In this document: positions 1-64,000 of the stretch, one piece after another
Layout: each line of letters begins with the position of its first letter
How positions within the stretch are numbered: position 1 is the first letter of the stretch
NCBI GenBank assembly: GCA_965223325.1
Contig: CBDCWI010000002.1
Coordinates: 864,001 to 928,000, forward strand
DNA from: Candidatus Multivoradales bacterium
GTDB lineage: Bacteria > Acidobacteriota > Thermoanaerobaculia > Multivoradales > Multivoraceae
Length of the DNA: 64,000 nucleotides
Reading direction: 5' to 3'
Program-made: the position numbers and the translations under genes
Notes under the pieces: model-generated
Databases searched by the model: none
The model's input: the letters and a program-made list of their open reading frames with translations, nothing else
Told to the model about the DNA's origin: nothing

Positions 1-319
1 TCTCCGGGGAGGCTGCGTCCCACACCGCCGGCGCGAAGTCGCAGCGCCCGAGACACGACGCGGGCAGAGCAGTGGCACCGGAAGCCGTGAGTTTCGCGAG
101 GTGGTCCTGGCTGCCGGCCAGGCGGCATGACAGGCCCTGGCAAACCCGGGCACCGGCATCGGGCTCGGCGAGGAGATGGTAGAAGGTCGCCACGCCGTAG
201 ATATCTGCCGCTGGTACACCCGTCTCGTGATGCACCCGGTCAACCGTTCCGGGACGAAGGCCCCCATGAGCCTCGAGGCAGAGGGGGACCGTTTCTCTCT
301 GTGCCTTCTTCGATTCCAT
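1..319 (-). CDS. NuoE-like [2Fe-2S] thioredoxin-fold subunit (NAD(P)H oxidoreductase subunit E or N-terminus of an E/F fusion); partial, runs off window
   Basis: Not in ORF track. Manual translation from ATG at 319 gives MESKKAQ...ADIYGVATFYHLL...RVCQGLSCRLAGS...SCLGRCDFAPAV, with the VATFY motif and four Cys ligands (CxxxxC...CxxxC) typical of NuoE/HoxE/FdsG. Confidence 0.8.
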   Translation of the reverse strand, partial: MESKKAQRETVPLCLEAHGGLRPGTVDRVHHETGVPAADIYGVATFYHLLAEPDAGARVCQGLSCRLAGSQDHLAKLTASGATALPASCLGRCDFAPAVWDAASPE

Positions 320-608
320 TGCGTCTTCGGTCCTAGGAGGTCGAGCCTACTGCACAGACCCCGGAGAAGGGCCTTGGATGACGAACCGTAGCCTCTGCCC
401 ACCGAACCGATAACCTTTGCTGTCGCCGCAGTCTCGGCTCTGGCTCAGCACCCCTTTCATCAGCATCGAGTCTCCTTCGCCAGCCTCTTAGAATCCTCAT
501 GACAGTCGTCCATGCGTCACCGGGCCGCGCACGGCCTTTTGCAACCCGCCTCGCGATCGCCCATTCTTCGATCACACTCTTTCTTCGATCACTCTTTCGA
601 CGTGCCTC

Positions 609-3593
609 TTGCTGGCTTCTGCAGCTCCGGCACAAGAAGACCCGACGCAGCTTGCGGAGGCAGCCAGCTTCGCCACCCTGCTCGAGACTCTGCGCTCTGA
701 GCCATTGCGGGTCGAGCAAGCCGTTTCCGCCGACGATCTCCGACTGGCAGCCGGCTCGGCGGTCTTCGAGGTCGACCATGGGGTGCTCTTCCCCGCTCCA
801 GCAATCGCGGAGCGTCCAACCGAGTTCGTCTTTCTCGGCAAGGCGACCCTGGTCGTCGAACCGCCAGACGCCATCGAGGCTCACCAACTCGCAGTCTTCA
901 CCGGTTCCCGACGGCTCGAACGAAGAATCGAAAGCGCGGTTCTGGCGATCACACTCGACCAGGCCGTCGACGCGATCCTCAGACGCCCGACTGCCGCACC
1001 GAGCCCGCGCCAGCAGGAAACCGCGCGGCGCTGGCTGGCCCAGTGGCGCGACTCCACCGAACGCCGCACCCTCCAGGTCGATACGGCACTGATCGCCGAC
1101 CAACTCGGCGACGCCACCATCGAGGGCTTCTTCGCCGGCTGGTTCGAAGACGACGCCGACCGCTTCCTCTACCGAGTGGATCCTCGTGATCACGAGCAGG
1201 TCCAGCTCGGGCGCTTCGTGCCTCTAGAGCTCACCGAGCGTGAAGAGCGGCAGATCAGCCGCATGATCCGCCGCGGCCAGCGTCGCGGTCGCTGGATGGA
1301 CGCTGAGGTCGACCGCCTCGGTGAGTTCGACGTCTGGATGGCGCACTCCCTACGGCGCAACGAACAGCCCGTTCCGGGCGCCGCCGCCTTCGAAGCCAGG
1401 CACTACCGTTTCGAGGTCACCATCGAGAGCAAGACCGAGCTCAGTGCGAGCGGCGCGATCGAGATCGAGGCCCTCCCCAACGCCGGGCGCTTTGTCACCA
1501 TCCATCTCGACTCCGACCTGCGCATTCAGTCGCTGCGCCACCGTGGCCGAGACATCGCCTTTTACCAGGAACTCGCCACCACGACGGCCATTCTTCCGGC
1601 GCCGCCGGCAGCCGGCGAACGACTGGTGCTGGAGGTCGAGTGGGCGGGCAAGGCCTTCGAGAAGTCCGAGGCCGGCGGCGATCGCTCGTACCTTCTCAGT
1701 TCGACGATCGCCTGGCATCCACATGTCGGCAGACGAGACCTGGCGACCTACGACGTCACCTACATCTACCCGCGACGCTGGCAGCTGGTGGCCGCTGGAA
1801 CTCTCGTCGATCACGGCAGCCGCGGCCGGGCTGACTTCCAGCAACGCCGTATCGATCGCCCGACGCACGGGGTCAGCTTCCAGTTCGACCGCTTCTTGAC
1901 CTTCGAACGGCGCGTCGGGCACATCGACGTCACCCTGGCCATCGACTCTTTCAGCCGGGGCATTCTCCAAGGGGAGACCTTGCTCGACTGGATCGAGGGC
2001 GCGATCGTCTTTCTCGAGGCGACCTGGGGCGAACTTGCGACCGACCACCTCGAGATCGTCACCGCGCCGCAGTTCTTCTCGCAGGCTCTCGACAGCTACG
2101 TGACCCTATCGACGTTCATGATCATGGACGACCGCAGCTTGGCGCTCGAAGGCTTCGAGGACCCGCAGTCGGTCGTAGCCCATGAGCTCGCTCACCTGTG
2201 GTGGGGCCACTCGATCGCCTGGGACGGCTATCGCGACCAGTGGTTGAGCGAAGCGCTGGCCGAGTATTCGGCCAATCTCTATCTGCGTCGCGAGCATCCC
2301 GAGCGCCTAGGCATCTGGAGCCGACCCGGCGACCACTGGGTCGCGGCATCCCGCGACACTATCGACAACGGCATGCGGGTCGAAGAGCTCGGCCCAGTGG
2401 TGATTGGAAACCGTCTCGGCGGAAGCTTCTCAGAAGACGCATACCAGACGATCGTCTACACCCGCGGAGCCCTGGTCATGGACCACCTGTCGCGCCTGAT
2501 CGGCGAGGACGGTTTCACCCGGACCCTCCGCTTCATCAGCACAGAGTCAGGCCTCCTGGAACTGTCGACTGCCGCCTTCATCGACATCCTCGAGCGTGCC
2601 ACTGGGCTCGATCTGGCCGCTTTCGCCGAGTCGATGGTCTACGGAACGCACACTCCCCGGGTCGATTACCGTTGGCGGAAGGAACAGCGCGACGACGGTT
2701 GGCACCTGGTTGGCGAGCACTGGCTCACCGAAAGCCTGCGGCAGAAAGTCGCCGTCGTTCCGCTGCCCGGCAGGCAAGGGGTGTTTGATGTCCGGTCTGT
2801 GCTGGTTGCTGATTCGGCGCCGCCCGACGGTCTCGAAATCGCTCTGCCGATGGAAATCGGTGTGTTCAATCCCCAGCTGACGGGCGGCAAAAAGAGAAAA
2901 CGCCTTGCCCGTCGCGATAGGCAGAGTGACGGGCCCGCGTTAGCCAACCACTTGCACCGCGGCGTGATGAGGGTCAAGAAAGAACCCACCACTTTCGACA
3001 TCAGGCTTTCGAATGAGCCGCTGTCTTTTGAGCTCAACCCTCGTGACGCCGGCCTGGCACACACCTACGATCTCAACGACCAGAGCCGTAGGGGACACCT
3101 CTGGGCCTACCGAAGGGCCGAGGCGGCCGGCGATCATGAAGCGGCGCGAGAACGCCTTCGCGCCCTGGCAACCACCGGGGTCGAGAACCGCGAACACCTG
3201 CAGGACTTCTTCGTCGTCCACGCTGCTCTTCTCGAGGCTCAGTTCGACATGAATCTCGGTCACCTCGACGCGGCAGCTCAAAAGATCGCCGCGGCGGAGC
3301 GCGGTTACAAGAAGCTCGAGCGCAACGAGCGCGATGCCTTCGCAGAACGCATGCTGGTGGCCCGGGCACGCTTGAGGTTGCTCGAGGGCAAGTGGAAGCA
3401 GACCCTAGAACTGCTGCGCGAGTTCGTCGTCGATGACGAGCTCTGGGAATCGCCGATGGCGCCACTCCTCCTGGCGGAGGCGGCGCGGCGCTCCGGAGAC
3501 TCTTCGGTTTTTCGTCAGGCCATTGGGCAAGTCGAGGATCGCCATGGCGACACCCTCGATCTGTGGCGCCTCGTGAGCGAAGAGGCTCCCTGA
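609..3593 (+). CDS. M1-family (gluzincin) zinc aminopeptidase, secreted, with C-terminal TPR-like helices
   Basis: HELAHLWWG...WLSEALAEY (HExxH-x18-E) and downstream YTRG. True start is probably ATG 499 across a 2-nt frameshift (see findings). Confidence 0.85.
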   Translation: MLASAAPAQEDPTQLAEAASFATLLETLRSEPLRVEQAVSADDLRLAAGSAVFEVDHGVLFPAPAIAERPTEFVFLGKATLVVEPPDAIEAHQLAVFTGSRRLERRIESAVLAITLDQAVDAILRRPTAAPSPRQQETARRWLAQWRDSTERRTLQVDTALIADQLGDATIEGFFAGWFEDDADRFLYRVDPRDHEQVQLGRFVPLELTEREERQISRMIRRGQRRGRWMDAEVDRLGEFDVWMAHSLRRNEQPVPGAAAFEARHYRFEVTIESKTELSASGAIEIEALPNAGRFVTIHLDSDLRIQSLRHRGRDIAFYQELATTTAILPAPPAAGERLVLEVEWAGKAFEKSEAGGDRSYLLSSTIAWHPHVGRRDLATYDVTYIYPRRWQLVAAGTLVDHGSRGRADFQQRRIDRPTHGVSFQFDRFLTFERRVGHIDVTLAIDSFSRGILQGETLLDWIEGAIVFLEATWGELATDHLEIVTAPQFFSQALDSYVTLSTFMIMDDRSLALEGFEDPQSVVAHELAHLWWGHSIAWDGYRDQWLSEALAEYSANLYLRREHPERLGIWSRPGDHWVAASRDTIDNGMRVEELGPVVIGNRLGGSFSEDAYQTIVYTRGALVMDHLSRLIGEDGFTRTLRFISTESGLLELSTAAFIDILERATGLDLAAFAESMVYGTHTPRVDYRWRKEQRDDGWHLVGEHWLTESLRQKVAVVPLPGRQGVFDVRSVLVADSAPPDGLEIALPMEIGVFNPQLTGGKKRKRLARRDRQSDGPALANHLHRGVMRVKKEPTTFDIRLSNEPLSFELNPRDAGLAHTYDLNDQSRRGHLWAYRRAEAAGDHEAARERLRALATTGVENREHLQDFFVVHAALLEAQFDMNLGHLDAAAQKIAAAERGYKKLERNERDAFAERMLVARARLRLLEGKWKQTLELLREFVVDDELWESPMAPLLLAEAARRSGDSSVFRQAIGQVEDRHGDTLDLWRLVSEEAP

Positions 3594-3691
3594 ACCGGCT
3601 ACCGGCCAGAACCTTTCCCCCCCACGCCAAAGAGCCGTCGCCCGGCCTCAGTGAAGCTGGAACGACGGCTCGCATGGCGGAGCAGGAACCG

Positions 3692-5221
3692 CTAGACGTG
3701 CGGACCGCCGGTCGAACGACCGGTCGCCGCTACTTCGATGCGCTCGAGGTAGCGCTTGGCGATGTCGCGACCACCGATCCCGAAGGAGATCGCACCGGCC
3801 ACCGCCACCGCGCCCAGGGTCAGCCCGAACGCGAGGTTGATGATGTCTTCCGCGACGTCGATCTGACGAAGCGCCATGGCACCGGCGAGAATGATGATCG
3901 CCGCGCGCGCCACCGTCGACAGAAGGCTCGCCTGGGTGAGGCCACTGGCCTTGATGGTGCGAGCTGCCAGATCAGCCAGGTAGAGGCCGACTCCGAAGAC
4001 CACCACACCAAGTGCGACCTTGCCCAGAAAGACCGTCAACGACGCAACCAAGGCCGCCAGAGTGCCGAACTCGAGCAGCTCGAGCGCCTCGATGGTGGCA
4101 AACAAGAGCACCGCGATCATCACCAGAGTGCCGACCAGAGCCGACGGCGTGCGCGCCTCGGAGGAAGCGTTGGCACCGAAACCAACCCGCTCGAGCAGGC
4201 GGTCGAAACCAATCGCGGTGAGCAGCTGCGTGACCAGACCCGAGACCAGCTTGGCAACGACCCAGGCAAGCAGGAGCAGCACACCAGCCGCGAAGATGCG
4301 TGGGATGGCCTCGAACACGGTCTGCAGCATCTCGCTGGCCGGGCCACTGACAGCCTCGAGCTTCAGCGCGTTGAGGCCGGCGATCAAGACCGGGATCAGA
4401 ATCAACACGTAGACCGTAATGCCGACGATCGACGAAACGCTCTGGCTGCCGAGCGCCTTCTCCATCCCCACCCGCTGACCGAGCTGGTCAGCGCCCGAAG
4501 CCATCAGGAGGTTGGTGACAATGCGGCGCACGACGCGGGCGATGAACCAACCGATCGCAACGATGACCGCCGCAGCCATCAAGTGCGGCAGGAAGTCCAT
4601 GAGCTTGCCGACCAGATCGTTGACCGGCTCGAGCAAGCCGCGTAGCTCGAGGGTGCCGAGAATCGCCGGCAGGAAGAGCAGCCAGATCAGCCAGTAGGCA
4701 GTGTCGGACAGGGTGCGCGACAGCGGCTGCGGGCCACCACCCTCTTCGATCGCGTCGGAGTCGTCGTTGGTCGCGTCGCCGATGCGCTCGTCGAAGCGCG
4801 ATGCCTCGAGGGCGCCACGGACCGCGAACCGCACACCGGTCGCGACGGCCCAGGCGATCAGTGCGAGAAGACCAGCAGCGAGAATCTGTGGCAAGAAGCT
4901 GAAGATCTGATCGAGGAAACCGCGGAACGGCCCCGAGACAGCCGACAACTCGAGGACCTCGAAGAAGCCCACCAGGACGACCATCATCATCACCCAGAAG
5001 ACCACCCGGCCGAAGAGCCTCTCGGCGTCGGGCGCCCGGTCCTTGCCACCCAGGGCGGCGGCGAGCTTGTTGTCGAGCGTGGTGTGCGAAAGGGCCTTAC
5101 GCGCCAGAGCGGCAACCAGGAGGGCGACCAGCCAGCCACCGATCAGGACGGCGACCGCCATCAAGAGCTGCGGCGCCTGGGTCTCGAGCGTTGCCCGGAT
5201 CCCATCGATAAATTCGTTCAT
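3692..5221 (-). CDS. Mechanosensitive-channel-related membrane protein with repeated conserved TM-helix units (CmpX-like)
   Basis: Repeated FLPxIxAA...IGWxIA units; C-terminal AFGLTLGAVAVAGAISFGIGGRDIA. Confidence 0.8.
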   Translation of the reverse strand: MNEFIDGIRATLETQAPQLLMAVAVLIGGWLVALLVAALARKALSHTTLDNKLAAALGGKDRAPDAERLFGRVVFWVMMMVVLVGFFEVLELSAVSGPFRGFLDQIFSFLPQILAAGLLALIAWAVATGVRFAVRGALEASRFDERIGDATNDDSDAIEEGGGPQPLSRTLSDTAYWLIWLLFLPAILGTLELRGLLEPVNDLVGKLMDFLPHLMAAAVIVAIGWFIARVVRRIVTNLLMASGADQLGQRVGMEKALGSQSVSSIVGITVYVLILIPVLIAGLNALKLEAVSGPASEMLQTVFEAIPRIFAAGVLLLLAWVVAKLVSGLVTQLLTAIGFDRLLERVGFGANASSEARTPSALVGTLVMIAVLLFATIEALELLEFGTLAALVASLTVFLGKVALGVVVFGVGLYLADLAARTIKASGLTQASLLSTVARAAIIILAGAMALRQIDVAEDIINLAFGLTLGAVAVAGAISFGIGGRDIAKRYLERIEVAATGRSTGGPHV

Positions 5222-5667
5222 GAGAGCTTTCTCCTCACAGCCAAGCCGGTGCCCCTCCTCGGGCCTCGGACTTCGCTCGGATTCAGTGAAGTTTCAGACA
5301 GCCTCCATGCACCAGCACCGACAACGAGCAGAACTCCTGAGGTCGGGCGGCATGTGGCCAGGCGAAGAAACGGGTTTGTGACTATGGGGCTAATATAACT
5401 CTGACCAGCATCCGACCCGAAAGTCACACTTCCCGTCGAGAAACGTTCGAAGGGCAGGAAGAAGCTTCGAAGAGCAGGACAGTGTGTCCCTGTCGAAGAG
5501 GGGTCGGCCTTACGATCGACCCGAAATGGAGATCCGACCCTCGGCAATACAGATAGAGCGATACGCGGAGCCGACGGCCCACCGCACCCGGCTGGCTGAC
5601 CCGCCGTTCTCGACCCCGTCTGCCCGAACCTCATCGCTGGAGTCCGTACGACCATCAGGAAGAAGAC

Positions 5668-6072
5668 ATGACCGCCAGGAAAAAGCAGCAATCGAAGCCG
5701 AAGAGAACCTCCCGCCGTGCGGGCCGAGACCGCGGGTCGAGCCTCAAATCAGAACGCATCATTCTCGGAGCCCGGAGCTCCGGGCAAGACGACGGCCGGC
5801 TGACCCAGAAGGCCATCAGAGCGGGTCTTCGGGTCCTCGGCGGCTGGAAGCACAAGGTCAAAGCGAAGCAGATCGAGCGTCTCTATGTCTTTCCGAGCTT
5901 CGTCGCCGCAGTGCGCTTCGTCGCCTACGTCGCCGAGCTCGCCGAAGCCGCCGATCACCATCCCGATATCGACATTCGCTACAACAAGGTACGACTTGCC
6001 TTGTCGACTCATTCCGCTCGAGGCATCACGGCGAAAGACCTCGACCTCGCGCGTCAAATCGACAACCGGTGA
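5668..6072 (+). CDS. Pterin-4-alpha-carbinolamine dehydratase family
   Basis: DHHPDIDIRYNKV...THSARGITAKDLDLA motif; basic N-terminal extension; RBS-like AGGA upstream. Confidence 0.85.
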   Translation: MTARKKQQSKPKRTSRRAGRDRGSSLKSERIILGARSSGQDDGRLTQKAIRAGLRVLGGWKHKVKAKQIERLYVFPSFVAAVRFVAYVAELAEAADHHPDIDIRYNKVRLALSTHSARGITAKDLDLARQIDNR

Positions 6073-6107
6073 GCCCAGAAAACGCCCACCACTCACTTCG
6101 GAGATTG

Positions 6108-6563
6108 ATGATGACCCGGAATCCCTCGAGAAAGTTCCTGCTCACTGGTGCTCTACTCACAACAGCTCTTCTCACGGTCGCGCTGTTTGCCTCCTTGTCT
6201 TCGCCGCTCCTCGCCGAGGGTCCTGGCGCTTACGAGCTGCGGGTCTACCACGCGGCTCCCGGCAAGATCGATGCGCTCCACGCGCGCTTTAGAAACCACA
6301 CCATCGAACTGTTCGAAAAGCACGGCATGAAGGTCGTGGGCTTCTGGGTGCCTACCAACAAAGAGGGAACCGAAGGAGACGGCAGTGACCGCCTTCTCTA
6401 CATCCTCGGCTACGACGACCACGCCACGCGCGATACCGCCTGGAAGGCTTTCGTCAACGATCCGGAGTGGAAGAAGGTCTACGCCGAGTCGACGGCCGAC
6501 GGCCGCCTGGTCGAGAAGGTCGAATCGACCATGATGTCGCCGACCGACTACTGGTCACCCTGA
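6108..6563 (+). CDS. NIPSNAP family protein with signal peptide
   Basis: YELRVYHAAPGKIDALHARFRNHT...WKAFVNDPEW...SPTDYWSP; GGAG RBS before ATG 6108. Confidence 0.85.
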   Translation: MMTRNPSRKFLLTGALLTTALLTVALFASLSSPLLAEGPGAYELRVYHAAPGKIDALHARFRNHTIELFEKHGMKVVGFWVPTNKEGTEGDGSDRLLYILGYDDHATRDTAWKAFVNDPEWKKVYAESTADGRLVEKVESTMMSPTDYWSP

Positions 6564-6623
6564 ACTGGAGCTCGGCTGAACCTTTCTGGATGGGGCCCCA
6601 CCACCAAGGACAGGCAACCGAGG

Positions 6624-7601
6624 TCAGACGATCGAGCTGCCAATCGAGAGGTCGTTCTCGCGCGCGAACCGTGCGGCAGCGATGGTGTCGCCGTTCTTGA
6701 GCCGCAGGCGCTGAATGCCAAAGACCGTGTTGTTGTTGCACAAAACCGCCAGCCGACCGGAACGCAGTCCGAGGTAGGTGCCGGTGTCGCCGTAGGTGGG
6801 CTTGAGCCACTCGACCGGTGCGCCCTGGACGATCTCTACCCGGCTCGCCTGAATGAAGACCTCGAGCCCCTGATCGGGAAGGTATGCGCGCAGCCGGTTG
6901 TAGACGTCCTTCGACTCCAACCACCAGGGTGGCTTGCGATGCCGTCTGGTGATTCCGGGGCTCTTTGAAGCGCGGCGCTCGTCCTGGCGCTTGGGAGCGA
7001 TCTTCTTTCCTTTGCCCGCCAGCCGATCGACCGTTTCGACCACCAGCTGGGCGCCGAGTTCGAACATGCGAGGCGCCAGCTCACCATAGGTCTCGTCGGG
7101 TTCGATGTCGACTTGCTCCTGGAGCAAGATGGGACCACCCCAGTCTTCGTCTTCCAATTGGAAAGTCGTCACACCGGTTGAACGTTCGCCTTCGGCGAGC
7201 ACCGAACGAATCGGCTCGCCGCCCCGGTAGCGCGGCAGGTAGGACGGATGGAGGCCGACACAACCGAGCCGCGGTACGTCGAGAATCTCCGTTGGGAGGG
7301 GCTCATCCCAATTTGCGGTCAGAACCAGGTCCGGTGGATCGGCGATCAGTTCCTTCACCCACTGGCGGCGATCTTCCTCCTCCGGGTATTTGACCGGAAC
7401 ATCGTTGCGCTTCGCCCAGCGCGCAACCGGCGACGTGCGGGTGCGCTTGCCGGTCTCGGGATCGAGCAGGCGACGGGTGAACACCTGGCTCGGCGTGTAG
7501 CCGGCCTCGACCAGAGCGTTGAGCGCCGCGAGTGCAAAGCGCTGCTCGCCGAAGAAGGCGAGGCGCCCGAGGTCACCCTTCTTTTCTGCCTTACCTGCCA
7601 C
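6624..7601 (-). CDS. Methionyl-tRNA formyltransferase-like protein (Fmt paralog, degenerate active site)
   Basis: HPSYLPRYRGGEPI and TGVTTF..GPILLQ motifs, Fmt length and C-terminal domain; catalytic Asn and Asp positions appear substituted. Confidence 0.75.
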   Translation of the reverse strand: MAGKAEKKGDLGRLAFFGEQRFALAALNALVEAGYTPSQVFTRRLLDPETGKRTRTSPVARWAKRNDVPVKYPEEEDRRQWVKELIADPPDLVLTANWDEPLPTEILDVPRLGCVGLHPSYLPRYRGGEPIRSVLAEGERSTGVTTFQLEDEDWGGPILLQEQVDIEPDETYGELAPRMFELGAQLVVETVDRLAGKGKKIAPKRQDERRASKSPGITRRHRKPPWWLESKDVYNRLRAYLPDQGLEVFIQASRVEIVQGAPVEWLKPTYGDTGTYLGLRSGRLAVLCNNNTVFGIQRLRLKNGDTIAAARFARENDLSIGSSIV

Positions 7602-7958
7602 GTCTTCCCCCTCTAATGCCGGCAGAGGGTATCAGTCCGCCCGTTCGGGTCGCGCAAGCAGCTGTCGGCGCCCTCCTCCCTTCTAGGTGGCCACGCACAA
7701 TTCTTCGCCGCTTCTCACGCCAGACGAGGCCCGCACCCCGAGAGACGGAACCTCTTCGCTAACAACTCCATCGCGGAGACTCGAAATCGCGTTGCCAGTG
7801 AGGCAGATCTTTGACTCCAACTTCGGCTACTAGATGGATCAGGAACGCCCACAGTGCACACTCGCAGCCATCCTCGGAATCACCGACCCTCCGGCCAAGG
7901 CCGTATCTGCCGTTAAAATGGCCTACCAGGTTACCTTCTGCCAGGACACCGTATTCGA

Positions 7959-8003
7959 ATGACGGAGTCTTCTGCTCAGCTTCTGAACAGAAGAGTCCGT
8001 CAT
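7959..8003. other. Long near-perfect hairpin
   Basis: ATGACGGAGTCTTCTG (7959-7974) pairs with CAGAAGAGTCCGTCAT (7988-8003) with 1 mismatch, plus an inner TCAG/CTGA stem. Confidence 0.6.
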
Positions 8004-8059
8004 GCCCGCTCGAAGCTACCGGTTCTCAAGGTAGGCGCACCTACGCGCCTCGACCGATC

Positions 8060-8690
8060 AGCCCCTTGACGATCGCCCTTCGTGCAGCGCATAGGGGACA
8101 ACCGCACGGCTCCGGCAAGACGCAGCCGCCTGATACAACCCTACGCGCTCTGCTAGCGGAGACAGCGGCTGCGCCATTTCTGCAGGAGGAGACCACTGCT
8201 GCCAGAACAGTTCAGTACAGTCCTCGCGGGCGCAGCCGTAGTCCGTTGGCTCAGCCGGCCAGACGACAGTGTCGTAGACCTTCGGTCACCACCGGTTGTA
8301 ACTTGGACACTTTCACCGGTTTGGATTGGACACTCGTAGAAGTGTCCGACAGATCGTCGTCGTAGACGCTGTGCGTAAGTGTGTGAAGGGCCGACGGGCG
8401 AGAGCCCGAGGCGCTTTCCAAGGGCTGAGGGAATCTCGGTGACCCGAGTGGCTCAGTCATCGAGAGCTCGGGCTTGTGCCCGGAGATCTCGACACCCACG
8501 GAAAGGAGGCCGAAACCGACTGACGAAAGTGTCCAATCCTCGTCGGTGTTTCTGTCCAAAATGAAATCGGTGTTGACAACGTCGTTCCCTGAGCGTCCAC
8601 CGTGGACGTGACAAAGACCACGCTGACTCCGATCACGAGCAGGGTTCTGGTGACATACCCCCTCAAACGACGATAGGGCCGCGGGCTCAT
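8060..8690 (-). pseudogene. Probable frameshifted remnant of a secreted protein
   Basis: ATG 8690 overlaps the stop of the 8687 gene (ATGA) and encodes a signal-peptide-like start (LLVIGVSVVFVTSTVDAQ). Protein-like sequence then continues only in other frames. Lower boundary approximate. Confidence 0.4.
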
Positions 8691-9307
8691 CGGTCCAGCC
8701 CCCGCAACGCGTTGTCCAAGGCATCGCGGAAACCAGTGTCGATCCTATTCATCAGTTCGAAATCGGGTCCGCCGGTGGTGAACACGATCGTGCCAGCGCA
8801 TTCGTCTTCGACCGAGGCCTCGATGAGAGAGGTGTCAAACCCCGAGTTACGGAGATCGCGAAGAAACTCGCCGTAGATTCGACCGAGAGAACCCGCTTTC
8901 AAAGCGGCGTGTTCGCGCTGTACCTCGACCACCTCGGCACCCGAGATTTCATCGGCCTTGAAAGCCTCTGTTGCGGCACGTACCTCCGTTGGGGTCTCCT
9001 CTTGCCGCAGGATCTGCATCTCCGTAAGGAATGCGAAGAACCTTCGCTCTTCGGGCTCTCCTTCCTCCAGGCCGATCAGGTCGAGCATCCGTCCGAGGCT
9101 GACTCCGCCGGCCTGATAGCAGAACCTCGCAATCTGCGTGAAGTTATCGAGACACATCGAGAGCGGTAGCTCCTCAGGAGCGTACTCATATGTGTGGGCG
9201 GCATCTATTTCGGGCCGAGATTCACGTGCTCTTTGCTCCTGCGCGGCGGCTGTTGACGCCAAAGCAAGTAGCGACACTCCGATCGTGGCAACAGACGAAA
9301 TCCTCAC
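8687..9307 (-). CDS. Hypothetical secreted protein
   Basis: 206-aa ORF with signal peptide (LLALASTAAA-Q); acidic; no motif recognised. Confidence 0.6.
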   Translation of the reverse strand: MRISSVATIGVSLLALASTAAAQEQRARESRPEIDAAHTYEYAPEELPLSMCLDNFTQIARFCYQAGGVSLGRMLDLIGLEEGEPEERRFFAFLTEMQILRQEETPTEVRAATEAFKADEISGAEVVEVQREHAALKAGSLGRIYGEFLRDLRNSGFDTSLIEASVEDECAGTIVFTTGGPDFELMNRIDTGFRDALDNALRGLDR

Positions 9308-9819
9308 ACGGGACTCGTTTCACAGCGTTTTCCTGAGGGGCTCCGGGCTGTTGTCTGACACGGGGAGCGTGAACCGCCCGGAACTTTCCTGTACCGCAGT
9401 CTAAACGATCTGTCAACTCTCTTCGAGACTGTTACAACCCTGCGCGTTGGTGAACCTCCCGAGTGCTACGCCCGTGTGCCTTCCACGACCCGACCGGCAG
9501 CAGCCCTGGAACCAAGCCGCCTTTCTAGAAGGTTGGGCTCTCGGCCACCAACGTCAAGGCTTCTTCGCTGCCGCACCGTCGGTATCTCGGGGGCCGCCAC
9601 TCCTGGCCCTTGAGCCTCCGCCTCACCCGATCGATGATCCCAGGGCGTCTACCAGGCGAAGACTTGTTGTCGGCCGCCCTCGGGAGGAAGCGAAGCGCTC
9701 GTGCCTGTTGAGGAAGCGCTGAGCCGCAGCGTTGGTCGCTCGACTCATGAGAGGTAGCCGAGGACGCGTGTAGGGTAGGCAGAAGCAGGACGCCAACCGA
9801 TCGAACCAGAGGAGCCCGC

Positions 9820-10830
9820 ATGACCGAGCTCGCCCCGGGGATCCCTGGGCATGCCATGGAGACCATTGACAATCGCGGGCTCGAGCAACGGGTTGTCTGC
9901 CTGGGAAGCGGCCCTCTGGTGCTCCTCCTGCACGGCTGGCCCGAATCCTGGTACTCGTGGCGGCACCAGATTCCCACCCTCGCCGCCGCCGGCTACCGGG
10001 TGGTTGCACCCGATATGCGCGGCTACGGTGGAACCGCGGCACCGGCCGAAGTCACCGACTACGACATTCTGCACCTCAAACAAGACATCGACGGTCTGAT
10101 CGATCGTTACGACGAAGGCGACGCGAAGGGGGCCTACGTCATCGGCCATGACTGGGGGTCGATCGTCGCCTGGCAGTACGCCTTGATGACCCCCGAACGC
10201 TGTCGCGGCCTCGCAACGCTCTCGGTGCCCTGGGCCGGCCGCGGGCCGATGTCGTTGGTCGATCTCCTCGAGCGCACCTGGGGGGAGAACTTCTTCTACA
10301 TTCTGTACTTCCAGGAACCCGGCGTCGCCGAGGCCGAATTCGACGCCGATCCCGAGGCGATTCTCAAGCGCCTCTACGTTGCCCCAGGGGTCCGGGTCGG
10401 CGAGCCTGAGGTCACCGACCCGAAGCGTGCGGCCGGCGGCTGGATTCCACGACTCGGGGAACCGCTCGAAGAGCAGGCCTGGCTCAAAGCCTCTGACCTC
10501 GCCTACTACACCGCCGAGTTCACCCGCGCCGGCTTTCGTGGCGGCATCAACTACTACCGCAACTTCCGGCGCAACTGGGAGCTCATCGAGCCCTGGGCGG
10601 AGGAGAAGATCAGGCCCGCGACGCTCTTCCTCGCCGGGTCCCACGATCAGGTCTTGATGGGGCGCGACCGCGACGGGCTCTTCGAGTTGATGGGGCCAGT
10701 CGTCCTGGACCTGCGCGATGTCACGCTCTTGCCGGGGGCCGGCCACTGGATTCAACAAGAGCGGCCCCGCGAAGTCAGCCAGCACCTGATCGCGTTTCTC
10801 GACGCGCTCGAGAAGTCGCGCTCGGCGTGA
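9820..10830 (+). CDS. Epoxide hydrolase (alpha/beta hydrolase, EphA-like)
   Basis: HGWPE oxyanion motif, GHDWG nucleophile, lid Tyr residues, GHWIQQE; GAGGAG RBS. Confidence 0.9.
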   Translation: MTELAPGIPGHAMETIDNRGLEQRVVCLGSGPLVLLLHGWPESWYSWRHQIPTLAAAGYRVVAPDMRGYGGTAAPAEVTDYDILHLKQDIDGLIDRYDEGDAKGAYVIGHDWGSIVAWQYALMTPERCRGLATLSVPWAGRGPMSLVDLLERTWGENFFYILYFQEPGVAEAEFDADPEAILKRLYVAPGVRVGEPEVTDPKRAAGGWIPRLGEPLEEQAWLKASDLAYYTAEFTRAGFRGGINYYRNFRRNWELIEPWAEEKIRPATLFLAGSHDQVLMGRDRDGLFELMGPVVLDLRDVTLLPGAGHWIQQERPREVSQHLIAFLDALEKSRSA

Positions 10831-12347
10831 TTCAAACCGCATCTTCACCTCCGACCCGTGGCGGCCTCGACGCCTGGGTCGACGAGAAGTTTCAGCCGCT
10901 CGCCGAGGGGCTCTCTGACGTCGTCTTCTTCGAAGTCACCCTTCTCGGCCAGCCGGTTCAAGTCGTGGTTCTGTGGCTGATCGTCGCAGCACTTTGGTTC
11001 ACGATCTCTTTTCGCTTCATCAACCTTCGCGGCTTCGCCGAAGGTGTGCGCCTGGTGACTGGGCGTGGCACCCGCATCCCGGGCGAGGACAAGGCTCTTG
11101 TCCAGCCGGGCCAGGTCAGCCACTTCCAGGCCCTGGCGACTGCGGTCTCGGGAACTGTCGGGGTCGGCAACATCGCCCATGTCGCGATCGCGGTCTCGGT
11201 GGGCGGTCCGGGCGCGATCTTCTGGATGGTGATGGCCGGCTTCCTGGGCATGTCGTCGAAGTTCGTCGAATGCACCCTGGGCGTTGTGTACCGGGTCGAA
11301 GATGACGACGGCCAGGTGCTCGGCGGCCCGATGTTCTATCTCAGCCGCGGTCTCAGAGAGCGCGGCTTGCCACGACTCGGCAGTTCGTTGGCCATGTACT
11401 ACGCCTTCTGCGTGATGATCGGAAGCCTCGGGATCGGCTGCATGTTCCAGGCGAACCAGGCCTACGCCCAGTTCAACGACATCACCGGTGGTGCCGAAGG
11501 ACCGCTCGCGGAGCGCGGCTGGCTCTTCGGCGTGGTTCTGGCTCTCATTGTGGCGGTAGTGATTGTCGGCGGAATCCAGAGCATCGCTCGCGTGACCTCG
11601 AAGCTGGTGCCAGGGATGGCGTTGACCTATCTCTTGTGCGCCTGGTTCGTCATTGCCTCAGACATCGAGCGGGTCCCGGCAGCGTTGGCCGCGATCGTCG
11701 CCGGTGCCTTCGAACCCGAGGGTTTCGCGGGCGGCATGTTGGGCGTCATGACTCTGGGCTTTCTGCGCGCGGCGTTCTCCAACGAGGCCGGCATTGGCTC
11801 AGCTTCCATCGCCCACGCCGCCGTGCGCACCCGCGAGCCGGTCACCGAAGGGTTCGTCGCCATTCTCGAACCGTTCATCGATACGGTGGTGGTGTGCGCG
11901 ACCACCGGCATGGTGATCGTTGTCTCAGGTGTCAAACGACCGGGGGTCTCCGGTGTCGAGCTGACCTCAGATGCCTTCGCCCAGGTGGTTCCCTGGTTCC
12001 CGGTGGTGCTGGCTCTGGTGGTCGCCCTGTTTGCCTTCTCGACGATCATTTCGTGGTCGTACTACGGGCTTGCCGGCTGGCTCTACATTCTCGGCCGTGG
12101 CCGTCGCACCGACGACGCCGGCAACGTAACGACCGAGGGGCCGCGCCCGCGGGGCCTGGCCGCGCAGTCCTTCAACCTGCTGTTTTGTGTCTTCGTCGCA
12201 CTCGGTTGCATGACCTCGCTCGACAACCTGCTCGACTTCTCAGACGCCATGGTATTCGCCATGGCCTTCGCCAATGTGCTAGGGCTCTACCTTCTGGCGC
12301 CGGTGGTGCGCGCCGAGTTGGCGGACTACTGGGCGAAGCGCGGCTAG
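10827..12347 (+). CDS. Alanine/glycine:cation symporter (AGCS family)
   Basis: GTVGVGNI, GGPGAIFWM, GGPMFY, FSNEAGIGS, LEPFIDT motifs. Confidence 0.92.
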   Translation: MIQTASSPPTRGGLDAWVDEKFQPLAEGLSDVVFFEVTLLGQPVQVVVLWLIVAALWFTISFRFINLRGFAEGVRLVTGRGTRIPGEDKALVQPGQVSHFQALATAVSGTVGVGNIAHVAIAVSVGGPGAIFWMVMAGFLGMSSKFVECTLGVVYRVEDDDGQVLGGPMFYLSRGLRERGLPRLGSSLAMYYAFCVMIGSLGIGCMFQANQAYAQFNDITGGAEGPLAERGWLFGVVLALIVAVVIVGGIQSIARVTSKLVPGMALTYLLCAWFVIASDIERVPAALAAIVAGAFEPEGFAGGMLGVMTLGFLRAAFSNEAGIGSASIAHAAVRTREPVTEGFVAILEPFIDTVVVCATTGMVIVVSGVKRPGVSGVELTSDAFAQVVPWFPVVLALVVALFAFSTIISWSYYGLAGWLYILGRGRRTDDAGNVTTEGPRPRGLAAQSFNLLFCVFVALGCMTSLDNLLDFSDAMVFAMAFANVLGLYLLAPVVRAELADYWAKRG

Positions 12348-13678
12348 GCCTGGGCGCGCACCCGAATGTGGTCGCCGGCTTCGGAGAGATCAGGGATTCC
12401 CAACTGACCCTCACTCGCGGCCACCACCGTGGCGACGGTAGCGTCACCGGTGACGTTGGTGACCGTGCGCAGCATGTCGAGAATGCGGTCGACGCCGAGG
12501 ATGAGGGCGATGCCGGCGCTGGGCACGCCGATCGACTGCAGGATGATGACCAACATGATGATGCCGGCTCCCGGCACGGCCGCCGTCCCGATCGAGGCCA
12601 GCACCGCAGTGAGAACGATCGTCAACTGGCCGGCGAGACCGATGTCCATCCCCATCGCCTGGGCGATGAACACCGCTGCGACCGCCTGGTAGAGAGCGGT
12701 ACCGTCCATGTTGATGGTCGCACCCAGAGGCAGCACGAACGACGAGACCTCCTCCGAAACGCCGAGTTTCTCTTCGCAGCGTTCCATGGTCACCGGCAGG
12801 GTCGCGCCGCTCGAACTGGTCGAGAACGCCACCAGCTGCGCCGGCGCCATGCCCGCCAGGAAAGTCTTCATCTTCATCGGCGTCAGGAACTTGAGCAGCA
12901 GGCCATAAGTGAACGCGGTGTGCACGAACAGCCCGAGCACCACCGCCAGACAGTAGAAACCGAGAGCGGCCAGGAGGTCGAGGATCTGCCCCAGGTCGTC
13001 GCCAGCGAGACCCGTAATGGTACGCGCAATGAGCGCAAAAACACCCAGCGGAGCCATCAGCATGATCAGGTCGACCAGGCGAATCACTACCTCGTTCGCC
13101 GACTCGAGAAGATCGAGCAACGGTTTGGCGCGCTCCGGTGCGAGCTGGATCAGACCGATCCCCACGAACAGCGACACGAACACCACCTGCAGCATGTTGC
13201 GGTTGCTTGACGCCGAGGCAAAGAAGTTCGACGGCACGATGTCGACCAGGATCTGGAGCGGGCCACGCTCTGCCGCATCGCTCGCTGCCGCTTCGCGCAT
13301 GCTGACGTCGCCGGCAAACTGTTCCTGGAGCTGGTTCTGGGCCTCGGCGGGGACACGGTGACCGGGCTGCATGAGGTTGACGATCAGAAGACCAAGGGTG
13401 ACCGCAACGGCGGTCGTGCCGATGTAGATCGCGATCGTCTTGCCACCGATGCGAGACAGCTTGCGAAGATCGGAAAGCGACGCGACGCCGCCGATCAGCG
13501 ACACGATCACCAGTGGTACTGCAATCAGTTGCAGAGCGTTGATGAAGATCGTACCGAAGGGTGAGATCCAGTCGGCGGTGAAGCCACCCCATCCCTGGGC
13601 AGCCGCGACCAGGCCATAGATGAGGCCAAGGATCATGCCGACGATGATCTGCCAGTGCAGCTTGCGGTACCAGGCCAT
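12344..13678 (-). CDS. Dicarboxylate/amino acid:cation symporter (DAACS, GltP/GltT-like)
   Basis: AFSTSSSGATLP, LPLGATINMDG, DRILDMLRTVTNVTGD; start at MAWYRKLHWQ. Confidence 0.93.
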   Translation of the reverse strand: MAWYRKLHWQIIVGMILGLIYGLVAAAQGWGGFTADWISPFGTIFINALQLIAVPLVIVSLIGGVASLSDLRKLSRIGGKTIAIYIGTTAVAVTLGLLIVNLMQPGHRVPAEAQNQLQEQFAGDVSMREAAASDAAERGPLQILVDIVPSNFFASASSNRNMLQVVFVSLFVGIGLIQLAPERAKPLLDLLESANEVVIRLVDLIMLMAPLGVFALIARTITGLAGDDLGQILDLLAALGFYCLAVVLGLFVHTAFTYGLLLKFLTPMKMKTFLAGMAPAQLVAFSTSSSGATLPVTMERCEEKLGVSEEVSSFVLPLGATINMDGTALYQAVAAVFIAQAMGMDIGLAGQLTIVLTAVLASIGTAAVPGAGIIMLVIILQSIGVPSAGIALILGVDRILDMLRTVTNVTGDATVATVVAASEGQLGIPDLSEAGDHIRVRAQA

Positions 13679-13781
13679 CAGGGGGCGCCCTTCGAAGAAA
13701 CGGGTGTCGTAGTGGGATCCACCGCAACCTACCAAAGCCAGCTATCCTAAAAGCCTCTACCAACCAGAAGGAACCGACCGC

Positions 13782-14378
13782 ATGCCGCCAGTGATCTCGG
13801 ACGAAGCCCTGGACGTACTCTTCCGCGACGCCCGCAGCCAGAATGGCTGGCGCCCGAAAGATATCGACGATGGTGTCCTCGATGAGCTCCACAACATCAT
13901 GAAATGGGGGCCAACGAGCGCCAACGGCTGGCCCATGCGAACCGTTTTCGTACGCTCACCCGAGGCGAAGGCAAAGCTTGCGGCGACCGCTATGGAAGGC
14001 AACCAGAAGAAGATTCTGGCGGCTCCGGTGACCGCGATTCTGGCTAATGACTTCGCCTTCTTCGAGCGCATGGACACCCTCTTCCCACACAATCCGGGGA
14101 TGGCTGAGATGTTTGCCGGCAACGCGGAGCTTGCGGAGATCACCGCGCTGCGCAACGGAACGCTGCAGGCCGCCTACTTCATGATCGCCGCACGCGCTCT
14201 CGGGCTCGATTGCGGTCCGATGTCAGGGTTCGACAACGCCGCCTGCGACCAGGCGTTCTTCAGCGAAACACCAGAGGTGCGCTCGAACTTCATCTGCAGC
14301 CTCGGCTACGGCGACCCGGCGGCTCTGTTTCCCCGACTGCCGCGGCCAGAGTTCGACGACGTCTGCCGCACCGAGTAA
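13782..14378 (+). CDS. rutE: Malonic semialdehyde reductase / nitroreductase (RutE-like)
   Basis: LFRDARSQNGW, WGPTSAN, RALGLDCGPMSGFD, LFPRLPR. Confidence 0.8.
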   Translation: MPPVISDEALDVLFRDARSQNGWRPKDIDDGVLDELHNIMKWGPTSANGWPMRTVFVRSPEAKAKLAATAMEGNQKKILAAPVTAILANDFAFFERMDTLFPHNPGMAEMFAGNAELAEITALRNGTLQAAYFMIAARALGLDCGPMSGFDNAACDQAFFSETPEVRSNFICSLGYGDPAALFPRLPRPEFDDVCRTE

Positions 14379-14408
14379 GGCGGCGACTGCCCTCCCCTTC
14401 GGACCGCC

Positions 14409-15224
14409 ATGCAAGACCGGCAAGCGGAAGATTTCCACTACGAGCTCGAAACGCGTCTTGCCGAGCGTTTGCGAGCGGCCGCCCCTGCTGAGCGTCAAGC
14501 GCTCTACGGCGAGGTCTACGACGAGCTCTACCGGCAGTTGACCGACAAAGGTCTCGGCCACCGCGTGGCGCAAAACGCACCTGGCCAGACGGAGTTGCTG
14601 CTCACGCTGCTCGCCCCTTTTCTCGAGGGCACGCGTGTCTTCGTTGAGTTCGGTGCCGGCGACGGCGGGCTGGCCGAGCGGGTCGCTGAACACGTGCCGA
14701 CGGTGTGGGCGGTTGACTCCTCGGCCGAGGCCGCCCGAGAGGCCGACTCTGGGGTTCGCAAGCGAACCCCGGAAGTTGCGCGTCTCGAGATCGCTCCCGC
14801 CTCGGTCGACCTGGCCTTCAGTTGCCACCTGGTCGAGCACCTTCATCCGGACGACCTGCCCGGCCACCTCAGCGAGGTGCATCGCCAGCTCTGTCCCGGC
14901 GGTCGATACATCGTTGTGACGCCGAACCGCCTGCTCGGTCCGCACGACGTCTCACGCGGTCGCGACCCAGTACCACGCGGTCTTCACCTGGCGGAGTACG
15001 ACCACGGTCAGCTGGCCAGGGCACTCCGAGGCGCGGGGTTTCAGAAAGTGCAGGCGCTCATCGGAATCGGCACGGCACCGCGAACCTCCGGGGTCCTTGC
15101 GCTCACCCTCCTCGAAGGGGCGCTGGCCACACTTCCCCGCCGGCTGCGGGCTGGTCTCTTGGGCCGTTTCGGTCGGCAACCTCATCGCCCGCTCGAACAG
15201 GTCAAGCTGGTCGCAACGCGGTAG
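14409..15224 (+). CDS. Class I SAM-dependent methyltransferase
   Basis: VEFGAGDG motif I; LVEHLHP; LCPGGRYIVVTPN. Confidence 0.85.
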   Translation: MQDRQAEDFHYELETRLAERLRAAAPAERQALYGEVYDELYRQLTDKGLGHRVAQNAPGQTELLLTLLAPFLEGTRVFVEFGAGDGGLAERVAEHVPTVWAVDSSAEAAREADSGVRKRTPEVARLEIAPASVDLAFSCHLVEHLHPDDLPGHLSEVHRQLCPGGRYIVVTPNRLLGPHDVSRGRDPVPRGLHLAEYDHGQLARALRGAGFQKVQALIGIGTAPRTSGVLALTLLEGALATLPRRLRAGLLGRFGRQPHRPLEQVKLVATR

Positions 15225-15287
15225 CAGCCATGCGGCAGTTCATGTGAGATCCTGCCGTCACATCAAGCAACCCGGAAACGAGAGCCC

Positions 15288-16838
15288 ATGAGCTGGCAGG
15301 ACGAGATTGAAGAACTGAAGCGCCGCCAGGCGCTGGCCTTCGAAATGGGTGGCGAAGAAAAGGTCGATCGCCAGCACTACTACGGCAAGCTGACCATTCG
15401 CGAACGCGTTGCGCAAATGGTCGACCCCGGGACCTTCCGCGAGATCGGCACTCTCGCCGGGGCAGCGCGCTACGACGACAAGGGCGAAATGATCGCCTTC
15501 ACACCCTCGAACTTCGTTTTCGGCACCGCGCGCATCGACGAACGGCCGGTGGTCATTTCGGGCGACGACTTCACGGTTCGCGGCGGCTCTTCGGAGGCTT
15601 CGATTCCCGCCAAGCGCTTGCAGTCGGAAGGACTGGCCGTCGAGCTCGGGCTGCCGCACGTGCGTTTGATCGACGGCATGGGCGGCGGCGGCTCGGTCAA
15701 GACGATCGAGATGGCCGGCCGCACCTACATCCCCGAGATCCGCGGTTGGGAGACTGTCGTCGAGCACCTGGCGGTCGCCCCGTCGGTCGCGCTCGCGCTG
15801 GGCTCGGTCGCCGGGCTGGGGGCGGCGCGGGTGGCTACGAGCCACTACTCGCTGATCGTGCGCGACACGGCGCAGATGATGATCGCCGGCCCGGCTCTCG
15901 TCGAAGGAGCGGGCGGCGGCACGGTTTCGAAAGAGGAGCTCGGCCACGCCCGCGTGCACACCTCGAACGGCGCCATCGACGATGCCGTGGCAAGCGAGGC
16001 CGAGGCTTTCGAGCGCACCAGGCGTTTCCTGTCGTACCTGCCGCAGAACGTCTCCGAACTGCCGCCCCGTGCAACAACGGGCGACGACCGACAGCGAACG
16101 GACCCCGAGCTGCTGGACATCGTGCCGCGCGATCCGCGGCGCACCTACAAGATGCGTCGCATTCTCGAGTCCGTCTTCGACCAGGGCTCCTTCTTCGAAA
16201 TCGGCCGCGCCTGGGGGCGCTCGATCATCACCGGCCTCGCCCACCTCGACGGCCACCCGGTGGCGGTCTTCGCCGAGGATGTCAACCACTACGGTGGCGG
16301 CTGGACAGCCGACTCGTGCCGCAAGCTCATCCGCCATATCGATCTGGCGTCGACCTTTCACTTGCCACTGGTTCATCTCGAAGACTGCCCCGGCTTTGTC
16401 ATCGGCAAGCAAGCCGAGGAACAGGCCACCATCCGTTTTGGATCGCAAGCTCTGGCCGCCCTCGGCCAGTCGACGACACCGTTCTGCTGCGTGGTCATCA
16501 GGAAAGCCTTCGGGGTCGCAGGTGCCGCCAACCGCAAGCCCGGCTCGCATCACCTTCGGATGGCCTGGCCTTCGGGCGACTGGGGGTCGCTACCGATCGA
16601 GGGTGGCATCGAGGTCGCCTACAAGGCCGAGCTCGCCGAAGTCGATGACTACGACGCCCACCTGGCCGAGATCATCGAGCGACTGAACCGCACCCGATCC
16701 CCGTTTCGTTCTGCCGAACACTTCGAGATCGAAAACATCATCGACCCGCGCGAGACCCGTCAGCACCTGTGTGACTGGGTCCAGCTCGCCGCCGCTGCCA
16801 CCAGGCCGGGCCGTCAAGCGTTTACCTACCGTCCTTGA
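15288..16838 (+). CDS. Acyl-CoA carboxylase carboxyltransferase (beta) subunit
   Basis: MGGEEKVDRQH..GKLTIRER, DDFTVRGG, DCPGFVIG, RKAFGVAG, IIDPRETR. Confidence 0.92.
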   Translation: MSWQDEIEELKRRQALAFEMGGEEKVDRQHYYGKLTIRERVAQMVDPGTFREIGTLAGAARYDDKGEMIAFTPSNFVFGTARIDERPVVISGDDFTVRGGSSEASIPAKRLQSEGLAVELGLPHVRLIDGMGGGGSVKTIEMAGRTYIPEIRGWETVVEHLAVAPSVALALGSVAGLGAARVATSHYSLIVRDTAQMMIAGPALVEGAGGGTVSKEELGHARVHTSNGAIDDAVASEAEAFERTRRFLSYLPQNVSELPPRATTGDDRQRTDPELLDIVPRDPRRTYKMRRILESVFDQGSFFEIGRAWGRSIITGLAHLDGHPVAVFAEDVNHYGGGWTADSCRKLIRHIDLASTFHLPLVHLEDCPGFVIGKQAEEQATIRFGSQALAALGQSTTPFCCVVIRKAFGVAGAANRKPGSHHLRMAWPSGDWGSLPIEGGIEVAYKAELAEVDDYDAHLAEIIERLNRTRSPFRSAEHFEIENIIDPRETRQHLCDWVQLAAAATRPGRQAFTYRP

Positions 16839-18031
16839 GACGGGGCGAGGACTTGGTAGAAGTCGGGCGCCGCCGGCTGTCCGAGGCTGGCCGCCGCCTG
16901 CGGCCAGTCGTAGCCCAGGAGTCGCGCGACGGTCGCTGCGATCTGACTCGCCGCCACGGGGTCGTGCGCGTGATGACTCGCCCCGCGTTCCCCCAGGGCC
17001 GGAATGCCGGCACCGATCGCCGCTAGCCAGACCTCACCGGCACCCTCGACATCGGCGCCATGGCCCGTCCACAGAGAAGGCTTCAAGGCGCCGCGACCGC
17101 GGCCGTGATCAACGGTGAGAAGCATCGTCGTGCGCAGCTCGCCGTGCTCCGCCATGTCTTCGCGCACCAGGCGTTCCCAGAGCACAGCTAAGAGCGCGTC
17201 GCAGCGGCGGGTCGACACCAGGTAGCGGTCGTAGCGCCCCTGGTGTGCCCAGTCGTCGGGCTCAGCGAGGGCGAGATGAAAGAGACGTGGCGCGAGATGG
17301 TCGAGCACGTCATGGGCAATGGCCATGTTGAACGAGTCGTAGCGCACGTTCTCCCACTCGCGTGCCGTCGTTTCCATGAGCTCGTTGGTGCGCACAATCG
17401 CCGCGCGGTCGGCCTCGGAGAGCTGCCGTGTCAGGGACTCGGGCAGCGTAAGAGGCATCCAGCCGGCGTTGACGAACACCCCCGACCTGCTCTCTGCCAC
17501 GATCCACGGAAACACGTCCCAACCCGCAACCAGCGCCGTGTCGATGCGCTCGCTGGCGGCGTCTTGATCGAGACCCTCGATCCACTCGAGCAGGGTGACG
17601 TTCGGATTGTCGACCTTGCTGTTGCTGAATATGCGGGAGTCGTCGGCATGACCAGTGAGCAGCTCGCTGTAGCCCGGGTAGGAGAAGTGACGCGTGTTGG
17701 CCAGGTCGACCGCGCTTCCGAGGTCGCGATTGCCCAGGATCTGCCCGTCCCGCAGCACCGTGTCCCACAAGAAGGGCATCAAGTAGGTCCGTCTCTGGTT
17801 GGCGTCGCCGGCAATGAACTCAGACATCGCATCGGCGGCCTTCACCTCACCCAGGAGCTCCGCGTCGGCACCTCGGAAGACGTCCTGCCATCGCAAACCG
17901 TCAATAGTCACCAGAACGACCCGCTCGGTAGGCGCCGCTTCGGCCGCCAGCGGCGGCGGGAAAAGCGCCAGGAGGACGGAAACCCCCAGCGTGATCCAGA
18001 CTGCGGAATCCCGCGTTCGATCGAACAACAT
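16826..18031 (-). CDS. Secreted alkaline-phosphatase-superfamily protein (phosphoglyceromutase-like AP protein)
   Basis: IDGLRWQ, FSYPGYSELLTG, EPDDWAH, TVDHGRG, WTGHG metal-ligand motifs; signal peptide. Confidence 0.8.
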   Translation of the reverse strand: MLFDRTRDSAVWITLGVSVLLALFPPPLAAEAAPTERVVLVTIDGLRWQDVFRGADAELLGEVKAADAMSEFIAGDANQRRTYLMPFLWDTVLRDGQILGNRDLGSAVDLANTRHFSYPGYSELLTGHADDSRIFSNSKVDNPNVTLLEWIEGLDQDAASERIDTALVAGWDVFPWIVAESRSGVFVNAGWMPLTLPESLTRQLSEADRAAIVRTNELMETTAREWENVRYDSFNMAIAHDVLDHLAPRLFHLALAEPDDWAHQGRYDRYLVSTRRCDALLAVLWERLVREDMAEHGELRTTMLLTVDHGRGRGALKPSLWTGHGADVEGAGEVWLAAIGAGIPALGERGASHHAHDPVAASQIAATVARLLGYDWPQAAASLGQPAAPDFYQVLAPSQGR

Positions 18032-18110
18032 CGCGCGCTCTCCGGAAGGTAGTGTGAAGAGTCAAAGCCTATCTCCCCACCACCGAACCACCCCCGTAGG
18101 AGCAACAACG

Positions 18111-18524
18111 ATGCAAGACACCTCCGCCGGACTCGAGGCATGGCATCGCCTGGTGCGCGAGCAGAACACCGCGCTCCTCGACGAGCTACTCGCCGACGAC
18201 GTCACATTTCACTCGCCAGTCGTCCACACGCCCCAGGAAGGCAAGGCGATCACGCGGCTCTACCTCACCGCTGCCACCGAGGTGCTCGGCGGTGACGGTT
18301 TCGAATACGTGCGCGAAGTCGTCGATGGAAGAAACGCCATCCTCGAGTTCCGCACCGAGATCGACGGCATCGTCATCAACGGCATCGACATGATCCATTG
18401 GAACGCCGATGGCAAGATCGACGACTTCAAGGTCATGATCCGGCCACTGAAGGCGATCCAGAAGCTGCACGGCATGATGGCGGCGTTACTCGAAAAAATG
18501 AGCAAACCCGCCCAGCCGCACTAA
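18111..18524 (+). CDS. SnoaL/NTF2-like protein
   Basis: LLADDVTFHSPVVHTPQEGK...NGIDMI...FKVMIRPLKA; AGGAG RBS. Confidence 0.85.
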   Translation: MQDTSAGLEAWHRLVREQNTALLDELLADDVTFHSPVVHTPQEGKAITRLYLTAATEVLGGDGFEYVREVVDGRNAILEFRTEIDGIVINGIDMIHWNADGKIDDFKVMIRPLKAIQKLHGMMAALLEKMSKPAQPH

Positions 18525-18642
18525 CGCCCCGAGAATCCCCAGATTCACCCCAGTCGTTTCCCAGTCGTATGCCCGGGAAACGCCCGGGAGGCGCCCGGGA
18601 GGCGCCGGGCGTCGGACCGGAGATGGTTGCCTTTCGGGACCC

Positions 18643-18690
18643 TTGCCTGATACCCCCAGGGGGTATAGAATGGATACCCCCACCGGGTAT
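18643..18690 (+). promoter_or_regulatory. Sigma70 promoter with two CsoR-type operators
   Basis: TTGCCT (18643)-17 bp-TAGAAT (18666); perfect palindrome ATACCCCC-A-GGGGGTAT (18650-18666) and a second ATACCCCCACCGGGTAT (18674-18690), matching the C/G-tract CsoR operator type. Confidence 0.85.
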
Positions 18691-18718
18691 TCCAGCGGTG
18701 CGGTCCAAGGGAGTGGTC

Positions 18719-19006
18719 ATGGACACAGATACGCAGAAGCTCATCAACCGTCGGTTGCGGCGCGCCGAAGGGCAGGTCGCTGGCATCAGCCGCATGATCG
18801 AGGAACAGGAGGCCTGTGTCGACGTCTTGATGCAGATCTCGGCGGTTCGCGGTGCGCTTGGCAAGATTGCCCAGATGATGCTCGCCAACCACCTCGACAC
18901 TTGCGTCGCCAGCGCCATCGAGAGTGGCGACAAAGAGGCGCGACGTGAACACATCGACGAGATCACCGACCTGTTCGGGCGCTTCGGAGCATTGGCGGGA
19001 CGATGA
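18719..19006 (+). CDS. csoR: CsoR/RcnR-family metal-sensing repressor (Cu(I)-type C-H-C ligands)
   Basis: RLRRAEGQVAGISRMI...CVDVLMQISAV...HLDTCV. Confidence 0.85.
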   Translation: MDTDTQKLINRRLRRAEGQVAGISRMIEEQEACVDVLMQISAVRGALGKIAQMMLANHLDTCVASAIESGDKEARREHIDEITDLFGRFGALAGR

Positions 19007-20229
19007 GCACTCTCTCGGTCTTCGCCGGGGCGGTCTGGGACGTGACCCTCGAACTGGCTCCCTGGCTGCTGCTGGGTACGGCGGTGGCAGCGCTTCTCCA
19101 CCTCTTTCTTCCCGCCGACCTCATTCGGCGCCGCATGCAGGGAAAGCGCGGCGTTCTCACCGCAGTGGTGCTCGGTGTTCCGCTGCCGCTTTGTTCGTGC
19201 GGTGTCATTCCTGCCGGCATCGGACTACGCCGCGACGGCGCCAGCCGCGGCTCGGCTCTGGGTTTCCTCATCAGCACCCCGCAGACCGGAGTCGACTCGG
19301 TGCTGGTTTCGGCTTCGTTTCTGGGTTGGCCGTTCGCGATCTGGAAGCTCGCGGTCGCCGGCATCACCGGCGTTGTTGGCGGTTTGCTCACCGAAGAGCT
19401 GGTCGCCGAGGGCCCGAGCGACCGCGAGGCGCTCGAGGCCATCACTGCAGACTCCCCCACGCGGGCCCTACGCACCCCACGTGCAGCTCTCGATCACGGG
19501 GTCGATATCCTGCGCAGTATCTGGCGCTGGCTGGTGTTCGGGGTGCTGGTGTCAGCGGCCATTACCACTCTGGTGCCACCCGATGCCTTCGCTGGCTTGA
19601 GCGGCAACAACGGCCTGACCGCGGGCCTTGTCGCACTGGTGATCTCGCTGCCACTCTATGTCTGCGCCACCGCCTCCGTTCCGATTGCGGCTGCGATGGT
19701 GAGCACCGGTCTACCCGCCGGGGCGGCGCTGGTGTTTCTGCTTGCCGGACCGGCAACCAACGTCGCCACCATGGGCGCGATTCGGCGCGCCTTCGGTGGC
19801 CGCACGCTCGGGATCTACCTCGGCACGCTCATCGTAGGGTCACTCGCTGGCGGCATGCTGTTCGACAGTCTGCTCGACGGGCAGGCGATCTCCGAGATGG
19901 CCCACCACGAGATGACCCAACCGTGGACGATCGCTGCAGCCCTTGCCCTCATCGCTCTCTTGTTCTGGTTCGCAGGGGAAGAACTGCGCGCCTTCATCAA
20001 GGGCCGCCAGTTGACCGACCCCCAAGCGGCGCGTCAACAGTTTCCAGTCGAAGGAATGAACTGCGGTAACTGCGTGCGCAAGATCGAAAGCGCGGTGGGC
20101 GCCCTCGAAGGCGTCGTTCGGGTCGAGGTCGAGCTCCAGGAGGGGCGGGTCGACGTTATTGGTGCCGTGTCTCGACCCGCGATCGTCGCGGCCATCGAGA
20201 CCGCCGGTTTTCGACTCGCGACCCCCTAG
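19003..20229 (+). CDS. Cu/Zn efflux-type permease (DUF318/ArsP-like) with C-terminal HMA domain
   Basis: LPLCSCGV, STPQTGVDS, LYVCATASVP, AGPATN; HMA GMNCGNC; ATGA overlap with csoR. Confidence 0.88.
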   Translation: MSTLSVFAGAVWDVTLELAPWLLLGTAVAALLHLFLPADLIRRRMQGKRGVLTAVVLGVPLPLCSCGVIPAGIGLRRDGASRGSALGFLISTPQTGVDSVLVSASFLGWPFAIWKLAVAGITGVVGGLLTEELVAEGPSDREALEAITADSPTRALRTPRAALDHGVDILRSIWRWLVFGVLVSAAITTLVPPDAFAGLSGNNGLTAGLVALVISLPLYVCATASVPIAAAMVSTGLPAGAALVFLLAGPATNVATMGAIRRAFGGRTLGIYLGTLIVGSLAGGMLFDSLLDGQAISEMAHHEMTQPWTIAAALALIALLFWFAGEELRAFIKGRQLTDPQAARQQFPVEGMNCGNCVRKIESAVGALEGVVRVEVELQEGRVDVIGAVSRPAIVAAIETAGFRLATP

Positions 20230-21364
20230 ACACGCCGGCTCCGAGGTCCGGCTCCGGCCTCTCGATCGAGTCTTCTGTGCCGGCGGCTGCTGCGCGTGAT
20301 CGAGGCACCGGTCGGTGCGGCACGACACCTCGGGGAGGTGGGTACTCGTCGATGAAACCCCGATACGCCTCGTAGGCCGGCTTGGGTCGTTCGTTCGGGC
20401 TCAGGATTCCGTACTTTGAAACCTCTGGGCGGGGATCATCGATCAGCTCGTAGAAGAACACCTTCGAGAGCCAGGCGCGCCCGGTGTCACCCGCGAACCA
20501 CTGGTCGAGAAAGCCGCGGTAGTAGAGCGCCTGCCGCTGTTCATCGAGGCGGCTGGTTGTCCAACCGGTCTCGGTGAGCCAGACCGGCCCGCTCCAGGAA
20601 AAGGCATCCAGTACCTCGCGCAGCGACGGCGCCACCAGGGCCCACCCGGCCGGGTCAGACCCGAAGATCGTTCGCCCATCGAGCTTCTCGGTCAGGTCGT
20701 CGGGACCGTCGCGGTCGTAGGCGTGGTGGGTCAGAAAGTCGAGGTCGTCGGCCGCTTCTTGTAGGACCGCAGCGAGCCAGGCGTACCAGTCCCGCTCGCC
20801 CGAAGTGAGGTGTGCCAGTGCTGGACCCCCGATCTGGGCGTCGGAGCGCGCCGCCCTGATGGCTCGGGCACCGGGTGTGAGAATCACATCGAGATACTCA
20901 CGCCGGGTGCCGGCCCAGAACTCGCTCAGGTTGGGCTCGTTCCACACCTCCCAGAACCGGATCCGGCCGCCGTAACGCTCCGCCGCCTGCTGACAGAACG
21001 CCTCCCACTCTCTCGGGTCGCGCGGGACACCGGAGAACGGCGGACCGTCGGTTGCCCACTCGGGGGTAAACGCAACCATGGCGAGCACTTCGAGGTGCCG
21101 TGCCGCTGCGGCCGCCACGATGTCGTCGTAGACCTGCCAGTCGAAGACGCCACGCTCGGGCTCGACCCAGGCCCAGATGAAGTCGATCCGCACCCACGAG
21201 ATGCCGGCACGCTCGACGGAGTCAAACAGGCGCTCGAGCTGTTCGTTCTGCGGAGCGTGCACGTTGATGCCGTAGGGCGAGCCCACGCCTTGACCGCGAA
21301 GCGGGTCGGCAGTGGTGATGGAGAGCACGGTCAGGAGACTGAGCAGAGCGGCAAGGCGAGCCAT
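20156..21364 (-). CDS. Secreted clan GH-A glycoside hydrolase (GH5/GH39-like)
   Basis: Signal peptide; WEVWNEPN acid/base and WLTETGW nucleophile motifs. Confidence 0.8.
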   Translation of the reverse strand: MARLAALLSLLTVLSITTADPLRGQGVGSPYGINVHAPQNEQLERLFDSVERAGISWVRIDFIWAWVEPERGVFDWQVYDDIVAAAAARHLEVLAMVAFTPEWATDGPPFSGVPRDPREWEAFCQQAAERYGGRIRFWEVWNEPNLSEFWAGTRREYLDVILTPGARAIRAARSDAQIGGPALAHLTSGERDWYAWLAAVLQEAADDLDFLTHHAYDRDGPDDLTEKLDGRTIFGSDPAGWALVAPSLREVLDAFSWSGPVWLTETGWTTSRLDEQRQALYYRGFLDQWFAGDTGRAWLSKVFFYELIDDPRPEVSKYGILSPNERPKPAYEAYRGFIDEYPPPRGVVPHRPVPRSRAAAAGTEDSIERPEPDLGAGVSRGSRVENRRSRWPRRSRVETRHQ

Positions 21365-21491
21365 GGCATTGCTCCAGAGGACGGTCCACGAAGAGTGGAG
21401 CCAAACACAAAGCGAACGACGATCCGCAACACCTGACCCTACAGGAGTCGAACCGCGAGAGTCCGCCAGCGTTCTGTATCCTGCCGACGTG

Positions 21492-22235
21492 ATGGTGCGG
21501 GTGAAGAGTGCGCAGCAGCCTGGAACCTTCCTTCTGGCAGCGCTCTGGTGCGCTGCTCTCTGTGGAAACGTCGGAGCGGCACGTGCTGTCGAGGTCAGCT
21601 ACGGTGTCGACGCCTTTTCGCGCTACGTCTGGCGCGGCATCACCCTCAGTGACGGGCCCGTTCTTCAGCCGAGCGTAAGGCTCTCGCACCAGCTGGCGAA
21701 ACGTCACACGCTAACGGGCATGGTCTGGGGCAATGTCGACCTCGAAGACGGCAACGACACCGCGGGGGACTGGAACGAGCTCGACCTGACGGTCGACTAC
21801 GGCTTCAACGCTCGCCGCTTCCGTCTTGCGCTTGGACTCAAGCAGTACACCTTCCCGAATACTGGCTTTCGGAACACCTGCGAGTTCTTTGTTCGCATCG
21901 AAGCACGCACCCTGGTCAAGCCGGTCCTGACTCTCTACTACGACTTCGGTGAGATTGACGACCCGTACGTCAACCTGGCGCTCGCGATCGACCGCACCAT
22001 CACGGCGAACTGGCGCTACCGTCTCGCGTTGTCGGCAGGCTACGCCGGAAGTGACTTCGCGATCGCAGGTCAACGCGGGTTGCACGACGGCAACCTCACT
22101 CTCGAGCTCACGCACGAGCGCGGGCGCCTGCGGCTTGGCGGACTCGTCGGCTGGACCGAGTCGCTCGACGAAGAGGTGTTGTTCACACAACCGGCGGGCG
22201 GTTGGGCTGGAGTGCGCATGAGCATGACCTTCTGA
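21492..22235 (+). CDS. Putative outer-membrane beta-barrel protein (TorF/Gcw_chp-like)
   Basis: SRYVWRG...PVLQP, WNELDLTVDY, C-terminal Phe; signal peptide; start uncertain. Confidence 0.7.
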   Translation: MVRVKSAQQPGTFLLAALWCAALCGNVGAARAVEVSYGVDAFSRYVWRGITLSDGPVLQPSVRLSHQLAKRHTLTGMVWGNVDLEDGNDTAGDWNELDLTVDYGFNARRFRLALGLKQYTFPNTGFRNTCEFFVRIEARTLVKPVLTLYYDFGEIDDPYVNLALAIDRTITANWRYRLALSAGYAGSDFAIAGQRGLHDGNLTLELTHERGRLRLGGLVGWTESLDEEVLFTQPAGGWAGVRMSMTF

Positions 22236-22384
22236 TTGTCACCCCGACGAGGGGATCGTGGCTGGCTAACGCGAGTCGAGCCCAGGCACGAAACCAGCGA
22301 TAGCGGTTCGCCGTACTACCACTAGCCCCCGCCCTGCCCGCCGACCGACCAGAACCAACCGCCCCACAACTGAGAGAGAGAGAG

Positions 22385-24889
22385 ATGAACCTCCTCCATC
22401 ACCTCCGCATTGGTTGCCGAGTGCTCGCCAAGAGTCCCGGGCTCGTACTGATCGCCGGGCTCTCACTGGGCCTCGGCATCGGAGCCAACACGGCGATCTT
22501 CTCGATCCTGCATCACAGTCTCTACAGCCTGCCGGGCGTCGAAGCGCCCGAAGAGCTGGTCAACGTGTACACCCGTCGCGAAACCGGCAGTACACACTCC
22601 ACCAACTCGATTGCAGATCTTGCCGACCTGCGGGCGCAATCGCGCGCCTTCGAAGAACTGGCGGGCTCCTCCTGGGCACTGGCCAACGTCGAGATCGGCG
22701 GCGATCCGACGATGCAGATCGCTTCTTTGGTCTCACCCGGCTACTTCGAGATGCTCGGCATCCGACCGCAGCGCGGCCGGCTCTGGAGCGACGACGAGCT
22801 CGTCCCGAACGGTCCGCCGGCGGTGCTGGTGACCGACCGCTTCTGGCGGTCCGCGCTCGGCGAGCGCAAGGACATCGTGGGCGAGAGACTGCGCGTCGGA
22901 ACGGTCGACTTTACCGTGACGGGGGTTCTCCCGGAAGGCTTTCACGGCATTCTGCGCGGGCTCGAGCCCGAGCTCTTCTTCCCCACCGCTGTCGTCGAGG
23001 TGGTCAGTCCGGCGGGTGAGATCGCCACTGAGGGGCGCCGCGGCGACCAGACTCTCTACGAGTGGCGGGGCTACCGCTTCATGACACTGACCGGAAGATT
23101 GGCCGAAGGCGAAACGGCGGGGAGCGCTCAGGCGGAGCTCACCAACCTGATGGCGAACCTCGAAGCAGCTCACCCTGAGTCGAACCACGACCTGACCCTG
23201 GCGGCGTTCCCGACGCTTTCGGTTCGCGTTCACCCAGACCTCGACAGCACTTTTCTCCCCGCCGCCACCCTGGTGATGGTGATGGTCGGCCTGGTGTTGT
23301 TGGTGGCCTGCGCCAACGTTGCGAACCTCCTCCTGGCACGGGCGACAGGACGACGGCGCGAAATCGGCGTCCGCCTGGCGCTGGGCGCCCCACGTCGTGA
23401 CCTCTTGGCGCAGCTCCTGACCGAGAGTGGCCTGTTGGCGATGGTTGGTACGGCAATCGGCCTTCTGGTTGCGTTCTTCGCCCTACGAGGCGTCCGTCTG
23501 ATGCGCCTGGACCTGCCGGTCTCGCCCGTTTTCGAGCCGCGCATCGAGGTGCCGGTGTTGTTGTTCACCGCTGGCATCGCCGCCCTGACTGGAATCGCTT
23601 GTGGACTGGCGCCGGCGCTGCAAGCTGTGGGCACCAACCTGGTCGGTGCGCTCAAGTCCGAAGCCAGTAGCCCAGGGAACCCGAGAACCTCGGCAACCGG
23701 AATCCGGCGCCTTCTGCCGACGATGGGCTCGGGGTTGGTGGTCAGCCAGGTCGCTCTTTCGCTGATCCTGGTCGTCGGCGCCTCGCTGCTGGCGCGCAGC
23801 GTCCTGGCTGCTCGCGATGTCGCCCTGGGTTACGACGCCGACAGTATCGGGGCGATCACAATCGACCTCGCTGCCCTCGAGCTCGACCGCGACGCCACTC
23901 GTGCCGCTTTCGAGCGCCTGGAACAGGCTGCGACGAGTGTCGCAGGGGTCGAAGCCGCAGGCGTTACCACCCGCATGCCCCTCGGGCTCAACATGTGGCG
24001 GGCGAACTTCTTCATTCCCGGGATTCGCGAGCGTGAAGACGACCCACCCCTCAACCTCGAGATCAGCCACGCCAACAACAACTACTTCGATGCGATGGAG
24101 CTCGAAGCGCTCGAGGGGCGCTTGTTCCGCAGCAGCGACCGCCCGGACACGCCCCACGTCGCCGTCGTCACGCGCGCCATGGCGGAGCGTTTCTGGCCTG
24201 GCGAGAGCTCGCTCGGCAAACGCTTTCGCACCAACCACATCGACGGCGATGAAGTCGCGATCGTGGGCGTCGTTCCAGATCACAAGGTCATCACCCCGGG
24301 CGAACCCGCGCGACCCCTCGTCTACTTCCCGTGGAGTCAACGCGGCGGAAACAGCTTCGCCATCGTCAACTACCGCTCGCGCGGCGACGCAGCCGCTGTT
24401 CTTGGCGAGGTCAAGAGGGCGATCGCCAAGGCCGAGCCGGGCGGCTTCGTCGCCGACGCCAGCACCCTGGGCCGCATGCGCGATGCGATCCTCCTCCCCG
24501 TGCGCGCCGGTGGCGCCGTGTTCTCGGGCATGGCCCTCTTGGCGCTGGTACTCGCCGGAACCGGTCTAGCCGGGCTGATCGCCTATCGCACCGCGTCGCG
24601 ACGTCGCGAGATCGGACTGCGCATGGCCCTCGGCGCTGCGAGATCGCGCGTCGCCAGCGAAGTCCTTCGGGACAGCCTGAGGCTGGTCCTCGCAGGCAGT
24701 GCCCTCGGTCTCCTGGGAGTCCTGATCCTCGGGCAACTGCTCCAAACCGTGCTCTACGTCTCGCCATGGGACCCCATCTCCCTGGTCGGCGGCGTACTCG
24801 TTCTCATCCTGGTTGCCTCCCTGGCAAGCCTCGTTCCCGCCCGCCGCGCGGCTTCCGTCGACCCACTCACCGCCCTCCGCCAGGCCTGA
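22385..24889 (+). CDS. Duplicated MacB/FtsX ABC permease (ADOP-type orphan permease)
   Basis: LGLGIGANTAIFS, LLVACANVANLLLAR...REIGVRLALGA, second RREIGLRMALGA, VPARRAASVDP; no adjacent ATPase. Confidence 0.92.
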   Translation: MNLLHHLRIGCRVLAKSPGLVLIAGLSLGLGIGANTAIFSILHHSLYSLPGVEAPEELVNVYTRRETGSTHSTNSIADLADLRAQSRAFEELAGSSWALANVEIGGDPTMQIASLVSPGYFEMLGIRPQRGRLWSDDELVPNGPPAVLVTDRFWRSALGERKDIVGERLRVGTVDFTVTGVLPEGFHGILRGLEPELFFPTAVVEVVSPAGEIATEGRRGDQTLYEWRGYRFMTLTGRLAEGETAGSAQAELTNLMANLEAAHPESNHDLTLAAFPTLSVRVHPDLDSTFLPAATLVMVMVGLVLLVACANVANLLLARATGRRREIGVRLALGAPRRDLLAQLLTESGLLAMVGTAIGLLVAFFALRGVRLMRLDLPVSPVFEPRIEVPVLLFTAGIAALTGIACGLAPALQAVGTNLVGALKSEASSPGNPRTSATGIRRLLPTMGSGLVVSQVALSLILVVGASLLARSVLAARDVALGYDADSIGAITIDLAALELDRDATRAAFERLEQAATSVAGVEAAGVTTRMPLGLNMWRANFFIPGIREREDDPPLNLEISHANNNYFDAMELEALEGRLFRSSDRPDTPHVAVVTRAMAERFWPGESSLGKRFRTNHIDGDEVAIVGVVPDHKVITPGEPARPLVYFPWSQRGGNSFAIVNYRSRGDAAAVLGEVKRAIAKAEPGGFVADASTLGRMRDAILLPVRAGGAVFSGMALLALVLAGTGLAGLIAYRTASRRREIGLRMALGAARSRVASEVLRDSLRLVLAGSALGLLGVLILGQLLQTVLYVSPWDPISLVGGVLVLILVASLASLVPARRAASVDPLTALRQA

Positions 24890-24917
24890 GCCCCAGAAAC
24901 CCCAGCAACCCATCCCC

Positions 24918-24943
24918 CGCACCCGGGTGGGGACCCGGGTGCG
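24918..24943. terminator. Perfect GC hairpin between convergent genes
   Basis: CGCACCCGGGT-GGGG-ACCCGGGTGCG, 11-bp stem; no U-tract. Confidence 0.5.
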
Positions 24944-25025
24944 CGGCCGCCCCCGGAATCGTGGGGACGGCGCCTCTCAGGGTGGACCTGAAGGACTCAG
25001 GCCGCGGCGGTAACCCGTCCGTCGA

Positions 25026-25817
25026 TCAGTGACCGCGGGCCCAGGTCACGTGCACCAGGTGACGGGTCCCATCGGCGTCGATGCGGATGAAGACTTCCTG
25101 CTGGCCACGGCGCCCCAACGAAATACCCCAACCCGGGGGAGTGTTCGCCGTCGAGGACTTGTTGCACCCCTTACCGGGCGGGGCGTTACAACCGCCTCCT
25201 CCGCCCGGAGAGCCTCCGTCGTAGGAGTTGTAGGTGTCGAGATGACCGTACTGGGTCTCGAGCTGGTCGAAATCATGGCCATTCGGGAACTCGAACGGTG
25301 GGTCCTGATAGTCCATGCAGGAAAACAGTGACTGATTGTCGAAGTCCTCGTCCTGGTGGCCAAGACCAACGTTGTGACCAAGTTCCTGGCAGGTGACGCT
25401 CTGTTTCCAGTCCGGAGAGTTGTAGTAGCTCTGAGAGAAGTACGTGTCGTTCAGCTTGGTGTAGCCGGTCGTGATGTGGCCGTTGTTATCCAACGAAATG
25501 CCGGCGATACCCAGCCACCCGGTGTTCCCGTAGGTGTCGTTGCAGATGCGCACCTGACCACTGCCACCTTGGCACCGACGGCGGACCCTCTTGGCATCGC
25601 TGCCTGACGACTCCACCATGTTGAGAACGCTCGAACTCGACCAGTCCCCGACTGCCTGCTCCACATAGGGGTCCCAATCAGACGTCGTACTGTTGACGAC
25701 GGTGAGATCGAAGCTGCTCGTTGTCCTGGCCCAGTGATAGTCGCCCCAACTGTGATCGGCGTACACCAGTCCTCCACACGTGCAAAGACAGAGAAAAACC
25801 AATAACCCCCGCTTCAT
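25026..25817 (-). CDS. Secreted metzincin-like (matrixin-like) protein with QExxHxxGxxH variant
   Basis: Signal peptide; CQELGHNVGLGHQDE and Met-turn SCMDY; AAGGAG RBS. Confidence 0.7.
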   Translation of the reverse strand: MKRGLLVFLCLCTCGGLVYADHSWGDYHWARTTSSFDLTVVNSTTSDWDPYVEQAVGDWSSSSVLNMVESSGSDAKRVRRRCQGGSGQVRICNDTYGNTGWLGIAGISLDNNGHITTGYTKLNDTYFSQSYYNSPDWKQSVTCQELGHNVGLGHQDEDFDNQSLFSCMDYQDPPFEFPNGHDFDQLETQYGHLDTYNSYDGGSPGGGGGCNAPPGKGCNKSSTANTPPGWGISLGRRGQQEVFIRIDADGTRHLVHVTWARGH

Positions 25818-26021
25818 ATCTGACTCCTTTCAAGGAAAACGGATTTGCACTAGTTTTACACCTCTGTGCATATCCGTCAAACCACACCGAAAGACCAGGG
25901 TTGTCGGTCCCCTTTGGGGAACTCCAGGAGCAGAGTACTTCGGGCGACGACCCCACGAGTCTGCTGAGCGACGAGGAGAAGCGTCTGTGTTCGAACCCTG
26001 AGGTGGTCGCCGTTGCTCCGG

Positions 26022-28778
26022 TCAGTCGTGGCGAAGGGCTTCGCTGGGGGCGATGCTGGCTGCGCGGCGGGCCGGGATCAGGCAGGCGAGGGCGGCGCTC
26101 GCGAGCAGGGTTCCGGTGACCAGGGCGATGGTGACGGGATCGGTCGGCGACACGCCGTAGAGAATCGCGCTCAGTGAACGGGCGGCGACGAGTCCGAGGC
26201 CGACACCCATGGCCAGACCGATGGCGGTTAGAAGAACGCCGCGTTGCAAGACCATGGTGATGATCTCGCGGTAGCTTGCGCCAAGTGCCAGGCGCACTCC
26301 GATTTCATGTGTGCGGCGCCCGACCGAGTAGGCAAGCACCCCGTAGAGTCCGACGGCCGCCATCAAGAGACCCAGGATCCCGAAGAGGCCGAAGAAGATC
26401 GCCGCCAGTCGAGGCAGCGACATCACCGGCGCCATCAAATCTCCAATCGGGCCGAGGGCGCTGACCGCCAGGTGGGGATCCTGCTTGCGAATCGCCCGAC
26501 GAACGAGCGACGTCGCCGCCAGGTCGGCGCGATCGAAGCGCACAATAGCCGTCCGTGAGCTAGAACCAAACTGGTCGATGGGCAGCCAGATGTGCCAACG
26601 CGGTGCCTCCCCGAGAACGCGGTAGGAACCGTCCGCCGCAACACCGACGACTTCGAAGGGTTCACCCTCCGGGCTAGTCCAGAAGTGCTGACCCAGCGCC
26701 TCCTCGCCCGGCCAGAGATCGTCGGCCATGACCCGGCTGACGACCGCCGTGCGCGCCGCACCTTCGCGGTCACGCTCGTCGAGCACACGACCATGGATCA
26801 GCGGAATCTGCATGGTCTCGAAGTAGCCCGGGCCGACGAACGCGGTATCGGCGCGCGGCCATTGGTCGAGCGGCACTTCGAGGCGGCTGCGGTCGGCGAT
26901 ATCCCAGGTGTTGATCCACATCGTGAGCGGAACGTGACTAGCGGTGCTGACCGAAACCACCCCAGGAGCGCCTGCCAGGTCTTCGGTCAGCTGGCTGTAG
27001 AACTGCGTCGCTTGCTCGTCGTTGTAGCCCTGGAGCTCCGGATCGAGCTGCGCGACGACGACACCATCGGGCTCGAAGCCGAGGTCCATGTTGACCGCGT
27101 TGCGTGCCGAGCGCGCCGTGAGAACCGCCACCACCAGAAGCAAAGCTGACAGCGCGACCTGCACGACCACCAGACTGCTCTGCAGGCGAATGCCGCGACG
27201 GGAACCGCCGCTGCGCTCTTGATTGTCGCGCAGAATGCCCGAGCTTCCCGACAGGCTTTCGAAGGCCGGCACCAGGCCAAACACCACTGCCGTCACGAAC
27301 GCCAGACCCGCGGTCGCTGCCAGCACGCGGTGGTCGATCTGAAGCCCTAGTTCGATGGGAATGAAGAGTGCGAAATCGAAGCGACCGAGGAGCGCCTGGA
27401 ATGCTGCTACCACTATCACCGACAGAAGTGCACCGAGCACCGCGAGGACGAGGCTCTCGACCATCAACTGACGGAGCAGTCGGCCGCGCCCGGCGCCGAG
27501 TGATCTGCGTAGCGCCAGCTCGCCACGACGGGCGATCCCGCGCGCCAGCAGCATATTGGCGAGATTGGCGCACGCGATCAAGAGCACCAGTCCCACCAGT
27601 GCGAGCAGAATCGCCGAGCCGACTTCGAGTCCGTCATCGACTGCCGAGATCAGGCGCACGTCATGGAGGGCCATGCTGATGAACTCGACCTGCTCGTTGC
27701 TGTCGGGGTACTCGGATGCGATCTGTAAACCACGCGCGCCGACCGCGGCTTCGGCCTCACTGAAGGACACACCCGGGTCGCGCCTGGCAATCGTCCACAG
27801 CCAGCGTCGACCACGCTGCTCAACGAGCGGCAGGCCATTGCTCGACGACCCGCTGCTTTGCATGGGCGCCGCCTCGATCGCCAGACCCCAGTGCAGCGGC
27901 ATCCACAGTTCCGGTCCCAACGACCGAAACAGGCCGGTGAACTCGGGGGGCGCAACGCCGACGATCGTCGCGATCTCACCGTTGACCCTCACCGTCTTAC
28001 CGACCACGTCGCGGGCACCGCCAAAGCGCATTCGCCACGCTCGATCAGAAAGCACAACCACCGGCTGGAAGCCGGCGGCGCCGTCATCGTCGGCCTGCAA
28101 CAGACGCCCGAGCCGGGGCTTGACACCGAGCAGCTCGAAGTAGGTGCCGCTCGCCATCTCGACCACCGCAAGCTCGGCCTGACCGTCGACCTCGAGCGCC
28201 ACCCGGCTCATCGCATAGGCGGAAACCGTCTCGAGTTCTGGCAACGAACGCAGGTCTTGGATGTCGGGGTACGACATGGGCTCGGTCGGAAAGAAGCCGT
28301 TGGGCTGCACGGTGTAGAGCCGCATGACCTCATCCGGACGCTCGACCGGATACGGCCGCAGGAGCAGCGCGTCAACGAGGCTGAACACCGAAACGTTGAG
28401 CCCGATACCGAGCGCCAGAGTCAGCGCCGCCACCAGGGCAAAGCCAGGGTCACGGCGTAAGCGGCGCATCGCAAGTCGAAAGTCGGAGCGCAGTCCCGTC
28501 AACCAGCCGCTCGCCCCCGACCCCGACTCGACCGCCGCGGGTGTCAGCCCGCGGCGACGTGGGTGCCTGGCCAGGTTCGCCGCCAGCTCCTCAAAGCCCG
28601 GCGCTTGCAGGTCGAGAAAGCGCTCGAACGCCACCTCATCACGATCACCGTTTTCGGACTCCCAGGCGTCGCGCAGAATCTGTGCCAGCTCCTCAACCAC
28701 CTCGACCTCGTCGGCCGGATCGAGACCCAACCGCGGCAGGTTCGACCGCACGATCGCTTCCCAGTCGCGCTCAGACAT
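26022..28778 (-). CDS. Duplicated MacB/FtsX ABC permease (ADOP-type) with N-terminal extension
   Basis: LALGIGLNVSVFS, LLIACANLANMLLAR, HEIGVRLALGA, IPARRAA; overlaps the padR stop. Confidence 0.92.
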   Translation of the reverse strand: MSERDWEAIVRSNLPRLGLDPADEVEVVEELAQILRDAWESENGDRDEVAFERFLDLQAPGFEELAANLARHPRRRGLTPAAVESGSGASGWLTGLRSDFRLAMRRLRRDPGFALVAALTLALGIGLNVSVFSLVDALLLRPYPVERPDEVMRLYTVQPNGFFPTEPMSYPDIQDLRSLPELETVSAYAMSRVALEVDGQAELAVVEMASGTYFELLGVKPRLGRLLQADDDGAAGFQPVVVLSDRAWRMRFGGARDVVGKTVRVNGEIATIVGVAPPEFTGLFRSLGPELWMPLHWGLAIEAAPMQSSGSSSNGLPLVEQRGRRWLWTIARRDPGVSFSEAEAAVGARGLQIASEYPDSNEQVEFISMALHDVRLISAVDDGLEVGSAILLALVGLVLLIACANLANMLLARGIARRGELALRRSLGAGRGRLLRQLMVESLVLAVLGALLSVIVVAAFQALLGRFDFALFIPIELGLQIDHRVLAATAGLAFVTAVVFGLVPAFESLSGSSGILRDNQERSGGSRRGIRLQSSLVVVQVALSALLLVVAVLTARSARNAVNMDLGFEPDGVVVAQLDPELQGYNDEQATQFYSQLTEDLAGAPGVVSVSTASHVPLTMWINTWDIADRSRLEVPLDQWPRADTAFVGPGYFETMQIPLIHGRVLDERDREGAARTAVVSRVMADDLWPGEEALGQHFWTSPEGEPFEVVGVAADGSYRVLGEAPRWHIWLPIDQFGSSSRTAIVRFDRADLAATSLVRRAIRKQDPHLAVSALGPIGDLMAPVMSLPRLAAIFFGLFGILGLLMAAVGLYGVLAYSVGRRTHEIGVRLALGASYREIITMVLQRGVLLTAIGLAMGVGLGLVAARSLSAILYGVSPTDPVTIALVTGTLLASAALACLIPARRAASIAPSEALRHD

Positions 28779-29130
28779 CACGCCCTCCAATCAATGCCTC
28801 TTCGAGATCAAAACCCACGATCTGGTGCACCGCACGAATGAACTCGAGCCACTCCGCGCGCTCGACCCCGAGCGCATCGCGGCCGCGTTTGGTCAGTCGG
28901 TAGAAGCGCCTCCGCCGCTCCCCCGCCTTCTCCACCCAGCGACCACGAATCCAACCCCGCTCCTCGAGTCGCGAAAGCAGGGTGTAGAGCGACGCCACGT
29001 GAAACACCAGCGCGCCGTCCGAGCGCCGTTCGATCTGTTTGGCGATTTCATAGCCGTGCCGATCACGCTCGCCAAGGAGCGACAGCACCAGCATGTCGGC
29101 CGCTCCTTTCTTTCGTTCCCGATCTCGCAT
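28771..29130 (-). CDS. PadR-family transcriptional regulator (acidobacterial type)
   Basis: HGYEIAKQIE...SLYTLLSRLEERGWI...RRRFYRLT; upstream of the ADOP permease. Confidence 0.92.
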   Translation of the reverse strand: MRDRERKKGAADMLVLSLLGERDRHGYEIAKQIERRSDGALVFHVASLYTLLSRLEERGWIRGRWVEKAGERRRRFYRLTKRGRDALGVERAEWLEFIRAVHQIVGFDLEEALIGGRDV

Positions 29131-29138
29131 CGCGGACT

Positions 29139-29165
29139 CCTATAGATGGTAATACCACCTATAGG
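29139..29165. promoter_or_regulatory. Palindromic operator upstream of padR (probable autoregulatory site)
   Basis: CCTATAGATGGTA-A-TACCACCTATAGG, 13-bp arms with 1 mismatch, 8 bp upstream of the padR start. Confidence 0.7.
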
Positions 29166-29359
29166 TACGCAACAGGTACCGGCCAGGTTTCAAACGAGGC
29201 GGGCATCGTGGCGCGGCGGCCCAGGCTTCCCTCCAGAGACCTCCGAACCACCGTTCCAACGAAGGCACGAATCCGCGGCGCGCGACCAACGAATCGAAGT
29301 CTCATCAAGCACCATCAGGGCGGAAACCACAGCAGGCAACACCCGCAACGGACCGCTTG

Positions 29360-31269
29360 GATACGCCGGGATAAACCGGCATGGAGAAAGGAATGAGAGA
29401 GTCCCACCCTCGAAGGGGTAGCGACCCAGAGGGTCCCCGAGTCATGCGCCGGCTCCCGCGAGGGTGCGGTGAAGCGTTGACAGGGGCACACACAGGCCGG
29501 GTATTGAGCCGCGAAATAAGAATTTGGGAGTGCCGACGCTGTCAAGCGAAGCGGAAGGCGAGACTCCGTAGCGCGCTATCGCGAGCTCTGCGGCGACTCC
29601 CCGCGGTCGTAGACCCTGTGCATGTGTGGAATCTCCATGCGCGAGAACCGGGAGATCCGCGATCTGGCCAGTTGGGTATCTGGTCCGCATCGGGAAGGCT
29701 AGAGGCCGTAAGCCGATGACGCACGGATGGCGGAAGTCAGACAGGCCCGTAGTACCTGCGAAGTCGTCGAACAACGGTGGGAGACCAGCGGCGGAGGCGG
29801 TGGAGGGAAGGGGCCTGGCCAAGGGGAACACGGGCAAGCAAAACGCACCCCGGACACAGAGCCGGATGGAGAGTGCGAGCAATGCGCTGGGCCGTGTACG
29901 AGAAGCCGCCCGCAGGGGCAAGGAAGTGAAGTTCACAGCGCTTCTTCACCACATCACGGTCGAGCGACTCCGGAGCGCATTTGACGTGTTGCACCGAGAC
30001 GCAGCGGCAGGAGTGGACGGAGTGTCATGGAGCGAGTACGCAGAATCTTTGCTGAGCAATCTCGAGGACCTGCACTCTCGTGTCCACCGTGGGAGCTACC
30101 GGGCGAGTGCGACTCGTCGCGTCTACATCGAGAAATCGGATGGGCGGTTCCGACCGCTTGGCATCGCCACGTTGGAGGACAAGATCCTTCAGCGCGCCGT
30201 CGTCTCGGTGTTGGATGCGATCTACGAGGAAGACTTTCTCGGGTACTCATACGGATTCAGGCGAGGCCGCAGCCAGCACGATGCTTTGGATGCGCTATTC
30301 GTTGGAATCACAAAGCGGAAGGTGAACTGGGTGCTCGACGCAGACATTCGTGGGTTCTTCGATGCCCTGGACCACGAGTGGCTGGTGAAGTTTCTCGAGC
30401 ACCGTATCGGAGACCGTAGGATCCTTCGCCTCATCCAGAAATGGCTGAGGTCCGGAGTGATGGAAGACGGTAAGTGGCACGCGAGCACGCGGGGGACTCC
30501 TCAGGGGGCGACGATTTCGCCTCTCCTCGGGAACGTGTACCTGCACTACGTGCTCGATCTCTGGGTCCAGCAGTGGAGGAAACGCAACGCGCTTGGGGAC
30601 ATGATCTTCGTGCGCTACGCGGATGACTTCATCGTTGGATTTGAGAGGCAGGAGGAGGCAGAACGATTCCTCGAGGAACTGAACCTGCGACTCCGTGACT
30701 TCTCGTTGGAGATCCAACCCGAGAAGACGCGCCTGCTGGAGTTTGGCCGCTTTGCGGCCTACAACCGACGCGCGCGAGGTCTCGGGCGGCCGGAGACCTT
30801 CGAGTTTCTAGGCTTTACGCACTGCTGTGCGCAGTCTAGTCGAGGGAGGTTCTTGCTGAAGCGCATCACGAGCCGCCACCGAATCCGCAGGACACTGAAG
30901 GCTGTCGGTACGGCCCTTCTGGGACACCGACACTCGCCGCTACCAGAGCAAGGTCTCTGGCTGGGATCCGTGGTGCGAGGCTTCAATGCCTACTACGGCG
31001 TACCCGGCAACTCAGCGGCGTTGAACGCCTTTCGACAGGAGGTCATTCGGCACTGGATGCGCGCTCTGCGCCGACGCAGTGACAAAGACCGCACGTCCTG
31101 GAAACGGATGTGGGCCCTGGTGGCCCACTACCTACCCAAAGCCCGAGTCCAACATCCCTGGCCTGATGAGCGACTTGTCGTCAATACCTGAGGCAGGAGC
31201 CCAGTGCATTAGCAGTGCACGCTGGGATCTGTGCGGGGGGCGCCGGGCAACCGGCGCTCCTACCGCGAT
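29360..31269 (+). mobile_element. Group II intron (IIB-type, RT/maturase without endonuclease)
   Basis: Boundaries fixed by the uninterrupted repeat copies (GACCGCTTG|CGCCGCAAAG). EBS1 CAAGCG (29543-29548) is complementary to IBS1 CGCTTG (29354-29359). DV has the AGC triad (31198-31200) and AC bulge; DVI has a bulged A at 31262 (-8); the intron ends in AT. Confidence 0.95.
29716..31191 (+). CDS. ltrA: Group II intron reverse transcriptase/maturase
   Basis: RPLGI..LEDK, SYGFRRGRSQHDA, DADIRGFFD, GTPQGATISPLL, RYADD, FLGF; X domain present, no HNH; stop just before DV. Confidence 0.95.
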   Translation: MTHGWRKSDRPVVPAKSSNNGGRPAAEAVEGRGLAKGNTGKQNAPRTQSRMESASNALGRVREAARRGKEVKFTALLHHITVERLRSAFDVLHRDAAAGVDGVSWSEYAESLLSNLEDLHSRVHRGSYRASATRRVYIEKSDGRFRPLGIATLEDKILQRAVVSVLDAIYEEDFLGYSYGFRRGRSQHDALDALFVGITKRKVNWVLDADIRGFFDALDHEWLVKFLEHRIGDRRILRLIQKWLRSGVMEDGKWHASTRGTPQGATISPLLGNVYLHYVLDLWVQQWRKRNALGDMIFVRYADDFIVGFERQEEAERFLEELNLRLRDFSLEIQPEKTRLLEFGRFAAYNRRARGLGRPETFEFLGFTHCCAQSSRGRFLLKRITSRHRIRRTLKAVGTALLGHRHSPLPEQGLWLGSVVRGFNAYYGVPGNSAALNAFRQEVIRHWMRALRRRSDKDRTSWKRMWALVAHYLPKARVQHPWPDERLVVNT

Positions 31270-31917
31270 CGCCGCAAAGGTGATCAGTAGCAGGCGCCGT
31301 GGTAACGACCCAACGCATCTGCGAGGTCACCGCCCCACACCCACCGCAAGCCAGACGGAGAGCGCCAACCAAAGGCCGCTACCACGGCACCGACAGGCTT
31401 CCCTCCAGAGACCTCCGAACCACCGTTCCAACGAAGGCACGAATCCGCGGCGCGCGACCAACGAATCGAAGTCTCATCAAGCACCATCAGGGCGGAAACC
31501 ACAGCAGGCAACACCCGCAACGGACCGCTTGCGCCGCAAAGGTGATCAGTAGCAGGCGCCGTGGTAACGGCCCAACGCATCTGCGAGGTCACCGCCCCAC
31601 ACCCACCGCAAGCCAGACGGAGAGCGCCAACCAAAGGCCGCTACCACGGCACCGACAGGCTTCCCTCCAGAGACCTCCGAACCACCGTTCCAACGAAGGC
31701 ACGAATCCGCGGCGCGCGACCAACGAATCGAAGTCTCATCAAGCACCATCAGGGCGGAAACCACAGCAGGCAACACGCGCAACGGACCGCTTGCGCCGCA
31801 AAGGTGATCAGTAGCAGGCGCCGTGGTAACGACCCAACGCATCTGCGAGGTCACCGCCCCACACCCACCGCAAGCCAGACGGAGAGCGCCAACCAAAGGC
31901 CGCTACCACGGCGACTG

Positions 31918-34125
31918 CTACAACCGTTCTTCGATGAACTCCGTCATACGACGGTAGAGGTCGTAGACCAGGTTCGGGTCGCGCACGCCGTGGCGGGAGC
32001 GCGGGTAGACCATCAGGTCGAAATCCTTGCCAGCCTTCTGGAGCGCGTAGACCAGTTGGACGGTGTTCTGGAAGTGGACGTTGTCGTCCATGAGGCCGTG
32101 CAGAATCAGCAGGTCTCCGTGCAGGTTCGCGGCCGCCGCGGCGACCGAGGTACCGGCGTAGCCCTCCTTGTTGTTCTGCGGCCGCGCCATGTAGCGCTCG
32201 GTGTAGATCGTGTCGTAGAGGCCCCAATCTGTCACCGGCGCGCCGGCGATTCCGGCCTTGAAGCTCTTGCTGTGGGTCAAGGCGTAGGAAGCCATGAAGC
32301 CACCGTAGCTCCAACCCCAGATGCCGATGCGCTCGCTGTCAACCCATGGCTGCTTGCGCAACCACGCGATGCCGTCTTCGATGTCTTGCAGTTCGATGAC
32401 GCCGAGCTGACGGTAGGCCTTCCAGGTCGGCGCAATTCCCTTGCCGGAAGCCGAGCGGTTGTCGCACATCCAGATCACGTAGCCGCGCTGCGCCAGCATC
32501 TGGTGCCACAGATAGCGATCACCGCCCCATCGGTTCTCCACCACCGGGGCGTGCGGGCCACCATAGTTGTACTGCAGAACGGGGTACTTCTTCTTGGCGT
32601 CGAAGTTCGGCGGCTTGATGAGCGAGGCCTCCATGACGAAACCGTCGCGAGTCGGAACCTGCAGAAACTCGATGCTGCCCCAATCGAAATCGGCAAGCGT
32701 CGCGGGACCTTCGGTGTCGAGTTCGGCCAGTACCGAGCCGTCGGCACTGTGGAGACGCAATTGCCAAGGCGTCGACACGTCACTCCAGGTGTCGAGGTAA
32801 CGCTTCATGTTCGGCGCAAAACGCACGCGGTGGTGGCCCGGACGCTTCGAGATGCGCCTGCGCGCGCCGTCGGCGAGCGCGATGCTCCACAGTTGACTGC
32901 CCGTCGGTCCGGCCTCGGTGGTGTTGATGTAGGCGACTCCGGCTTCCTCGTCGACACCGTGCAGGGTTTCGACTTCCCACTCACCATCGGTGAGCTGCTC
33001 GAGCAGGCGGCCTTTACGACTGTAGTGGTAGAGGTGCTGGAAACCGGTGCGCTCTGAAAGCCACAGGAACGAACCGTCGGCCAGCCACTCTGGCTCACCC
33101 GTGACATTGACGAACGCCGGCGATTGCTCTCTGAACAACCGCTCGACTTCGCCTGTCTCTGGGTCGGCCAACAACAAATCGAGCCAGCGCTGCTCGCGAT
33201 CCTGAACCTGGACAACGATGCGATCACTCTCAGGAGTCCAACCGACCCTGACGATCAGATGTTCGATCGGCAGGTACTCGCTGGTATCGATCCAACGTGG
33301 TTCACCGCCGGTGGCATCGACCACCGCTAGACGAACGGTGGGGTTGGGACTGCCGGCCTTGGGGTAGTTGGTGACTTCGAGATCGAGCTCGGTGGGCAAA
33401 TGATCTACCACCGTGAACTCGCGCACCGGCGACTCGTCGAGCTGGATGAAGACCAGTTGAGAACCGTCGGGACTCCACCAATAGCCGCGGAAGTTGCCAC
33501 GACCGTAGACCTCCTCCTGATAGACCCAGTCGAGCCGACCATGAAACAGCTCGGGGCCGCCGCCCTCGGTGACCTGCCAACTGCGCGCGGTCTCGGGGTC
33601 GGCGAGCCAGAGGTCGTTGTGACGCACGAAGCTGACCAGGCGACCGTCGGGGCTCCAGGCGGCTTCATGCTCGACCGCTTTGTCGGTCGTCAGTCGTACT
33701 GCGCGCTCGCTGCCACGCCGCCAGACGAACAAGTCATTCGAGTGCTCGAAGAGGACCGCGGAACGATTCGGAGCCAGGGTCATCGGCCCAGCGACCATCT
33801 CGGCCGCGCGCTTGGGTCCGAGCCCCGGAACCGCCACAAGGGCCTTCTCTATCGCCCTGGGCTCGAACAGCGGTACGGCTTCGAGGTCCTTGCCCTCGAG
33901 CAGCCAGAGGCCCTTCCCCTGTGAGCCGGACCGGCGCTCCCCCAGACTTCCATCGTCGAGCCAGGTGAGCTGCCTGGTGGCACCGTCGAACGACTTGCGC
34001 ACGGCGTCGTCCGGGCTGAACAACATCTCGACATCCAGGTGCCTGTCCTCTGCGGCAGCGATGGTTGGAAGGAGCACCAACACAACGGTCGTCAGCACGG
34101 CTCGGCCGGTTCTGCGTCCGGTCAT
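31918..34125 (-). CDS. S9B dipeptidyl peptidase IV family serine peptidase, secreted
   Basis: DWVYQEE, GWSYGG, DDNVH, RHG catalytic motifs; beta-propeller N-terminus; signal peptide. Confidence 0.93.
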   Translation of the reverse strand: MTGRRTGRAVLTTVVLVLLPTIAAAEDRHLDVEMLFSPDDAVRKSFDGATRQLTWLDDGSLGERRSGSQGKGLWLLEGKDLEAVPLFEPRAIEKALVAVPGLGPKRAAEMVAGPMTLAPNRSAVLFEHSNDLFVWRRGSERAVRLTTDKAVEHEAAWSPDGRLVSFVRHNDLWLADPETARSWQVTEGGGPELFHGRLDWVYQEEVYGRGNFRGYWWSPDGSQLVFIQLDESPVREFTVVDHLPTELDLEVTNYPKAGSPNPTVRLAVVDATGGEPRWIDTSEYLPIEHLIVRVGWTPESDRIVVQVQDREQRWLDLLLADPETGEVERLFREQSPAFVNVTGEPEWLADGSFLWLSERTGFQHLYHYSRKGRLLEQLTDGEWEVETLHGVDEEAGVAYINTTEAGPTGSQLWSIALADGARRRISKRPGHHRVRFAPNMKRYLDTWSDVSTPWQLRLHSADGSVLAELDTEGPATLADFDWGSIEFLQVPTRDGFVMEASLIKPPNFDAKKKYPVLQYNYGGPHAPVVENRWGGDRYLWHQMLAQRGYVIWMCDNRSASGKGIAPTWKAYRQLGVIELQDIEDGIAWLRKQPWVDSERIGIWGWSYGGFMASYALTHSKSFKAGIAGAPVTDWGLYDTIYTERYMARPQNNKEGYAGTSVAAAAANLHGDLLILHGLMDDNVHFQNTVQLVYALQKAGKDFDLMVYPRSRHGVRDPNLVYDLYRRMTEFIEERL

Positions 34126-34265
34126 CTTCTCGTCTCCTCTGCAGTCCCAGGGACGTTGATCGCACCCTTTGGATGGTTCGGTCTAAGGCTAGCGGCCTGG
34201 ATACTACCGCCGCCGCGGGGACGAGTCCCGCTGACTCACCAGATCGGTAATAGCATGGGGCTCTC

Positions 34266-35012
34266 ATGCGCGAAACCAACCGAAGACGCTCTGGCAGTCG
34301 CTGGCTGGCAGCCTGCGGCGGCTGCGCCGTCATCGGCCTCATCCTGCTGGCGATCTTCGTCTTCCTCGGTTACCGCGCCGCCTCGAGTGTGACCAACGCG
34401 CTCGAAGGTGGCGCGGCTAGTGAGGCGACCGCCCGTTCTATCCTGGCGACCGACCAGTTGCCGCCCGGTTGGCGATCGACGACCGCCTTTCGCTCCTCGC
34501 TGGTTGGAGAGTTCGTCATCCTGACCGACGCGCCCGACGATCCGAGCGACTCGACTGCTGACGGCGGCGAAGTGCTCACCGGCGAGGCGGCAGCCGAGGC
34601 CGTCGAGATCGCGATCACCGATGCGGTGAAGGACGGTGGCCGCCTGTTCATCTACTTCCGCACCCGCGGCATCTCGACCCTGCTCGCCGGCAGTGGCGAC
34701 GGCAAGCTCGAGGCCACCGGCATCGAAGTCGACGAAGGCGGCGAGCTCATCGCATCGGGAACGTCGCGCATTCGCTCCGGCAACCTCGAGTGGGAAGTCT
34801 CGCGCGGAACCTTCACCATCCAGGACCGCAAGCGCCAGGGCACAATCACACGAGCTGACGTGCGCTGCGACGCCGACGATCACCCCCGACTGGCTCTCCT
34901 CGTCGAGCCGGAGAGTCGCTCAGCACAGAAGACCCGAGGTAACGAAGAACCGCCCGCCGATCCGGACGCGCTGTCCCGGCTACTCGACAGTTTCGCGCTC
35001 TGTCCTCCCTGA
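34266..35012 (+). CDS. Hypothetical membrane-anchored protein
   Basis: N-terminal ACGGCAVIGLILL TM anchor; genome-like codon usage. Confidence 0.65.
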   Translation: MRETNRRRSGSRWLAACGGCAVIGLILLAIFVFLGYRAASSVTNALEGGAASEATARSILATDQLPPGWRSTTAFRSSLVGEFVILTDAPDDPSDSTADGGEVLTGEAAAEAVEIAITDAVKDGGRLFIYFRTRGISTLLAGSGDGKLEATGIEVDEGGELIASGTSRIRSGNLEWEVSRGTFTIQDRKRQGTITRADVRCDADDHPRLALLVEPESRSAQKTRGNEEPPADPDALSRLLDSFALCPP

Positions 35013-35096
35013 AGAATCATTTGCCCCCTGACGAATCCTTGGCGACGAACAAAGCCCGGGCGCAACGACGCGCAGTCTTGGAGATCTCGAAGGTCC

Positions 35097-35885
35097 TCAG
35101 GGCGCGACCCATCGCGAGCGCCCGCGCGCGCGACAGATGCTTGCATCGCGAACCTCGTGGCCGAAGACGCCCTCTTTGCCCCCATCGAAGCTGCTCGAGC
35201 GCAGTTGCTCTCCGGCGTCGACCTCACGCAGGAACCAGAGTTCGAACTCGGCGAGGCGTCGGTCCCCGACCGCGTCCTCTGGAAGACTCTCTAGCAACCA
35301 GTCGATGTACCAGGCGTTGTTTGCGTGACCCACCCGATCGAGGGCGGCCCGTTGGACGACGAAGTCCAGGCTCCCCAGCGGCTCGCCGCCCATCGCTTTG
35401 GGTGTCTCGGCGAGTCCCGGAGTTCCGTGAGTGAACCGTGGCGCCACGCGTGCGCTCGGAGTGATCGCACGTACCCGATCTGGTAGACGCGCGAGCCGCC
35501 GGGTCGCCAGGTTGACCATCACCCACTCACTGCTGGCCTGTCCCAGAGCCTCACCGTTCGGGGCCCGCCAAGCGAAGTGACGGTGCGCCACCAAACGATC
35601 GAACCTGGTTGGCCAGGTCGCCAGTTCGAGAGCATCCGCCAGGAAAGACGGGCGCAGAACCTCGACCCGTAGACGTCGCAACACCCAGGCCAGACCGTCG
35701 TCGGCTAGCGAGTCCATCGACGCTCCGAGCGCGCGGGCGTGGGCACCGGCCAGGTCCTGCAGCCAGTTGAGGATCACCCGTGGCGCCACGCTGCCCCGCC
35801 GATCGACGTCGTAGGAGCGCACTTCGACGGCTCGCGACACCTCGCGTGGTCCCTCCGACACCTCCCCTGGCGACAACCCAACCAT
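35097..35885 (-). CDS. Acyl-ACP thioesterase (double hot-dog fold)
   Basis: VRSYDVD, LAWVLRRL, LDRVGHANNAWY. Confidence 0.85.
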   Translation of the reverse strand: MVGLSPGEVSEGPREVSRAVEVRSYDVDRRGSVAPRVILNWLQDLAGAHARALGASMDSLADDGLAWVLRRLRVEVLRPSFLADALELATWPTRFDRLVAHRHFAWRAPNGEALGQASSEWVMVNLATRRLARLPDRVRAITPSARVAPRFTHGTPGLAETPKAMGGEPLGSLDFVVQRAALDRVGHANNAWYIDWLLESLPEDAVGDRRLAEFELWFLREVDAGEQLRSSSFDGGKEGVFGHEVRDASICRARGRSRWVAP

Positions 35886-36103
35886 AGACTCGACCCCCGA
35901 CTCACTGTTGCCGATGTTGACGATATATCCTAGAATCCATAGAACTAGAGGCGCCTGTGCTCGTCGGTAGTTTCTACCGAATCGAGTCTTTCGCCTGATT
36001 CGGACACAACAGTTGTTGTTCGCTGGGGGTTTCCCGCATGATCCATATCGCACCCGAACGGCTGCCCTTCCGCATTCTTCTGAGAGATCAGGAGTGGCCG
36101 CAG

Positions 36104-36550
36104 ATGCCCCTCGAGTTCGATGCGCTACGAGCACACAACGATAACGCCTCCCCTGCCAAGGGGCGAAAGTCCGGTAGTACCAGGGCCCATGTCCTGGTCG
36201 TCGAAGACGACCGAGCGGTCCTCGACCTTGCAGCGACGATTCTGCGCAACGAAGGCTTTGAGATCGTCACTGCCCTCGATGGCGCGGAAGCCCTGGCGCT
36301 GACCGACGAGCAGATCGCCTCGATCGATCTTCTGGTCGCCGACGTTCAGATGCCCGACATCGACGGTCCGACGCTCGCCGAACAGCTGGTCAGACGGGCA
36401 CCGATGCTCAAGGTGATGTACATGTCTGCCTGGGTCGACCCGATCTCGAGCTCGCCCACGGTTCCGCTAGACAGCGACTTCCTTCCCAAGCCGTTTGGCT
36501 ACGGTGAACTGGTCGCCAAGGTGCGCGAGAGCCTCCAGGTCAGCGCCTGA
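36104..36550 (+). CDS. Single-domain response regulator (REC)
   Basis: VLVVEDD, LLVADVQMPDIDG, MSA, FLPKPF; AGGAG RBS. Confidence 0.88.
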   Translation: MPLEFDALRAHNDNASPAKGRKSGSTRAHVLVVEDDRAVLDLAATILRNEGFEIVTALDGAEALALTDEQIASIDLLVADVQMPDIDGPTLAEQLVRRAPMLKVMYMSAWVDPISSSPTVPLDSDFLPKPFGYGELVAKVRESLQVSA

Positions 36551-36607
36551 GCCGCGGGACTCTAGCCAGCCGCTACCTTGGCTCCCGGCCACCTGCCCTT
36601 CTGGCGG

Positions 36608-36979
36608 CTACCCCTCAGGAATCAGCGGGTCGCCGAAGCTGACACTGAGATCGGTGCCACAGGCACGGGCCCAGCGGTCCATCAGCTCGACGGTCGGATT
36701 GCTCTGCCAACGCTCGGCCTGGGCGACCGCCTGCTGCGAGCAACCCAGTCGCTTGGCGAGCTGACGCTGGGTCATGCCCGCGCTTTCGCGTGCCAGCCGC
36801 ATCAGGTAGCCGGCCTTGGCGCGCTCGCGCGCTGGCACGACGCCCCAGCGCAAGAGCGTCTTCCACTCCTGATACGAACGTGGGCGGCGGCGCCGCAAGT
36901 CGGCGTCGGAGACCTCTTCACCCGCTGGCACCTCAGCCGGCAGATCGACGGTCAAAGTTCTTTCGTCGGCATCACTCAT
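36608..36979 (-). CDS. XRE-family HTH protein
   Basis: ARESAGMTQRQLAKRLGCSQQAVAQAE...NPTV; overlaps the stop of the upstream NTase gene. Confidence 0.85.
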   Translation of the reverse strand: MSDADERTLTVDLPAEVPAGEEVSDADLRRRRPRSYQEWKTLLRWGVVPARERAKAGYLMRLARESAGMTQRQLAKRLGCSQQAVAQAERWQSNPTVELMDRWARACGTDLSVSFGDPLIPEG

Positions 36980-37604
36980 CTATCGTGCCCTCCATCGCCT
37001 CGAGGAAACCCGCGGCAGGCTGCGCCCCGCCTTCGAGCGCAAACCGTTCCAGGGCACGTAGCAACCCGATCACGCCTTCCTTCTCCGCGGCACGCTCTAA
37101 ACGTTCACGATCGAGACTATCCTTCTGGGTCCGGAAGACGAGCAGCGCGTTGATGACATCCACCTCGGAGCGCCAGTCCTTCCAGTCGAGCAAACGCTCG
37201 GCGATCAGTTCTTCGGGAGCGAGAGCGCGAATCGATGCCTCGCCCACTTTCAATTCGACGGCCGCTGCCCGCCCGGGCATTTTTTCGCTGTCGACGAAGT
37301 CGAGGTAGACCCGCGCACCGTCATGAACCCAGCTGCGACCTTCACGACGAAAGCCGACTCGTTGAAGAATTCGTCCGACCCTCGGGGTCACCTTCCCGGA
37401 GAAATCGATGTCTGCTGTCGTATGGGCTCCGCCGGTGTAGAGGTCGACGGCCGCGCCGCCCACCAACACCGGTACCGTGTCCTCTTCGCTCGCGAAGAGG
37501 CTCTGAACCCAGGCCACCAACCCGGCGGTGCGTGGAGAGCCAACCGGCTCTCGAAGCACCTTCATGAAGTCCCGTCTAGTTATCACTATTTCGGTATTGT
37601 GCAA
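36972..37604 (-). CDS. Pol-beta-type nucleotidyltransferase (DUF6036/AbiEii-like)
   Basis: VLVGGAAV...TTADIDF motif, EELIAERL, C-terminal LDRERL; start may be 37565. Confidence 0.7.
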   Translation of the reverse strand: MHNTEIVITRRDFMKVLREPVGSPRTAGLVAWVQSLFASEEDTVPVLVGGAAVDLYTGGAHTTADIDFSGKVTPRVGRILQRVGFRREGRSWVHDGARVYLDFVDSEKMPGRAAAVELKVGEASIRALAPEELIAERLLDWKDWRSEVDVINALLVFRTQKDSLDRERLERAAEKEGVIGLLRALERFALEGGAQPAAGFLEAMEGTIDE

Positions 37605-37694
37605 TAAGTCGGTACGGAAATCTACCCCTCTCTAGAACCCCATAAACATTGGGTTTTGAAGGGTTTGAGAGTGTTCCACTACCTCGTGAATTGG

Positions 37695-38876
37695 TCAAAC
37701 GGTCTGTTTTTCCGACCGCGGTTCCGAGCGTACTCGAACACGCTGTCGCTGTGCTTCCAGCACCTCGACCGCCACCTGCACAATGTCTCCCAGAATCTGT
37801 GCAGCGGGTCTGATTTCCGTCAGCATGCCGGAGGTCTGCCCCGCTGCGTTCATCAAAAGTTCCTCTCGTCCCGCCATGCGCAGCGAGTGGACAAGGTCGC
37901 GGATCATCAAACCCTGCATCCCCATCGGCAAAGCTCGCAAGCCACTCGCCTCCCAGGCATCGATGAGAGGATTGCGAATGTTGCGCATCGTCTTGCCGCT
38001 GTACAGCCGGGTGACCAGCGTGTCCTCGGCAGCCGCCTCGAGGATGCGTTGCTTTTGTAGCTCAGGCTGGTTGGCTTCTTCGGCGACCAGAAACGCCGTC
38101 CCGCACCATGCTCCCACCGCCCCGAGCGTCAAGACGGCCGCCAACCCACGCCCGTCGGCGATGCCGCCGGCAGCCACGACTGGTAGCGGCGCCACCGCAT
38201 CGATGACCTGCGGCAGGAGCGCCAGGGTTCCGATGCGCCCCGTGTGCCCGCCGGCTTCGGTTCCCTGCGCAACAACGATGTCGGCACCCCCGGCCGCCAC
38301 CTGACGGGCGGCGCGCACGTTCCCGACCAGTGAAATCACCTGGGTTCCGTTCGCGTGCAGCGCTTCGACGAACGGAGCCGGGCTTCCGAGCCCCGAGGCG
38401 AAGACCGGCACCTTCTCCTCCAGCAACACCTCCATCTGCGCACCCGCGTGACTCTTGCCCACCGGCACCCAGCTCGGCGGCGGCGGCGCGGCCTCCTGCC
38501 ACTCGACACCGAGATCGGCCGCCATCTTGCGAACTCCGAGGAGGACCTCGGAAGGAATGCGATCGCGCCAGTCGTCTCGGGCGTCACTCGGCGCGCCGGG
38601 GTTGGTCGCCAGGAAGTTCGGCGACAGCAACAGATCAACGCCAAACGGCTTATCGGTCAACGACCGAACGCGGCGAATTTGTGCCCGCAGTGTGTCCGGG
38701 TCGAACGCGACGCCACCGATGACCCCCAGTCCACCGGCTTCGGAAACGGCCGCCGCCAGATCAGCGTTGGCGACCGGCTCGGCGCCGGCGGCGACCGGGC
38801 CCATGCCGGCCAGCAGCACCGGGTACTCGATCCCCAGCCGATCGCAGAGTTCGGTATGCAGGATGGTCTTGCTCAT
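37695..38876 (-). CDS. Nitronate monooxygenase family flavin oxidoreductase
   Basis: AVSEAGGLG, VAQGTEAGGHTG, AAGGIADGRG, GTAF. Confidence 0.9.
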   Translation of the reverse strand: MSKTILHTELCDRLGIEYPVLLAGMGPVAAGAEPVANADLAAAVSEAGGLGVIGGVAFDPDTLRAQIRRVRSLTDKPFGVDLLLSPNFLATNPGAPSDARDDWRDRIPSEVLLGVRKMAADLGVEWQEAAPPPPSWVPVGKSHAGAQMEVLLEEKVPVFASGLGSPAPFVEALHANGTQVISLVGNVRAARQVAAGGADIVVAQGTEAGGHTGRIGTLALLPQVIDAVAPLPVVAAGGIADGRGLAAVLTLGAVGAWCGTAFLVAEEANQPELQKQRILEAAAEDTLVTRLYSGKTMRNIRNPLIDAWEASGLRALPMGMQGLMIRDLVHSLRMAGREELLMNAAGQTSGMLTEIRPAAQILGDIVQVAVEVLEAQRQRVRVRSEPRSEKQTV

Positions 38877-39044
38877 CGCGAAAGAGGCAGACGTTCAGGT
38901 TGTGTGCAACTGTGAATACACCTCTCAGGCTACCCCAAGCGGCCGGTTTCGCCGAACCGCTCGAGTTGCTCTAGTCTGGCGAGGCCGGGCGCGGTCGATC
39001 GGAACGGTTGCCGAACCCTGAGAACTCCCGGAGAAGACGCCATC

Positions 39045-40397
39045 ATGACCAGCCCCGATCTGAAGGAGCGCCAACGTCGGTCGCCGCGAGAGCCTGGTCG
39101 CTCGATCCCTCTCATCGCTCTGGTTCTTCTCGTGCTGGTGGGCATCCATGGATGCACGTCTTCGTCTGAACGCGGCTCCATCTCACCGAGCGCAGCCGCC
39201 GACTGGCTCTCACCCGCCGTCAGCGGGGAGCGGCTTCTCCTGATTTCGATCGACGGCTTCCGGTGGGACTACCTCGAAGTCCACGACGCTCCGACCATCA
39301 GCCGCCTGGCTCGTCATGGCGTGCGCGCCCGGAGCCTCGAACCAGTCTTTCCCAGCAAGACGTTCCCGAACCACTACAGCATCGTCACCGGTCTGAGACC
39401 CGACCGACACGGCGTTGTCGCCAACGAGATGGTCGACGATCAGATCAGCGAGCGCTTTGCACTCTCGAACCGCGCGGCCGTCTCCGACGGGCGCTGGTGG
39501 GGTGGTGAACCAATCTGGGTGACGGCCGAACGCCAGGGCACCCACAGCGCGACGCTCTTCTGGCCCGGCAGTGAGGCCGAGATCGCCGGCTACCGGCCGC
39601 ATCACTGGCTCGAGTACACAACGAAGATGCCGGGCGAAGAACGAGTCGATCAGGTTCTCGACTGGCTCGACCGCCCGCCCGACGTGAGGCCCCGCTTCTT
39701 GACCCTCTACTTCTCAGAGGTCGACTCGGCCGGCCATGACTTCGGCCCGGGTGCGCCGGAAACCAGAGCGGCTATCCGCAACGTCGACCGTCACCTCGAC
39801 CGTCTGGTGCGGGGACTCGAAGCGCGAGGTCTCATCGGGCGCGATGGTCGACCGGTCGAGGGCGGCGTTCACATCATGTTGGTCTCCGATCACGGCATGG
39901 CCGCTATGTCGCGCGGACGCGCCGTGTTTCTCGAAGACGTCATCGACATCCAATCGGTCGACATCGTCACGCGCTCTTGCATCGCGATGATCAACCCGCG
40001 ACCGGGTACCGACCGTGGCGAGGTGATCAAGGCGCTCGAAACTCTCGACCACGTCGAGGTGTGGGCCAAAGAGGACATCCCTGAGGCGCTCGAGTTCGGC
40101 AAGCACCCGCGCGTGCCCGAAATCCTGATGGTCGCCGACGAGGGCTGGTGGATCGGTCTCACCCACGAACTCTTTGCCCACAAACGTTTCGCTCACGGAA
40201 TGCATGGCTTCGATCACCGGCTGCAGTCGATGCATGGGTTTCTCATAGCCCATGGCCAACGCTTCGGTGAAGGCCGCCAAATCGGAACGGTCAAGAACGT
40301 CGATCTCTACAACGTCATGGCCGAGGTTCTCAGCCTCGAACCGGCGCCCAACGAAGGCGCCCCGCCGGAGGCAACGGGGCTCCTCTACGACAGGTAG
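39045..40397 (+). CDS. Type I nucleotide pyrophosphatase/phosphodiesterase (ENPP family), probable lipoprotein
   Basis: ISIDGFRWDY, SKTFPNHYSIVTG, DSAGH, SDHGM, GMHGF. Confidence 0.92.
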   Translation: MTSPDLKERQRRSPREPGRSIPLIALVLLVLVGIHGCTSSSERGSISPSAAADWLSPAVSGERLLLISIDGFRWDYLEVHDAPTISRLARHGVRARSLEPVFPSKTFPNHYSIVTGLRPDRHGVVANEMVDDQISERFALSNRAAVSDGRWWGGEPIWVTAERQGTHSATLFWPGSEAEIAGYRPHHWLEYTTKMPGEERVDQVLDWLDRPPDVRPRFLTLYFSEVDSAGHDFGPGAPETRAAIRNVDRHLDRLVRGLEARGLIGRDGRPVEGGVHIMLVSDHGMAAMSRGRAVFLEDVIDIQSVDIVTRSCIAMINPRPGTDRGEVIKALETLDHVEVWAKEDIPEALEFGKHPRVPEILMVADEGWWIGLTHELFAHKRFAHGMHGFDHRLQSMHGFLIAHGQRFGEGRQIGTVKNVDLYNVMAEVLSLEPAPNEGAPPEATGLLYDR

Positions 40398-40414
40398 CCG
40401 GTAGCCGGTAGCAG

Positions 40415-41461
40415 CTAGCTACGGTAGCCGTCGGGGTTGTCGACCTGCCAACGCCAGTGGTCACAGCACATCGCGTTGAGATCACGCTCGGCACGCCAAC
40501 CCAACTCGGCTTCGGCGCGCGTTGGATCGGCCCAGATCGCCACTACGTCGCCGGGGCGCCGGCCAACGACTTCGCGAGGGATCTTCTGGCCGATCGCCTC
40601 CTCGACGCCGCGCACCATTTCGAGAACTGTGGTCCCGGTACCGGTACCGAGGTTGAAGGCGTGGCAACCCGGCCTGCTCTCGAGGTACTCGAGCGCTCGC
40701 AGGTGGCCGAGGACCAGGTCCACGACATGAATGTAGTCGCGGATGCAGGTACCGTCACGCGTCGGATAGTCGCCGCCGAAGACGCGCAGTCGCTCGTGTT
40801 TTCCGGCGGCGACCTGCATGATGAAGGGCATCAGGTTGTTGGGAACTCCGCGCGGATCTTCCCCGATGCGCCCAGAGAGGTGTGCGCCAACCGGGTTGAA
40901 GTAGCGCAGGAGCGCCACTCGCCACTCGGGATCGGCCGCCACCACATCGCGCAGAATGTCTTCGATGACCCGCTTGGTGTTGCCGTAGGGACTGGCTGCC
41001 GGGCGCAAGGGCGCCGTCTCGTCGATCGGCACACTGTCGGGCTCGCCGTAGACCGTGCATGAGGACGAGAACACCAGGCTCCTGGTCTCATGCGCGCGCA
41101 TGACCTCGAGCAAGGTGAGCGTGCCGCCGACGTTGTTGCGGTAGTACTCGAGCGGTTTCTCGACCGACTCACCCACCGCCTTCCAGCCGGCAAAGTGCAT
41201 GACCGAGTCGACCGGACGTTCGCTGAACGCTCGGTTGAGCGCCCGCTGATCGCAGATGTCGACCTGGACGAACTCGAGGTCCGGTTCAAGAGCGAGCTCG
41301 CGGCCAGACTCTCTGGCGATCGCCCGCACCCGATCGACGACTTCGATGAACGAGTTCGACAGGTCGTCGATGACGGTGACTGCGTGGCCGACGCCCAACA
41401 ACTCAACGACCGCGTGACTGCCAATGTAACCCGCACCGCCGGTTACCAGAACGTGAGCCAC
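40415..41461 (-). CDS. galE: UDP-glucose 4-epimerase
   Basis: TGGAGYIGSH, KAVGES, YGNTK, LRYFNPVGAH, PNNLMP, RDYIHV. Confidence 0.95.
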   Translation of the reverse strand: MAHVLVTGGAGYIGSHAVVELLGVGHAVTVIDDLSNSFIEVVDRVRAIARESGRELALEPDLEFVQVDICDQRALNRAFSERPVDSVMHFAGWKAVGESVEKPLEYYRNNVGGTLTLLEVMRAHETRSLVFSSSCTVYGEPDSVPIDETAPLRPAASPYGNTKRVIEDILRDVVAADPEWRVALLRYFNPVGAHLSGRIGEDPRGVPNNLMPFIMQVAAGKHERLRVFGGDYPTRDGTCIRDYIHVVDLVLGHLRALEYLESRPGCHAFNLGTGTGTTVLEMVRGVEEAIGQKIPREVVGRRPGDVVAIWADPTRAEAELGWRAERDLNAMCCDHWRWQVDNPDGYRS

Positions 41462-42372
41462 TACGAACCCGCTCTAAGGGAGGCGTCTTGCACCTCACGC
41501 TCGAGCTCTGTTCGCAAGACGTCCATGCGCGCCTGGTCGTCGTCGGGAACCTGCGGGTAGGTGGCGGCAAGTGAGCGGATCGAGCGCACCACGATGTCGG
41601 CAACCAGGGCCCGCATGGTGGGCTTGTGGTCGGCGGGAATGGCGTACCACGGTGCCCAGGGAACGGAAGTATGGCGGAGCGCGTCTTCGTAGGCTTCCAT
41701 ATAGGCATCCCAATGCTGCGCTTCCTCGAGGTCGCCCTCCGAGAACTTCCAGCGCTTCTCGGGTTCGACCAGCCGCGACAAGAAGCGTCGACGCTGTTCG
41801 CTTCGAGAAACGTTGAGAAAGAACTTGACGATCGCTGTGCCGTTGGCCGCCAGGTGGCGCTCGTGCGCCGCGATCGACCGCATGCGCTCGGCCCAGAAGT
41901 CCTCCTTGGCCTCCGGCATCACGACATGCGGCAGGCGCTGGCCAGCGACGATCTGCGGATGCACGCGCACCACCAACACTTCCTCGTAGTACGAGCGGTT
42001 GAAGACCCCGATCCGGCCGCGCTCGGGTACGCGCATCGAGGTACGCCACAAGAAGTCATGATCGATTTCACGAGCCGACGGTCGCTTGAACGCCATGACC
42101 TGGCAGCCGGCCGGATTCACGCCGCTCAGAAGACGTCTTATCGTTCCATCCTTACCTGCCGCATCCATGGCCTGAAAAATGAGCAGCACAGACCAACGAT
42201 CTTCCGCATAGAGCGCCTGCTGGAGCTCAGCGAGTTCGGCGACCGCGGCGCGAAGCATCTGCTTGGCGGCGCCCTTCGACGGAAACTCTCCAGGCGCTTC
42301 GGTCGGTTGCAGAGCGATCCGGAAGTCGCCGTCGGGCTCGACCAGGTAAGGGCTTGGGGCAGCTTCGAACAC
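41461..42372 (-). CDS. ppk2: Polyphosphate kinase 2 family (class III-like)
   Basis: FQAMDAAGKDG Walker A, FNRSYYEE, RWKFS, APWYAIPADHK. Confidence 0.9.
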   Translation of the reverse strand: MFEAAPSPYLVEPDGDFRIALQPTEAPGEFPSKGAAKQMLRAAVAELAELQQALYAEDRWSVLLIFQAMDAAGKDGTIRRLLSGVNPAGCQVMAFKRPSAREIDHDFLWRTSMRVPERGRIGVFNRSYYEEVLVVRVHPQIVAGQRLPHVVMPEAKEDFWAERMRSIAAHERHLAANGTAIVKFFLNVSRSEQRRRFLSRLVEPEKRWKFSEGDLEEAQHWDAYMEAYEDALRHTSVPWAPWYAIPADHKPTMRALVADIVVRSIRSLAATYPQVPDDDQARMDVLRTELEREVQDASLRAGS

Positions 42373-42534
42373 AGCGATCTCCCTGGAGGGTCCTAGAGGG
42401 CTCGAGAAGGAAAGGGTCTCCCTACCGCCAGTCAGCAGAAGAGACCGTGCCCCGGATCATAGCTGCCGGCCAGCCGTGTTGCGTCTCTCCGGTAGGCAAG
42501 TCCCGCGAGGCTGAGACGGCTAGAGGGTGGGGCC

Positions 42535-44631
42535 TCAACCCGCCTTGTCGACGAGAATCTCGTCGTAGCGAGAGGCCTCACGGCGCAGCCAGGGTTCGAG
42601 GCGCATGAAGACATCGATGATGAAGGGATCGAACTGACGACCTCGCTCCTCGGCGAGGATCGACAGCACCCGGTCGAGATCGACTCCTGGACGGTACGGC
42701 CGCGGTGAGCACAAAGCGTCGAAGACATCGGCGACCGCAAAGATGCGCCCATGAAGAGACAGCTCGGCGGACGGACGGCCACTCGGATAGCCGCCACCGA
42801 CGTACCACTCGTGATGTTCGAGCACGATCGGAATCACTTCCGAGAAGGACTCGATGGGCTCGAGAATCCGTGCACCGAGCTCCGGGTGCATCTCCATGTG
42901 GGCGCGTTCTTTGCCCGTGAGCTTGCCGGGCTTATCGAGAATAGAGAGCGGGATCCCGATCTTGCCGATGTCGTGCAACAAGCCGCCGCGATACAAAATG
43001 TCGAGCTCAGCCTCGGGCAGACCAAGAGTGGCGCCGATCCTCAGGCCGAGATCGGCAACCCGCTCGGAGTGACCCATCGTCCACGCCGACTTTGCATCGA
43101 CCGCACGCGCCATCGCCCGCAGGGTGCCGCGCGAAAGGCTCTCGAGCTCGCCCACCAGACGCAGGTTGGCGAACGCAACGCCCACCTGACCCACTACCTG
43201 TCGCAGGCGCCGACCGTTCTCGGCCCCGAGCGTCCAGGAGGGCTCACCGCCGACCGTCACCACACCGCGCACCGCACCGGAGCTCAGAATGGGGAGGGCG
43301 TAGGCGGGACCTGCCGGAAGCCCTCCGCTCTCTACCCAGCTCGGAACTCCCTCGAGCGCCCCCGCTTCATCGGCAATGCAACGCTCGACTTCGGCGCCCG
43401 GCATCGTGCAGAGACCGACCGAGGTCTCGCGATCCAAACCACCGATCCACTGCAGGCCCCGTCGATCGTTCTGGTCGCCGAGCAGAGCGATCGAAGCCCA
43501 ACGCCCTCCCGAGATCTTGCACAGTCCAGACATTGCGGACTCGATCAATGCATCGGGCTCGTTCAACGACAGGGCAACCTGCCCGAGCTGTTCGACAGCC
43601 GTCATGGTCTCGAACTGACTGGCGAGGTTGCCCGCCATGTCATTGAACGAGGCGGCGAGGTCTCCGAACTCATCGCCGGCCGGGACGACCACCGGCGTAT
43701 CGAAGTCGCGCTTGGCGATCCTGCGAGTGCCCGCCGCCAGCTGCTCGACCGGCTGTAGGCCGCGATGAATGAGACTCGAGCTACCGAGCATCGAGGCCAG
43801 GGCAGCGGAAACGATCAGGAGGAGGAACCAGGGCGTAAAGCTCTGCAAGGGAGCGAAGACCTCAGCGTAGGGCCGGCTGACAAAGATCCATAGGCCCGCT
43901 GCCCTGGCCGGCAAGGCCCAGGGACCTACCAGGTGCTCGCCCTTCGGGCTGTCGGCCGTGAAGGGCTGAAGACCTTTCAGGCCCACCGTGTCGACGACAC
44001 CGACGGGACTCGAACTGGCGATCACGCGGCCACCTTCCTGCCACCAGTGTTGTGCCTTCGCGACGTCTGTGCGGCGCGACCCCCACCACAGAAAGTCGCT
44101 GTCGACCTTCGCAGAGGCCACTCCAATCACGCCGTCAGCGTTCCAGGCGTGGCTGATGAGATAGAAGTCTCCCTCCACCAGCACCAGAACCGGCCTCGAG
44201 AGGCGCAGCGCTCGCTTTTGCGGCGGCGACAGGCGGTGGTTCTGTTGGCCGAGCTGGATCTCGTCATGACCGGTATCCGGCAGAAAAGCGAGAGCACTCA
44301 GTCGGTCGGTGTTGGCGCTCTCGATGAGCATTTGCGCTTCGACCGAAGTCAGATCCCGGGGAGTCGTCGCCGTCTCGGAGCGCAGAGGCGCCGCCGTTCG
44401 ATCGCGCAGGTCCTCGGCCAGGAGGTTCAGTCGCTCGAGAATCGCCATGCCCAGGTCACGCGCCTCAGCCGCCACCCGGTCGCCTCCCGTGCGATGAAGC
44501 TCCGCCCGCATCGAGAACCAGGTGACCCCACCCAGCACCACGAGCGGCAGAACGCCGCACAGCACAAACAGGGAGAACACGCGGCGCGCAACGCGGCTCT
44601 TGAAGAGGCGAGGATCAAAGCGCAGACTCAT
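42535..44631 (-). CDS. Membrane HAMP/GAF/HD-GYP cyclic-di-GMP phosphodiesterase
   Basis: 2 TMs, HAMP (DEFGDLAASFNDM), HSERV, HDIGK, HHE..GGGYP, DVFDAL. Confidence 0.9.
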   Translation of the reverse strand: MSLRFDPRLFKSRVARRVFSLFVLCGVLPLVVLGGVTWFSMRAELHRTGGDRVAAEARDLGMAILERLNLLAEDLRDRTAAPLRSETATTPRDLTSVEAQMLIESANTDRLSALAFLPDTGHDEIQLGQQNHRLSPPQKRALRLSRPVLVLVEGDFYLISHAWNADGVIGVASAKVDSDFLWWGSRRTDVAKAQHWWQEGGRVIASSSPVGVVDTVGLKGLQPFTADSPKGEHLVGPWALPARAAGLWIFVSRPYAEVFAPLQSFTPWFLLLIVSAALASMLGSSSLIHRGLQPVEQLAAGTRRIAKRDFDTPVVVPAGDEFGDLAASFNDMAGNLASQFETMTAVEQLGQVALSLNEPDALIESAMSGLCKISGGRWASIALLGDQNDRRGLQWIGGLDRETSVGLCTMPGAEVERCIADEAGALEGVPSWVESGGLPAGPAYALPILSSGAVRGVVTVGGEPSWTLGAENGRRLRQVVGQVGVAFANLRLVGELESLSRGTLRAMARAVDAKSAWTMGHSERVADLGLRIGATLGLPEAELDILYRGGLLHDIGKIGIPLSILDKPGKLTGKERAHMEMHPELGARILEPIESFSEVIPIVLEHHEWYVGGGYPSGRPSAELSLHGRIFAVADVFDALCSPRPYRPGVDLDRVLSILAEERGRQFDPFIIDVFMRLEPWLRREASRYDEILVDKAG

Positions 44632-44738
44632 GGCAGCTGCCGGCGGCCGAGCTGAAAGGCCGGTCCCCGCGTTGCCGCCACGCAACGATCCACAGCGCGG
44701 TGGGATTCCATGACAACCGGCAGCTCAGGCGTCACGCC

Positions 44739-45242
44739 TTAGTTGGCGTAGTCTTTGGCCAGTCCCACAAAATCTCCATCGTGGGCGCGAATGATGTCAT
44801 CTGGTGCCTTGTGGACCTGCTTATGCGTGTCTCCGTCGCGACCGATGCTGTAGAGGTCGTAGTCGGTATTGATCGGTACCTCAGAAAGGTTGTGCCGCGC
44901 CTTGCCCTTGTAGCCGTTGTCCTTGAACGGGTAGTACTCGTAAGGCTGGCCCCAGGGGTCGCGGGGAATGATCGGCGACGGGAGGTCCTCGAGACTGTCG
45001 GGAATATCGGCCTTGGCATCCATGTACAGGCTGATGTCGCGCTCGATGAGTCTGATGTCGGTGATCGCGCGCCGGACTTTGGTCTCGTGGAGGTAGCTCA
45101 AGAAGGTCGGAATCAACATCGCTGCCAGAACCCCCAGTAGCGCCACCGCAATCAGGAGTTCGAGCAGGGTGAATCCAGACGCGTCCTCGAGCACTCGTCG
45201 TAGCCGACGCAGCCGTTCGCTCATCATGCGACTGCCGTTCAT
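44739..45242 (-). CDS. GspG-like pseudopilin (prepilin N-methyl-Phe domain)
   Basis: G|FTLLELL cleavage motif; DPWGQPY and YDLYSIGRDG..DDI C-terminal motifs. Confidence 0.88.
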   Translation of the reverse strand: MNGSRMMSERLRRLRRVLEDASGFTLLELLIAVALLGVLAAMLIPTFLSYLHETKVRRAITDIRLIERDISLYMDAKADIPDSLEDLPSPIIPRDPWGQPYEYYPFKDNGYKGKARHNLSEVPINTDYDLYSIGRDGDTHKQVHKAPDDIIRAHDGDFVGLAKDYAN

Positions 45243-45748
45243 GGGAAGGGATCCCCGAAGCCGTCGTCGTCTTGCGGATTCTCTTCGCCGTCAGGGTCGT
45301 AGCCCGGGCGCGACGTCATCGAACCGCTGTTCAGAGATTGCTCGATGGCCAGACGCTGCTCCGCACGCTCGGCAGCGAGGACATCAGGTCGCAACCAGCG
45401 CGTCCCGCCGAACGCCAGCAGGGCCTCGCTCTTGACTCGGTAGCGCACGGAGAAGCTTGCCTCGACGTCGTCGTCGGTGAAGTTGATCTGGTAGCGCGTG
45501 ATGCCTTGTTCGGGCACCAGGAGGACTTCATCGACCCAGTAGGTGTGGACCTTGCCCGGACCGTTGATGACGGTGAACCGATCGAGCGAGAACTCGATGG
45601 AGTGCCCGTCATAGGGCCCGTCGCCGCTCTCCCAGGTTCCCAGGAGCTCGTCGGGAATCAGGTCGATGGAATCGGGTCGCTCCGCAAAGAGCTGCGGCAT
45701 TCCGACCAGGGCGACGGCAACTGCGAGGATGATGATGGTGAGTCGCAT
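45239..45748 (-). CDS. Hypothetical exported protein
   Basis: Signal peptide MRLTIIILAVAVALV; IPDELLGTW; ATGA overlap with the pseudopilin gene. Confidence 0.65.
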   Translation of the reverse strand: MRLTIIILAVAVALVGMPQLFAERPDSIDLIPDELLGTWESGDGPYDGHSIEFSLDRFTVINGPGKVHTYWVDEVLLVPEQGITRYQINFTDDDVEASFSVRYRVKSEALLAFGGTRWLRPDVLAAERAEQRLAIEQSLNSGSMTSRPGYDPDGEENPQDDDGFGDPFP

Positions 45749-45828
45749 GTTTGGGTGGAGTGCGTGTGAGGTTTGGTTGCGTGAACGGAGGCAGGGCACG
45801 ACCGGACAAAATCGGTCGTTCCTACTGA

Positions 45829-45860
45829 ATTATAATTAAAACAGTTTTACTTGTAAAACT
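45829..45860 (-). promoter_or_regulatory. Sigma70 promoter overlapped by a perfect palindrome
   Basis: Minus strand TTTACA-17 bp-TATAAT; AGTTTTAC-TT-GTAAAACT (45843-45860) covers the -35; AT-rich patch in a GC-rich region. Confidence 0.8.
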
Positions 45861-45980
45861 ACACCAGCACCCGGCTCCGCTGCAGAGCGGCAGAGGGGCT
45901 CAAACGACCGCCAACACGGTCCTTCCGCCTCCCGCGTGACAGCTCGAGCCCCGGTTCTGCGGTTCGGCGGTTCGGCTCGC

Positions 45981-47474
45981 TCAGCTGTAGGGGCTGACGA
46001 TGGCCAGCCAGGCGAGCACCACGAGGCACACGAGGTAGAGCTTGAAGAGCAGCGGCACGATGAAGCGCACCCATTGCTGGTAGGGGATCTTCGCCAGCAG
46101 CAGCATGCCCATCAAAAGCGCATTGGTGGGGACCAACATGTTGGTCAGACCATCCCCGAACTGATACGCAAAGACCGCGGTCTCGGCACCGAGGCCGGTC
46201 ACCTCGGCGAGCGGCGACATGATCGGCATGGTGACGTAGGCCTGGCCACTGCCCGACGGAATCAAGAAGTTACACACGCTTTGCACGACCAGCATTCCCC
46301 AGGCGCCGACCACCGAAGCGACGCCGGACCCGAGACCCTCGACCGACTGCAACGCGCTGGCGCAGGCGTGAATGATGGTGTGAATGACCTCGGCCTCTTC
46401 GAGCACCACTCCGATGGTGCGCGCGAAACCGATCAGAATCGCGGTACCCGAGAGCCCCGCCGCCCCTTCGATGAAAGCCCGGGCACCCTGGTTGGGTGAG
46501 ATGCGCGCCACTGCCATCGCCAACAGGGCCAGGGCCAGAAAGAGCGCCGCCAGCTCGACCATGAACCAGCCGTACTGTTTGGCACCGTAGACAAAGACGA
46601 GCAGCATGGCGACGAAGGCCACCAGAACCGCAACACGGGCCGACGTCAAACGAACGTCGTCGGGCATCGAGTAGCCCTCTGAGTAGTCGATGCCAGCCAC
46701 CAGGCTCTTCGTTGGATCGTCGCGCACTCGTTTGGCGTAGCGCATGACGTGGTGTACTCCGATCGCCAACATCACAACCAACAACCCCCAACGCAACCCA
46801 GCACCGACGAGCAGGGGCTGGTCGGCGATCTGTTTGGCGATCGCCACGGTGAAGGGGTTCATCGCCGCGCAGCCGTAACCAACTCCAGCGCCAACGTAGA
46901 CGATACCCATCGCAACCACCGCATCCATCCCCATCGCCAGACACATCGCGACCAGAATGGGAATGAAGGGCATGTACTCCTCGGCCATGCCGATCGTCGA
47001 ACTGCCGACGGCGAACAAAGCCGTCATGCCGGCGACCAGGAGCACCGGGCGCGAGCCCAGGGTGTTGATCGCAGAGCCAATCAACGCATCGATTGCGCCG
47101 GTCTTCTTGATCACTTCGATCACCCCACCGACGATCAGAACGAAGAAGATCACGTCGGCCGCCGCCTCGAGCCCCTTGGGAACCAGCGTCAGGGCAGCGT
47201 GCCAGGGCAACCTCTCAGCCGAGGTGCGATGGTAGCTCCCCGGGATCACCTCGCGACCCGGACGCTCGATCGTCGCACCCACAGGAAGAGTGAGTTCTTG
47301 ACCTTCGAGCCCCGGGACGACTTCGCCGGCCGGAACCGTCACCTCGAGCGGCGCTTCAATCTCCTCGGCCACGGGAGCGAAATCGTAGGCACCGGTCGGT
47401 ATGACGTAGGTCATCACCTGCGCAATGACGATCATCAAAAAGAGCAGCACCAGGGCGTCGGGAAAGCGTTTCAT
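45981..47474 (-). CDS. YfcC/DcuC-like transporter
   Basis: MAEEY, MNPFTVAIA, IPSGSGQA, AYQFGDG..N...PT. Confidence 0.88.
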   Translation of the reverse strand: MKRFPDALVLLFLMIVIAQVMTYVIPTGAYDFAPVAEEIEAPLEVTVPAGEVVPGLEGQELTLPVGATIERPGREVIPGSYHRTSAERLPWHAALTLVPKGLEAAADVIFFVLIVGGVIEVIKKTGAIDALIGSAINTLGSRPVLLVAGMTALFAVGSSTIGMAEEYMPFIPILVAMCLAMGMDAVVAMGIVYVGAGVGYGCAAMNPFTVAIAKQIADQPLLVGAGLRWGLLVVMLAIGVHHVMRYAKRVRDDPTKSLVAGIDYSEGYSMPDDVRLTSARVAVLVAFVAMLLVFVYGAKQYGWFMVELAALFLALALLAMAVARISPNQGARAFIEGAAGLSGTAILIGFARTIGVVLEEAEVIHTIIHACASALQSVEGLGSGVASVVGAWGMLVVQSVCNFLIPSGSGQAYVTMPIMSPLAEVTGLGAETAVFAYQFGDGLTNMLVPTNALLMGMLLLAKIPYQQWVRFIVPLLFKLYLVCLVVLAWLAIVSPYS

Positions 47475-49951
47475 GGGTTGTCCTGACGGAGAGTCGGAGC
47501 GTTGGTAGGAGCGGCGGTGAGGAGATCCTGGCTGCGTTCTGCTTCGGATTGCCAGACCGAGGTTAGACCAGCCGCTTCGACGCCGCGCGAATCAGACAGC
47601 AACTCGAGCGCCCGTCGTGGGCGACCGAACTGGCGCGCTACCTGTGCCGCCTGCAAACGAGCGGCTGGTGCACTGGACGGACCGACGTTCTGGTAGAGCG
47701 CGAGCACTCGATCGTCACCCGGAACCGGCTCAACCGCAAGCTCGTTGCTGGAGGCCCAGATCTGTTGCCCCGCTGTCGGCTGGTCATTGAAGCAGAGCGC
47801 CAATCGAGCGCGAGCACGACGGAGAGCCGGCAGGGCATCGGTAACGCGCACCAGCAGCTCCTGGCCGCGCCGGCGAGTCTCTTCGTCGCCGAGGGGTCCA
47901 TCCGCCAGCTGGCATAGCGCCGTTCCGAGAACCAGATCGGCGCTCGCGCGATCGAACAGCCGATAGAGCTCCGCTTCGCGACCGGCGTCGCCGGTTGCTG
48001 CCAGGAGACCGAGTACATAGGGCTCACCGGGCGACGCGGTCAACGCCTCGCGGAGCTTCGCTTCGGCCCCGCTCCGGTCTCCGGCCAAAAGAGCAAGACG
48101 CGCCAGCCACACCGCCGGCTGAGAGCTCAGCCGCGCACCGCGACTGAACTCGAACGACGAGCCCTCAAGCTCTTCGAAGAACGCCCGGGCCTCTGGTCCG
48201 CGACCACTGAGTGCCGCGAGGACCGCGCGATCGAAGCGGCGTGACGGATCGCGCAGATCGAACGGCCCGACCGCGAGCGCCGCGGCAGCGAGACTGCCGT
48301 CAGAGACGGGCACGCCGGCAGGCCGCACCTGGTCGACCAGGGCGGGAGCGATGTGCGCGGCCAGCACGGTCTCGAGGCTGGCGGCTTGGGTTTCTCCGGC
48401 ATCACGGTGGAACTGTGCCAGTCGCGAGCGCGTCGAGGCCGCATGCCCCGCCCGCACGCTCCACTCCGCGTCGGCGAGCCGAGCATCGACCGGCCACAGG
48501 GCGAGGGTCACGACGACGATCGCGATGAGCGCCAGCCACCGCCGCCGTCGGTCGGCCCGCGCCAGCTGCTGCCAACCGAGAGCCGCCAGTAGAACGACGA
48601 GGGGCAGGAGCGTCAGGCGTTGGCGTTCGGAGACGTAGAAGGCGAGCATTGCGGCGACCTGAACCGCCGCTAGAAGGAGAATCAGAAACCACGAGCGCCA
48701 CCTTTGAAGCGCGGTGGGCAAACCAACGGCCGCCGAGACAATCAAGAACGGGATCGGCAGCAGAGGAAACGGCAGGGCGCGCTCTCGAATCTCGGCCTCG
48801 TAGACGTCGTGAAACGCCAGTCGACGAGCGATGGCGGCTGCCTTATACAGCTCGATGCGCAACCAGCGGAGCGGATGCTCGCGCACAAAGGCCAGGCCCT
48901 TCTGGCGCCAGAACCGATTGACCTCCGACACCGTGAGGGCCTCGCCCGCGGTTGCACGGGCAATGGCGCGGTAACTGACGTGTGGATGATCGACGGTCGC
49001 CCCCAGGGCCGGGTCGAGCAGCTCGCTCTCGATCTCCTCCACCGCCAGCGGGTACGAGCCACTTCGCCCCCACGACACCGGGTTGTTGCCCTCGTAGAAG
49101 ACGGTCCCTGGGTTCATCACCGTCGGCGTCCACTCGCCGATCGCGCGCTGATTGCGCACCGTCAGAGCCGCCAGCAGGAGCACTGGGGCCAAAAGAAAAA
49201 GACCGGTGTGCACGACTCCCCAGCCGACCGGACGGATGCTGCGCGAATCGACTCCGCTAAAGACGTCGCCTTCGCCGGCGCGTTCATGACCAACCTTCTG
49301 CCGTTCTCCAAGAACGAGCCACAGGGGCACGAACACCAGGGCCGGCAGGAGGGTCGGGCGGGTCGCGATCGCTGTGGCACACAGCACCCCGGCAGCGAGT
49401 GCCCACCAGCCGCTGGCGCGTGCGGTGGCCACCGCCTGCTCGACAGTCACCAGGAGCGCCACTACCAGGAAAACCATGACCGCCTCGGGTTCGAGAATCG
49501 GCGCGTAGATGACGACTCCCGGTGACAACAGAAACGCCAGCACTCCGCACCAGGCGATCCACCACCGTCGGAACCGTCGTCTGAGCAGCCACCAGAGTCC
49601 CGCTGCCGCCAGCGCAACGAGGATCGTTTGCAACCACTCGACGGCCAGGGCGCGCTGGCTCGCATCTTCGGGTTCGGCCGTCAGCACCAGCCGATGGAGC
49701 GCCAGGTAGGCCGGACTGAAATCGACCAGGCGCTCGGCGGGCATCGAACCGGCGGCGAACTCCAGGGCGGCGGTGCTGTACTTGGAGAACGGTTCAATGC
49801 GCGTCGGCAGACCGGTCAGAGAGTCGAGGCGTGGCGCCTCGGTGACCCGGTCGAGGGTGCGCAACCAGAGAGTGCTCACCAGGGCGATGGCGAGCATCGC
49901 GAGTCCCCGGACAACGCGGTCGCGGGTTCTCGGTTCCACGGGCACACTCAT
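47471..49951 (-). CDS. GT-C fold membrane glycosyltransferase (PMT/ArnT-like) with C-terminal TPR-like repeats
   Basis: Multi-TM; FSPAY, EPE, TRP, FYEGNNP, FYVSERQR; helical C-terminus. Confidence 0.75.
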   Translation of the reverse strand: MSVPVEPRTRDRVVRGLAMLAIALVSTLWLRTLDRVTEAPRLDSLTGLPTRIEPFSKYSTAALEFAAGSMPAERLVDFSPAYLALHRLVLTAEPEDASQRALAVEWLQTILVALAAAGLWWLLRRRFRRWWIAWCGVLAFLLSPGVVIYAPILEPEAVMVFLVVALLVTVEQAVATARASGWWALAAGVLCATAIATRPTLLPALVFVPLWLVLGERQKVGHERAGEGDVFSGVDSRSIRPVGWGVVHTGLFLLAPVLLLAALTVRNQRAIGEWTPTVMNPGTVFYEGNNPVSWGRSGSYPLAVEEIESELLDPALGATVDHPHVSYRAIARATAGEALTVSEVNRFWRQKGLAFVREHPLRWLRIELYKAAAIARRLAFHDVYEAEIRERALPFPLLPIPFLIVSAAVGLPTALQRWRSWFLILLLAAVQVAAMLAFYVSERQRLTLLPLVVLLAALGWQQLARADRRRRWLALIAIVVVTLALWPVDARLADAEWSVRAGHAASTRSRLAQFHRDAGETQAASLETVLAAHIAPALVDQVRPAGVPVSDGSLAAAALAVGPFDLRDPSRRFDRAVLAALSGRGPEARAFFEELEGSSFEFSRGARLSSQPAVWLARLALLAGDRSGAEAKLREALTASPGEPYVLGLLAATGDAGREAELYRLFDRASADLVLGTALCQLADGPLGDEETRRRGQELLVRVTDALPALRRARARLALCFNDQPTAGQQIWASSNELAVEPVPGDDRVLALYQNVGPSSAPAARLQAAQVARQFGRPRRALELLSDSRGVEAAGLTSVWQSEAERSQDLLTAAPTNAPTLRQDNP

Positions 49952-50030
49952 CGGCCACACTCTACTTGGAGATGCGCGAATCGACCGACCGCGCGCCGGC
50001 TGCGCCCCCCGAGGCCGGTACACTGCGCGC

Positions 50031-52178
50031 GTGAGAAGCCAGCCGAAAGATGCCCGCCGCCGGCCCCGTTCTAGGACCGTCCAGCGAGCCGCCTTTGCCG
50101 CCGCGCTCGGCGTGTCGTCTCTCCTGCTGCCTGGGTTGGCGGCGGAGAACATCGACCCGCTGCGCGGCTTCTCGGCCGCCGAAACGGTCAAGCAACGAGA
50201 GCTCGAGGAGCGCTACCGCAGCCTCACGCCGGGAAGCGAACGCTTCCGCGAGCTCCTCGAGACGCTGACCCGGGCGCCACACCCTGCGGGCAGCGCCGCC
50301 AACCGAGCCGTCGCCGATGTCATCGCCAACACCATGGCGAAGGCGGGACTAGAGGTCGAGCGCTATCCCTACGAGATCTATCTGCCGCTTCACGATCAGG
50401 CTTCCGCCTCGGTGGCACTGGTGACTCCTGAACGCTTGCCGCTCAATGCGATGGAGAACGTGCACCCGGCCGACCCCTACTCTGCCCATCCCGACCTGCA
50501 CGGGGGTTGGAACGCCTACTCAGCATCCGGTGAGGTCACCGCGCCAGTGGTCTACGCCAACCATGCACGACGCGAAGACTTCGAACAACTGGCTGAGATG
50601 GGAGTCGAGGTCGCCGGCAAGATCGTTATCGCGCGCTACGGTGGCAACTTTCGTGGCTACAAAGAAAAGTACGCCGCCGACGCCGGAGCCGTCGGGCTGG
50701 TGATCTACAGCGATCCCCGAGACGGCGGCTACCGTAGCGGTCTCGAGTGGCCCGAAGGGCGCCACCTCGACAGCAGCACGATCCAACGCGGTTCGATCCT
50801 CACCCTGCCTTGGACCGGCGACCCCCTGACTCCCTTTGAACCTGCGATCCCTGAGGGCGACCCCCAGCGTCTCGACGTCGGAGACGTCGACCTGCCAACC
50901 ATTCCGGTCACCCCGCTTCCCTGGGGGTCGGCCAGGGAGATCCTCGAACGCATGCAGGGCCTGCCCGCGCCGCGCGACTGGCAAGGTGCCCTGCCCTTTA
51001 CCTATCGGCTGACAGGTGGTGAAGAGCTCACGGTGCGGCTCGCGGTCGACCAGCCTCACGGCATGGTGACGGTCGAGAACGTCGTCGGCTTCCTGCGCGG
51101 TCGCTCGGCACCTGACGAGTGGGCGGTTCTCGGGTCGCACTACGACGCCTGGGAGTTCGGCGCCGTCGATCCCAACGCCGGCACCGCGATGTTGCTGCTG
51201 GTCGCCGAGGCTCTCGGCCAACTCGCCAGTGACGGTTGGCAACCCGAGCGCTCGATCGCGATCGCGCATTGGGACGCCGAAGAGTTCGGCATTATCGGTT
51301 CGGCCGAATGGGTCGAGCAGTTTCGCGACACGTTGACCAGCGGCGGCGTGCTCTACCTCAACGCCGACGGCGCCGTCTCCGGCGGACGCGTTTCGTCGTC
51401 GGCGGCGCCGCCGGTCAAGCAGGCGATCATCGACGCCATGGCGGTCACGGCAACCCCTTCGGGCGAGTCGTTCCAGGAACGCTGGGAGCGCCAGAACGGT
51501 CGCGAGCTCGGCCTAGAGAGCTTTGGCAACCTCGGTGGCGGTTCGGACCACGTCGCCTTCACCACCCACATCGCGATGCCTGCCGCGGGAATCAACGTGT
51601 CGTCCTCGGCGCCGATCTACCACTCGGCCTACGACAACTTCGCCTGGTACGAAAAACACGCCGATACAACCTTCGAGCACGGGCCGGCTCTGGCGCGCCT
51701 CGACGGCACCCTGGCACTTCGTTTTGCCAACGCGACGCTGATTCCCTACGACCTTACCGCCTACGCCGAAGATCTCGACCGCCACACGCGCGCGCTCGAG
51801 AAGCAAGCGGGGCGCGAGTTCACCGACCTCCGGCGTGCTGCTGATCGACTCCGCCGGGCAACTCAGGCGACGGCGCGCAAACTCGCCGCCACTCTCGAAC
51901 GCCCGCTGAGCCAGGCGCGCGCCGCAGAACTCAACCGGCTGCTGCTCGAGATTCCGCGCACACTCGCGCACGACGACGGCATGGGGTTCGGCCCCTGGTA
52001 TCGATCGCTGTGGGCATCACCAGACCCAACCAGCGGCTACGCCTCGTGGATGCTGCCGGGAATACGCTGGGCACTCGATCAGGGAACCGGAGTCGATACC
52101 GAAGAGGCGCGCCTGGTCCGAGCGCTCGACGAAATGACCGCCCGAGTGCGCGAGCTCAACCGGCGCGCGGGCCCCTGA
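50031..52178 (+). CDS. M28 glutamate carboxypeptidase II-like peptidase (PA + M28 + TfR dimer)
   Basis: GSHYDAW, GAVDPNAG, WDAEEFG, YLNAD, GGGSDH, YHSAYD; start approximate. Confidence 0.9.
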   Translation: MRSQPKDARRRPRSRTVQRAAFAAALGVSSLLLPGLAAENIDPLRGFSAAETVKQRELEERYRSLTPGSERFRELLETLTRAPHPAGSAANRAVADVIANTMAKAGLEVERYPYEIYLPLHDQASASVALVTPERLPLNAMENVHPADPYSAHPDLHGGWNAYSASGEVTAPVVYANHARREDFEQLAEMGVEVAGKIVIARYGGNFRGYKEKYAADAGAVGLVIYSDPRDGGYRSGLEWPEGRHLDSSTIQRGSILTLPWTGDPLTPFEPAIPEGDPQRLDVGDVDLPTIPVTPLPWGSAREILERMQGLPAPRDWQGALPFTYRLTGGEELTVRLAVDQPHGMVTVENVVGFLRGRSAPDEWAVLGSHYDAWEFGAVDPNAGTAMLLLVAEALGQLASDGWQPERSIAIAHWDAEEFGIIGSAEWVEQFRDTLTSGGVLYLNADGAVSGGRVSSSAAPPVKQAIIDAMAVTATPSGESFQERWERQNGRELGLESFGNLGGGSDHVAFTTHIAMPAAGINVSSSAPIYHSAYDNFAWYEKHADTTFEHGPALARLDGTLALRFANATLIPYDLTAYAEDLDRHTRALEKQAGREFTDLRRAADRLRRATQATARKLAATLERPLSQARAAELNRLLLEIPRTLAHDDGMGFGPWYRSLWASPDPTSGYASWMLPGIRWALDQGTGVDTEEARLVRALDEMTARVRELNRRAGP

Positions 52179-52191
52179 CACCAGAGGGCCA

Positions 52192-53202
52192 ATGAAGAGA
52201 ATCCTCGAGGCCAGGCCGTCGCGCCAACTGCAGCGCGCGCTATGGGGCGGGTTGGTCCTTGCGGCCACGGTGACCTCGCCCGTGGCCGCCCAACCAGAAC
52301 CGCGCCCGAGTCCTACCCGCCCTGCCGAGGCCACGGGACACTCCGCGGAGGCTCCTTCACTCTGGCAACGCGGCACAGCAGCGTGGCAGGCGCGCGCGGA
52401 GAATCATCTGGGCGGCCGGGCGGCCCCGGGACCTATACGGCGAGCCGTCGTGGCGTATCGCGAAGCCCTGGCCATCGAGCCCGACAACCTCGGCACGCGT
52501 ACGCAGCTCTTGCGGGCGCTGTTCTTCGAAGGCGAATACGTACCCATGGACGTAAACGCGCGCAAACGCATCTTCGAGGAGGGGCGCACCGTCTTCGAGA
52601 AGGGCGTCGACCAGTTCGCCGACCGTCATGGCGGCCGCAAGATCTGGAACCGGCTCCCTGCCGAGGAGGTCATCGATCGCTTGCGCCAGGAAGAGGACGC
52701 TCAGGCCGTCGGTGAGTTCTATTTCTTCGGTGCGATTCACTGGGGCCTCTGGGCGCGGTACTTCGGCACCATGGCAGCACTCCGACGCGGCGTCGCGGTC
52801 AGGATCCGCGACAACGGAGAGATCGCCCGTACCCTCTACCCAACCCAACACGACGCCGGACCGCTGCGGCTGCTCGGGCGCATGCACGTGATCGCGCCGC
52901 GGGTTCCGTTGTTCACCGGTTGGATCAACCACCGCCACGGTCTCGAGCTCCTGCGAGCGGCCCATTCCCAAGCGCCCGAAGACCCTCTCAACCGCTTCTT
53001 CCTCGCCGAAGCGATCCTCGAGGTCGACAAGAAGCGCCGCAGCGAAGCGTTCGCGCTCATGTGCTCGGCACTTTCGATGGAGGTGCGGCCGGGCCGGACC
53101 GTCGAAGACATCGATGCCATCGCGCGCTCACGAACGACGCTCCAGAAGTGGGTCGCGCGCGAGCGGCGACGTGGGCGGACGCTTCCGTGCAATCCAGAGT
53201 GA
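52192..53202 (+). CDS. Secreted TPR-like protein (TatT-like)
   Basis: Signal peptide; helical repeats; DAGPLRLLGRMH..APRVP. Confidence 0.55.
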   Translation: MKRILEARPSRQLQRALWGGLVLAATVTSPVAAQPEPRPSPTRPAEATGHSAEAPSLWQRGTAAWQARAENHLGGRAAPGPIRRAVVAYREALAIEPDNLGTRTQLLRALFFEGEYVPMDVNARKRIFEEGRTVFEKGVDQFADRHGGRKIWNRLPAEEVIDRLRQEEDAQAVGEFYFFGAIHWGLWARYFGTMAALRRGVAVRIRDNGEIARTLYPTQHDAGPLRLLGRMHVIAPRVPLFTGWINHRHGLELLRAAHSQAPEDPLNRFFLAEAILEVDKKRRSEAFALMCSALSMEVRPGRTVEDIDAIARSRTTLQKWVARERRRGRTLPCNPE

Positions 53203-54113
53203 AGGACCACTCGGCGAGCGCGGTGCGGGGCCCGGACCACACGTGTGCCTGCTGCCAGCAGAGCCTGCAGCCGGCGTTCGAGGTCAACCGCCATCAAGTG
53301 ATGGAGTGCTCGCAGTGCGGCCACCAACAACTCATAGCGCTCGAAACAAGCGCTGCGCGGCGGAAGTTGATCGCTTCGATTTATGACGATCGCTACTTCG
53401 CGGGCGGCGGCGACGGATACCCCGACTATCCGGCCGAGGAAGACCAGCTCCAGGTTCGCGGTTCACAGTACGCCCGGGTGCTCCGCCGTCATGGTCATCG
53501 CCAGGGTCGCCTCCTCGACGTTGGGTGTGCCGCCGGGTTTCTGCTCGCCGGCTTGACCGCCGAGGCAACCACCGACTTCACCGGCCTTGGCATCGATCCG
53601 AACCGCACCATGGTCGAACTCGGACGCAAGAGGGGTCTCGACCTCGAGGTCACAACGCTCGAAGACCTCGGCGCCGAGACCGAACCCTTCGATGGCGCGC
53701 TCCTGGTACAAGTCATCGCGCACTTCGACCGACCGCAAGACGCCCTGGCTCGCCTCGCAACCAGGGTAAAAGCCGGCAAACCCGTGCTCGTCGAGACCTG
53801 GGATCGGCATAGCGTGACCGCCAGGGCGTTTGGAAAACGGTGGCACGAGTACAGTCCGCCGAGCGTGCGCCACTGGTTCACCCGCACCAGCCTCGACACC
53901 CTCATGACCCGTACCGGTTTCGAGCACCGTGCCAGCGGACGCCCGTCCAGGCGACTGCGCCTCGCGCACGCAGCATCGCTTCTCGGCCACAAGCTCGGTT
54001 TCGCCCGCGATGGAAAACTAGTGGCCTGGACCCGGCGGATTCCCCAATGGGCGTGGCTGCCGTACCCCGGTGACGACCTCTTCTGGGCGCTCTACGAGCG
54101 TCGCGAGCCGTAG
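53199..54113 (+). CDS. Class I SAM-dependent methyltransferase with N-terminal Zn-ribbon
   Basis: CACC..CSQCG, LLDVGCAAG; GTGA overlap with the upstream gene. Confidence 0.82.
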   Translation: MKDHSASAVRGPDHTCACCQQSLQPAFEVNRHQVMECSQCGHQQLIALETSAARRKLIASIYDDRYFAGGGDGYPDYPAEEDQLQVRGSQYARVLRRHGHRQGRLLDVGCAAGFLLAGLTAEATTDFTGLGIDPNRTMVELGRKRGLDLEVTTLEDLGAETEPFDGALLVQVIAHFDRPQDALARLATRVKAGKPVLVETWDRHSVTARAFGKRWHEYSPPSVRHWFTRTSLDTLMTRTGFEHRASGRPSRRLRLAHAASLLGHKLGFARDGKLVAWTRRIPQWAWLPYPGDDLFWALYERREP

Positions 54114-54126
54114 TACCGCTACTCGC

Positions 54127-55440
54127 CTACTCGTCGGGGGCCGCGAGCCGCGCGCGCCGCTCAGCAAGACTCTTGGGCAACAGGATCCAATAGCGCCCGC
54201 GCCCCTTCATGCGCCCGGCAAGGTCGGCCGCGCGCTCGCCAAAGCCGAAGAACACATCACCGCGCACCGGACCGCGAATCGCACCCCCGGTGTCTTGAGC
54301 AACCATCAACCGGCGCAGTCGAACGTTCTCACCAGGCAAAGGAAGCGGCTGGTCGGGAACCGCAGGTTTCGGCATCCGCGTGTCGAGCCAGATGGGAACC
54401 CCCATCGGCAAGAACCGGCGATCCACCGCGAGCGAGCGGCCGGCAGTGAGCGCCACGCCCTGACTCCCGAGCGGACCGTCTCCCCTCAGTTCGCGAAAAA
54501 ACACGAAGGAGCGGTTGAGATCCAACAGGCGATCGAGCTCCTCGGGGTTGTCTTCGAGCCACCCCCGAATCGCCTGCATCGACATGCGCGGACGCGGCAC
54601 CTCGCCCCAGTCGATCAGCGCCCGCCCAACGGCAAAGTACTCATGCCCGTTCTGCCCGGCATAACCCACCCGCATCTGGGTTCCGTCTTCGAATTGCACG
54701 CGTCCAGAGCCCTGCACATGGAGAAAAAACACATCGACCGGATCGTCGACCCACACCAACTCGAGACCGCGCCCGCCGAGCGCACCCTGCGCGATCTCCG
54801 CCCGATCGAAGTACGGCACAAAGCGCCGACCAGCGATGCGCCCGGCCACCTTGCGACCAGCAAGGTCGTCACGAAAGGCACCGAGCTCGACCGTCACCAT
54901 GTCGCGCGGCGGCCGATAGAGCGGAAAACGATAGCGCTCTGTCTGGATCCGCGAACCAAAGAGCAGAGGCTCGTAGTAGCCGGTGAACAACCCCATCCCG
55001 TCGTCACCATCGAGCGCTCGAAACGGCCGGAACCACTCCTCGAACAAACCTCGCGCCGCCGCATGATCCGTCGCATCCCCAGCCAGCACCGCCCGACATG
55101 CCGCGCGCCAGTCACCCATGCGCCCACCCACCTCTCGAGGCTTGAGCTCTCGATGGTCAGGCACGAGGGCAAAGCGCCGACAACTGCGCTGCAGTGCGGC
55201 CAGCGCAAAGCCATGCTTGTCGCCTTCCCAGCCCGGCAGGTCGGCCCAGACCTCCGGCCGCAGATCCAACCGCACCTCCCCCTTCTCCTCTTCCGCAGGA
55301 GGCACCACCAGCTGAGCAATCTCTCCCTCCGCCTCGGCCGCGACTCGCACTGCCCGATCGCGCGCCAGCAACAGCAGCACCGTCGAGATCGCCACCAGCG
55401 CCAACACCCGCCACCAATTCACCCGCAGCTCAGCCACCAA
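54127..55440 (-). CDS. mltA: Membrane-bound lytic murein transglycosylase A
   Basis: FTGYYEP, FFLHVQGSG, RSLAVD, QDTGGAIRGPVRGDVFFG, AGRMK. Confidence 0.92.
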   Translation of the reverse strand: MVAELRVNWWRVLALVAISTVLLLLARDRAVRVAAEAEGEIAQLVVPPAEEEKGEVRLDLRPEVWADLPGWEGDKHGFALAALQRSCRRFALVPDHRELKPREVGGRMGDWRAACRAVLAGDATDHAAARGLFEEWFRPFRALDGDDGMGLFTGYYEPLLFGSRIQTERYRFPLYRPPRDMVTVELGAFRDDLAGRKVAGRIAGRRFVPYFDRAEIAQGALGGRGLELVWVDDPVDVFFLHVQGSGRVQFEDGTQMRVGYAGQNGHEYFAVGRALIDWGEVPRPRMSMQAIRGWLEDNPEELDRLLDLNRSFVFFRELRGDGPLGSQGVALTAGRSLAVDRRFLPMGVPIWLDTRMPKPAVPDQPLPLPGENVRLRRLMVAQDTGGAIRGPVRGDVFFGFGERAADLAGRMKGRGRYWILLPKSLAERRARLAAPDE

Positions 55441-55540
55441 GAAACCTCAAATCGCGAACGATCGATATAATTCACATTGATTTCCGTTCCCCTCGTGCCC
55501 AACAGACCAACGCCTCACCAGGCAGTCGAAAGGTTCTCCC

Positions 55541-55807
55541 ATGGCTTTCCCCGGCGGCAGCGCCTACACCATGTCCCACCAGATCTCCGAAGGCTACATC
55601 CTGGTCACCGATCGCACCTGGTCACGGATGAACAAGCAAGAACTCGACAAGCTCACCTTCGAGTTTCAGAAGCTACTGCGTGAGTTGCGCGCCAACCAAC
55701 CAGACGGCGACGACACGATGGCCATTCAAAAGCGCAACCGCAAGATCTCACGCGTCAACACCTCGATGTCCATGCTGAAGTCGTATCGCCTCCGCCGCAA
55801 GGTGTAG
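55541..55807 (+). CDS. Small hypothetical basic helical protein
   Basis: 88-aa ORF with strongly genome-like codon usage; no motif recognised. Confidence 0.75.
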   Translation: MAFPGGSAYTMSHQISEGYILVTDRTWSRMNKQELDKLTFEFQKLLRELRANQPDGDDTMAIQKRNRKISRVNTSMSMLKSYRLRRKV

Positions 55808-56272
55808 CGGGGGCCATGGTGGTGCGGCCTCTGTGAAGCGTTGCGTGAGCGGGTAGCGCGTTACGGTTGGGGGTGCGACCGCGCGATGTCGGTGCGTGGT
55901 TACCATGGCCCCCGCTACCGTCACTCTTGCGGCGCAAGCGCTACATAGCGCGGGCCGAATGCCTCGGCGCACGCCCTGCTGCTCCCCTCGATGCCTTCGA
56001 AAGACCGGCGCGCGCCGCGGATTCCGGGCTCCGTTGAAACTCCTGTTCCGTGCTAACGCCCGCCGTCCTGCCAAACCTGATGGGTTTCGGCCTCTGTGAG
56101 GCCTTGCGTAGGCGGGTAGCGCGTTACGGTTGGGGGTGCGACCGCGCGATGTCGGTGCGTGGTTGCCATGGCCCCCGCTACCGTCACTCTTGCGGCGCAA
56201 GCGCTCCAACCCGCCGGCCGACCACCTCGGCGCACGCCCTGCTGAGGCCACCGATGCCTTCGAACGGCCGGC
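55804..56272 (+). repeat. Array B: about 1.8 diverged tandem 263-bp units, homologous to array A
   Basis: GGGTAGCGCGTTACGG at 55851 and 56114; perfect 17-bp inverted repeat 55804-55820/55902-55918; shares TTGCGGCGCAAGCG and CGCGCGCCGCGGATTC with the array A minus strand. Confidence 0.9.
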
Positions 56273-56353
56273 ATCGAGGACCAGGGTTCTCTTGACGGGT
56301 GCCGCACCGGGGACCTGGACTGTAGGTCTCCCTGGGGCAGCGGGGAACCGATC

Positions 56354-57340
56354 TCAGAACTGCGTGTGGAGGGGGGTTGAAAGCGCGAGATCGCCGAAGC
56401 GGTTGTCCTCGACCGGGTCCTTGAAGGTCAGCACCGGGGCTGGGCACTTGCTCAGCACCCGGACGGCGACGCTGCCGTGGACGAAGTAGCCGAGGCCGCG
56501 CCGACTCCGGCTGGCGAGAATCACGAGCTGGATCTCACCTTCCTCGACGCGGCGTAGGATCTCGCGGCCGGGGTCGCCTTCTGACACTCGAACCGTGCAG
56601 CGATCGGGGTCGATCCCGGAACTGGCACACAACGCATCGAGCCGTTCTCTCGACTCCTTGCGGAGTTCCTCCGTGGTTTCAAGTGGAATCTCGGGTAGGG
56701 CTTCGTAGACCACCGGAATCATCGGGGGTTGGACCACGTGCAGGAGTTCGACCTCGGCGCCGGTCCAGGCCGAGAATCGTTCGGCGTGGGCAATGGCGTC
56801 TTTGGCGTGGTCCTCGAAGTCGATGGGGACGAGAATGCTGCCGTGCGAAAAGCGGTCGCTGTGTTCGGTTTCGTACTTCTCGGCCCGCTCGGCGGCGCCT
56901 TCGGCCTGCACAGTCATCACCGGGATGTCGGCGAAGCGCACCACCTCCTCTGTCACGCTCCCGAGAAACAGCCTCTGTAGACCGCGGAGGCCGCGAGTCG
57001 CCATGACGATGAGGTCGATGTGGTTTTGTTCCGCGTAGAGGAGAATCTCAGCGCCGGCTGCTACAGCCTGGCGAGCTGCGCGATGAATCACGAGATCGGT
57101 CTGAGGGGCGGTGTCAATCAGGCGATCGACGAGCTCAGTGGTTCGCGCGGCGAGAGCATCCGTTAGTTCAGCGTGACCAGGTAGATCCGAGAGCGTGACT
57201 GGTTGCGAGTGCATCTCCTGCACTGTGAGGATGTGAAGGTCAGCGCCGAAGCCCCGCGCGATCTGAATCGCGTGCGAAAGTGCCGACTTCGAAGCATCCG
57301 AAAGATCGGTAGGAAAGAGGACGTGCTGAGGGGCCTTCAT
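56354..57340 (-). CDS. Tandem-domain universal stress protein
   Basis: VLFPTDLS, DLIVMATRG..LFLGSVTEEVVR; second ILVPIDF..HGSVAVRVL. Confidence 0.92.
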   Translation of the reverse strand: MKAPQHVLFPTDLSDASKSALSHAIQIARGFGADLHILTVQEMHSQPVTLSDLPGHAELTDALAARTTELVDRLIDTAPQTDLVIHRAARQAVAAGAEILLYAEQNHIDLIVMATRGLRGLQRLFLGSVTEEVVRFADIPVMTVQAEGAAERAEKYETEHSDRFSHGSILVPIDFEDHAKDAIAHAERFSAWTGAEVELLHVVQPPMIPVVYEALPEIPLETTEELRKESRERLDALCASSGIDPDRCTVRVSEGDPGREILRRVEEGEIQLVILASRSRRGLGYFVHGSVAVRVLSKCPAPVLTFKDPVEDNRFGDLALSTPLHTQF

Positions 57341-57406
57341 ACTGAACCTCCGGTGCCGGCTTCTCCCGCCCGACGTTTCAGGGGACGGTTGAGCCAGGCA
57401 GATGAA

Positions 57407-58333
57407 TCAAAGGGTTTCGGCGGCGCGCCGTTCGTCGAACACTGCGAGGGCCCGGGGCGGGAGCAGGAACAACGCGCACGGAGAGTGAGAGGCAAGGCGC
57501 CGGGTCACTCTCCCGACCGTCTTCTTGCCGTGATCCTGTGCTCCCGCGACGATCAGGTCGGCCTCTTCTGCCCACGCCACGTCGGACAGGGCTTGATCGG
57601 GTTGACCCGTGACCACCGCAGCACGTACGGGCTGGCCCGCGAGTTGCCGACCCTGTTGCTCCAGCTCCTCGATGCGCCTGGCGACCAGGGTGGGGCCGAG
57701 AGTGTCGTCGACCTGAAGGATGGAAAGGGTGGGAGGGGATGGAGCCTTCCTGGTCTCGAAGGCCATCGCCGCGCACCATTCGAGGGCGAGCTGGACCGCG
57801 GCCCAGGAAGCGTGCGAACCGTCGACGGCACCGAGAACGGTGCGTGGGGGCACAACCCCGCGGCCTCGAACGACGAGGATCGGCCGCGAACATTCGCGCA
57901 GTAGGCCTTTGAGGGTCGTTCCTAGCGCGCCGCGCTTCAGGACACCAGGCTCTGCGGGGCCAACCACAATGGTTCCGGCACCGACCGCACGTGCCACTGT
58001 GCGCAGCGCTTCGTCCGACGGACCGACGTGAATGTGATGAGAGGCAAGCGGGGGGTCTTCGATGGCGGCGGTGAGCCGCTGAACCTGGTCTTGCCCCTCT
58101 TTGTGAACTCGGGCCTTGAGCTTGTCGAGCGAGAGCAGATCGCCTGAGCGGCCTGTGCGGGCCTGATATCGCATCGGAGTGAGAGCGTGAACGACCTCTA
58201 CCGGCACGCGCAAAGAGCGTCCGATCTCCAGGGCCGTAAGGACCACGAAATCGGAGTCCGCCGCCAGACTGGTGCCGACGACGATCGGATCGGCCGTCCA
58301 CGGGGCCGCGCCTCTCGACTTGCTAGTCACCAT
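57407..58333 (-). CDS. Tandem-domain universal stress protein (divergent)
   Basis: Two USP domains: VLGAVDGS, ADLIVAGA..GRVTRRLASHSPC. Confidence 0.82.
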   Translation of the reverse strand: MVTSKSRGAAPWTADPIVVGTSLAADSDFVVLTALEIGRSLRVPVEVVHALTPMRYQARTGRSGDLLSLDKLKARVHKEGQDQVQRLTAAIEDPPLASHHIHVGPSDEALRTVARAVGAGTIVVGPAEPGVLKRGALGTTLKGLLRECSRPILVVRGRGVVPPRTVLGAVDGSHASWAAVQLALEWCAAMAFETRKAPSPPTLSILQVDDTLGPTLVARRIEELEQQGRQLAGQPVRAAVVTGQPDQALSDVAWAEEADLIVAGAQDHGKKTVGRVTRRLASHSPCALFLLPPRALAVFDERRAAETL

Positions 58334-58431
58334 AGAGGCAGCCTACGGTCATTGATCTCGTCCACCCATCGTGAGACTCCCGGAAAGCCCCTGCGGAAAG
58401 CCGCAGCCTGGTCGCCTCGCCCCACGACATC

Positions 58432-59949
58432 TCATGCAGAACGCAAGCGGGCAACGCCCGACCCGACGACGACAATCGTCAAGGTACCAAGGACGATCGT
58501 CATGTTCGCGTGCAGAGGACTGGCGAGCCAGGCCAGGTCGCCGACGAGTCGTGGCGACAGCGATAGATAGAGAATCACCGCCACGCCAGCCAGGACTGCG
58601 AAGAGTGCATCGGCAGCCCGCGAGCGTCGCGCCAACAGCCCCAGTAGAAACAGGCCCAGCATGCCCCCGGCGAAGATCCCCGACAGCGTCCACCAGGCAT
58701 CGAGCAGACTGCTGGTGCCGATCATCAAGAGGGCAGCACCTGTCCCCAGTAAGCCCATCGCACCCGTGGCAATACGCAACACCGCCATCGACGCACCTTC
58801 ACTCTGACGCCCCTGCCAACCCTCGACGAAGTCCGACAGGATGACCGTCGCCGAACCGTTCAGGCTGGTATCGATACTGCTCATCGCGGCCGCCAACAAG
58901 GCGGCAAGCACCAGGCCCCCCACCCCCGGCGGGAGCCGGTTGACCAGGAAGTGTGGGAAGGCCCGGTCGCCAATGCGCGCCTCCAGGTCCTCGATCGGCA
59001 CGGCGCGGTCGAGCTCGCCCACCATGACTTCGGCGACGAGATCGGCGCGCGCCTCCGGATGGGTTTCGTACCAGGCAAACAGACCAGACCCGAGAAAAAA
59101 GAACAGTGCCGAGATCGGCAGATAGAGCGCCGCCGCCAACCAGACCGAGCGCCGCGCCTCCTTCTCCGAGCGTGCCACGTGATACCGCTGCACGTAGCTC
59201 TGGTCGATCCCGAAGTTGGTGAGGTTGATGAACAACCCGTAGACCAGCACCACCCAGACCGTCGACTGCCGCGGGTCGAGAGACCACGAACCCAGCGACC
59301 AGCGCTCGGCGTCGGCTGCCACCGCGAATAGCTCTCCCGCACCTCCCGGCATATCAGTGAGAAGGATCACCGCCACCAGGAGCGCTCCTAAGGTGAGCAC
59401 GACGCTCTGGGCAACGTCGGTGAAAATCACTGCCGCCACTCCACCGATCCAGGAGTAGGCGGTCACCAGGAGGCCCGTGGCGAGAATGATCGCCGCCGGT
59501 GACCAGCCGGTCAGCGCGCCAAGTGCCAACGCAACCCCGAACAGAATCGTGGCGACGCGCGCTACCTGCGTCGCCAGGTAACAGGTCGTCGCGTAGAGCC
59601 TCGCCCAGCGCCCGAAGCGGTTCTCGAGATGAGCGTAGGCCGAAACTTCGCCGCTTTGACGATAGAACGGCACGAAGTAGCGCACGGCCAGAAACGCCGC
59701 CAGCGGAAGCGACAGCGAGAACACGAACGCGTTCCAGTTGGTCGAGAACGCTTTACCGGGAACCCCCAGAAAGGTGTTGCTCGATAGAAACGTGCCAAAA
59801 ATCGAAAGCCCGACGATCCAACCGGGCAAGGCGCCGTCGGCCACCGTGAAACCGCTGCGGGTCTGTGCTGTGCGCCAGAACCAGGCACCGAAAGCGACCG
59901 TTCCCAGGACCCAGACGACGAGAACGATGAGGTCGAGACTGCCGAGCAA
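58432..59949 (-). CDS. Sodium:solute symporter (SSS family; sugar/sialic-acid type)
   Basis: SAYAHLENRFG, FTDVAQ, DQSYVQRY, AAAMSSIDT; TTG start right after the sialidase stop (track start 60027). Confidence 0.88.
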   Translation of the reverse strand: MLGSLDLIVLVVWVLGTVAFGAWFWRTAQTRSGFTVADGALPGWIVGLSIFGTFLSSNTFLGVPGKAFSTNWNAFVFSLSLPLAAFLAVRYFVPFYRQSGEVSAYAHLENRFGRWARLYATTCYLATQVARVATILFGVALALGALTGWSPAAIILATGLLVTAYSWIGGVAAVIFTDVAQSVVLTLGALLVAVILLTDMPGGAGELFAVAADAERWSLGSWSLDPRQSTVWVVLVYGLFINLTNFGIDQSYVQRYHVARSEKEARRSVWLAAALYLPISALFFFLGSGLFAWYETHPEARADLVAEVMVGELDRAVPIEDLEARIGDRAFPHFLVNRLPPGVGGLVLAALLAAAMSSIDTSLNGSATVILSDFVEGWQGRQSEGASMAVLRIATGAMGLLGTGAALLMIGTSSLLDAWWTLSGIFAGGMLGLFLLGLLARRSRAADALFAVLAGVAVILYLSLSPRLVGDLAWLASPLHANMTIVLGTLTIVVVGSGVARLRSA

Positions 59950-59950
59950 G

Positions 59951-61174
59951 TCAGCGGCCCTTCGCTGCCACGCGATCGACGGGCGCCAGAGTGTCGATCT
60001 CGATATCCGCAAGATCGAGACGCGCAAAAGCGATGCGCCGCCTTCGATGCGTCCAGGTCAAGAGCGCCTGCCCGGAATGGGGGCCAGCTGCCAAGAGCGC
60101 CGCGGCGGGATAGGAGTACTCACCGGGCTCTACATCGCCATTCGAGGCACTGCCATCGAGGGGATCGTCTTCGAGGGTCACCAGATGTCGCCAGTCGCTG
60201 CCATCGCGAGACACGGCCACGTCGAGCCGCCGGCGTGATCCGCGCCAGCGACCCCGATCACGCTGCAGCGGGTTGTAGACCAGGAGATGGACATCCGGTG
60301 CGATCGTCAACGCTTCGACACCTGCACTGGGATTGGGTAACCCGGTGCTCGCTGGCTCACTCCAGGTTCGGCCGCCGTCACGCGAACGGGTTTCGGCGAT
60401 GACACCGTTCTGACTGCGGTGCAGCGCCAGGAGCGACTGGCACGGAGAGTCGAGACAAAGAAGCGAAGGCTGAATGACCGAGAGACCGTCGCCGCCTGGC
60501 GCGCGAGCCCGGCGCGAGGGGAGGGCTCTGGTCAACTGCCACCGGCGGCCGAGATCAGTACTGAGCTCGAAGTGGCTACGCCAGCCATTGTGCTCGGTAC
60601 TCGAGCCGGCAACCAGGGTGCCATCGGCCAACTCGACCGGATGACTGCGCACCGGACCGAGGGCGCCCGCTTCGAGACGCCGCGGCGCTGACCAGCTGCG
60701 ACCCGAGTCGGGTGACTCCCGGCGCACGCCCCACCAGGTGCGCGGAGACGGACCCACCTTGTAGAACAGAACAAGAGGTGCGCTGCGGTCGCGCGGCTGA
60801 AAAAGCACCGGATTCCAGGTCGGAAAATCTCGCCCGCCTTCGATCCCGGTGGCTACGACCAGAGGAGCCGACCAACGTGCGCTGCCGGGTTCGCGACGCG
60901 CCACCCAGATCGCAACGTCGTCATCGCCCTCGCGCGCCCCGCCGAACCAGGCCACCACCCAGGAGCCATCGACCGCCACAGCAACAGTCGAAGCGTGTGC
61001 CTCGGCAAACGGTGCGCGCTCGAAAACGAAACCGCGCTCGGCGATGATCTCGGATGCGTCAACCGAGGAGAGACCACCGACGAGAAAGAGCAGCAGCATC
61101 AGGCCGAGGCGACGTATGCACAATGCAATTCCACTCCGACTGTATGGCCGCATGAGACTCCCTCGAACGTTCAC
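59951..61174 (-). CDS. BNR/Asp-box sialidase-like protein
   Basis: AHAST, WFGG.REG, WNPVLFQ; Asp-boxes SPDSGRSW, STDLGRRW, SRDGGRTW, SRDGSDW; YSYP. Confidence 0.85.
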   Translation of the reverse strand: MNVRGSLMRPYSRSGIALCIRRLGLMLLLFLVGGLSSVDASEIIAERGFVFERAPFAEAHASTVAVAVDGSWVVAWFGGAREGDDDVAIWVARREPGSARWSAPLVVATGIEGGRDFPTWNPVLFQPRDRSAPLVLFYKVGPSPRTWWGVRRESPDSGRSWSAPRRLEAGALGPVRSHPVELADGTLVAGSSTEHNGWRSHFELSTDLGRRWQLTRALPSRRARAPGGDGLSVIQPSLLCLDSPCQSLLALHRSQNGVIAETRSRDGGRTWSEPASTGLPNPSAGVEALTIAPDVHLLVYNPLQRDRGRWRGSRRRLDVAVSRDGSDWRHLVTLEDDPLDGSASNGDVEPGEYSYPAAALLAAGPHSGQALLTWTHRRRRIAFARLDLADIEIDTLAPVDRVAAKGR

Positions 61175-61217
61175 ATTGTTCCGCGCGGTGGACTGAACGC
61201 TCAGACTCTACCGGGAG

Positions 61218-62312
61218 TCAGAAGCGGTCTGCGGTCCAGAAACCGAACTGCGCGCGCGGAAAGGCTGCTTCGAGCAACTCAATGTGGAGAGCGCCCATCA
61301 CGTCTCGGTCGTCCATCGAAGAACCGAGTGTGACCGTTGAATCGAGGAGTCGCGCACGCAGCGATGCTTCATCGAGCACCCGCAACATCCAGGTCGACGA
61401 TCCCTCTTCTCCACTCGTGCCTCCGAGCCACTCGCCACCGAGACGCTCAACCGCCAGCTCGAGACGTTCGTCCTCGATGCCCGCCGGCACGCGCGCCGGC
61501 TGAATGGCACCTTGGGTCGCTAGAACGATGAGCTCTGCAGCAGCCTCACACGGGCCGTTGGCTCGCTCTGCCGTGCGCGTCTCGCCCGAGTCGCTCGGGA
61601 GGTCGTCGTAACCCCACTCGAGGAGGTGGAGCGAGCCGTAGAGTTCGGCCGCTCGCAGGTAGGCGACGATCCGCCGGTCGTCGACCGCGACGGTCATGCG
61701 CTCTCCCGCGGCAACACCGTGCTCGAGGCCAGTAGCCCAGTCTGCCGCATCGCGCACAACGGTGCCCGGGAAGCGATTCGAGTATGAATCCCCGATGCGC
61801 CGTACAGCTGCGCTGTCGAACTCGAGATCGAGTGGACGAAGGTCGAAATGCGACCAGGACGGTAACGTCGCCGGGGCACAGGCAAGCCGGCGGTGACCGC
61901 GACACCAGGCAACCCAGCCGAGTTGCTCATAAAACCCCACCTTGGCCGCTACCAGGGCCGAGACCTCGAAGCCGCGATCGCTCATCTCATCGATCGCCAC
62001 CTCGAGCAGGCGCGTCGCCAGGCCCGAGGAGCGCCTGGAGGCATGCGTGAACACCGTTCCGATCCCACCGGCGGGAATGCTCACGGAATCACGTGCGGCG
62101 CCGCCGGTGCGCAATCGGCGAGGAAAAATCTGCACACACGCCATGAGAGTTCCAGCCTCTTCGGCCACCAGCACGTTGCGCGGTGTGTAGCTCGGATCGT
62201 GTTCCAGGTAGGGCCCAAAGACCTCGAGCGCCGACTCTCCGTGGCGGAATGGCCAGTTCGCCAACAGCTCGAGGAGACGCGGCTCCTCACCCGCACGGAG
62301 GTGCCGGATCAC
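61218..62312 (-). CDS. Eis-like GNAT N-acetyltransferase
   Basis: GIGTVFTHASRRSSGLAT, FYEQLGW; start approximate (GTG). Confidence 0.78.
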   Translation of the reverse strand: MIRHLRAGEEPRLLELLANWPFRHGESALEVFGPYLEHDPSYTPRNVLVAEEAGTLMACVQIFPRRLRTGGAARDSVSIPAGGIGTVFTHASRRSSGLATRLLEVAIDEMSDRGFEVSALVAAKVGFYEQLGWVAWCRGHRRLACAPATLPSWSHFDLRPLDLEFDSAAVRRIGDSYSNRFPGTVVRDAADWATGLEHGVAAGERMTVAVDDRRIVAYLRAAELYGSLHLLEWGYDDLPSDSGETRTAERANGPCEAAAELIVLATQGAIQPARVPAGIEDERLELAVERLGGEWLGGTSGEEGSSTWMLRVLDEASLRARLLDSTVTLGSSMDDRDVMGALHIELLEAAFPRAQFGFWTADRF

Positions 62313-62473
62313 GGCGCCGCCGGAGTTGGAACCTGTTCTCTTCCCTGGCGTTCCCACGGCCCGTGACGATAGCAGCGCCCCTCTGCTTCCGCACGGAAAG
62401 GTATCTCCGCACGGAAAGTTTCCGGTCAAAGGGCTGCCCCAGAGAGCTCGCAGACAACGGCCAAAAGCGAAGA

Positions 62474-62506
62474 CCGACCCGGGCGGTGTCGCGCCGCCCG
62501 GATCGG
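62474..62506 (-). terminator. GC hairpin just downstream of the 62516 gene
   Basis: CCGACCCGGGCGG...CCGCCCGGATCGG. Confidence 0.45.
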
Positions 62507-62515
62507 ATGTGGTCG

Positions 62516-62950
62516 TCAATCGGCGGTCGACGGCATGATGCGAATGATGCCCTTGAAACGGAAGGTCTCTGGATCGATCAGCTGCCCCTCCTCGTGGACC
62601 TGTGCGCCCTCGAGGTAGCCGCTGGTGATCGGACCGTTCATCACCACCCGACCTGTCTTCGTGTGCAGCGTCCCCTTGAGAGTCGCCTCGAAGGAGCGGT
62701 CGCCGGCATCGACGATGCTCCATCGAAACCGCACATGCCAGATCGGTCCGGTGACCTTGAGGCTGAGCAGCTCGGTCTCGAGGTTCCCGTCGATATCGCC
62801 TTCGACGGTGCCTTCCCAAATAGTCTCTGCGATGGCGGTCTTGTCGAACACCAGGTAGAGCGGTTCATCGGCAACCGCGGCAGTCGAAGAAAGGGCGAGA
62901 AGAAGCAGGCAGACAAAAGAGAGCAGCGAGATCTGACGAAGTGACTTCAT
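62516..62950 (-). CDS. Small secreted beta-rich hypothetical protein
   Basis: Signal peptide MKSLRQISLLSFVCLLLLALSSTAAVA; GGAG RBS. Confidence 0.7.
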   Translation of the reverse strand: MKSLRQISLLSFVCLLLLALSSTAAVADEPLYLVFDKTAIAETIWEGTVEGDIDGNLETELLSLKVTGPIWHVRFRWSIVDAGDRSFEATLKGTLHTKTGRVVMNGPITSGYLEGAQVHEEGQLIDPETFRFKGIIRIMPSTAD

Positions 62951-63209
62951 GTTGGGTCTCCCATAACCTTGGTGGTGAGGTCTGAGCCTCGAGACCGGTC
63001 CAGGCCGGCAGCGAGAAGAAGAGCAACAGCGATGCCACACCCCGCTAACCAGACCGCAACGGGGAGAGCAGAGGTGCCGGGTCACGACGTACGAAAACCC
63101 GCCAACTCGAGTTGGCGCTCCGACGGCCTTCGGTTGGCACCTTCGAGTCTCCGGGGCGTGACGATAGGGTGGGCGCGAGAACCCACAAACGCAACCCGGA
63201 ACTGCTCTC

Positions 63210-64000
63210 ATGACCGCTCTTGAAAGAACCGTCAGGACTCTCGTGCTGGTCGTCTTCGCTTTCTCCATCGCCGAAGCAACCAGCGCCTCGTCGTTCCGCC
63301 AGCAGGTCCGTGTCCATGGCAACGGAGATCCGTCGTGGCCAGAGGAAGTGACCGCGGTCGCGCTTTTGCCCGACGGGCAGGTCGCGGTGGCGACACCGCA
63401 AGGGACATTCCTGTCGACGCCCGGAACGTTCAAGGTCACTCTCCACAACACCGTTCCGGTCGCACCCAGCCCGCCAGCAGAGCTCGACCCAGCGGCCCGG
63501 TTGGCCTTCGAAACCGTTTTGCCGATGGCGGCGCTCGATGACTCGACATCGTTCCTGGCCCACGACCGCGCTGGCAGAACCTGGCTCGCTTCCCGCAACG
63601 GCCTCGCCGTCTATGAGCCAGAGACCTACGCGGCAAGGCTCTGGCGGGGCGCCGATGGCTTGCCGTGGAACGAGTTCACCGCCATCGCCGCCGCGCCCGA
63701 CGGCACGATGTGGTTCGGTACAACCCGCGGCCTGATTCATTTCGACCTCGATACCCTTACCTGGGAGTACCGCCAGGGGCCACGCTGGCTGCCCGGCGAT
63801 CACGTCACCAGCCTGGTGGTCGATGGCGAAGGCAGCGTGTGGGCAGCCACCGACGGTGGCCTCGGGCTCATCCGTCACGTGCCGATGACCCTGGCGCAGA
63901 AGGCGGCGCACTTCAACGACCAGATCGAGGCTTTTCACAAGCGCACCCCCTACGGCTACGTCGATGCGGTAACCGTGCCAGCCCCCGGGGACCTGACGCG
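63210..64000 (+). CDS. Secreted protein with two-component-regulator-type beta-propeller repeats; partial
   Basis: Not in ORF track (runs off window). MTALERTVRTLVLVVF...DGLPWNEFTAIAAAPDGTMWFGTTRGL...LPGDHVTSLVVDGEGSVWAATDGGL. Confidence 0.75.
   Translation, partial: MTALERTVRTLVLVVFAFSIAEATSASSFRQQVRVHGNGDPSWPEEVTAVALLPDGQVAVATPQGTFLSTPGTFKVTLHNTVPVAPSPPAELDPAARLAFETVLPMAALDDSTSFLAHDRAGRTWLASRNGLAVYEPETYAARLWRGADGLPWNEFTAIAAAPDGTMWFGTTRGLIHFDLDTLTWEYRQGPRWLPGDHVTSLVVDGEGSVWAATDGGLGLIRHVPMTLAQKAAHFNDQIEAFHKRTPYGYVDAVTVPAPGDLT

Follow-up and report, generated by a model that had tools for sequence, protein, structure and literature searches.

A group II intron without an endonuclease domain, inserted in a tandem repeat family of a Candidatus Multivoradales bacterium

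Organization of the Locus

The window is a 64,000-nt stretch of the genome of a Candidatus Multivoradales bacterium, and all coordinates refer to it. It contains two arrays, A and B, of a tandem repeat, with a group II intron inserted in array A. The following features were identified:

29254 to 29359, plus strand: array A, first unit, 5' part, acting as 5' exon for the intron (nhmmer profile begins at C2:893254)
29354 to 29359, plus strand: IBS1, CGCTTG, the exact reverse complement of EBS1; CGCTTG is found there in 14/14 copies of the intron
29360 to 31269, plus strand: group II intron, 1,910 nt, 5' GAUACG ... GAU 3', boundaries from comparison with empty units
29398 to 29616, plus strand: domain I core, Rfam RF02005 (group-II-D1D4-6)
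29543 to 29548, plus strand: EBS1, CAAGCG, in the terminal loop of a domain I hairpin, a loop that is variable in the Rfam model; shows covariation with the 5' exon
29716 to 31191, plus strand: intron-encoded protein (IEP), 491 aa, a predicted reverse transcriptase/maturase without an endonuclease domain
31197 to 31229, plus strand: domain V, starting GAGC (AGC triad), named on our own reading of the fold
31233 to 31266, plus strand: domain VI by folding; UA at 31261-31262 is bulged, and A 31262 is the candidate branch point
31270 to 31917, plus strand: remainder of array A, roughly 2.5 units forming the 3' exon, empty sites at 31531/31532 and 31793/31794
31918 to 34125, minus strand: convergent gene, an ORF for an S9/DPP-IV-type peptidase (a lead to the family); its TAG stop at 31918-31920 is the base of the last repeat stem
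55825 to 56272, minus strand: array B, two units, empty sites at 55935/55934 and 56198/56197

The tandem repeat of array A has a 262-nt unit. The segment at 29254 to 29359 matches the upstream halves of the two empty units in this array, and comparison of the occupied unit with these two downstream units gave an unambiguous insertion of 1,910 nt (29360-31269) between GGACCGCTTG and CGCCGCAAAG. The range 29354-31279 given for the intron in the initial annotation corresponds to this insertion together with IBS1 and 10 nt of the 3' exon. In the last unit the 3' stem arm stops at the stop codon of the convergent gene. The two units of array B are 263 nt apart and share 89% identity. Their upstream contexts, GAGCGCTTG and GTAGCGCTTG, are unlike GGACCGCTTG. 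The 14-mer CGCTTGCGCCGCAA occurs four times in the window, at 31526-31539 and 31788-31801 (plus strand) and at 55927-55940 and 56190-56203 (minus strand). In dinucleotide shuffles its mean count was 0.11 and none of 100 shuffles reached four. As had been claimed, this 14-mer is common to both arrays and its positions give exactly the four empty sites listed above.

The match to RF02005 scored 180.6 bits (E 9e-53, gathering score 49) and covered the full length of the model. EBS1 lies in a hairpin loop of this match and is exactly complementary to IBS1, as first annotated. The IEP matched RVT_1 alone in Pfam (9e-39) and NCBIfam TIGR04416 over residues 87-454 of 491 with 342.6 bits (cut-off 300). 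Judged by these domains the predicted protein stops after the maturase domain and has no HNH/En domain, as in endonuclease-less RmInt1-like introns. Folding of 31192-31269 gave both the domain V and domain VI hairpins (z -3.9) and the end ...GAU, in agreement with the bulged A 7-8 nt before the 3' end and the terminal AY expected of a bacterial group II intron. The Rfam D5-D6 family RF00029 had no match in the intron, even at E up to 1. The 5' boundary GAUACG departs from the canonical GUGYG. Homologous introns begin GUACG and GUAGCG, so this is a deviation of the whole clade and not damage in this copy. The D1-D4, D5 and D6 ribozyme parts and the IEP are all recognisable, and by these predictions the intron is intact. 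Searches of PDB and plasmids with the IEP gave no class assignment, and the Rfam paper is silent on the class behind D1D4-6. The best plasmid relatives of the IEP are about 59% identical and come from Pseudomonas and Burkholderia.

Copies of the Intron

The genome contains 14 full-length copies of the intron, 12 at 100% identity and two scoring slightly lower, and the 491-aa ORF is open in all of them. Contig depth in a public run was about 218 on the intron and 14-23 on unique flanks, a ratio consistent with 14 copies. Thirteen copies lie within a single repeat family; all are inserted at one position of the unit, and their orientation matches the unit in 13/13. An older fragment, truncated at its 5' end and 97% identical, sits at the same site of another unit. 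Such 5' truncation is the usual mark of incomplete reverse transcription. The initial annotation had proposed a multi-copy landing pad, and these 13 copies and the fragment at one repeat-unit position agree with that proposal. Only one copy of 14 was found in unrelated sequence, sharing IBS1 plus C. It is inserted in sense orientation in a GNAT-like gene and has only GCGCTTG/C in common with the other sites (the slash marks the insertion point).

Flanks beyond a core of about 20-30 nt differ strongly among the 13 occupied arrays, indicating that the insertions were separate. The copies are identical or nearly so, which points to a recent burst; the intron appears to have been active recently and to have multiplied lately in this genome. 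Each occupied array carries exactly one intron, in the first, middle or last unit. Immunity as the reason for one intron per array was rejected, as random placement yields the same outcome with P = 0.25. Contigs of the public runs X1, X5, X6 and X7 contained no informative empty-site joint. A long joint from 29286 to 31526 was considered as an empty-site junction and was rejected as out of repeat register; it was judged to come from another array.

Target Preference

The sequence CGCTTG/C is present at 1,811 sites genome-wide, 132 of them inside repeat units. Occupancy was 13/132 at the repeat sites compared to 1 of about 1,680 at non-repeat sites, and the binomial P for 13 of 14 copies in repeats is about 2e-14. 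With one more nucleotide (CGCTTG/CG), 12 of 119 repeat sites were occupied and 107 were empty, while none of about 560 sites outside repeats was occupied. The ectopic site reads CA after the insertion point, not CG. Two arrays are built of CTTG/CC units (8 units, 0 occupied), and in these the single CTTG/CG variant unit carries the intron. From this distribution a G at +2 appears to be required for insertion. Natural variation among the targets covers G or C at +2, the upstream context, and whether the unit has the distal helix strand.

A fork-priming bias is reported for some endonuclease-less introns, and a link to the replication fork had been suggested for this one. With origin and terminus placed by GC skew, the sense strand of the intron was leading in 8 copies and lagging in 6. 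No fork-related strand bias is visible at 8 to 6, which gives the suggestion no support. The repeat arrays themselves showed no bias relative to replication (31 to 34).

Taken as a natural experiment, the genome holds one intron in a recent burst, 119 near-identical sites of which 12 are filled, and one ectopic event. It makes testable what beyond EBS1 guides the landing of an endonuclease-less intron, and the system is offered for measuring site-saturation dynamics.

Homologous Introns

Twelve introns were compared. Four combinations of EBS1 and IBS1 were found in the same alignment column. Here they are CAAGCG and CGCTTG. Introns of gammaproteobacterial metagenome-assembled genomes (MAGs) have TAAGCG with CGCTTA and TAACCG with CGGTTA, and a Solirubrobacterales MAG has CCAGGT with ACTTGG and ATCTGG. 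This covariation supports the assignment of EBS1. When the alignment was read by eye, neither this intron nor its homologues showed an EBS2 partner for positions -7 to -13.

The 5' flanks of the homologous introns are alike out to about -25 across otherwise unrelated loci. Homologues with about 60% IEP identity occupy multicopy or motif-sharing targets and not random sequence, so that the landing-pad proposal also withstood comparison with relatives. In Solirubrobacterales all four homologues with readable flanks occupy the same position in a repeated ORF whose copies have diverged. By eye this ORF looks like an IS transposase gene.

The Target Repeat

The repeat family comprises about 190-200 units in about 65 arrays, or about 0.7% of the genome. 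Units are 130-326 nt long and share a conserved core of about 130 nt; their stem of 17-18 bp encloses an insert of 75-80 nt. Arrays are non-coding direct repeats, and units within one array are near-identical. The arrays abut the stop codons of about 60 convergent, unrelated genes without a gap, the stop codon being paired in the 17-18 bp stem. The foot of the stem reads NTAG. Gene calls for context were made with a crude GC3-based ORF picker and not taken from annotation; about 88% of the genome was called coding.

A long-range helix with compensatory changes was found in the units, one of its pairs being GC in 21 sequences, CG in 10 and GU in 1. It is the 3' strand of this helix that contains the insertion site. 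The palindrome TTGCG-C-CGCAA, which the initial annotation took as the relevant structure, is less well supported than the covarying helix. Thermodynamic folding of 39 representative units with averaged pair probabilities gave no coherent global fold. The long-range helix and a few short helices were all that recurred, and a full secondary structure is therefore not proposed. Empty units searched against Rfam 15 at E up to 10 gave only chance-level matches of 5-15 bits, which rules out a described RNA family as the identity of the repeat.

In 60/65 arrays the intron-sense strand runs antisense to the neighbouring gene, and the upstream gene is co-oriented in 29/65. With this antisense layout, transcription of the intron would need read-through from the other side or a putative promoter. 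A sigma-70 scan of 28900-32100 gave no promoter-like sites, and only weak terminator-like hairpins were seen there.

Proposed Mechanism of Insertion

The distribution of copies makes it very likely that an endonuclease-less group II intron retrohomes into the core of this species-specific tandem repeat. The retrohoming site would be a conserved segment of about 20 nt in the repeat core, approximately GGACCGCTTG/CGCCGCAA. Intron RNA, once spliced, would enter it by reverse splicing and be copied into cDNA from a putative primer. The RNA would read CGCTTG through EBS1, a pairing shown by covariation, and very probably also the C at +1. Extra specificity would come from contacts of the IEP or from how the target strand folds. 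About 130 sites are available in the repeat, non-coding, behind stop codons and always in one orientation. On these the intron could have multiplied to 13 repeat-borne copies without breaking genes, with roughly nine tenths of the sites empty. The sense-oriented ectopic copy in a gene is as would be expected for occasional retrotransposition.

The intron may instead depend on structure and recognize a folded single strand of the unit, as DNA or RNA, in the way class C introns use terminator or attC hairpins. This is unlikely, though several features fit it. The site is within the 3' strand of the covarying helix. Unit-stem G-T wobbles on the intron-sense strand number 17, compared to 4 A-C mismatches, which suggests that the intron-sense strand is the one that folds, although the 17 are not independent, 6 of them coming from one array. 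The orientation of all 13 repeat-borne copies matches that strand. Class C introns, however, have an IBS1 of 3-4 nt, insert directly after a hairpin and carry a CGC triad in domain V, whereas the AGC of domain V and the 6-nt IBS1 found here are both unlike them. Pairing with EBS1 would require the helix to open, and by eye neither the ectopic site nor the sites of the homologues have a comparable fold.

It is improbable that the intron reads about 7 nt (CGCTTG plus C), inserts anywhere and is purged from genes by selection, with the repeats as a harbour of survival. The lack of an EBS2 in the alignment read by eye, the ectopic copy at a site with so little in common with the others, and the share of the genome called coding (about 88% by the crude ORF caller), by which most random sites would hit genes, agree with such short reading. 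But a recent burst of identical or nearly identical copies leaves little time for selection, and genic insertions on the sense strand can splice, one such copy being tolerated. The occupancy of 1 in about 1,680 non-repeat sites compared to 13/132 in repeats and the likeness of homologous 5' flanks to about -25 across unrelated loci also count against such short reading. Spread of the copies with their flanks by recombination, gene conversion or array duplication, in place of independent retrohoming, is highly improbable: tandem arrays recombine readily and their units are nearly identical, but near-identical introns lie between flanks that diverge outside the core in 13 arrays, occur singly at varying unit positions, and include a 5'-truncated copy indicative of reverse transcription.

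Comparison with Known Introns

The general view is that bacterial group II introns persist by taking refuge in DNA that can be spared. To home into multicopy "safe" DNA is a known strategy, and a non-coding tandem repeat as the target is a new variant of it. RmInt1 of Sinorhizobium meliloti is an endonuclease-less intron with a multicopy homing site in ISRm2011-2 (PMC1802570, PMC5010178), and partially occupied multicopy sites are described in Enterobacteriales (PMC3522654). The present intron is like RmInt1 in its IEP without endonuclease, its repeated and dispensable target, its many copies and its partial occupancy. The Solirubrobacterales homologues at the transposase-like ORF (an IS by eye) echo the RmInt1 pattern. 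The present intron differs in its target, which is a non-coding tandem repeat behind stop codons and not a transposase gene. It also differs in the 5' end GAUACG, in showing no lagging-strand bias (8 to 6) and in having no EBS2 that could be found.

Class C (IIC) introns have their insertion sites behind intrinsic terminators or within integron attC sites (PMC4424553; PMC12584367). The likeness lies in a repeated, structured, non-coding motif at gene ends as landing pad and in an endonuclease-less IEP. The differences are the 6-nt IBS1, the AGC of domain V and a site inside a conserved block rather than after a generic hairpin. In addition, the intron is antisense to the adjacent gene and not sense-downstream of it. 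Three bacterial targets only, namely homing sites, terminators and attC, are named in a review (PMC4424553). In P. putida KT2440, two of nine group II intron copies are listed as REP-associated (PMC1525189).

Nature of the Repeat

The repeat element is less understood than the intron. A DNA search of 40 relatives did not find it, apart from one 48-nt match (E 9e-5) in genome G031. A search of 60 relatives with covariance model R1, in which 55 candidates were scored per genome, did not find it either. A genome of the same genus has an S9 peptidase ortholog of 59% identity whose TAG stop is not followed by an array. Pattern scans of JGI metagenomes for the intron 5' end and the repeat core gave nothing. 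The family looks species-specific and possibly a mobile element rather than host sequence. Of the host non-coding repeat originally proposed, the non-coding part stands and the host origin is doubtful.

REP/BIME elements of enterobacteria and pseudomonads are targets of IS1397, ISPpu9/10 and ISPa11. They resemble the present repeat as abundant extragenic palindromic repeats at gene 3' ends, often in tandem mosaics, with a GTAG/CTAC-type head and as targets of mobile elements. The REP/BIME features tested were palindromes of 20-40 nt, alternating orientation and a RAYT gene. Here an NTAG head, stems and Y1-family genes were found, the Y1 transposase family having 28 matches in the genome. The units of 130-326 nt are far larger, however, the arrays are direct and not alternating, and the Y1-like proteins score 37 against the curated RAYT cut-off of 80 bits.

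It is conceivable, rather than probable, that the repeat is an undescribed mobile element which folds on one strand, lands at TAG-type sites and grows into arrays, with the intron as its specialised parasite. Such an element might be moved by the genome's expanded set of Y1 (HUH) transposase-like genes, or might function as antisense RNA toward about 60 gene ends. On this reading the intron would recognize a helix in the folded strand of the element and lie on that same strand, a nested system of retroelement on repeat. Landing at TAG-type sites would account for elements flush with stop codons. Whatever its origin, the analysis uncovered a large, apparently species-specific repeat family whose covarying stems incorporate the stop codons of unrelated genes.

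The 5' border sequences of the arrays are locus-specific. CTAG is depleted to 0.22 of expectation, and an ordinary MITE of 158 bp, which has CTAG target duplications, also borders directly on a called stop codon in 22 of its 39 copies. On both these counts recognition of the stop codon through a translation-linked process was set aside.

Structure of the Intron

Array A, the tandem array carrying the intron, was composed of three 262-nt units in the window. Comparison of its first unit with the two downstream units confirmed the clean insertion inside a repeat unit proposed in the initial annotation and delimited it as 1910 nt (29360-31269) with both junctions unambiguous. The insertion is flanked by ...GGACCGCTTG on the 5' side and CGCCGCAAAG on the 3' side. 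The insert is complete as a group II intron, and the following features were located:

29398-29616, plus strand: domain I-IV core, Rfam RF02005 (group-II-D1D4-6), 180.6 bits, whole model covered
29543-29548, plus strand: EBS1 (CAAGCG), within a hairpin of the RF02005 model, in its variable terminal loop
29716-31191, plus strand: ORF of 491 aa encoding the intron-encoded RT/maturase (IEP), matching RVT_1 and NCBIfam TIGR04416 (group II intron RT/maturase)
Last 78 nt of the intron, plus strand: domain V-like hairpin starting with GAGC, from the fold
Last 78 nt of the intron, plus strand: domain VI hairpin, UA bulge 8 nt before the ...GAU end, from the fold

The IEP matched TIGR04416 with 342.6 bits (cut-off 300). 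This match stops at residue 454, so the protein has no space for an endonuclease domain. The Rfam D5-D6 model RF00029 gave no match on the intron. The 5' end, GAUACG, departs from GUGYG. Homologue boundaries set by alignment were GUACG and GUAGCG in the gammaproteobacterial and Solirubrobacterales clades, making the unusual 5' end a lineage trait. A small hairpin, CCGGGAUAAACCGG (window 29366-29379), follows the 5' splice site and precedes the first stem of domain I; it was identical across all 12 aligned introns.

Homologous Introns and Exon Recognition

An IEP scan of species-representative genomes gave 15 homologous loci in gammaproteobacterial, Solirubrobacterales and other MAGs, with IEP identities of ~49-62% except for one at 36%. 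The 5' 370 nt of 11 homologues were aligned with the present intron. The EBS1 named in the initial annotation is exactly complementary to the exon hexamer preceding the insertion (IBS1), and it was further backed by covariation of the loop column with IBS1 across the alignment. EBS1/IBS1 was CAAGCG/CGCTTG in the present intron, TAAGCG/CGCTTA in seven gammaproteobacterial copies and TAACCG/CGGTTA in one copy. Three Solirubrobacterales copies combined EBS1 CCAGGT with ACTTGG or ATCTGG, using G-U pairs. Inspection by eye of the 12 aligned introns found no partner for exon positions -7 to -13, so no EBS2 is evident.

IEP identity was ~56-62% for the Solirubrobacterales and gammaproteobacterial (L017-L026) homologues examined for target site. 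All four Solirubrobacterales loci with readable flanks (L021, L024, L027 and L030) had the intron at the same position in diverged copies of one repeated ORF, by eye a putative IS transposase N-terminus (...LLPP...DWLPE.HL|.W..., where the bar marks the insertion point). The eight gammaproteobacterial insertions shared a loose motif from ~-25 to -1, ..AAGRTGA.TTGG....CGCTTA|C, which recurred though the flanks were otherwise unrelated, and four of them also had a longer upstream element in common. Judged from these flanks, introns of this clade use extended homing sites, often in multicopy DNA. Homologues lying in unrelated sequence and sharing IBS1 alone, the contrary outcome considered in the initial annotation, were not observed.

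The Target Repeat

The repeat family comprises ~190-200 units in ~65 arrays or solo loci across the chromosome, with 1-7 units per array and periods of 130-326 nt. Each unit has two parts. The first is a conserved core of ~130 nt, ...GAATCCGCGGCGCGCGAC...CAGGGCG...GGACCGCTTGCGCCGCAAGAGTGAC.CTAGCG..., and the second is a 17-18 bp stem, NTAG-N10-CGTGGTA ... ACCACG-N10'-CTAN, enclosing an insert of 75-80 nt. The stem arms are array-specific yet complementary, with 613 Watson-Crick, 17 G-T, 4 A-C and 32 other pairs in 37 distinct stems. G-T wobbles favored the intron-sense strand by 17 to 4 (six of the 17 from a single array), suggesting that this is the folding or exposed strand, as RNA or single-stranded DNA.

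RNAalifold analysis of 32 representatives predicted a long-range helix of GCGGCGCG(CG) with (CGC)UUG|CGCCGC, with compensatory changes. Of the 32 sequences, 21 had GC, 10 had CG and one had GU at one pair, and another pair was CG in 29 and GC in three. On the 3' strand of this helix, the insertion point of the intron falls between two paired positions. A full unit fold could not be derived by folding the repeat units, and nothing resembling the unit was found in Rfam.

In one sub-family of units (e.g., C2:4367075, C2:3962448, C2:4105450 and C2:510982; C1 and C2 are the two contigs of the source genome) the CAAGAGTGA after the intron site gives way to a hairpin module made of G/C runs, e.g., CCCCCTTGAGGGGG..CCAGGGGG. 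The intron was present in two units of this sub-family. The gene ends of C2:89312-90916 and C2:952816-954489 had stop-codon stems of this type (CTAGCGAGGGTCGCGGTG ... CCACGACCCTCGCTAG), but the core behind them was another one (..CTTCCCGGCAAGCAGCGCC..). These were undetected by the repeat profile and may represent a sister family.

Genome-wide Copies and Site Preference

The 6.69-Mb genome contained 14 full-length intron copies, 12 at 100% identity and two slightly lower. Contig depth in a public run was ~218 over the intron versus 14-23 over unique flanks, consistent with ~14 copies. The repeat family was profiled by iterated nhmmer and the flanks of every copy were compared. In line with the multi-copy landing pad inferred in the initial annotation, 13 of the 14 copies lay within a single repeat family, all inserted at one position of the unit, and their orientation relative to the unit was constant (13/13). 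They occupied 13 different arrays, in a first, middle or last unit; one intron per array is not unusual for random placement (P = 0.25). Flanks beyond the conserved core differed strongly between arrays, which shows them to be independent insertions and not duplicated blocks.

The 14th copy was ectopic (C2:2349730-2351639, minus strand), at GAGCGCTTG|CAGTTGG in unrelated sequence. It lies in sense orientation in an ORF for a GNAT-like acetyltransferase, at approximately codon 19, the frame being derived by hand. A further 238-nt 3' fragment, 97% identical and truncated at its 5' end (C2:4242250-4242488), abuts CGCCGCAAGTGTGA... of another repeat unit at the usual position, indicating an older, abortive insertion and the presence of the intron before the current burst. 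Unrelated AT-rich sequence lies upstream of this remnant.

The 14-mer CGCTTGCGCCGCAA occurred four times in the window (shuffle mean 0.11), exactly at the four empty sites predicted in the initial annotation. Genome-wide, CGCTTG|C occurred at 1797 empty and 14 occupied sites. Repeat units on the correct strand hold just 119 and 13 of these, respectively, and the location of 13 of 14 copies in repeats has a binomial P of ~2e-14. The 8-mer CGCTTG|CG was occupied at 12 of 119 repeat sites versus 0 of ~560 outside repeats. In two neighboring arrays with CTTG|CC units none of eight sites was occupied, while the lone CTTG|CG variant unit holds the intron; these sequences point to a target that includes the G at +2. 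A large number of perfect sites were unoccupied, including 19 copies of ACGGACCGCTTG|CGCCGCAA, so the spread of the intron is still early and its sites are unsaturated. Such partial occupancy is shared with the enterobacterial introns described with multicopy homing sites (PMC3522654).

Proposed Mechanism and Known Introns

The best explanation for the intron is retrohoming by an endonuclease-less element with the conserved core of the repeat as its homing site. The site, copies, enrichment and EBS1-IBS1 match were demonstrated by the analysis. Recognition of positions +1 and +2, reverse splicing and the priming of cDNA synthesis would be further parts of this mechanism. Positions beyond EBS1 may be read by the protein or through the fold.

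The intron strand was antisense to the adjacent gene in 60/65 arrays. The gene on the other side was co-oriented with the intron in 29/65 arrays; among the 13 occupied arrays the number was eight. A sigma-70 scan of window 28900-32100 found no promoter-like sites, and intron copies had no replication-strand bias (8 to 6).

REP-targeting IS elements are well documented. Three target specificities are given for bacterial group II introns in PMC4424553: homing sites, terminators and attC. A 2025 paper (PMC12584367) adds IIB1 introns associated with stop and start codons and emphasizes intergenic and mobile-element locations. In Pseudomonas putida two of nine group II intron copies are tabulated as REP-associated (PMC1525189). 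In the literature searched, no group II intron was described as homing into the core of an intergenic repeat family arranged in tandem. The strategy of the intron was rated as already known and the variant as new, with the repeat element the more novel and less understood component.

Arrays at Stop Codons

Gene context was taken from a crude GC3-based ORF picker. A convergent gene was present at the array 3' end (intron-sense orientation) in 60/65 arrays. The array profile stops ~20-30 nt from this gene, and 60/65 arrays are flush with its stop codon. These genes are mutually unrelated (peptidase, tRNA synthetase, outer-membrane receptors, dehydrogenase, etc.). An inverted repeat of at least 12/14 nt starting one base before the stop codon was found in 46/60. 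In these 46 the stop codon and the preceding base pair within the 17-18 bp stem of the last unit, where the stop codon is the foot, with covarying pairs TAG/CTA, TGA/TCA and TAA/TTA. Two examples are in the window:

31918-31920: TAG stop of an S9-type peptidase gene, at the foot of the last array A stem
Near 55806-55825: gene end at array B, the other array of the family in the window

Stop codons of the convergent genes were TAG in 45, TGA in 13 and TAA in two cases; genome-wide frequencies were 38, 56 and 6%, respectively. The control was a 158-bp MITE of an ordinary kind, unrelated to the repeat, whose inverted ends read TACCCCGTACCATTGAAAC and whose target duplications are CTAG (39 copies; e.g., at the ends of the genes C1:537252-539021 and C2:994069-997485, outside the window). 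It was flush with a called stop codon in 22/39 copies. CTAG occurred at 0.22 of expectation in the genome, and 814 of 4857 CTAGs were at stop codons. Given the MITE result and the depletion and stop-codon share of CTAG, a translation-linked mechanism is not needed to explain the position of the arrays. The same stem arms occurred in several arrays at different genes, indicating that the arms travel with the element. In the simplest reading the repeat is (or descends from) a non-autonomous element inserting at NTAG, with subsequent tandem amplification.

Relatives, Y1 Genes and Chromosome

DNA search of 40 relatives, covariance-model search of 60 relatives and pattern search of JGI metagenomes all failed to find the repeat family. 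The IEP was absent from the same-genus genome searched and the intron 5' end was not found in JGI metagenomes.

The Y1 transposase family (Pfam Y1_Tnp) had 28 matches in the genome, mostly in ORFs of ~310-410 aa. Many clustered near two contig ends (C2:4.455-4.487 Mb and C1:2.126-2.144 Mb) and others were scattered. The sole Y1 protein scanned scored 37 bits against a curated RAYT model with a cut-off of 80. A tie between Y1-family genes and the repeat is a lead only. One Y1_Tnp match adjoins the array at C1:1243826.

Cumulative GC skew fell monotonically over the entire C1 and had two turning points, C2:0.361 Mb and C2:3.507 Mb, near which it places the terminus and the origin, respectively. 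Such a profile is consistent with a single circular 6.69-Mb chromosome in which C1 is inverted between the C2 ends.

Follow-up and report, generated by a model that had tools for sequence, protein, structure and literature searches.

How small extragenic repeats such as REPs, BIMEs and PATEs choose their sites and multiply is still an open question. Among the closest described systems, IS608 inserts 3′ of a tetranucleotide that is retained, and the element can be retargeted by engineering the base pairing on the 3′ side of its left hairpin (PMC5934647). GTAG REPs often supply TAG stop codons and are reiterated in tandem along with flanking DNA (PMC3733652), while double-foot REPs are described with a tag and its complement at their two feet (PMC6006769). 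The repeats considered here form two tandem arrays in the window, that is, the whole 64,000-nt stretch of DNA that was analysed.

An earlier note had described both arrays. Their periods were measured as 262 (array A) and 263 (array B), and their units align with 70% identity over 178 nt. The near-equality of the periods is incidental, since periods range from 96 to 360 across 36 arrays. Each array opens with a GTAG in which the TAG doubles as the stop codon of the upstream gene, and the head hairpins with their compensatory changes proved to be real. Array A lies on the minus strand behind a gene for an S9/DPP-IV peptidase (31918–34125), and the element arm pairs with the final coding base of this gene and with its TAG (31918–31920). 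Its head hairpin H1 (31811–31921) consists of an 11-nt outer arm (31911–31921; one host base, the stop and seven element bases), a conserved 6-bp core (31905–31910 with 31822–31827) enclosing a 77-nt G/T-rich loop, and a complementary arm (31811–31821) with one mismatch. In unit 1 (31651–31912, period 262) a second long-range helix, H2 (31709–31799; arms at about 31793–31799 and 31709–31715), was recognized by covariation. Unit 2 (31389–31650) lacks the outer 5′ arm and differs from unit 1 at 2 positions in 253 nt. What had been read as a continuous array at 29222–31921 is in fact three units, the third being split by a group II intron (29360–31269) into a 5′ half (31270–31388) and a 3′ half (29222–29359). 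Array B lies on the plus strand behind an 88-aa ORF (55541–55807; no Pfam or NCBIfam match), whose TAG (55805–55807) is paired in the same manner. Here H1 (55804–55918) has an outer arm at 55804–55814, a core (55815–55820 with 55902–55907) around an 81-nt loop and a perfectly paired complementary arm at 55908–55918, and H2 of unit 1 (55929–56018) pairs 55929–55935 with about 56012–56018. Unit 2 (56088–56272) starts inside the H1 loop, is truncated inside H2 and matches unit 1 at 165 of 195 positions. The full hairpin is confined to the first unit of each array.

A genome-wide search extended the family from these two loci to about 190 units at 61 loci. Fifty-nine heads (first units) were counted with a scan that tolerated up to 2 mismatches, and at 9 of the 61 loci no head passed it. 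The first unit begins just 3′ of a real stop codon in 55 of the 59 heads (stop within 14 nt), at exactly 7 nt in 40, which supports the proposal that the repeats are a non-autonomous, structured family tied to stop codons. For ORFs of at least 200 codons this anchoring was found in 33 of 45 cases, whereas the opposite arm gave 1 of 45, and heads are at real stops even though intergenic TAGs that are not stops outnumber TAG stops by 8,016 to 1,767. GTAG did not hold up as the family signature: it is present in 13/59 heads, CTAG in 25/59, and the tag is base-paired inside the stem. The element has no terminal inverted repeats and no transposase ORF, carries the palindromes H1 and H2 near its two ends, and has one fixed end and a ragged tail, with a slot of 12 or 13 nt ahead of the tail motif. 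Tandem units are homogeneous within a locus and diverse between loci, as in BIMEs, and the genes upstream of the arrays are not paralogues of each other.

The internal arm of H1 is Watson-Crick complementary to seven element bases, the host stop codon (TAG, TGA or TAA) and the last one or two coding bases. Pairing at positions −1 to −11 is conditioned on the scan in this genome; position −12, outside the scan window, pairs in 38 of 59 heads compared with 27% across loci, and pairing ends at −13. The stop and last codons are of host origin, being native in orthologues of seven tested genes and of the S9 peptidase, whose orthologues in G001, G003 and G010 also end in Leu-TAG without the element. 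The 7-mer is of element origin and tracks element relatedness (p 0.001–0.002). Moreover, the type of stop follows the tail subfamily, TGA being used by 9 of 13 heads in one and 0 of 42 in the other (p 1e-7). Occupancy could be predicted from the six bases upstream of TAG (leave-one-out AUC 0.89; 8 of the top 20 sites occupied vs 45 of 1,767), and this signal is present at silent positions too, which speaks against selection on the peptide as the only reason for the aromatic C-termini. Nearest-neighbour elements do not significantly share the two target bases (p 0.08 and 0.15), and carriage of the upstream flank by sister elements was unsupported over positions −3 to −10 (p 0.07–0.42).

The H1 arms covary across the family, and H2 covaries as well. 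The structural signal comes from this covariation rather than from single-copy folding, in which whole units score only slightly better than shuffled sequences (z −1.5 to −2.1). Within the 32 nt that follow the tag, only 20 of 59 heads reach a folding energy below −5 kcal/mol, and the short-loop form of the relatives is a self-contained hairpin of the 20–40 bp type. G-U (G-T) pairs occupy 1 of 649 arm cells. Because they are nearly absent, the alternative that the repeat is a 3′-UTR structured RNA under ordinary selection fits poorly, although a host function stays conceivable in view of the loci at which the repeat has been kept in more than one genus. It is unlikely, though worth weighing, that the repeat is a domesticated 3′-end structure under selection (an mRNA stabilizer, terminator or translation-coupled hairpin), with the 7-nt spacing reflecting the terminating ribosome and mobility being ancient or secondary. 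Such a role would suit the sense orientation to the host gene, which is without exception, the convergent gene that comes next after 30 of 59 heads (33% genome-wide), and the arm pairing kept although the repeat is old and star-like, with long terminal branches (median 0.29). It would also suit the finding that three genes (LivM, a Dabb-like protein and YchF) have a head in each of two genera; among g10 genes whose best match here is at least 55% identical through the C-terminus, shared-gene heads were found at 3 of 5, the base rate being 63 of 4,895. However, these shared loci could reflect repeat hits on preferred targets. One-sided (wobble) changes occur in 0 of 832 cells, array B has no U-tract terminator, the element is missing from 44 of 45 orthologous gene ends, neither short-loop patterns nor BLAST recovered it from G001, a genome of the same genus, and there is a young burst in G014, all of which argue against domestication.

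Short-loop relatives of the element were found in 5 of 56 family genomes. Early searches missed them because the long-loop form was assumed: BLAST with a long-loop query found the repeat in 0 of 40 genomes, and the TAG long-loop pattern gave 1/300 matches, a chance coding match. A covariance model hit 8 of 140 genomes at 20–23 bits, compared with 177–235 here, and these hits were judged noise; an overly loose GTDB pattern returned 102 loci, none real; and metagenome patterns gave 0 and 1 matches, the one by chance. Of 58 other genomes hit in a further search, most were coding noise. Plasmids held no match to the repeat, and Rfam had none to the element at the gathering score, either in the window, where the intron alone matched, or at 4 relative loci. 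Among the relatives, nine young copies with 3–4 nt of internal mismatch pair 17 of 18 host bases at −11/−12 (permutation p 5.5e-4), these copies being kin rather than independent and some of their ORFs perhaps shadow frames. Part of the target region is unmatched in five relative heads, one of them a young TAA copy. In 3 arrays among 10 loci examined, tandem copies of the young relatives restart at the first base after TAG.

We put the probability at roughly 0.5 that the repeat is a non-autonomous single-stranded DNA element whose arm serves as a target guide. Its two hairpins would make up about 62 nt while the element is young and its loops are short; in this genome the length is about 230 nt, the loops of H1 and H2 appearing to have grown to about 75–80 nt. 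The element would move as folded single-stranded DNA, with its 5′ end joined directly 3′ of the host stop. The arm 3′ of the H1 core would pair with the element's first seven bases and then with the stop and one or two coding bases, acting as a short guide, and an AT-rich context with G or T four bases before the stop may add preference. After insertion both arms would be homogenized, tandem arrays would be built by local copying from the head end, and the group II intron would home into H2. Our guess for the enzyme is an HUH/Y1-type protein acting in trans; none was found. Several results count against this reading: no transposase gene is linked to the repeats, no empty allele or circle came to light, the heads lack the replication-strand bias of IS200/IS605, nearest-neighbour elements do not significantly share the two target bases, some relative heads are partly unmatched, and the LivM heads of two genomes differ in their 7-mers. 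As a tentative extension, the family may be a natural, reprogrammable system of DNA-guided insertion at stops: the two-hairpin element would read the last codon and the stop and therefore land where no protein is broken, guide changes would retune it between TAG and TGA, and enzyme-driven, one-directional strand displacement from the head would yield arrays and rewrite the silent sites of neighbours.

A different account of the same mobile element, doubtful in our view, holds that the arm is no guide: template switching, at insertion or later, would copy it anew from the host flank, and the target would be set by a protein or by the exposure of single strands where genes end. The almost purely Watson-Crick arms agree with this, the variable slot before the tail motif resembles an imprecise join, and sister elements with one 7-mer have differing target bases, each matched. 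At LivM, the heads of G010 and G015 carry different 7-mers, each fully compensated, and arms must therefore also be rewritten after insertion; arrays and skew likewise indicate repeated local handling of DNA. Contiguous copying should, however, erase the internal mismatch, which the nine young copies retain while the host bases beyond it are matched. Moreover, downstream tandem units are not rematched to their local flank, and the dependence of stop type on subfamily is hard to reconcile with rewriting.

Further analysis revealed a footprint beyond the arrays. Genes facing a tail carry a one-strand C>T/A>G skew that fades over about 1 kb (p 3e-8 after correction for replication strand; 0 of 10,000 relative to convergent controls). 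The effect is modest per locus, 3 of the 45 most skewed windows lying within 150 nt of a tail, and a head-side skew was tested and unsupported. In the window, the 3′ part of a convergent Usp gene (56354–57000) faces the tail of array B, and its silent sites are skewed as in the family-wide halo (C+A 0.67 vs 0.56 in controls). Under the guide reading, long exposure of the sense strand would leave this skew for about 1 kb beyond the tail. The heads show no replication-strand bias, 32 of 59 lying on the leading strand as genes do (2,717 of 4,895). Neither an empty allele, a circle nor a precise intron-less joint was seen in four contig sets.

The earlier note had inferred a REPIN/BIME-like element mobilized by a RAYT. 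The BIME-like homogeneity per locus and the TAG-stop overlap stand; the RAYT assignment does not, the tag being unconserved and paired and none of 28 Y1 matches in this genome or 11 in relatives being flanked by copies. An ordinary RAYT-mobilized GTAG REP of the double-foot type, for which the published habits of such REPs and the many Y1 genes in the genome would speak, is accordingly very improbable and largely refuted: TGA and TAA feet are matched as well, and the repeats that flank the Y1 genes are different ones, in clusters free of skew. No Y1 gene lies within the window, as had been noted; one Y1 match is 337 nt from an array and has its own ends, Y1 flanks gave no match to the element ends, and G002 and G009 have the element with no Y1 match. 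Other linked mobilizers were rejected: IS110 (6 matches, none at an array), an IS91-type element (one fragment), TnpB (no PF07282 match in this genome), the integron integrase (the genome's integron uses a separate canonical attC family) and Ssn (a lone PF01541 match in a 610-aa frame, with no small GIY-YIG gene found and nothing from a motif scan). No recurrent mobile gene was found after the arrays.

The intron in array A (1,910 nt, plus strand) is a self-splicing intron that parasitizes the repeat; it lies antisense to the element and disrupts H2. It has the group II hallmarks: a reverse transcriptase/maturase ORF (29716–31191; RVT_1; TIGR04416 342.8 bits, cut-off 300; in-frame ATG at 29716 or 29866), a domain I match (29398–29616), DV/DVI in the last 75 nt or so, and a 6-nt EBS1 (about 29543–29548) complementary to IBS1 (29354–29359). 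The consensus intron 5′ end is GUGYG (PMC7923331); all 14 full copies in the genome instead have a six-base variant, the boundary being fixed by empty units. These copies, beside which there is one 5′-truncated copy, are 99.9–100% identical, and 13 of the 14 are at one spot in the repeat family, which in unit 1 of array A falls at the 5′ arm of H2. The 10-nt target site occurs 82 times in the repeats and 18–36 times elsewhere, and therefore the intron's specificity needs no structure. Since its reverse transcriptase is the sole RVT_1 protein in the genome (14 matches), and the element has a fixed end and a ragged tail, one could suppose a structured RNA retrotransposed in trans by this enzyme. 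The near-identity of the intron copies beside an old, star-like repeat, the antisense insertion and the lack of G-U pairs make this the least credible explanation; moreover, none of 28 family-f1 genomes searched holds a close relative of the enzyme (E 1e-100). Viral contigs yielded no relative of it either.

The family offers a testable handle on site choice: its left junction is defined, its candidate five-base guide varies naturally, it provides copies of different age and loci common to two genera, and it leaves a mutational footprint on one strand. Should the arm prove to be a guide, the system would be a natural version of IS608 retargeting and point to an enzyme that places DNA without scars behind selected genes. 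Even without a guide, a repeat that skews codon usage on one side for about 1 kb and feeds an intron burst is an unusual genome force.

RmInt1 is a mobile bacterial group II intron that homes into an insertion sequence, and like introns of this type the multi-copy intron here uses a repeated target; unlike theirs, this target is a small non-coding repeat, and the intron 5′ end departs from the usual consensus. No stop-targeted element with a host-matched arm was found in the literature searched, which covered few subscription journals and no supplements, and repeats from these genomes might appear in the REP and Y1 tables published with PMC3733652 and PMC6006769. CGTC repeats and the SRM hairpins of Ssn, as described in PMC3733652 and PMC11893778, share a short tag-like motif that comes after the arm and precedes a GC-rich hairpin, whereas the published SRM motif is in 0 of 59 heads. 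Integron attC sites and IIC-attC introns, as described in PMC7923331, resemble the family in a hairpin that starts with a stop codon, in complementary outer boxes and in an intron inserted opposite to transcription; unlike attC sites, the heads have the invariant attC (R-box) triplet in 2 of 59 cases and follow housekeeping genes rather than cassettes, the genome's own attC family lies beside its integrase, and the intron here uses its 6-nt EBS1. REPs, REPINs, BIMEs and double-foot REPs (PMC3733652, PMC3333891, PMC8266576, PMC6006769) are likewise extragenic, overlap TAG stops, form tandem units alike within and unlike between loci, and carry a tag at one hairpin foot with its complement at the other. 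In contrast to the RAYT/TnpA_REP-linked REPs described there, the feet here follow the end of the host gene and are paired, and the element has a second helix and no cognate RAYT. As far as their ends are described in PMC5934647 and PMC3119063, IS200/IS605 elements and PATEs share several traits with the family: terminal inverted repeats are lacking, each end has a hairpin close by, the left hairpin is imperfect (in the young copies), insertion appears to occur immediately 3′ of a short target that is kept, the first base is often C, and the target may be chosen by base pairing. The family differs from IS200/IS605 in having no parent IS, TnpB match or lagging-strand bias, and its target is a variable, stop-centred 4–5-mer rather than a fixed tetranucleotide. 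Its putative guide is found on the 3′ side of the hairpin core, where its pairing extends the stem without a break, an arrangement that in IS608 is described as engineered only.

Array A (29222-31921, minus strand) was found to comprise three near-identical units, with 1-2 differences per 253 nt, downstream of an S9 peptidase gene; its tail adjoins a downstream PadR regulator and ADOP permease pair (26022-29130), and the permease suggests an acidobacterial source. Array B (55804-56272, plus strand) consists of one full and one truncated unit downstream of an 88-aa ORF (55541-55807) with no matches in Pfam or NCBIfam. Both arrays described in the earlier note are present in the sequence, and its hairpins and compensatory changes were correct. 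Array A is a tandem repeat as claimed, but it does not run uninterrupted from 29222 to 31921, since a group II intron splits the third unit. The repeat family itself is real, and is larger and older than had been supposed.

In the source genome (G000, contigs C1 and C2), an iterated profile recovered 190 units in 73 clusters, which reduce to 61 loci after bridging introns and cover 0.5% of the genome. Heads, the hairpins (H1) of first units, were hand-curated from a scan tolerating up to 2 mismatches per 17 bp, giving 59, of which six fall outside the profile loci. No head passed the scan at nine of the 61 profile loci: one of these represents the distal half of a locus split by an intron, and the others are degenerate, collapsed or headless. 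Collapsed heads at C2:2426875 and C2:3706422 (minus strand) have lost core and loop and kept the start at the stop and the tail. Heads share a conserved 6-bp core pair, with loops mostly of 73-82 nt but also of about 60 and 3-4 nt, and their outer stem varies at almost every locus (54 distinct 11-mers among 59 heads). The arm, or 3' outer strand of H1, pairs at positions -1 to -11 in 97-100% of cases, a figure conditioned on the scan. Position -12, free of this conditioning, pairs in 38 of 59 heads against 27% across loci, and pairing drops to 10% at -13. Non-Watson-Crick combinations occupy only 10 of the 649 arm cells, one of them G-T. Across 32 aligned full heads, 138 double-sided changes (34 ± 4.5 in shuffles) and no one-sided changes were counted, a count that favours the structure because the structure came from the same alignment. 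The second long-range helix, H2, also covaries, with double changes in 4 of its 10 pairs.

For 55 of the 59 heads, a stop codon closing at least 90 codons lies no more than 14 nt away; in 40 the distance from the core is exactly 7 nt. In our own simple gene model, where TAG makes up 36% of stops, 54 heads coincide with gene ends. The stops are TAG (44), TGA (9) and TAA (2). Whatever triplet the stem contains, the arm matches it; the stop test gave 33 of 45, versus 1 of 45 on the opposite arm. Sequence alone is insufficient for this anchoring, because intergenic TAGs that are not stops (8,016) outnumber stop TAGs (1,767). Target genes ending in F, Y, W, I, L or V are enriched (36 of 55 versus 19%), the bias is also visible at silent positions, and the six bases upstream predict occupancy with a leave-one-out AUC of 0.89. 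All three genes with one particular 10-nt ending bear the element. At C2:3795807 (minus strand), 63 nt from the 3' end of the host gene are duplicated just upstream of the head. The first copy ends at TAG; the head's own TAG is not in frame, which an assembly indel may explain. At C1:819943-824161, two heads are sister elements with one common 7-mer (the element bases paired by the arm), and one head is docked 4 nt beyond the stop, where the triplet is not a stop codon but is still matched by the arm.

Orthologues at 45 loci for seven target genes, and at 3 loci for the S9 peptidase, have unchanged or equivalent C-termini and end at the corresponding stop position, so the stop and final codons belong to the host. 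A consensus of their own marks the seven bases that follow the stop, and these bases track element relatedness; they are thus the element's, and the arm therefore spans both. The most economical reading, to which we give roughly even odds, is a non-autonomous element that would join host DNA as a single strand 3' of the stop codon, the arm serving as a short guide. Arms would be homogenised afterwards, and local copying or strand exposure would start from the head. That the arm is instead rewritten, rather than acting as a guide, seems unlikely.

Initial searches for relatives were blind to short-loop forms, the first of which was seen at a LivM orthologue bearing an 18-bp head with a 4-nt loop. 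Of 56 family genomes screened with the short-loop pattern, 5 had heads (both of genus group g2, the one of g9 and both of g10), and a reversed control gave one match; there were no heads in the same-genus genome G001 or in 42 g11 genomes. From 26 loci, 25 heads were tabulated (L335 failed the tail filter, and L312 is listed by its second head), 20 of them after a stop closing at least 90 codons. The G014 and G002 element measures about 62 nt and consists of H1 and a short-loop H2, which shares a 10-nt motif with the source-genome H2; its tandem copies restart at the base following TAG. Nine relative copies, which are kin, have kept an internal mismatch of 3-4 nt; even so, 17 of their 18 host bases at -11/-12 are paired (p 5.5e-4). 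Contrary cases are one TAA copy unmatched at the stop and four heads that miss at -11.

Heads in both genera were found at LivM (G010 and G015, both g10), a Dabb-like gene (TGA in G015, TAG in the source genome) and YchF (G010; degenerate in the source genome). Three of five g10 genes whose best source-genome match is at least 55% identical through the C-terminus share heads (2 of 4 excluding LivM, by which the relatives were found), against a base rate of 63 in 4,895. A sixth g10 gene (45% match) has a source-genome counterpart without a head, and no g2 or g9 locus is common to the source genome. TGA heads in the source genome are confined to a subfamily with a g10-like tail (9 of 13 versus 0 of 42). 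The loci common to both genera leave room for a host function of the element, which we nevertheless regard as improbable.

Arrays, whose periods span 96-360 nt, begin at 36 of the 59 heads. Of their 36 left junctions, 29 lie within -12 to +22 of the core, and there is no fixed junction sequence. In tail-facing genes, four-fold-site G+T on the element sense strand falls with distance, from 0.68-0.69 in the first 300 nt through 0.63 (up to 600 nt) and 0.59 (up to 1 kb) to 0.55 farther out (controls, 0.54-0.56); head-side genes show no skew by this measure. The skew holds for either replication strand (36 of 47 loci positive, p 3e-8) and exceeds that of convergent gene pairs (C+A 0.657 in 22 genes versus 0.559 ± 0.018). 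It is modest per locus, weaker in co-directional genes (p 0.03) and absent at repeats associated with Y1 (HUH-type) transposases. Two-fold sites move as C>T and A>G on the sense strand would predict, the deamination pattern of exposed single-stranded DNA. Other tandem arrays outside the family, with apparently non-coding 90-170 bp units, were seen at, for example, C1:729214, C1:857092, C1:1057915, C2:2521526 and C2:3407533, and local reiteration may be general in the source genome.

The intron in array A (29360-31269; 1,910 nt, strand opposite the repeat; Rfam RF02005, 180.6 bits; TIGR04416) has 14 full copies in the source genome, 99.9-100% identical, plus a truncated one. Of the full copies, 13 lie antisense at a single H2 position, as does the truncated one, and the six-base EBS1 matches the 5' exon. 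Sequence largely explains this homing, because a 10-nt site is present 82 times in repeats compared with 18-36 times elsewhere. The intron was rejected as the source of the repeat and is a recent parasite. Its 5' end (29360-29365) has one extra base and one change relative to the usual five-base consensus in all 14 copies. Some related introns (L192, L194, L197; 56-58% protein identity) also seem odd at their start, their boundaries not being fixed. Opposed arrays or heads converge on an intron at C1:819943-824161 and C2:721795-724315. In runs X5-X7, from three other studies, contigs are mostly at least 99% identical to the intron and mostly lack flanks; one loose contig end matches another repeat locus of the source genome.

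Further mobile elements were observed. The source genome has 28 Y1 matches, including several multi-copy groups, at least one bounded on either side by short G-run repeats of its own; genes of about 320-350 aa cluster densely at C1:2124976-2144090 and C2:4454631-4487830. Two shorter RAYT-like genes each have unrelated repeats of their own on both sides: a 10-nt tandem unit at L001 (C1:1306077) and an inverted repeat of about 20 nt at L351 (G014:C458). At C2:3807261-3829000 an integron integrase (422.7 bits) adjoins a cassette-like region with canonical attC sites of about 85 nt, some apparently interrupted by IS110 remnants; attC-like sites are scattered near C2:4163189, 4401030 and 4484977. 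Adjoining the integrase is a 134-bp tandem repeat of 3.3 copies (C2:3806467-3806908) with an apparent tRNA 3' end inside. Large duplicated blocks at contig starts (C1:1-60543 and C2:1-50264), with three identical tyrosine recombinase genes, are a prophage-like repeat or an assembly overlap. A truncated IS91-type (Y2) transposase fragment has two copies (C2:2115603-2116455 and 2125284-2126135).

No mobilising enzyme and no empty allele were found for the family, and it is not a REP in the strict sense. The left-junction arrangement resembles that of IS608, in which target choice is extended by engineering base pairing on the 3' side of the left hairpin (PMC5934647). The junction is also like that of PATEs (PMC3119063), and the population pattern is like that of BIMEs (PMC3333891) and double-foot REPs (PMC6006769). 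The family works like these systems but does not belong to them, having no fixed unpaired tag, cognate transposase, parent IS or strand bias.
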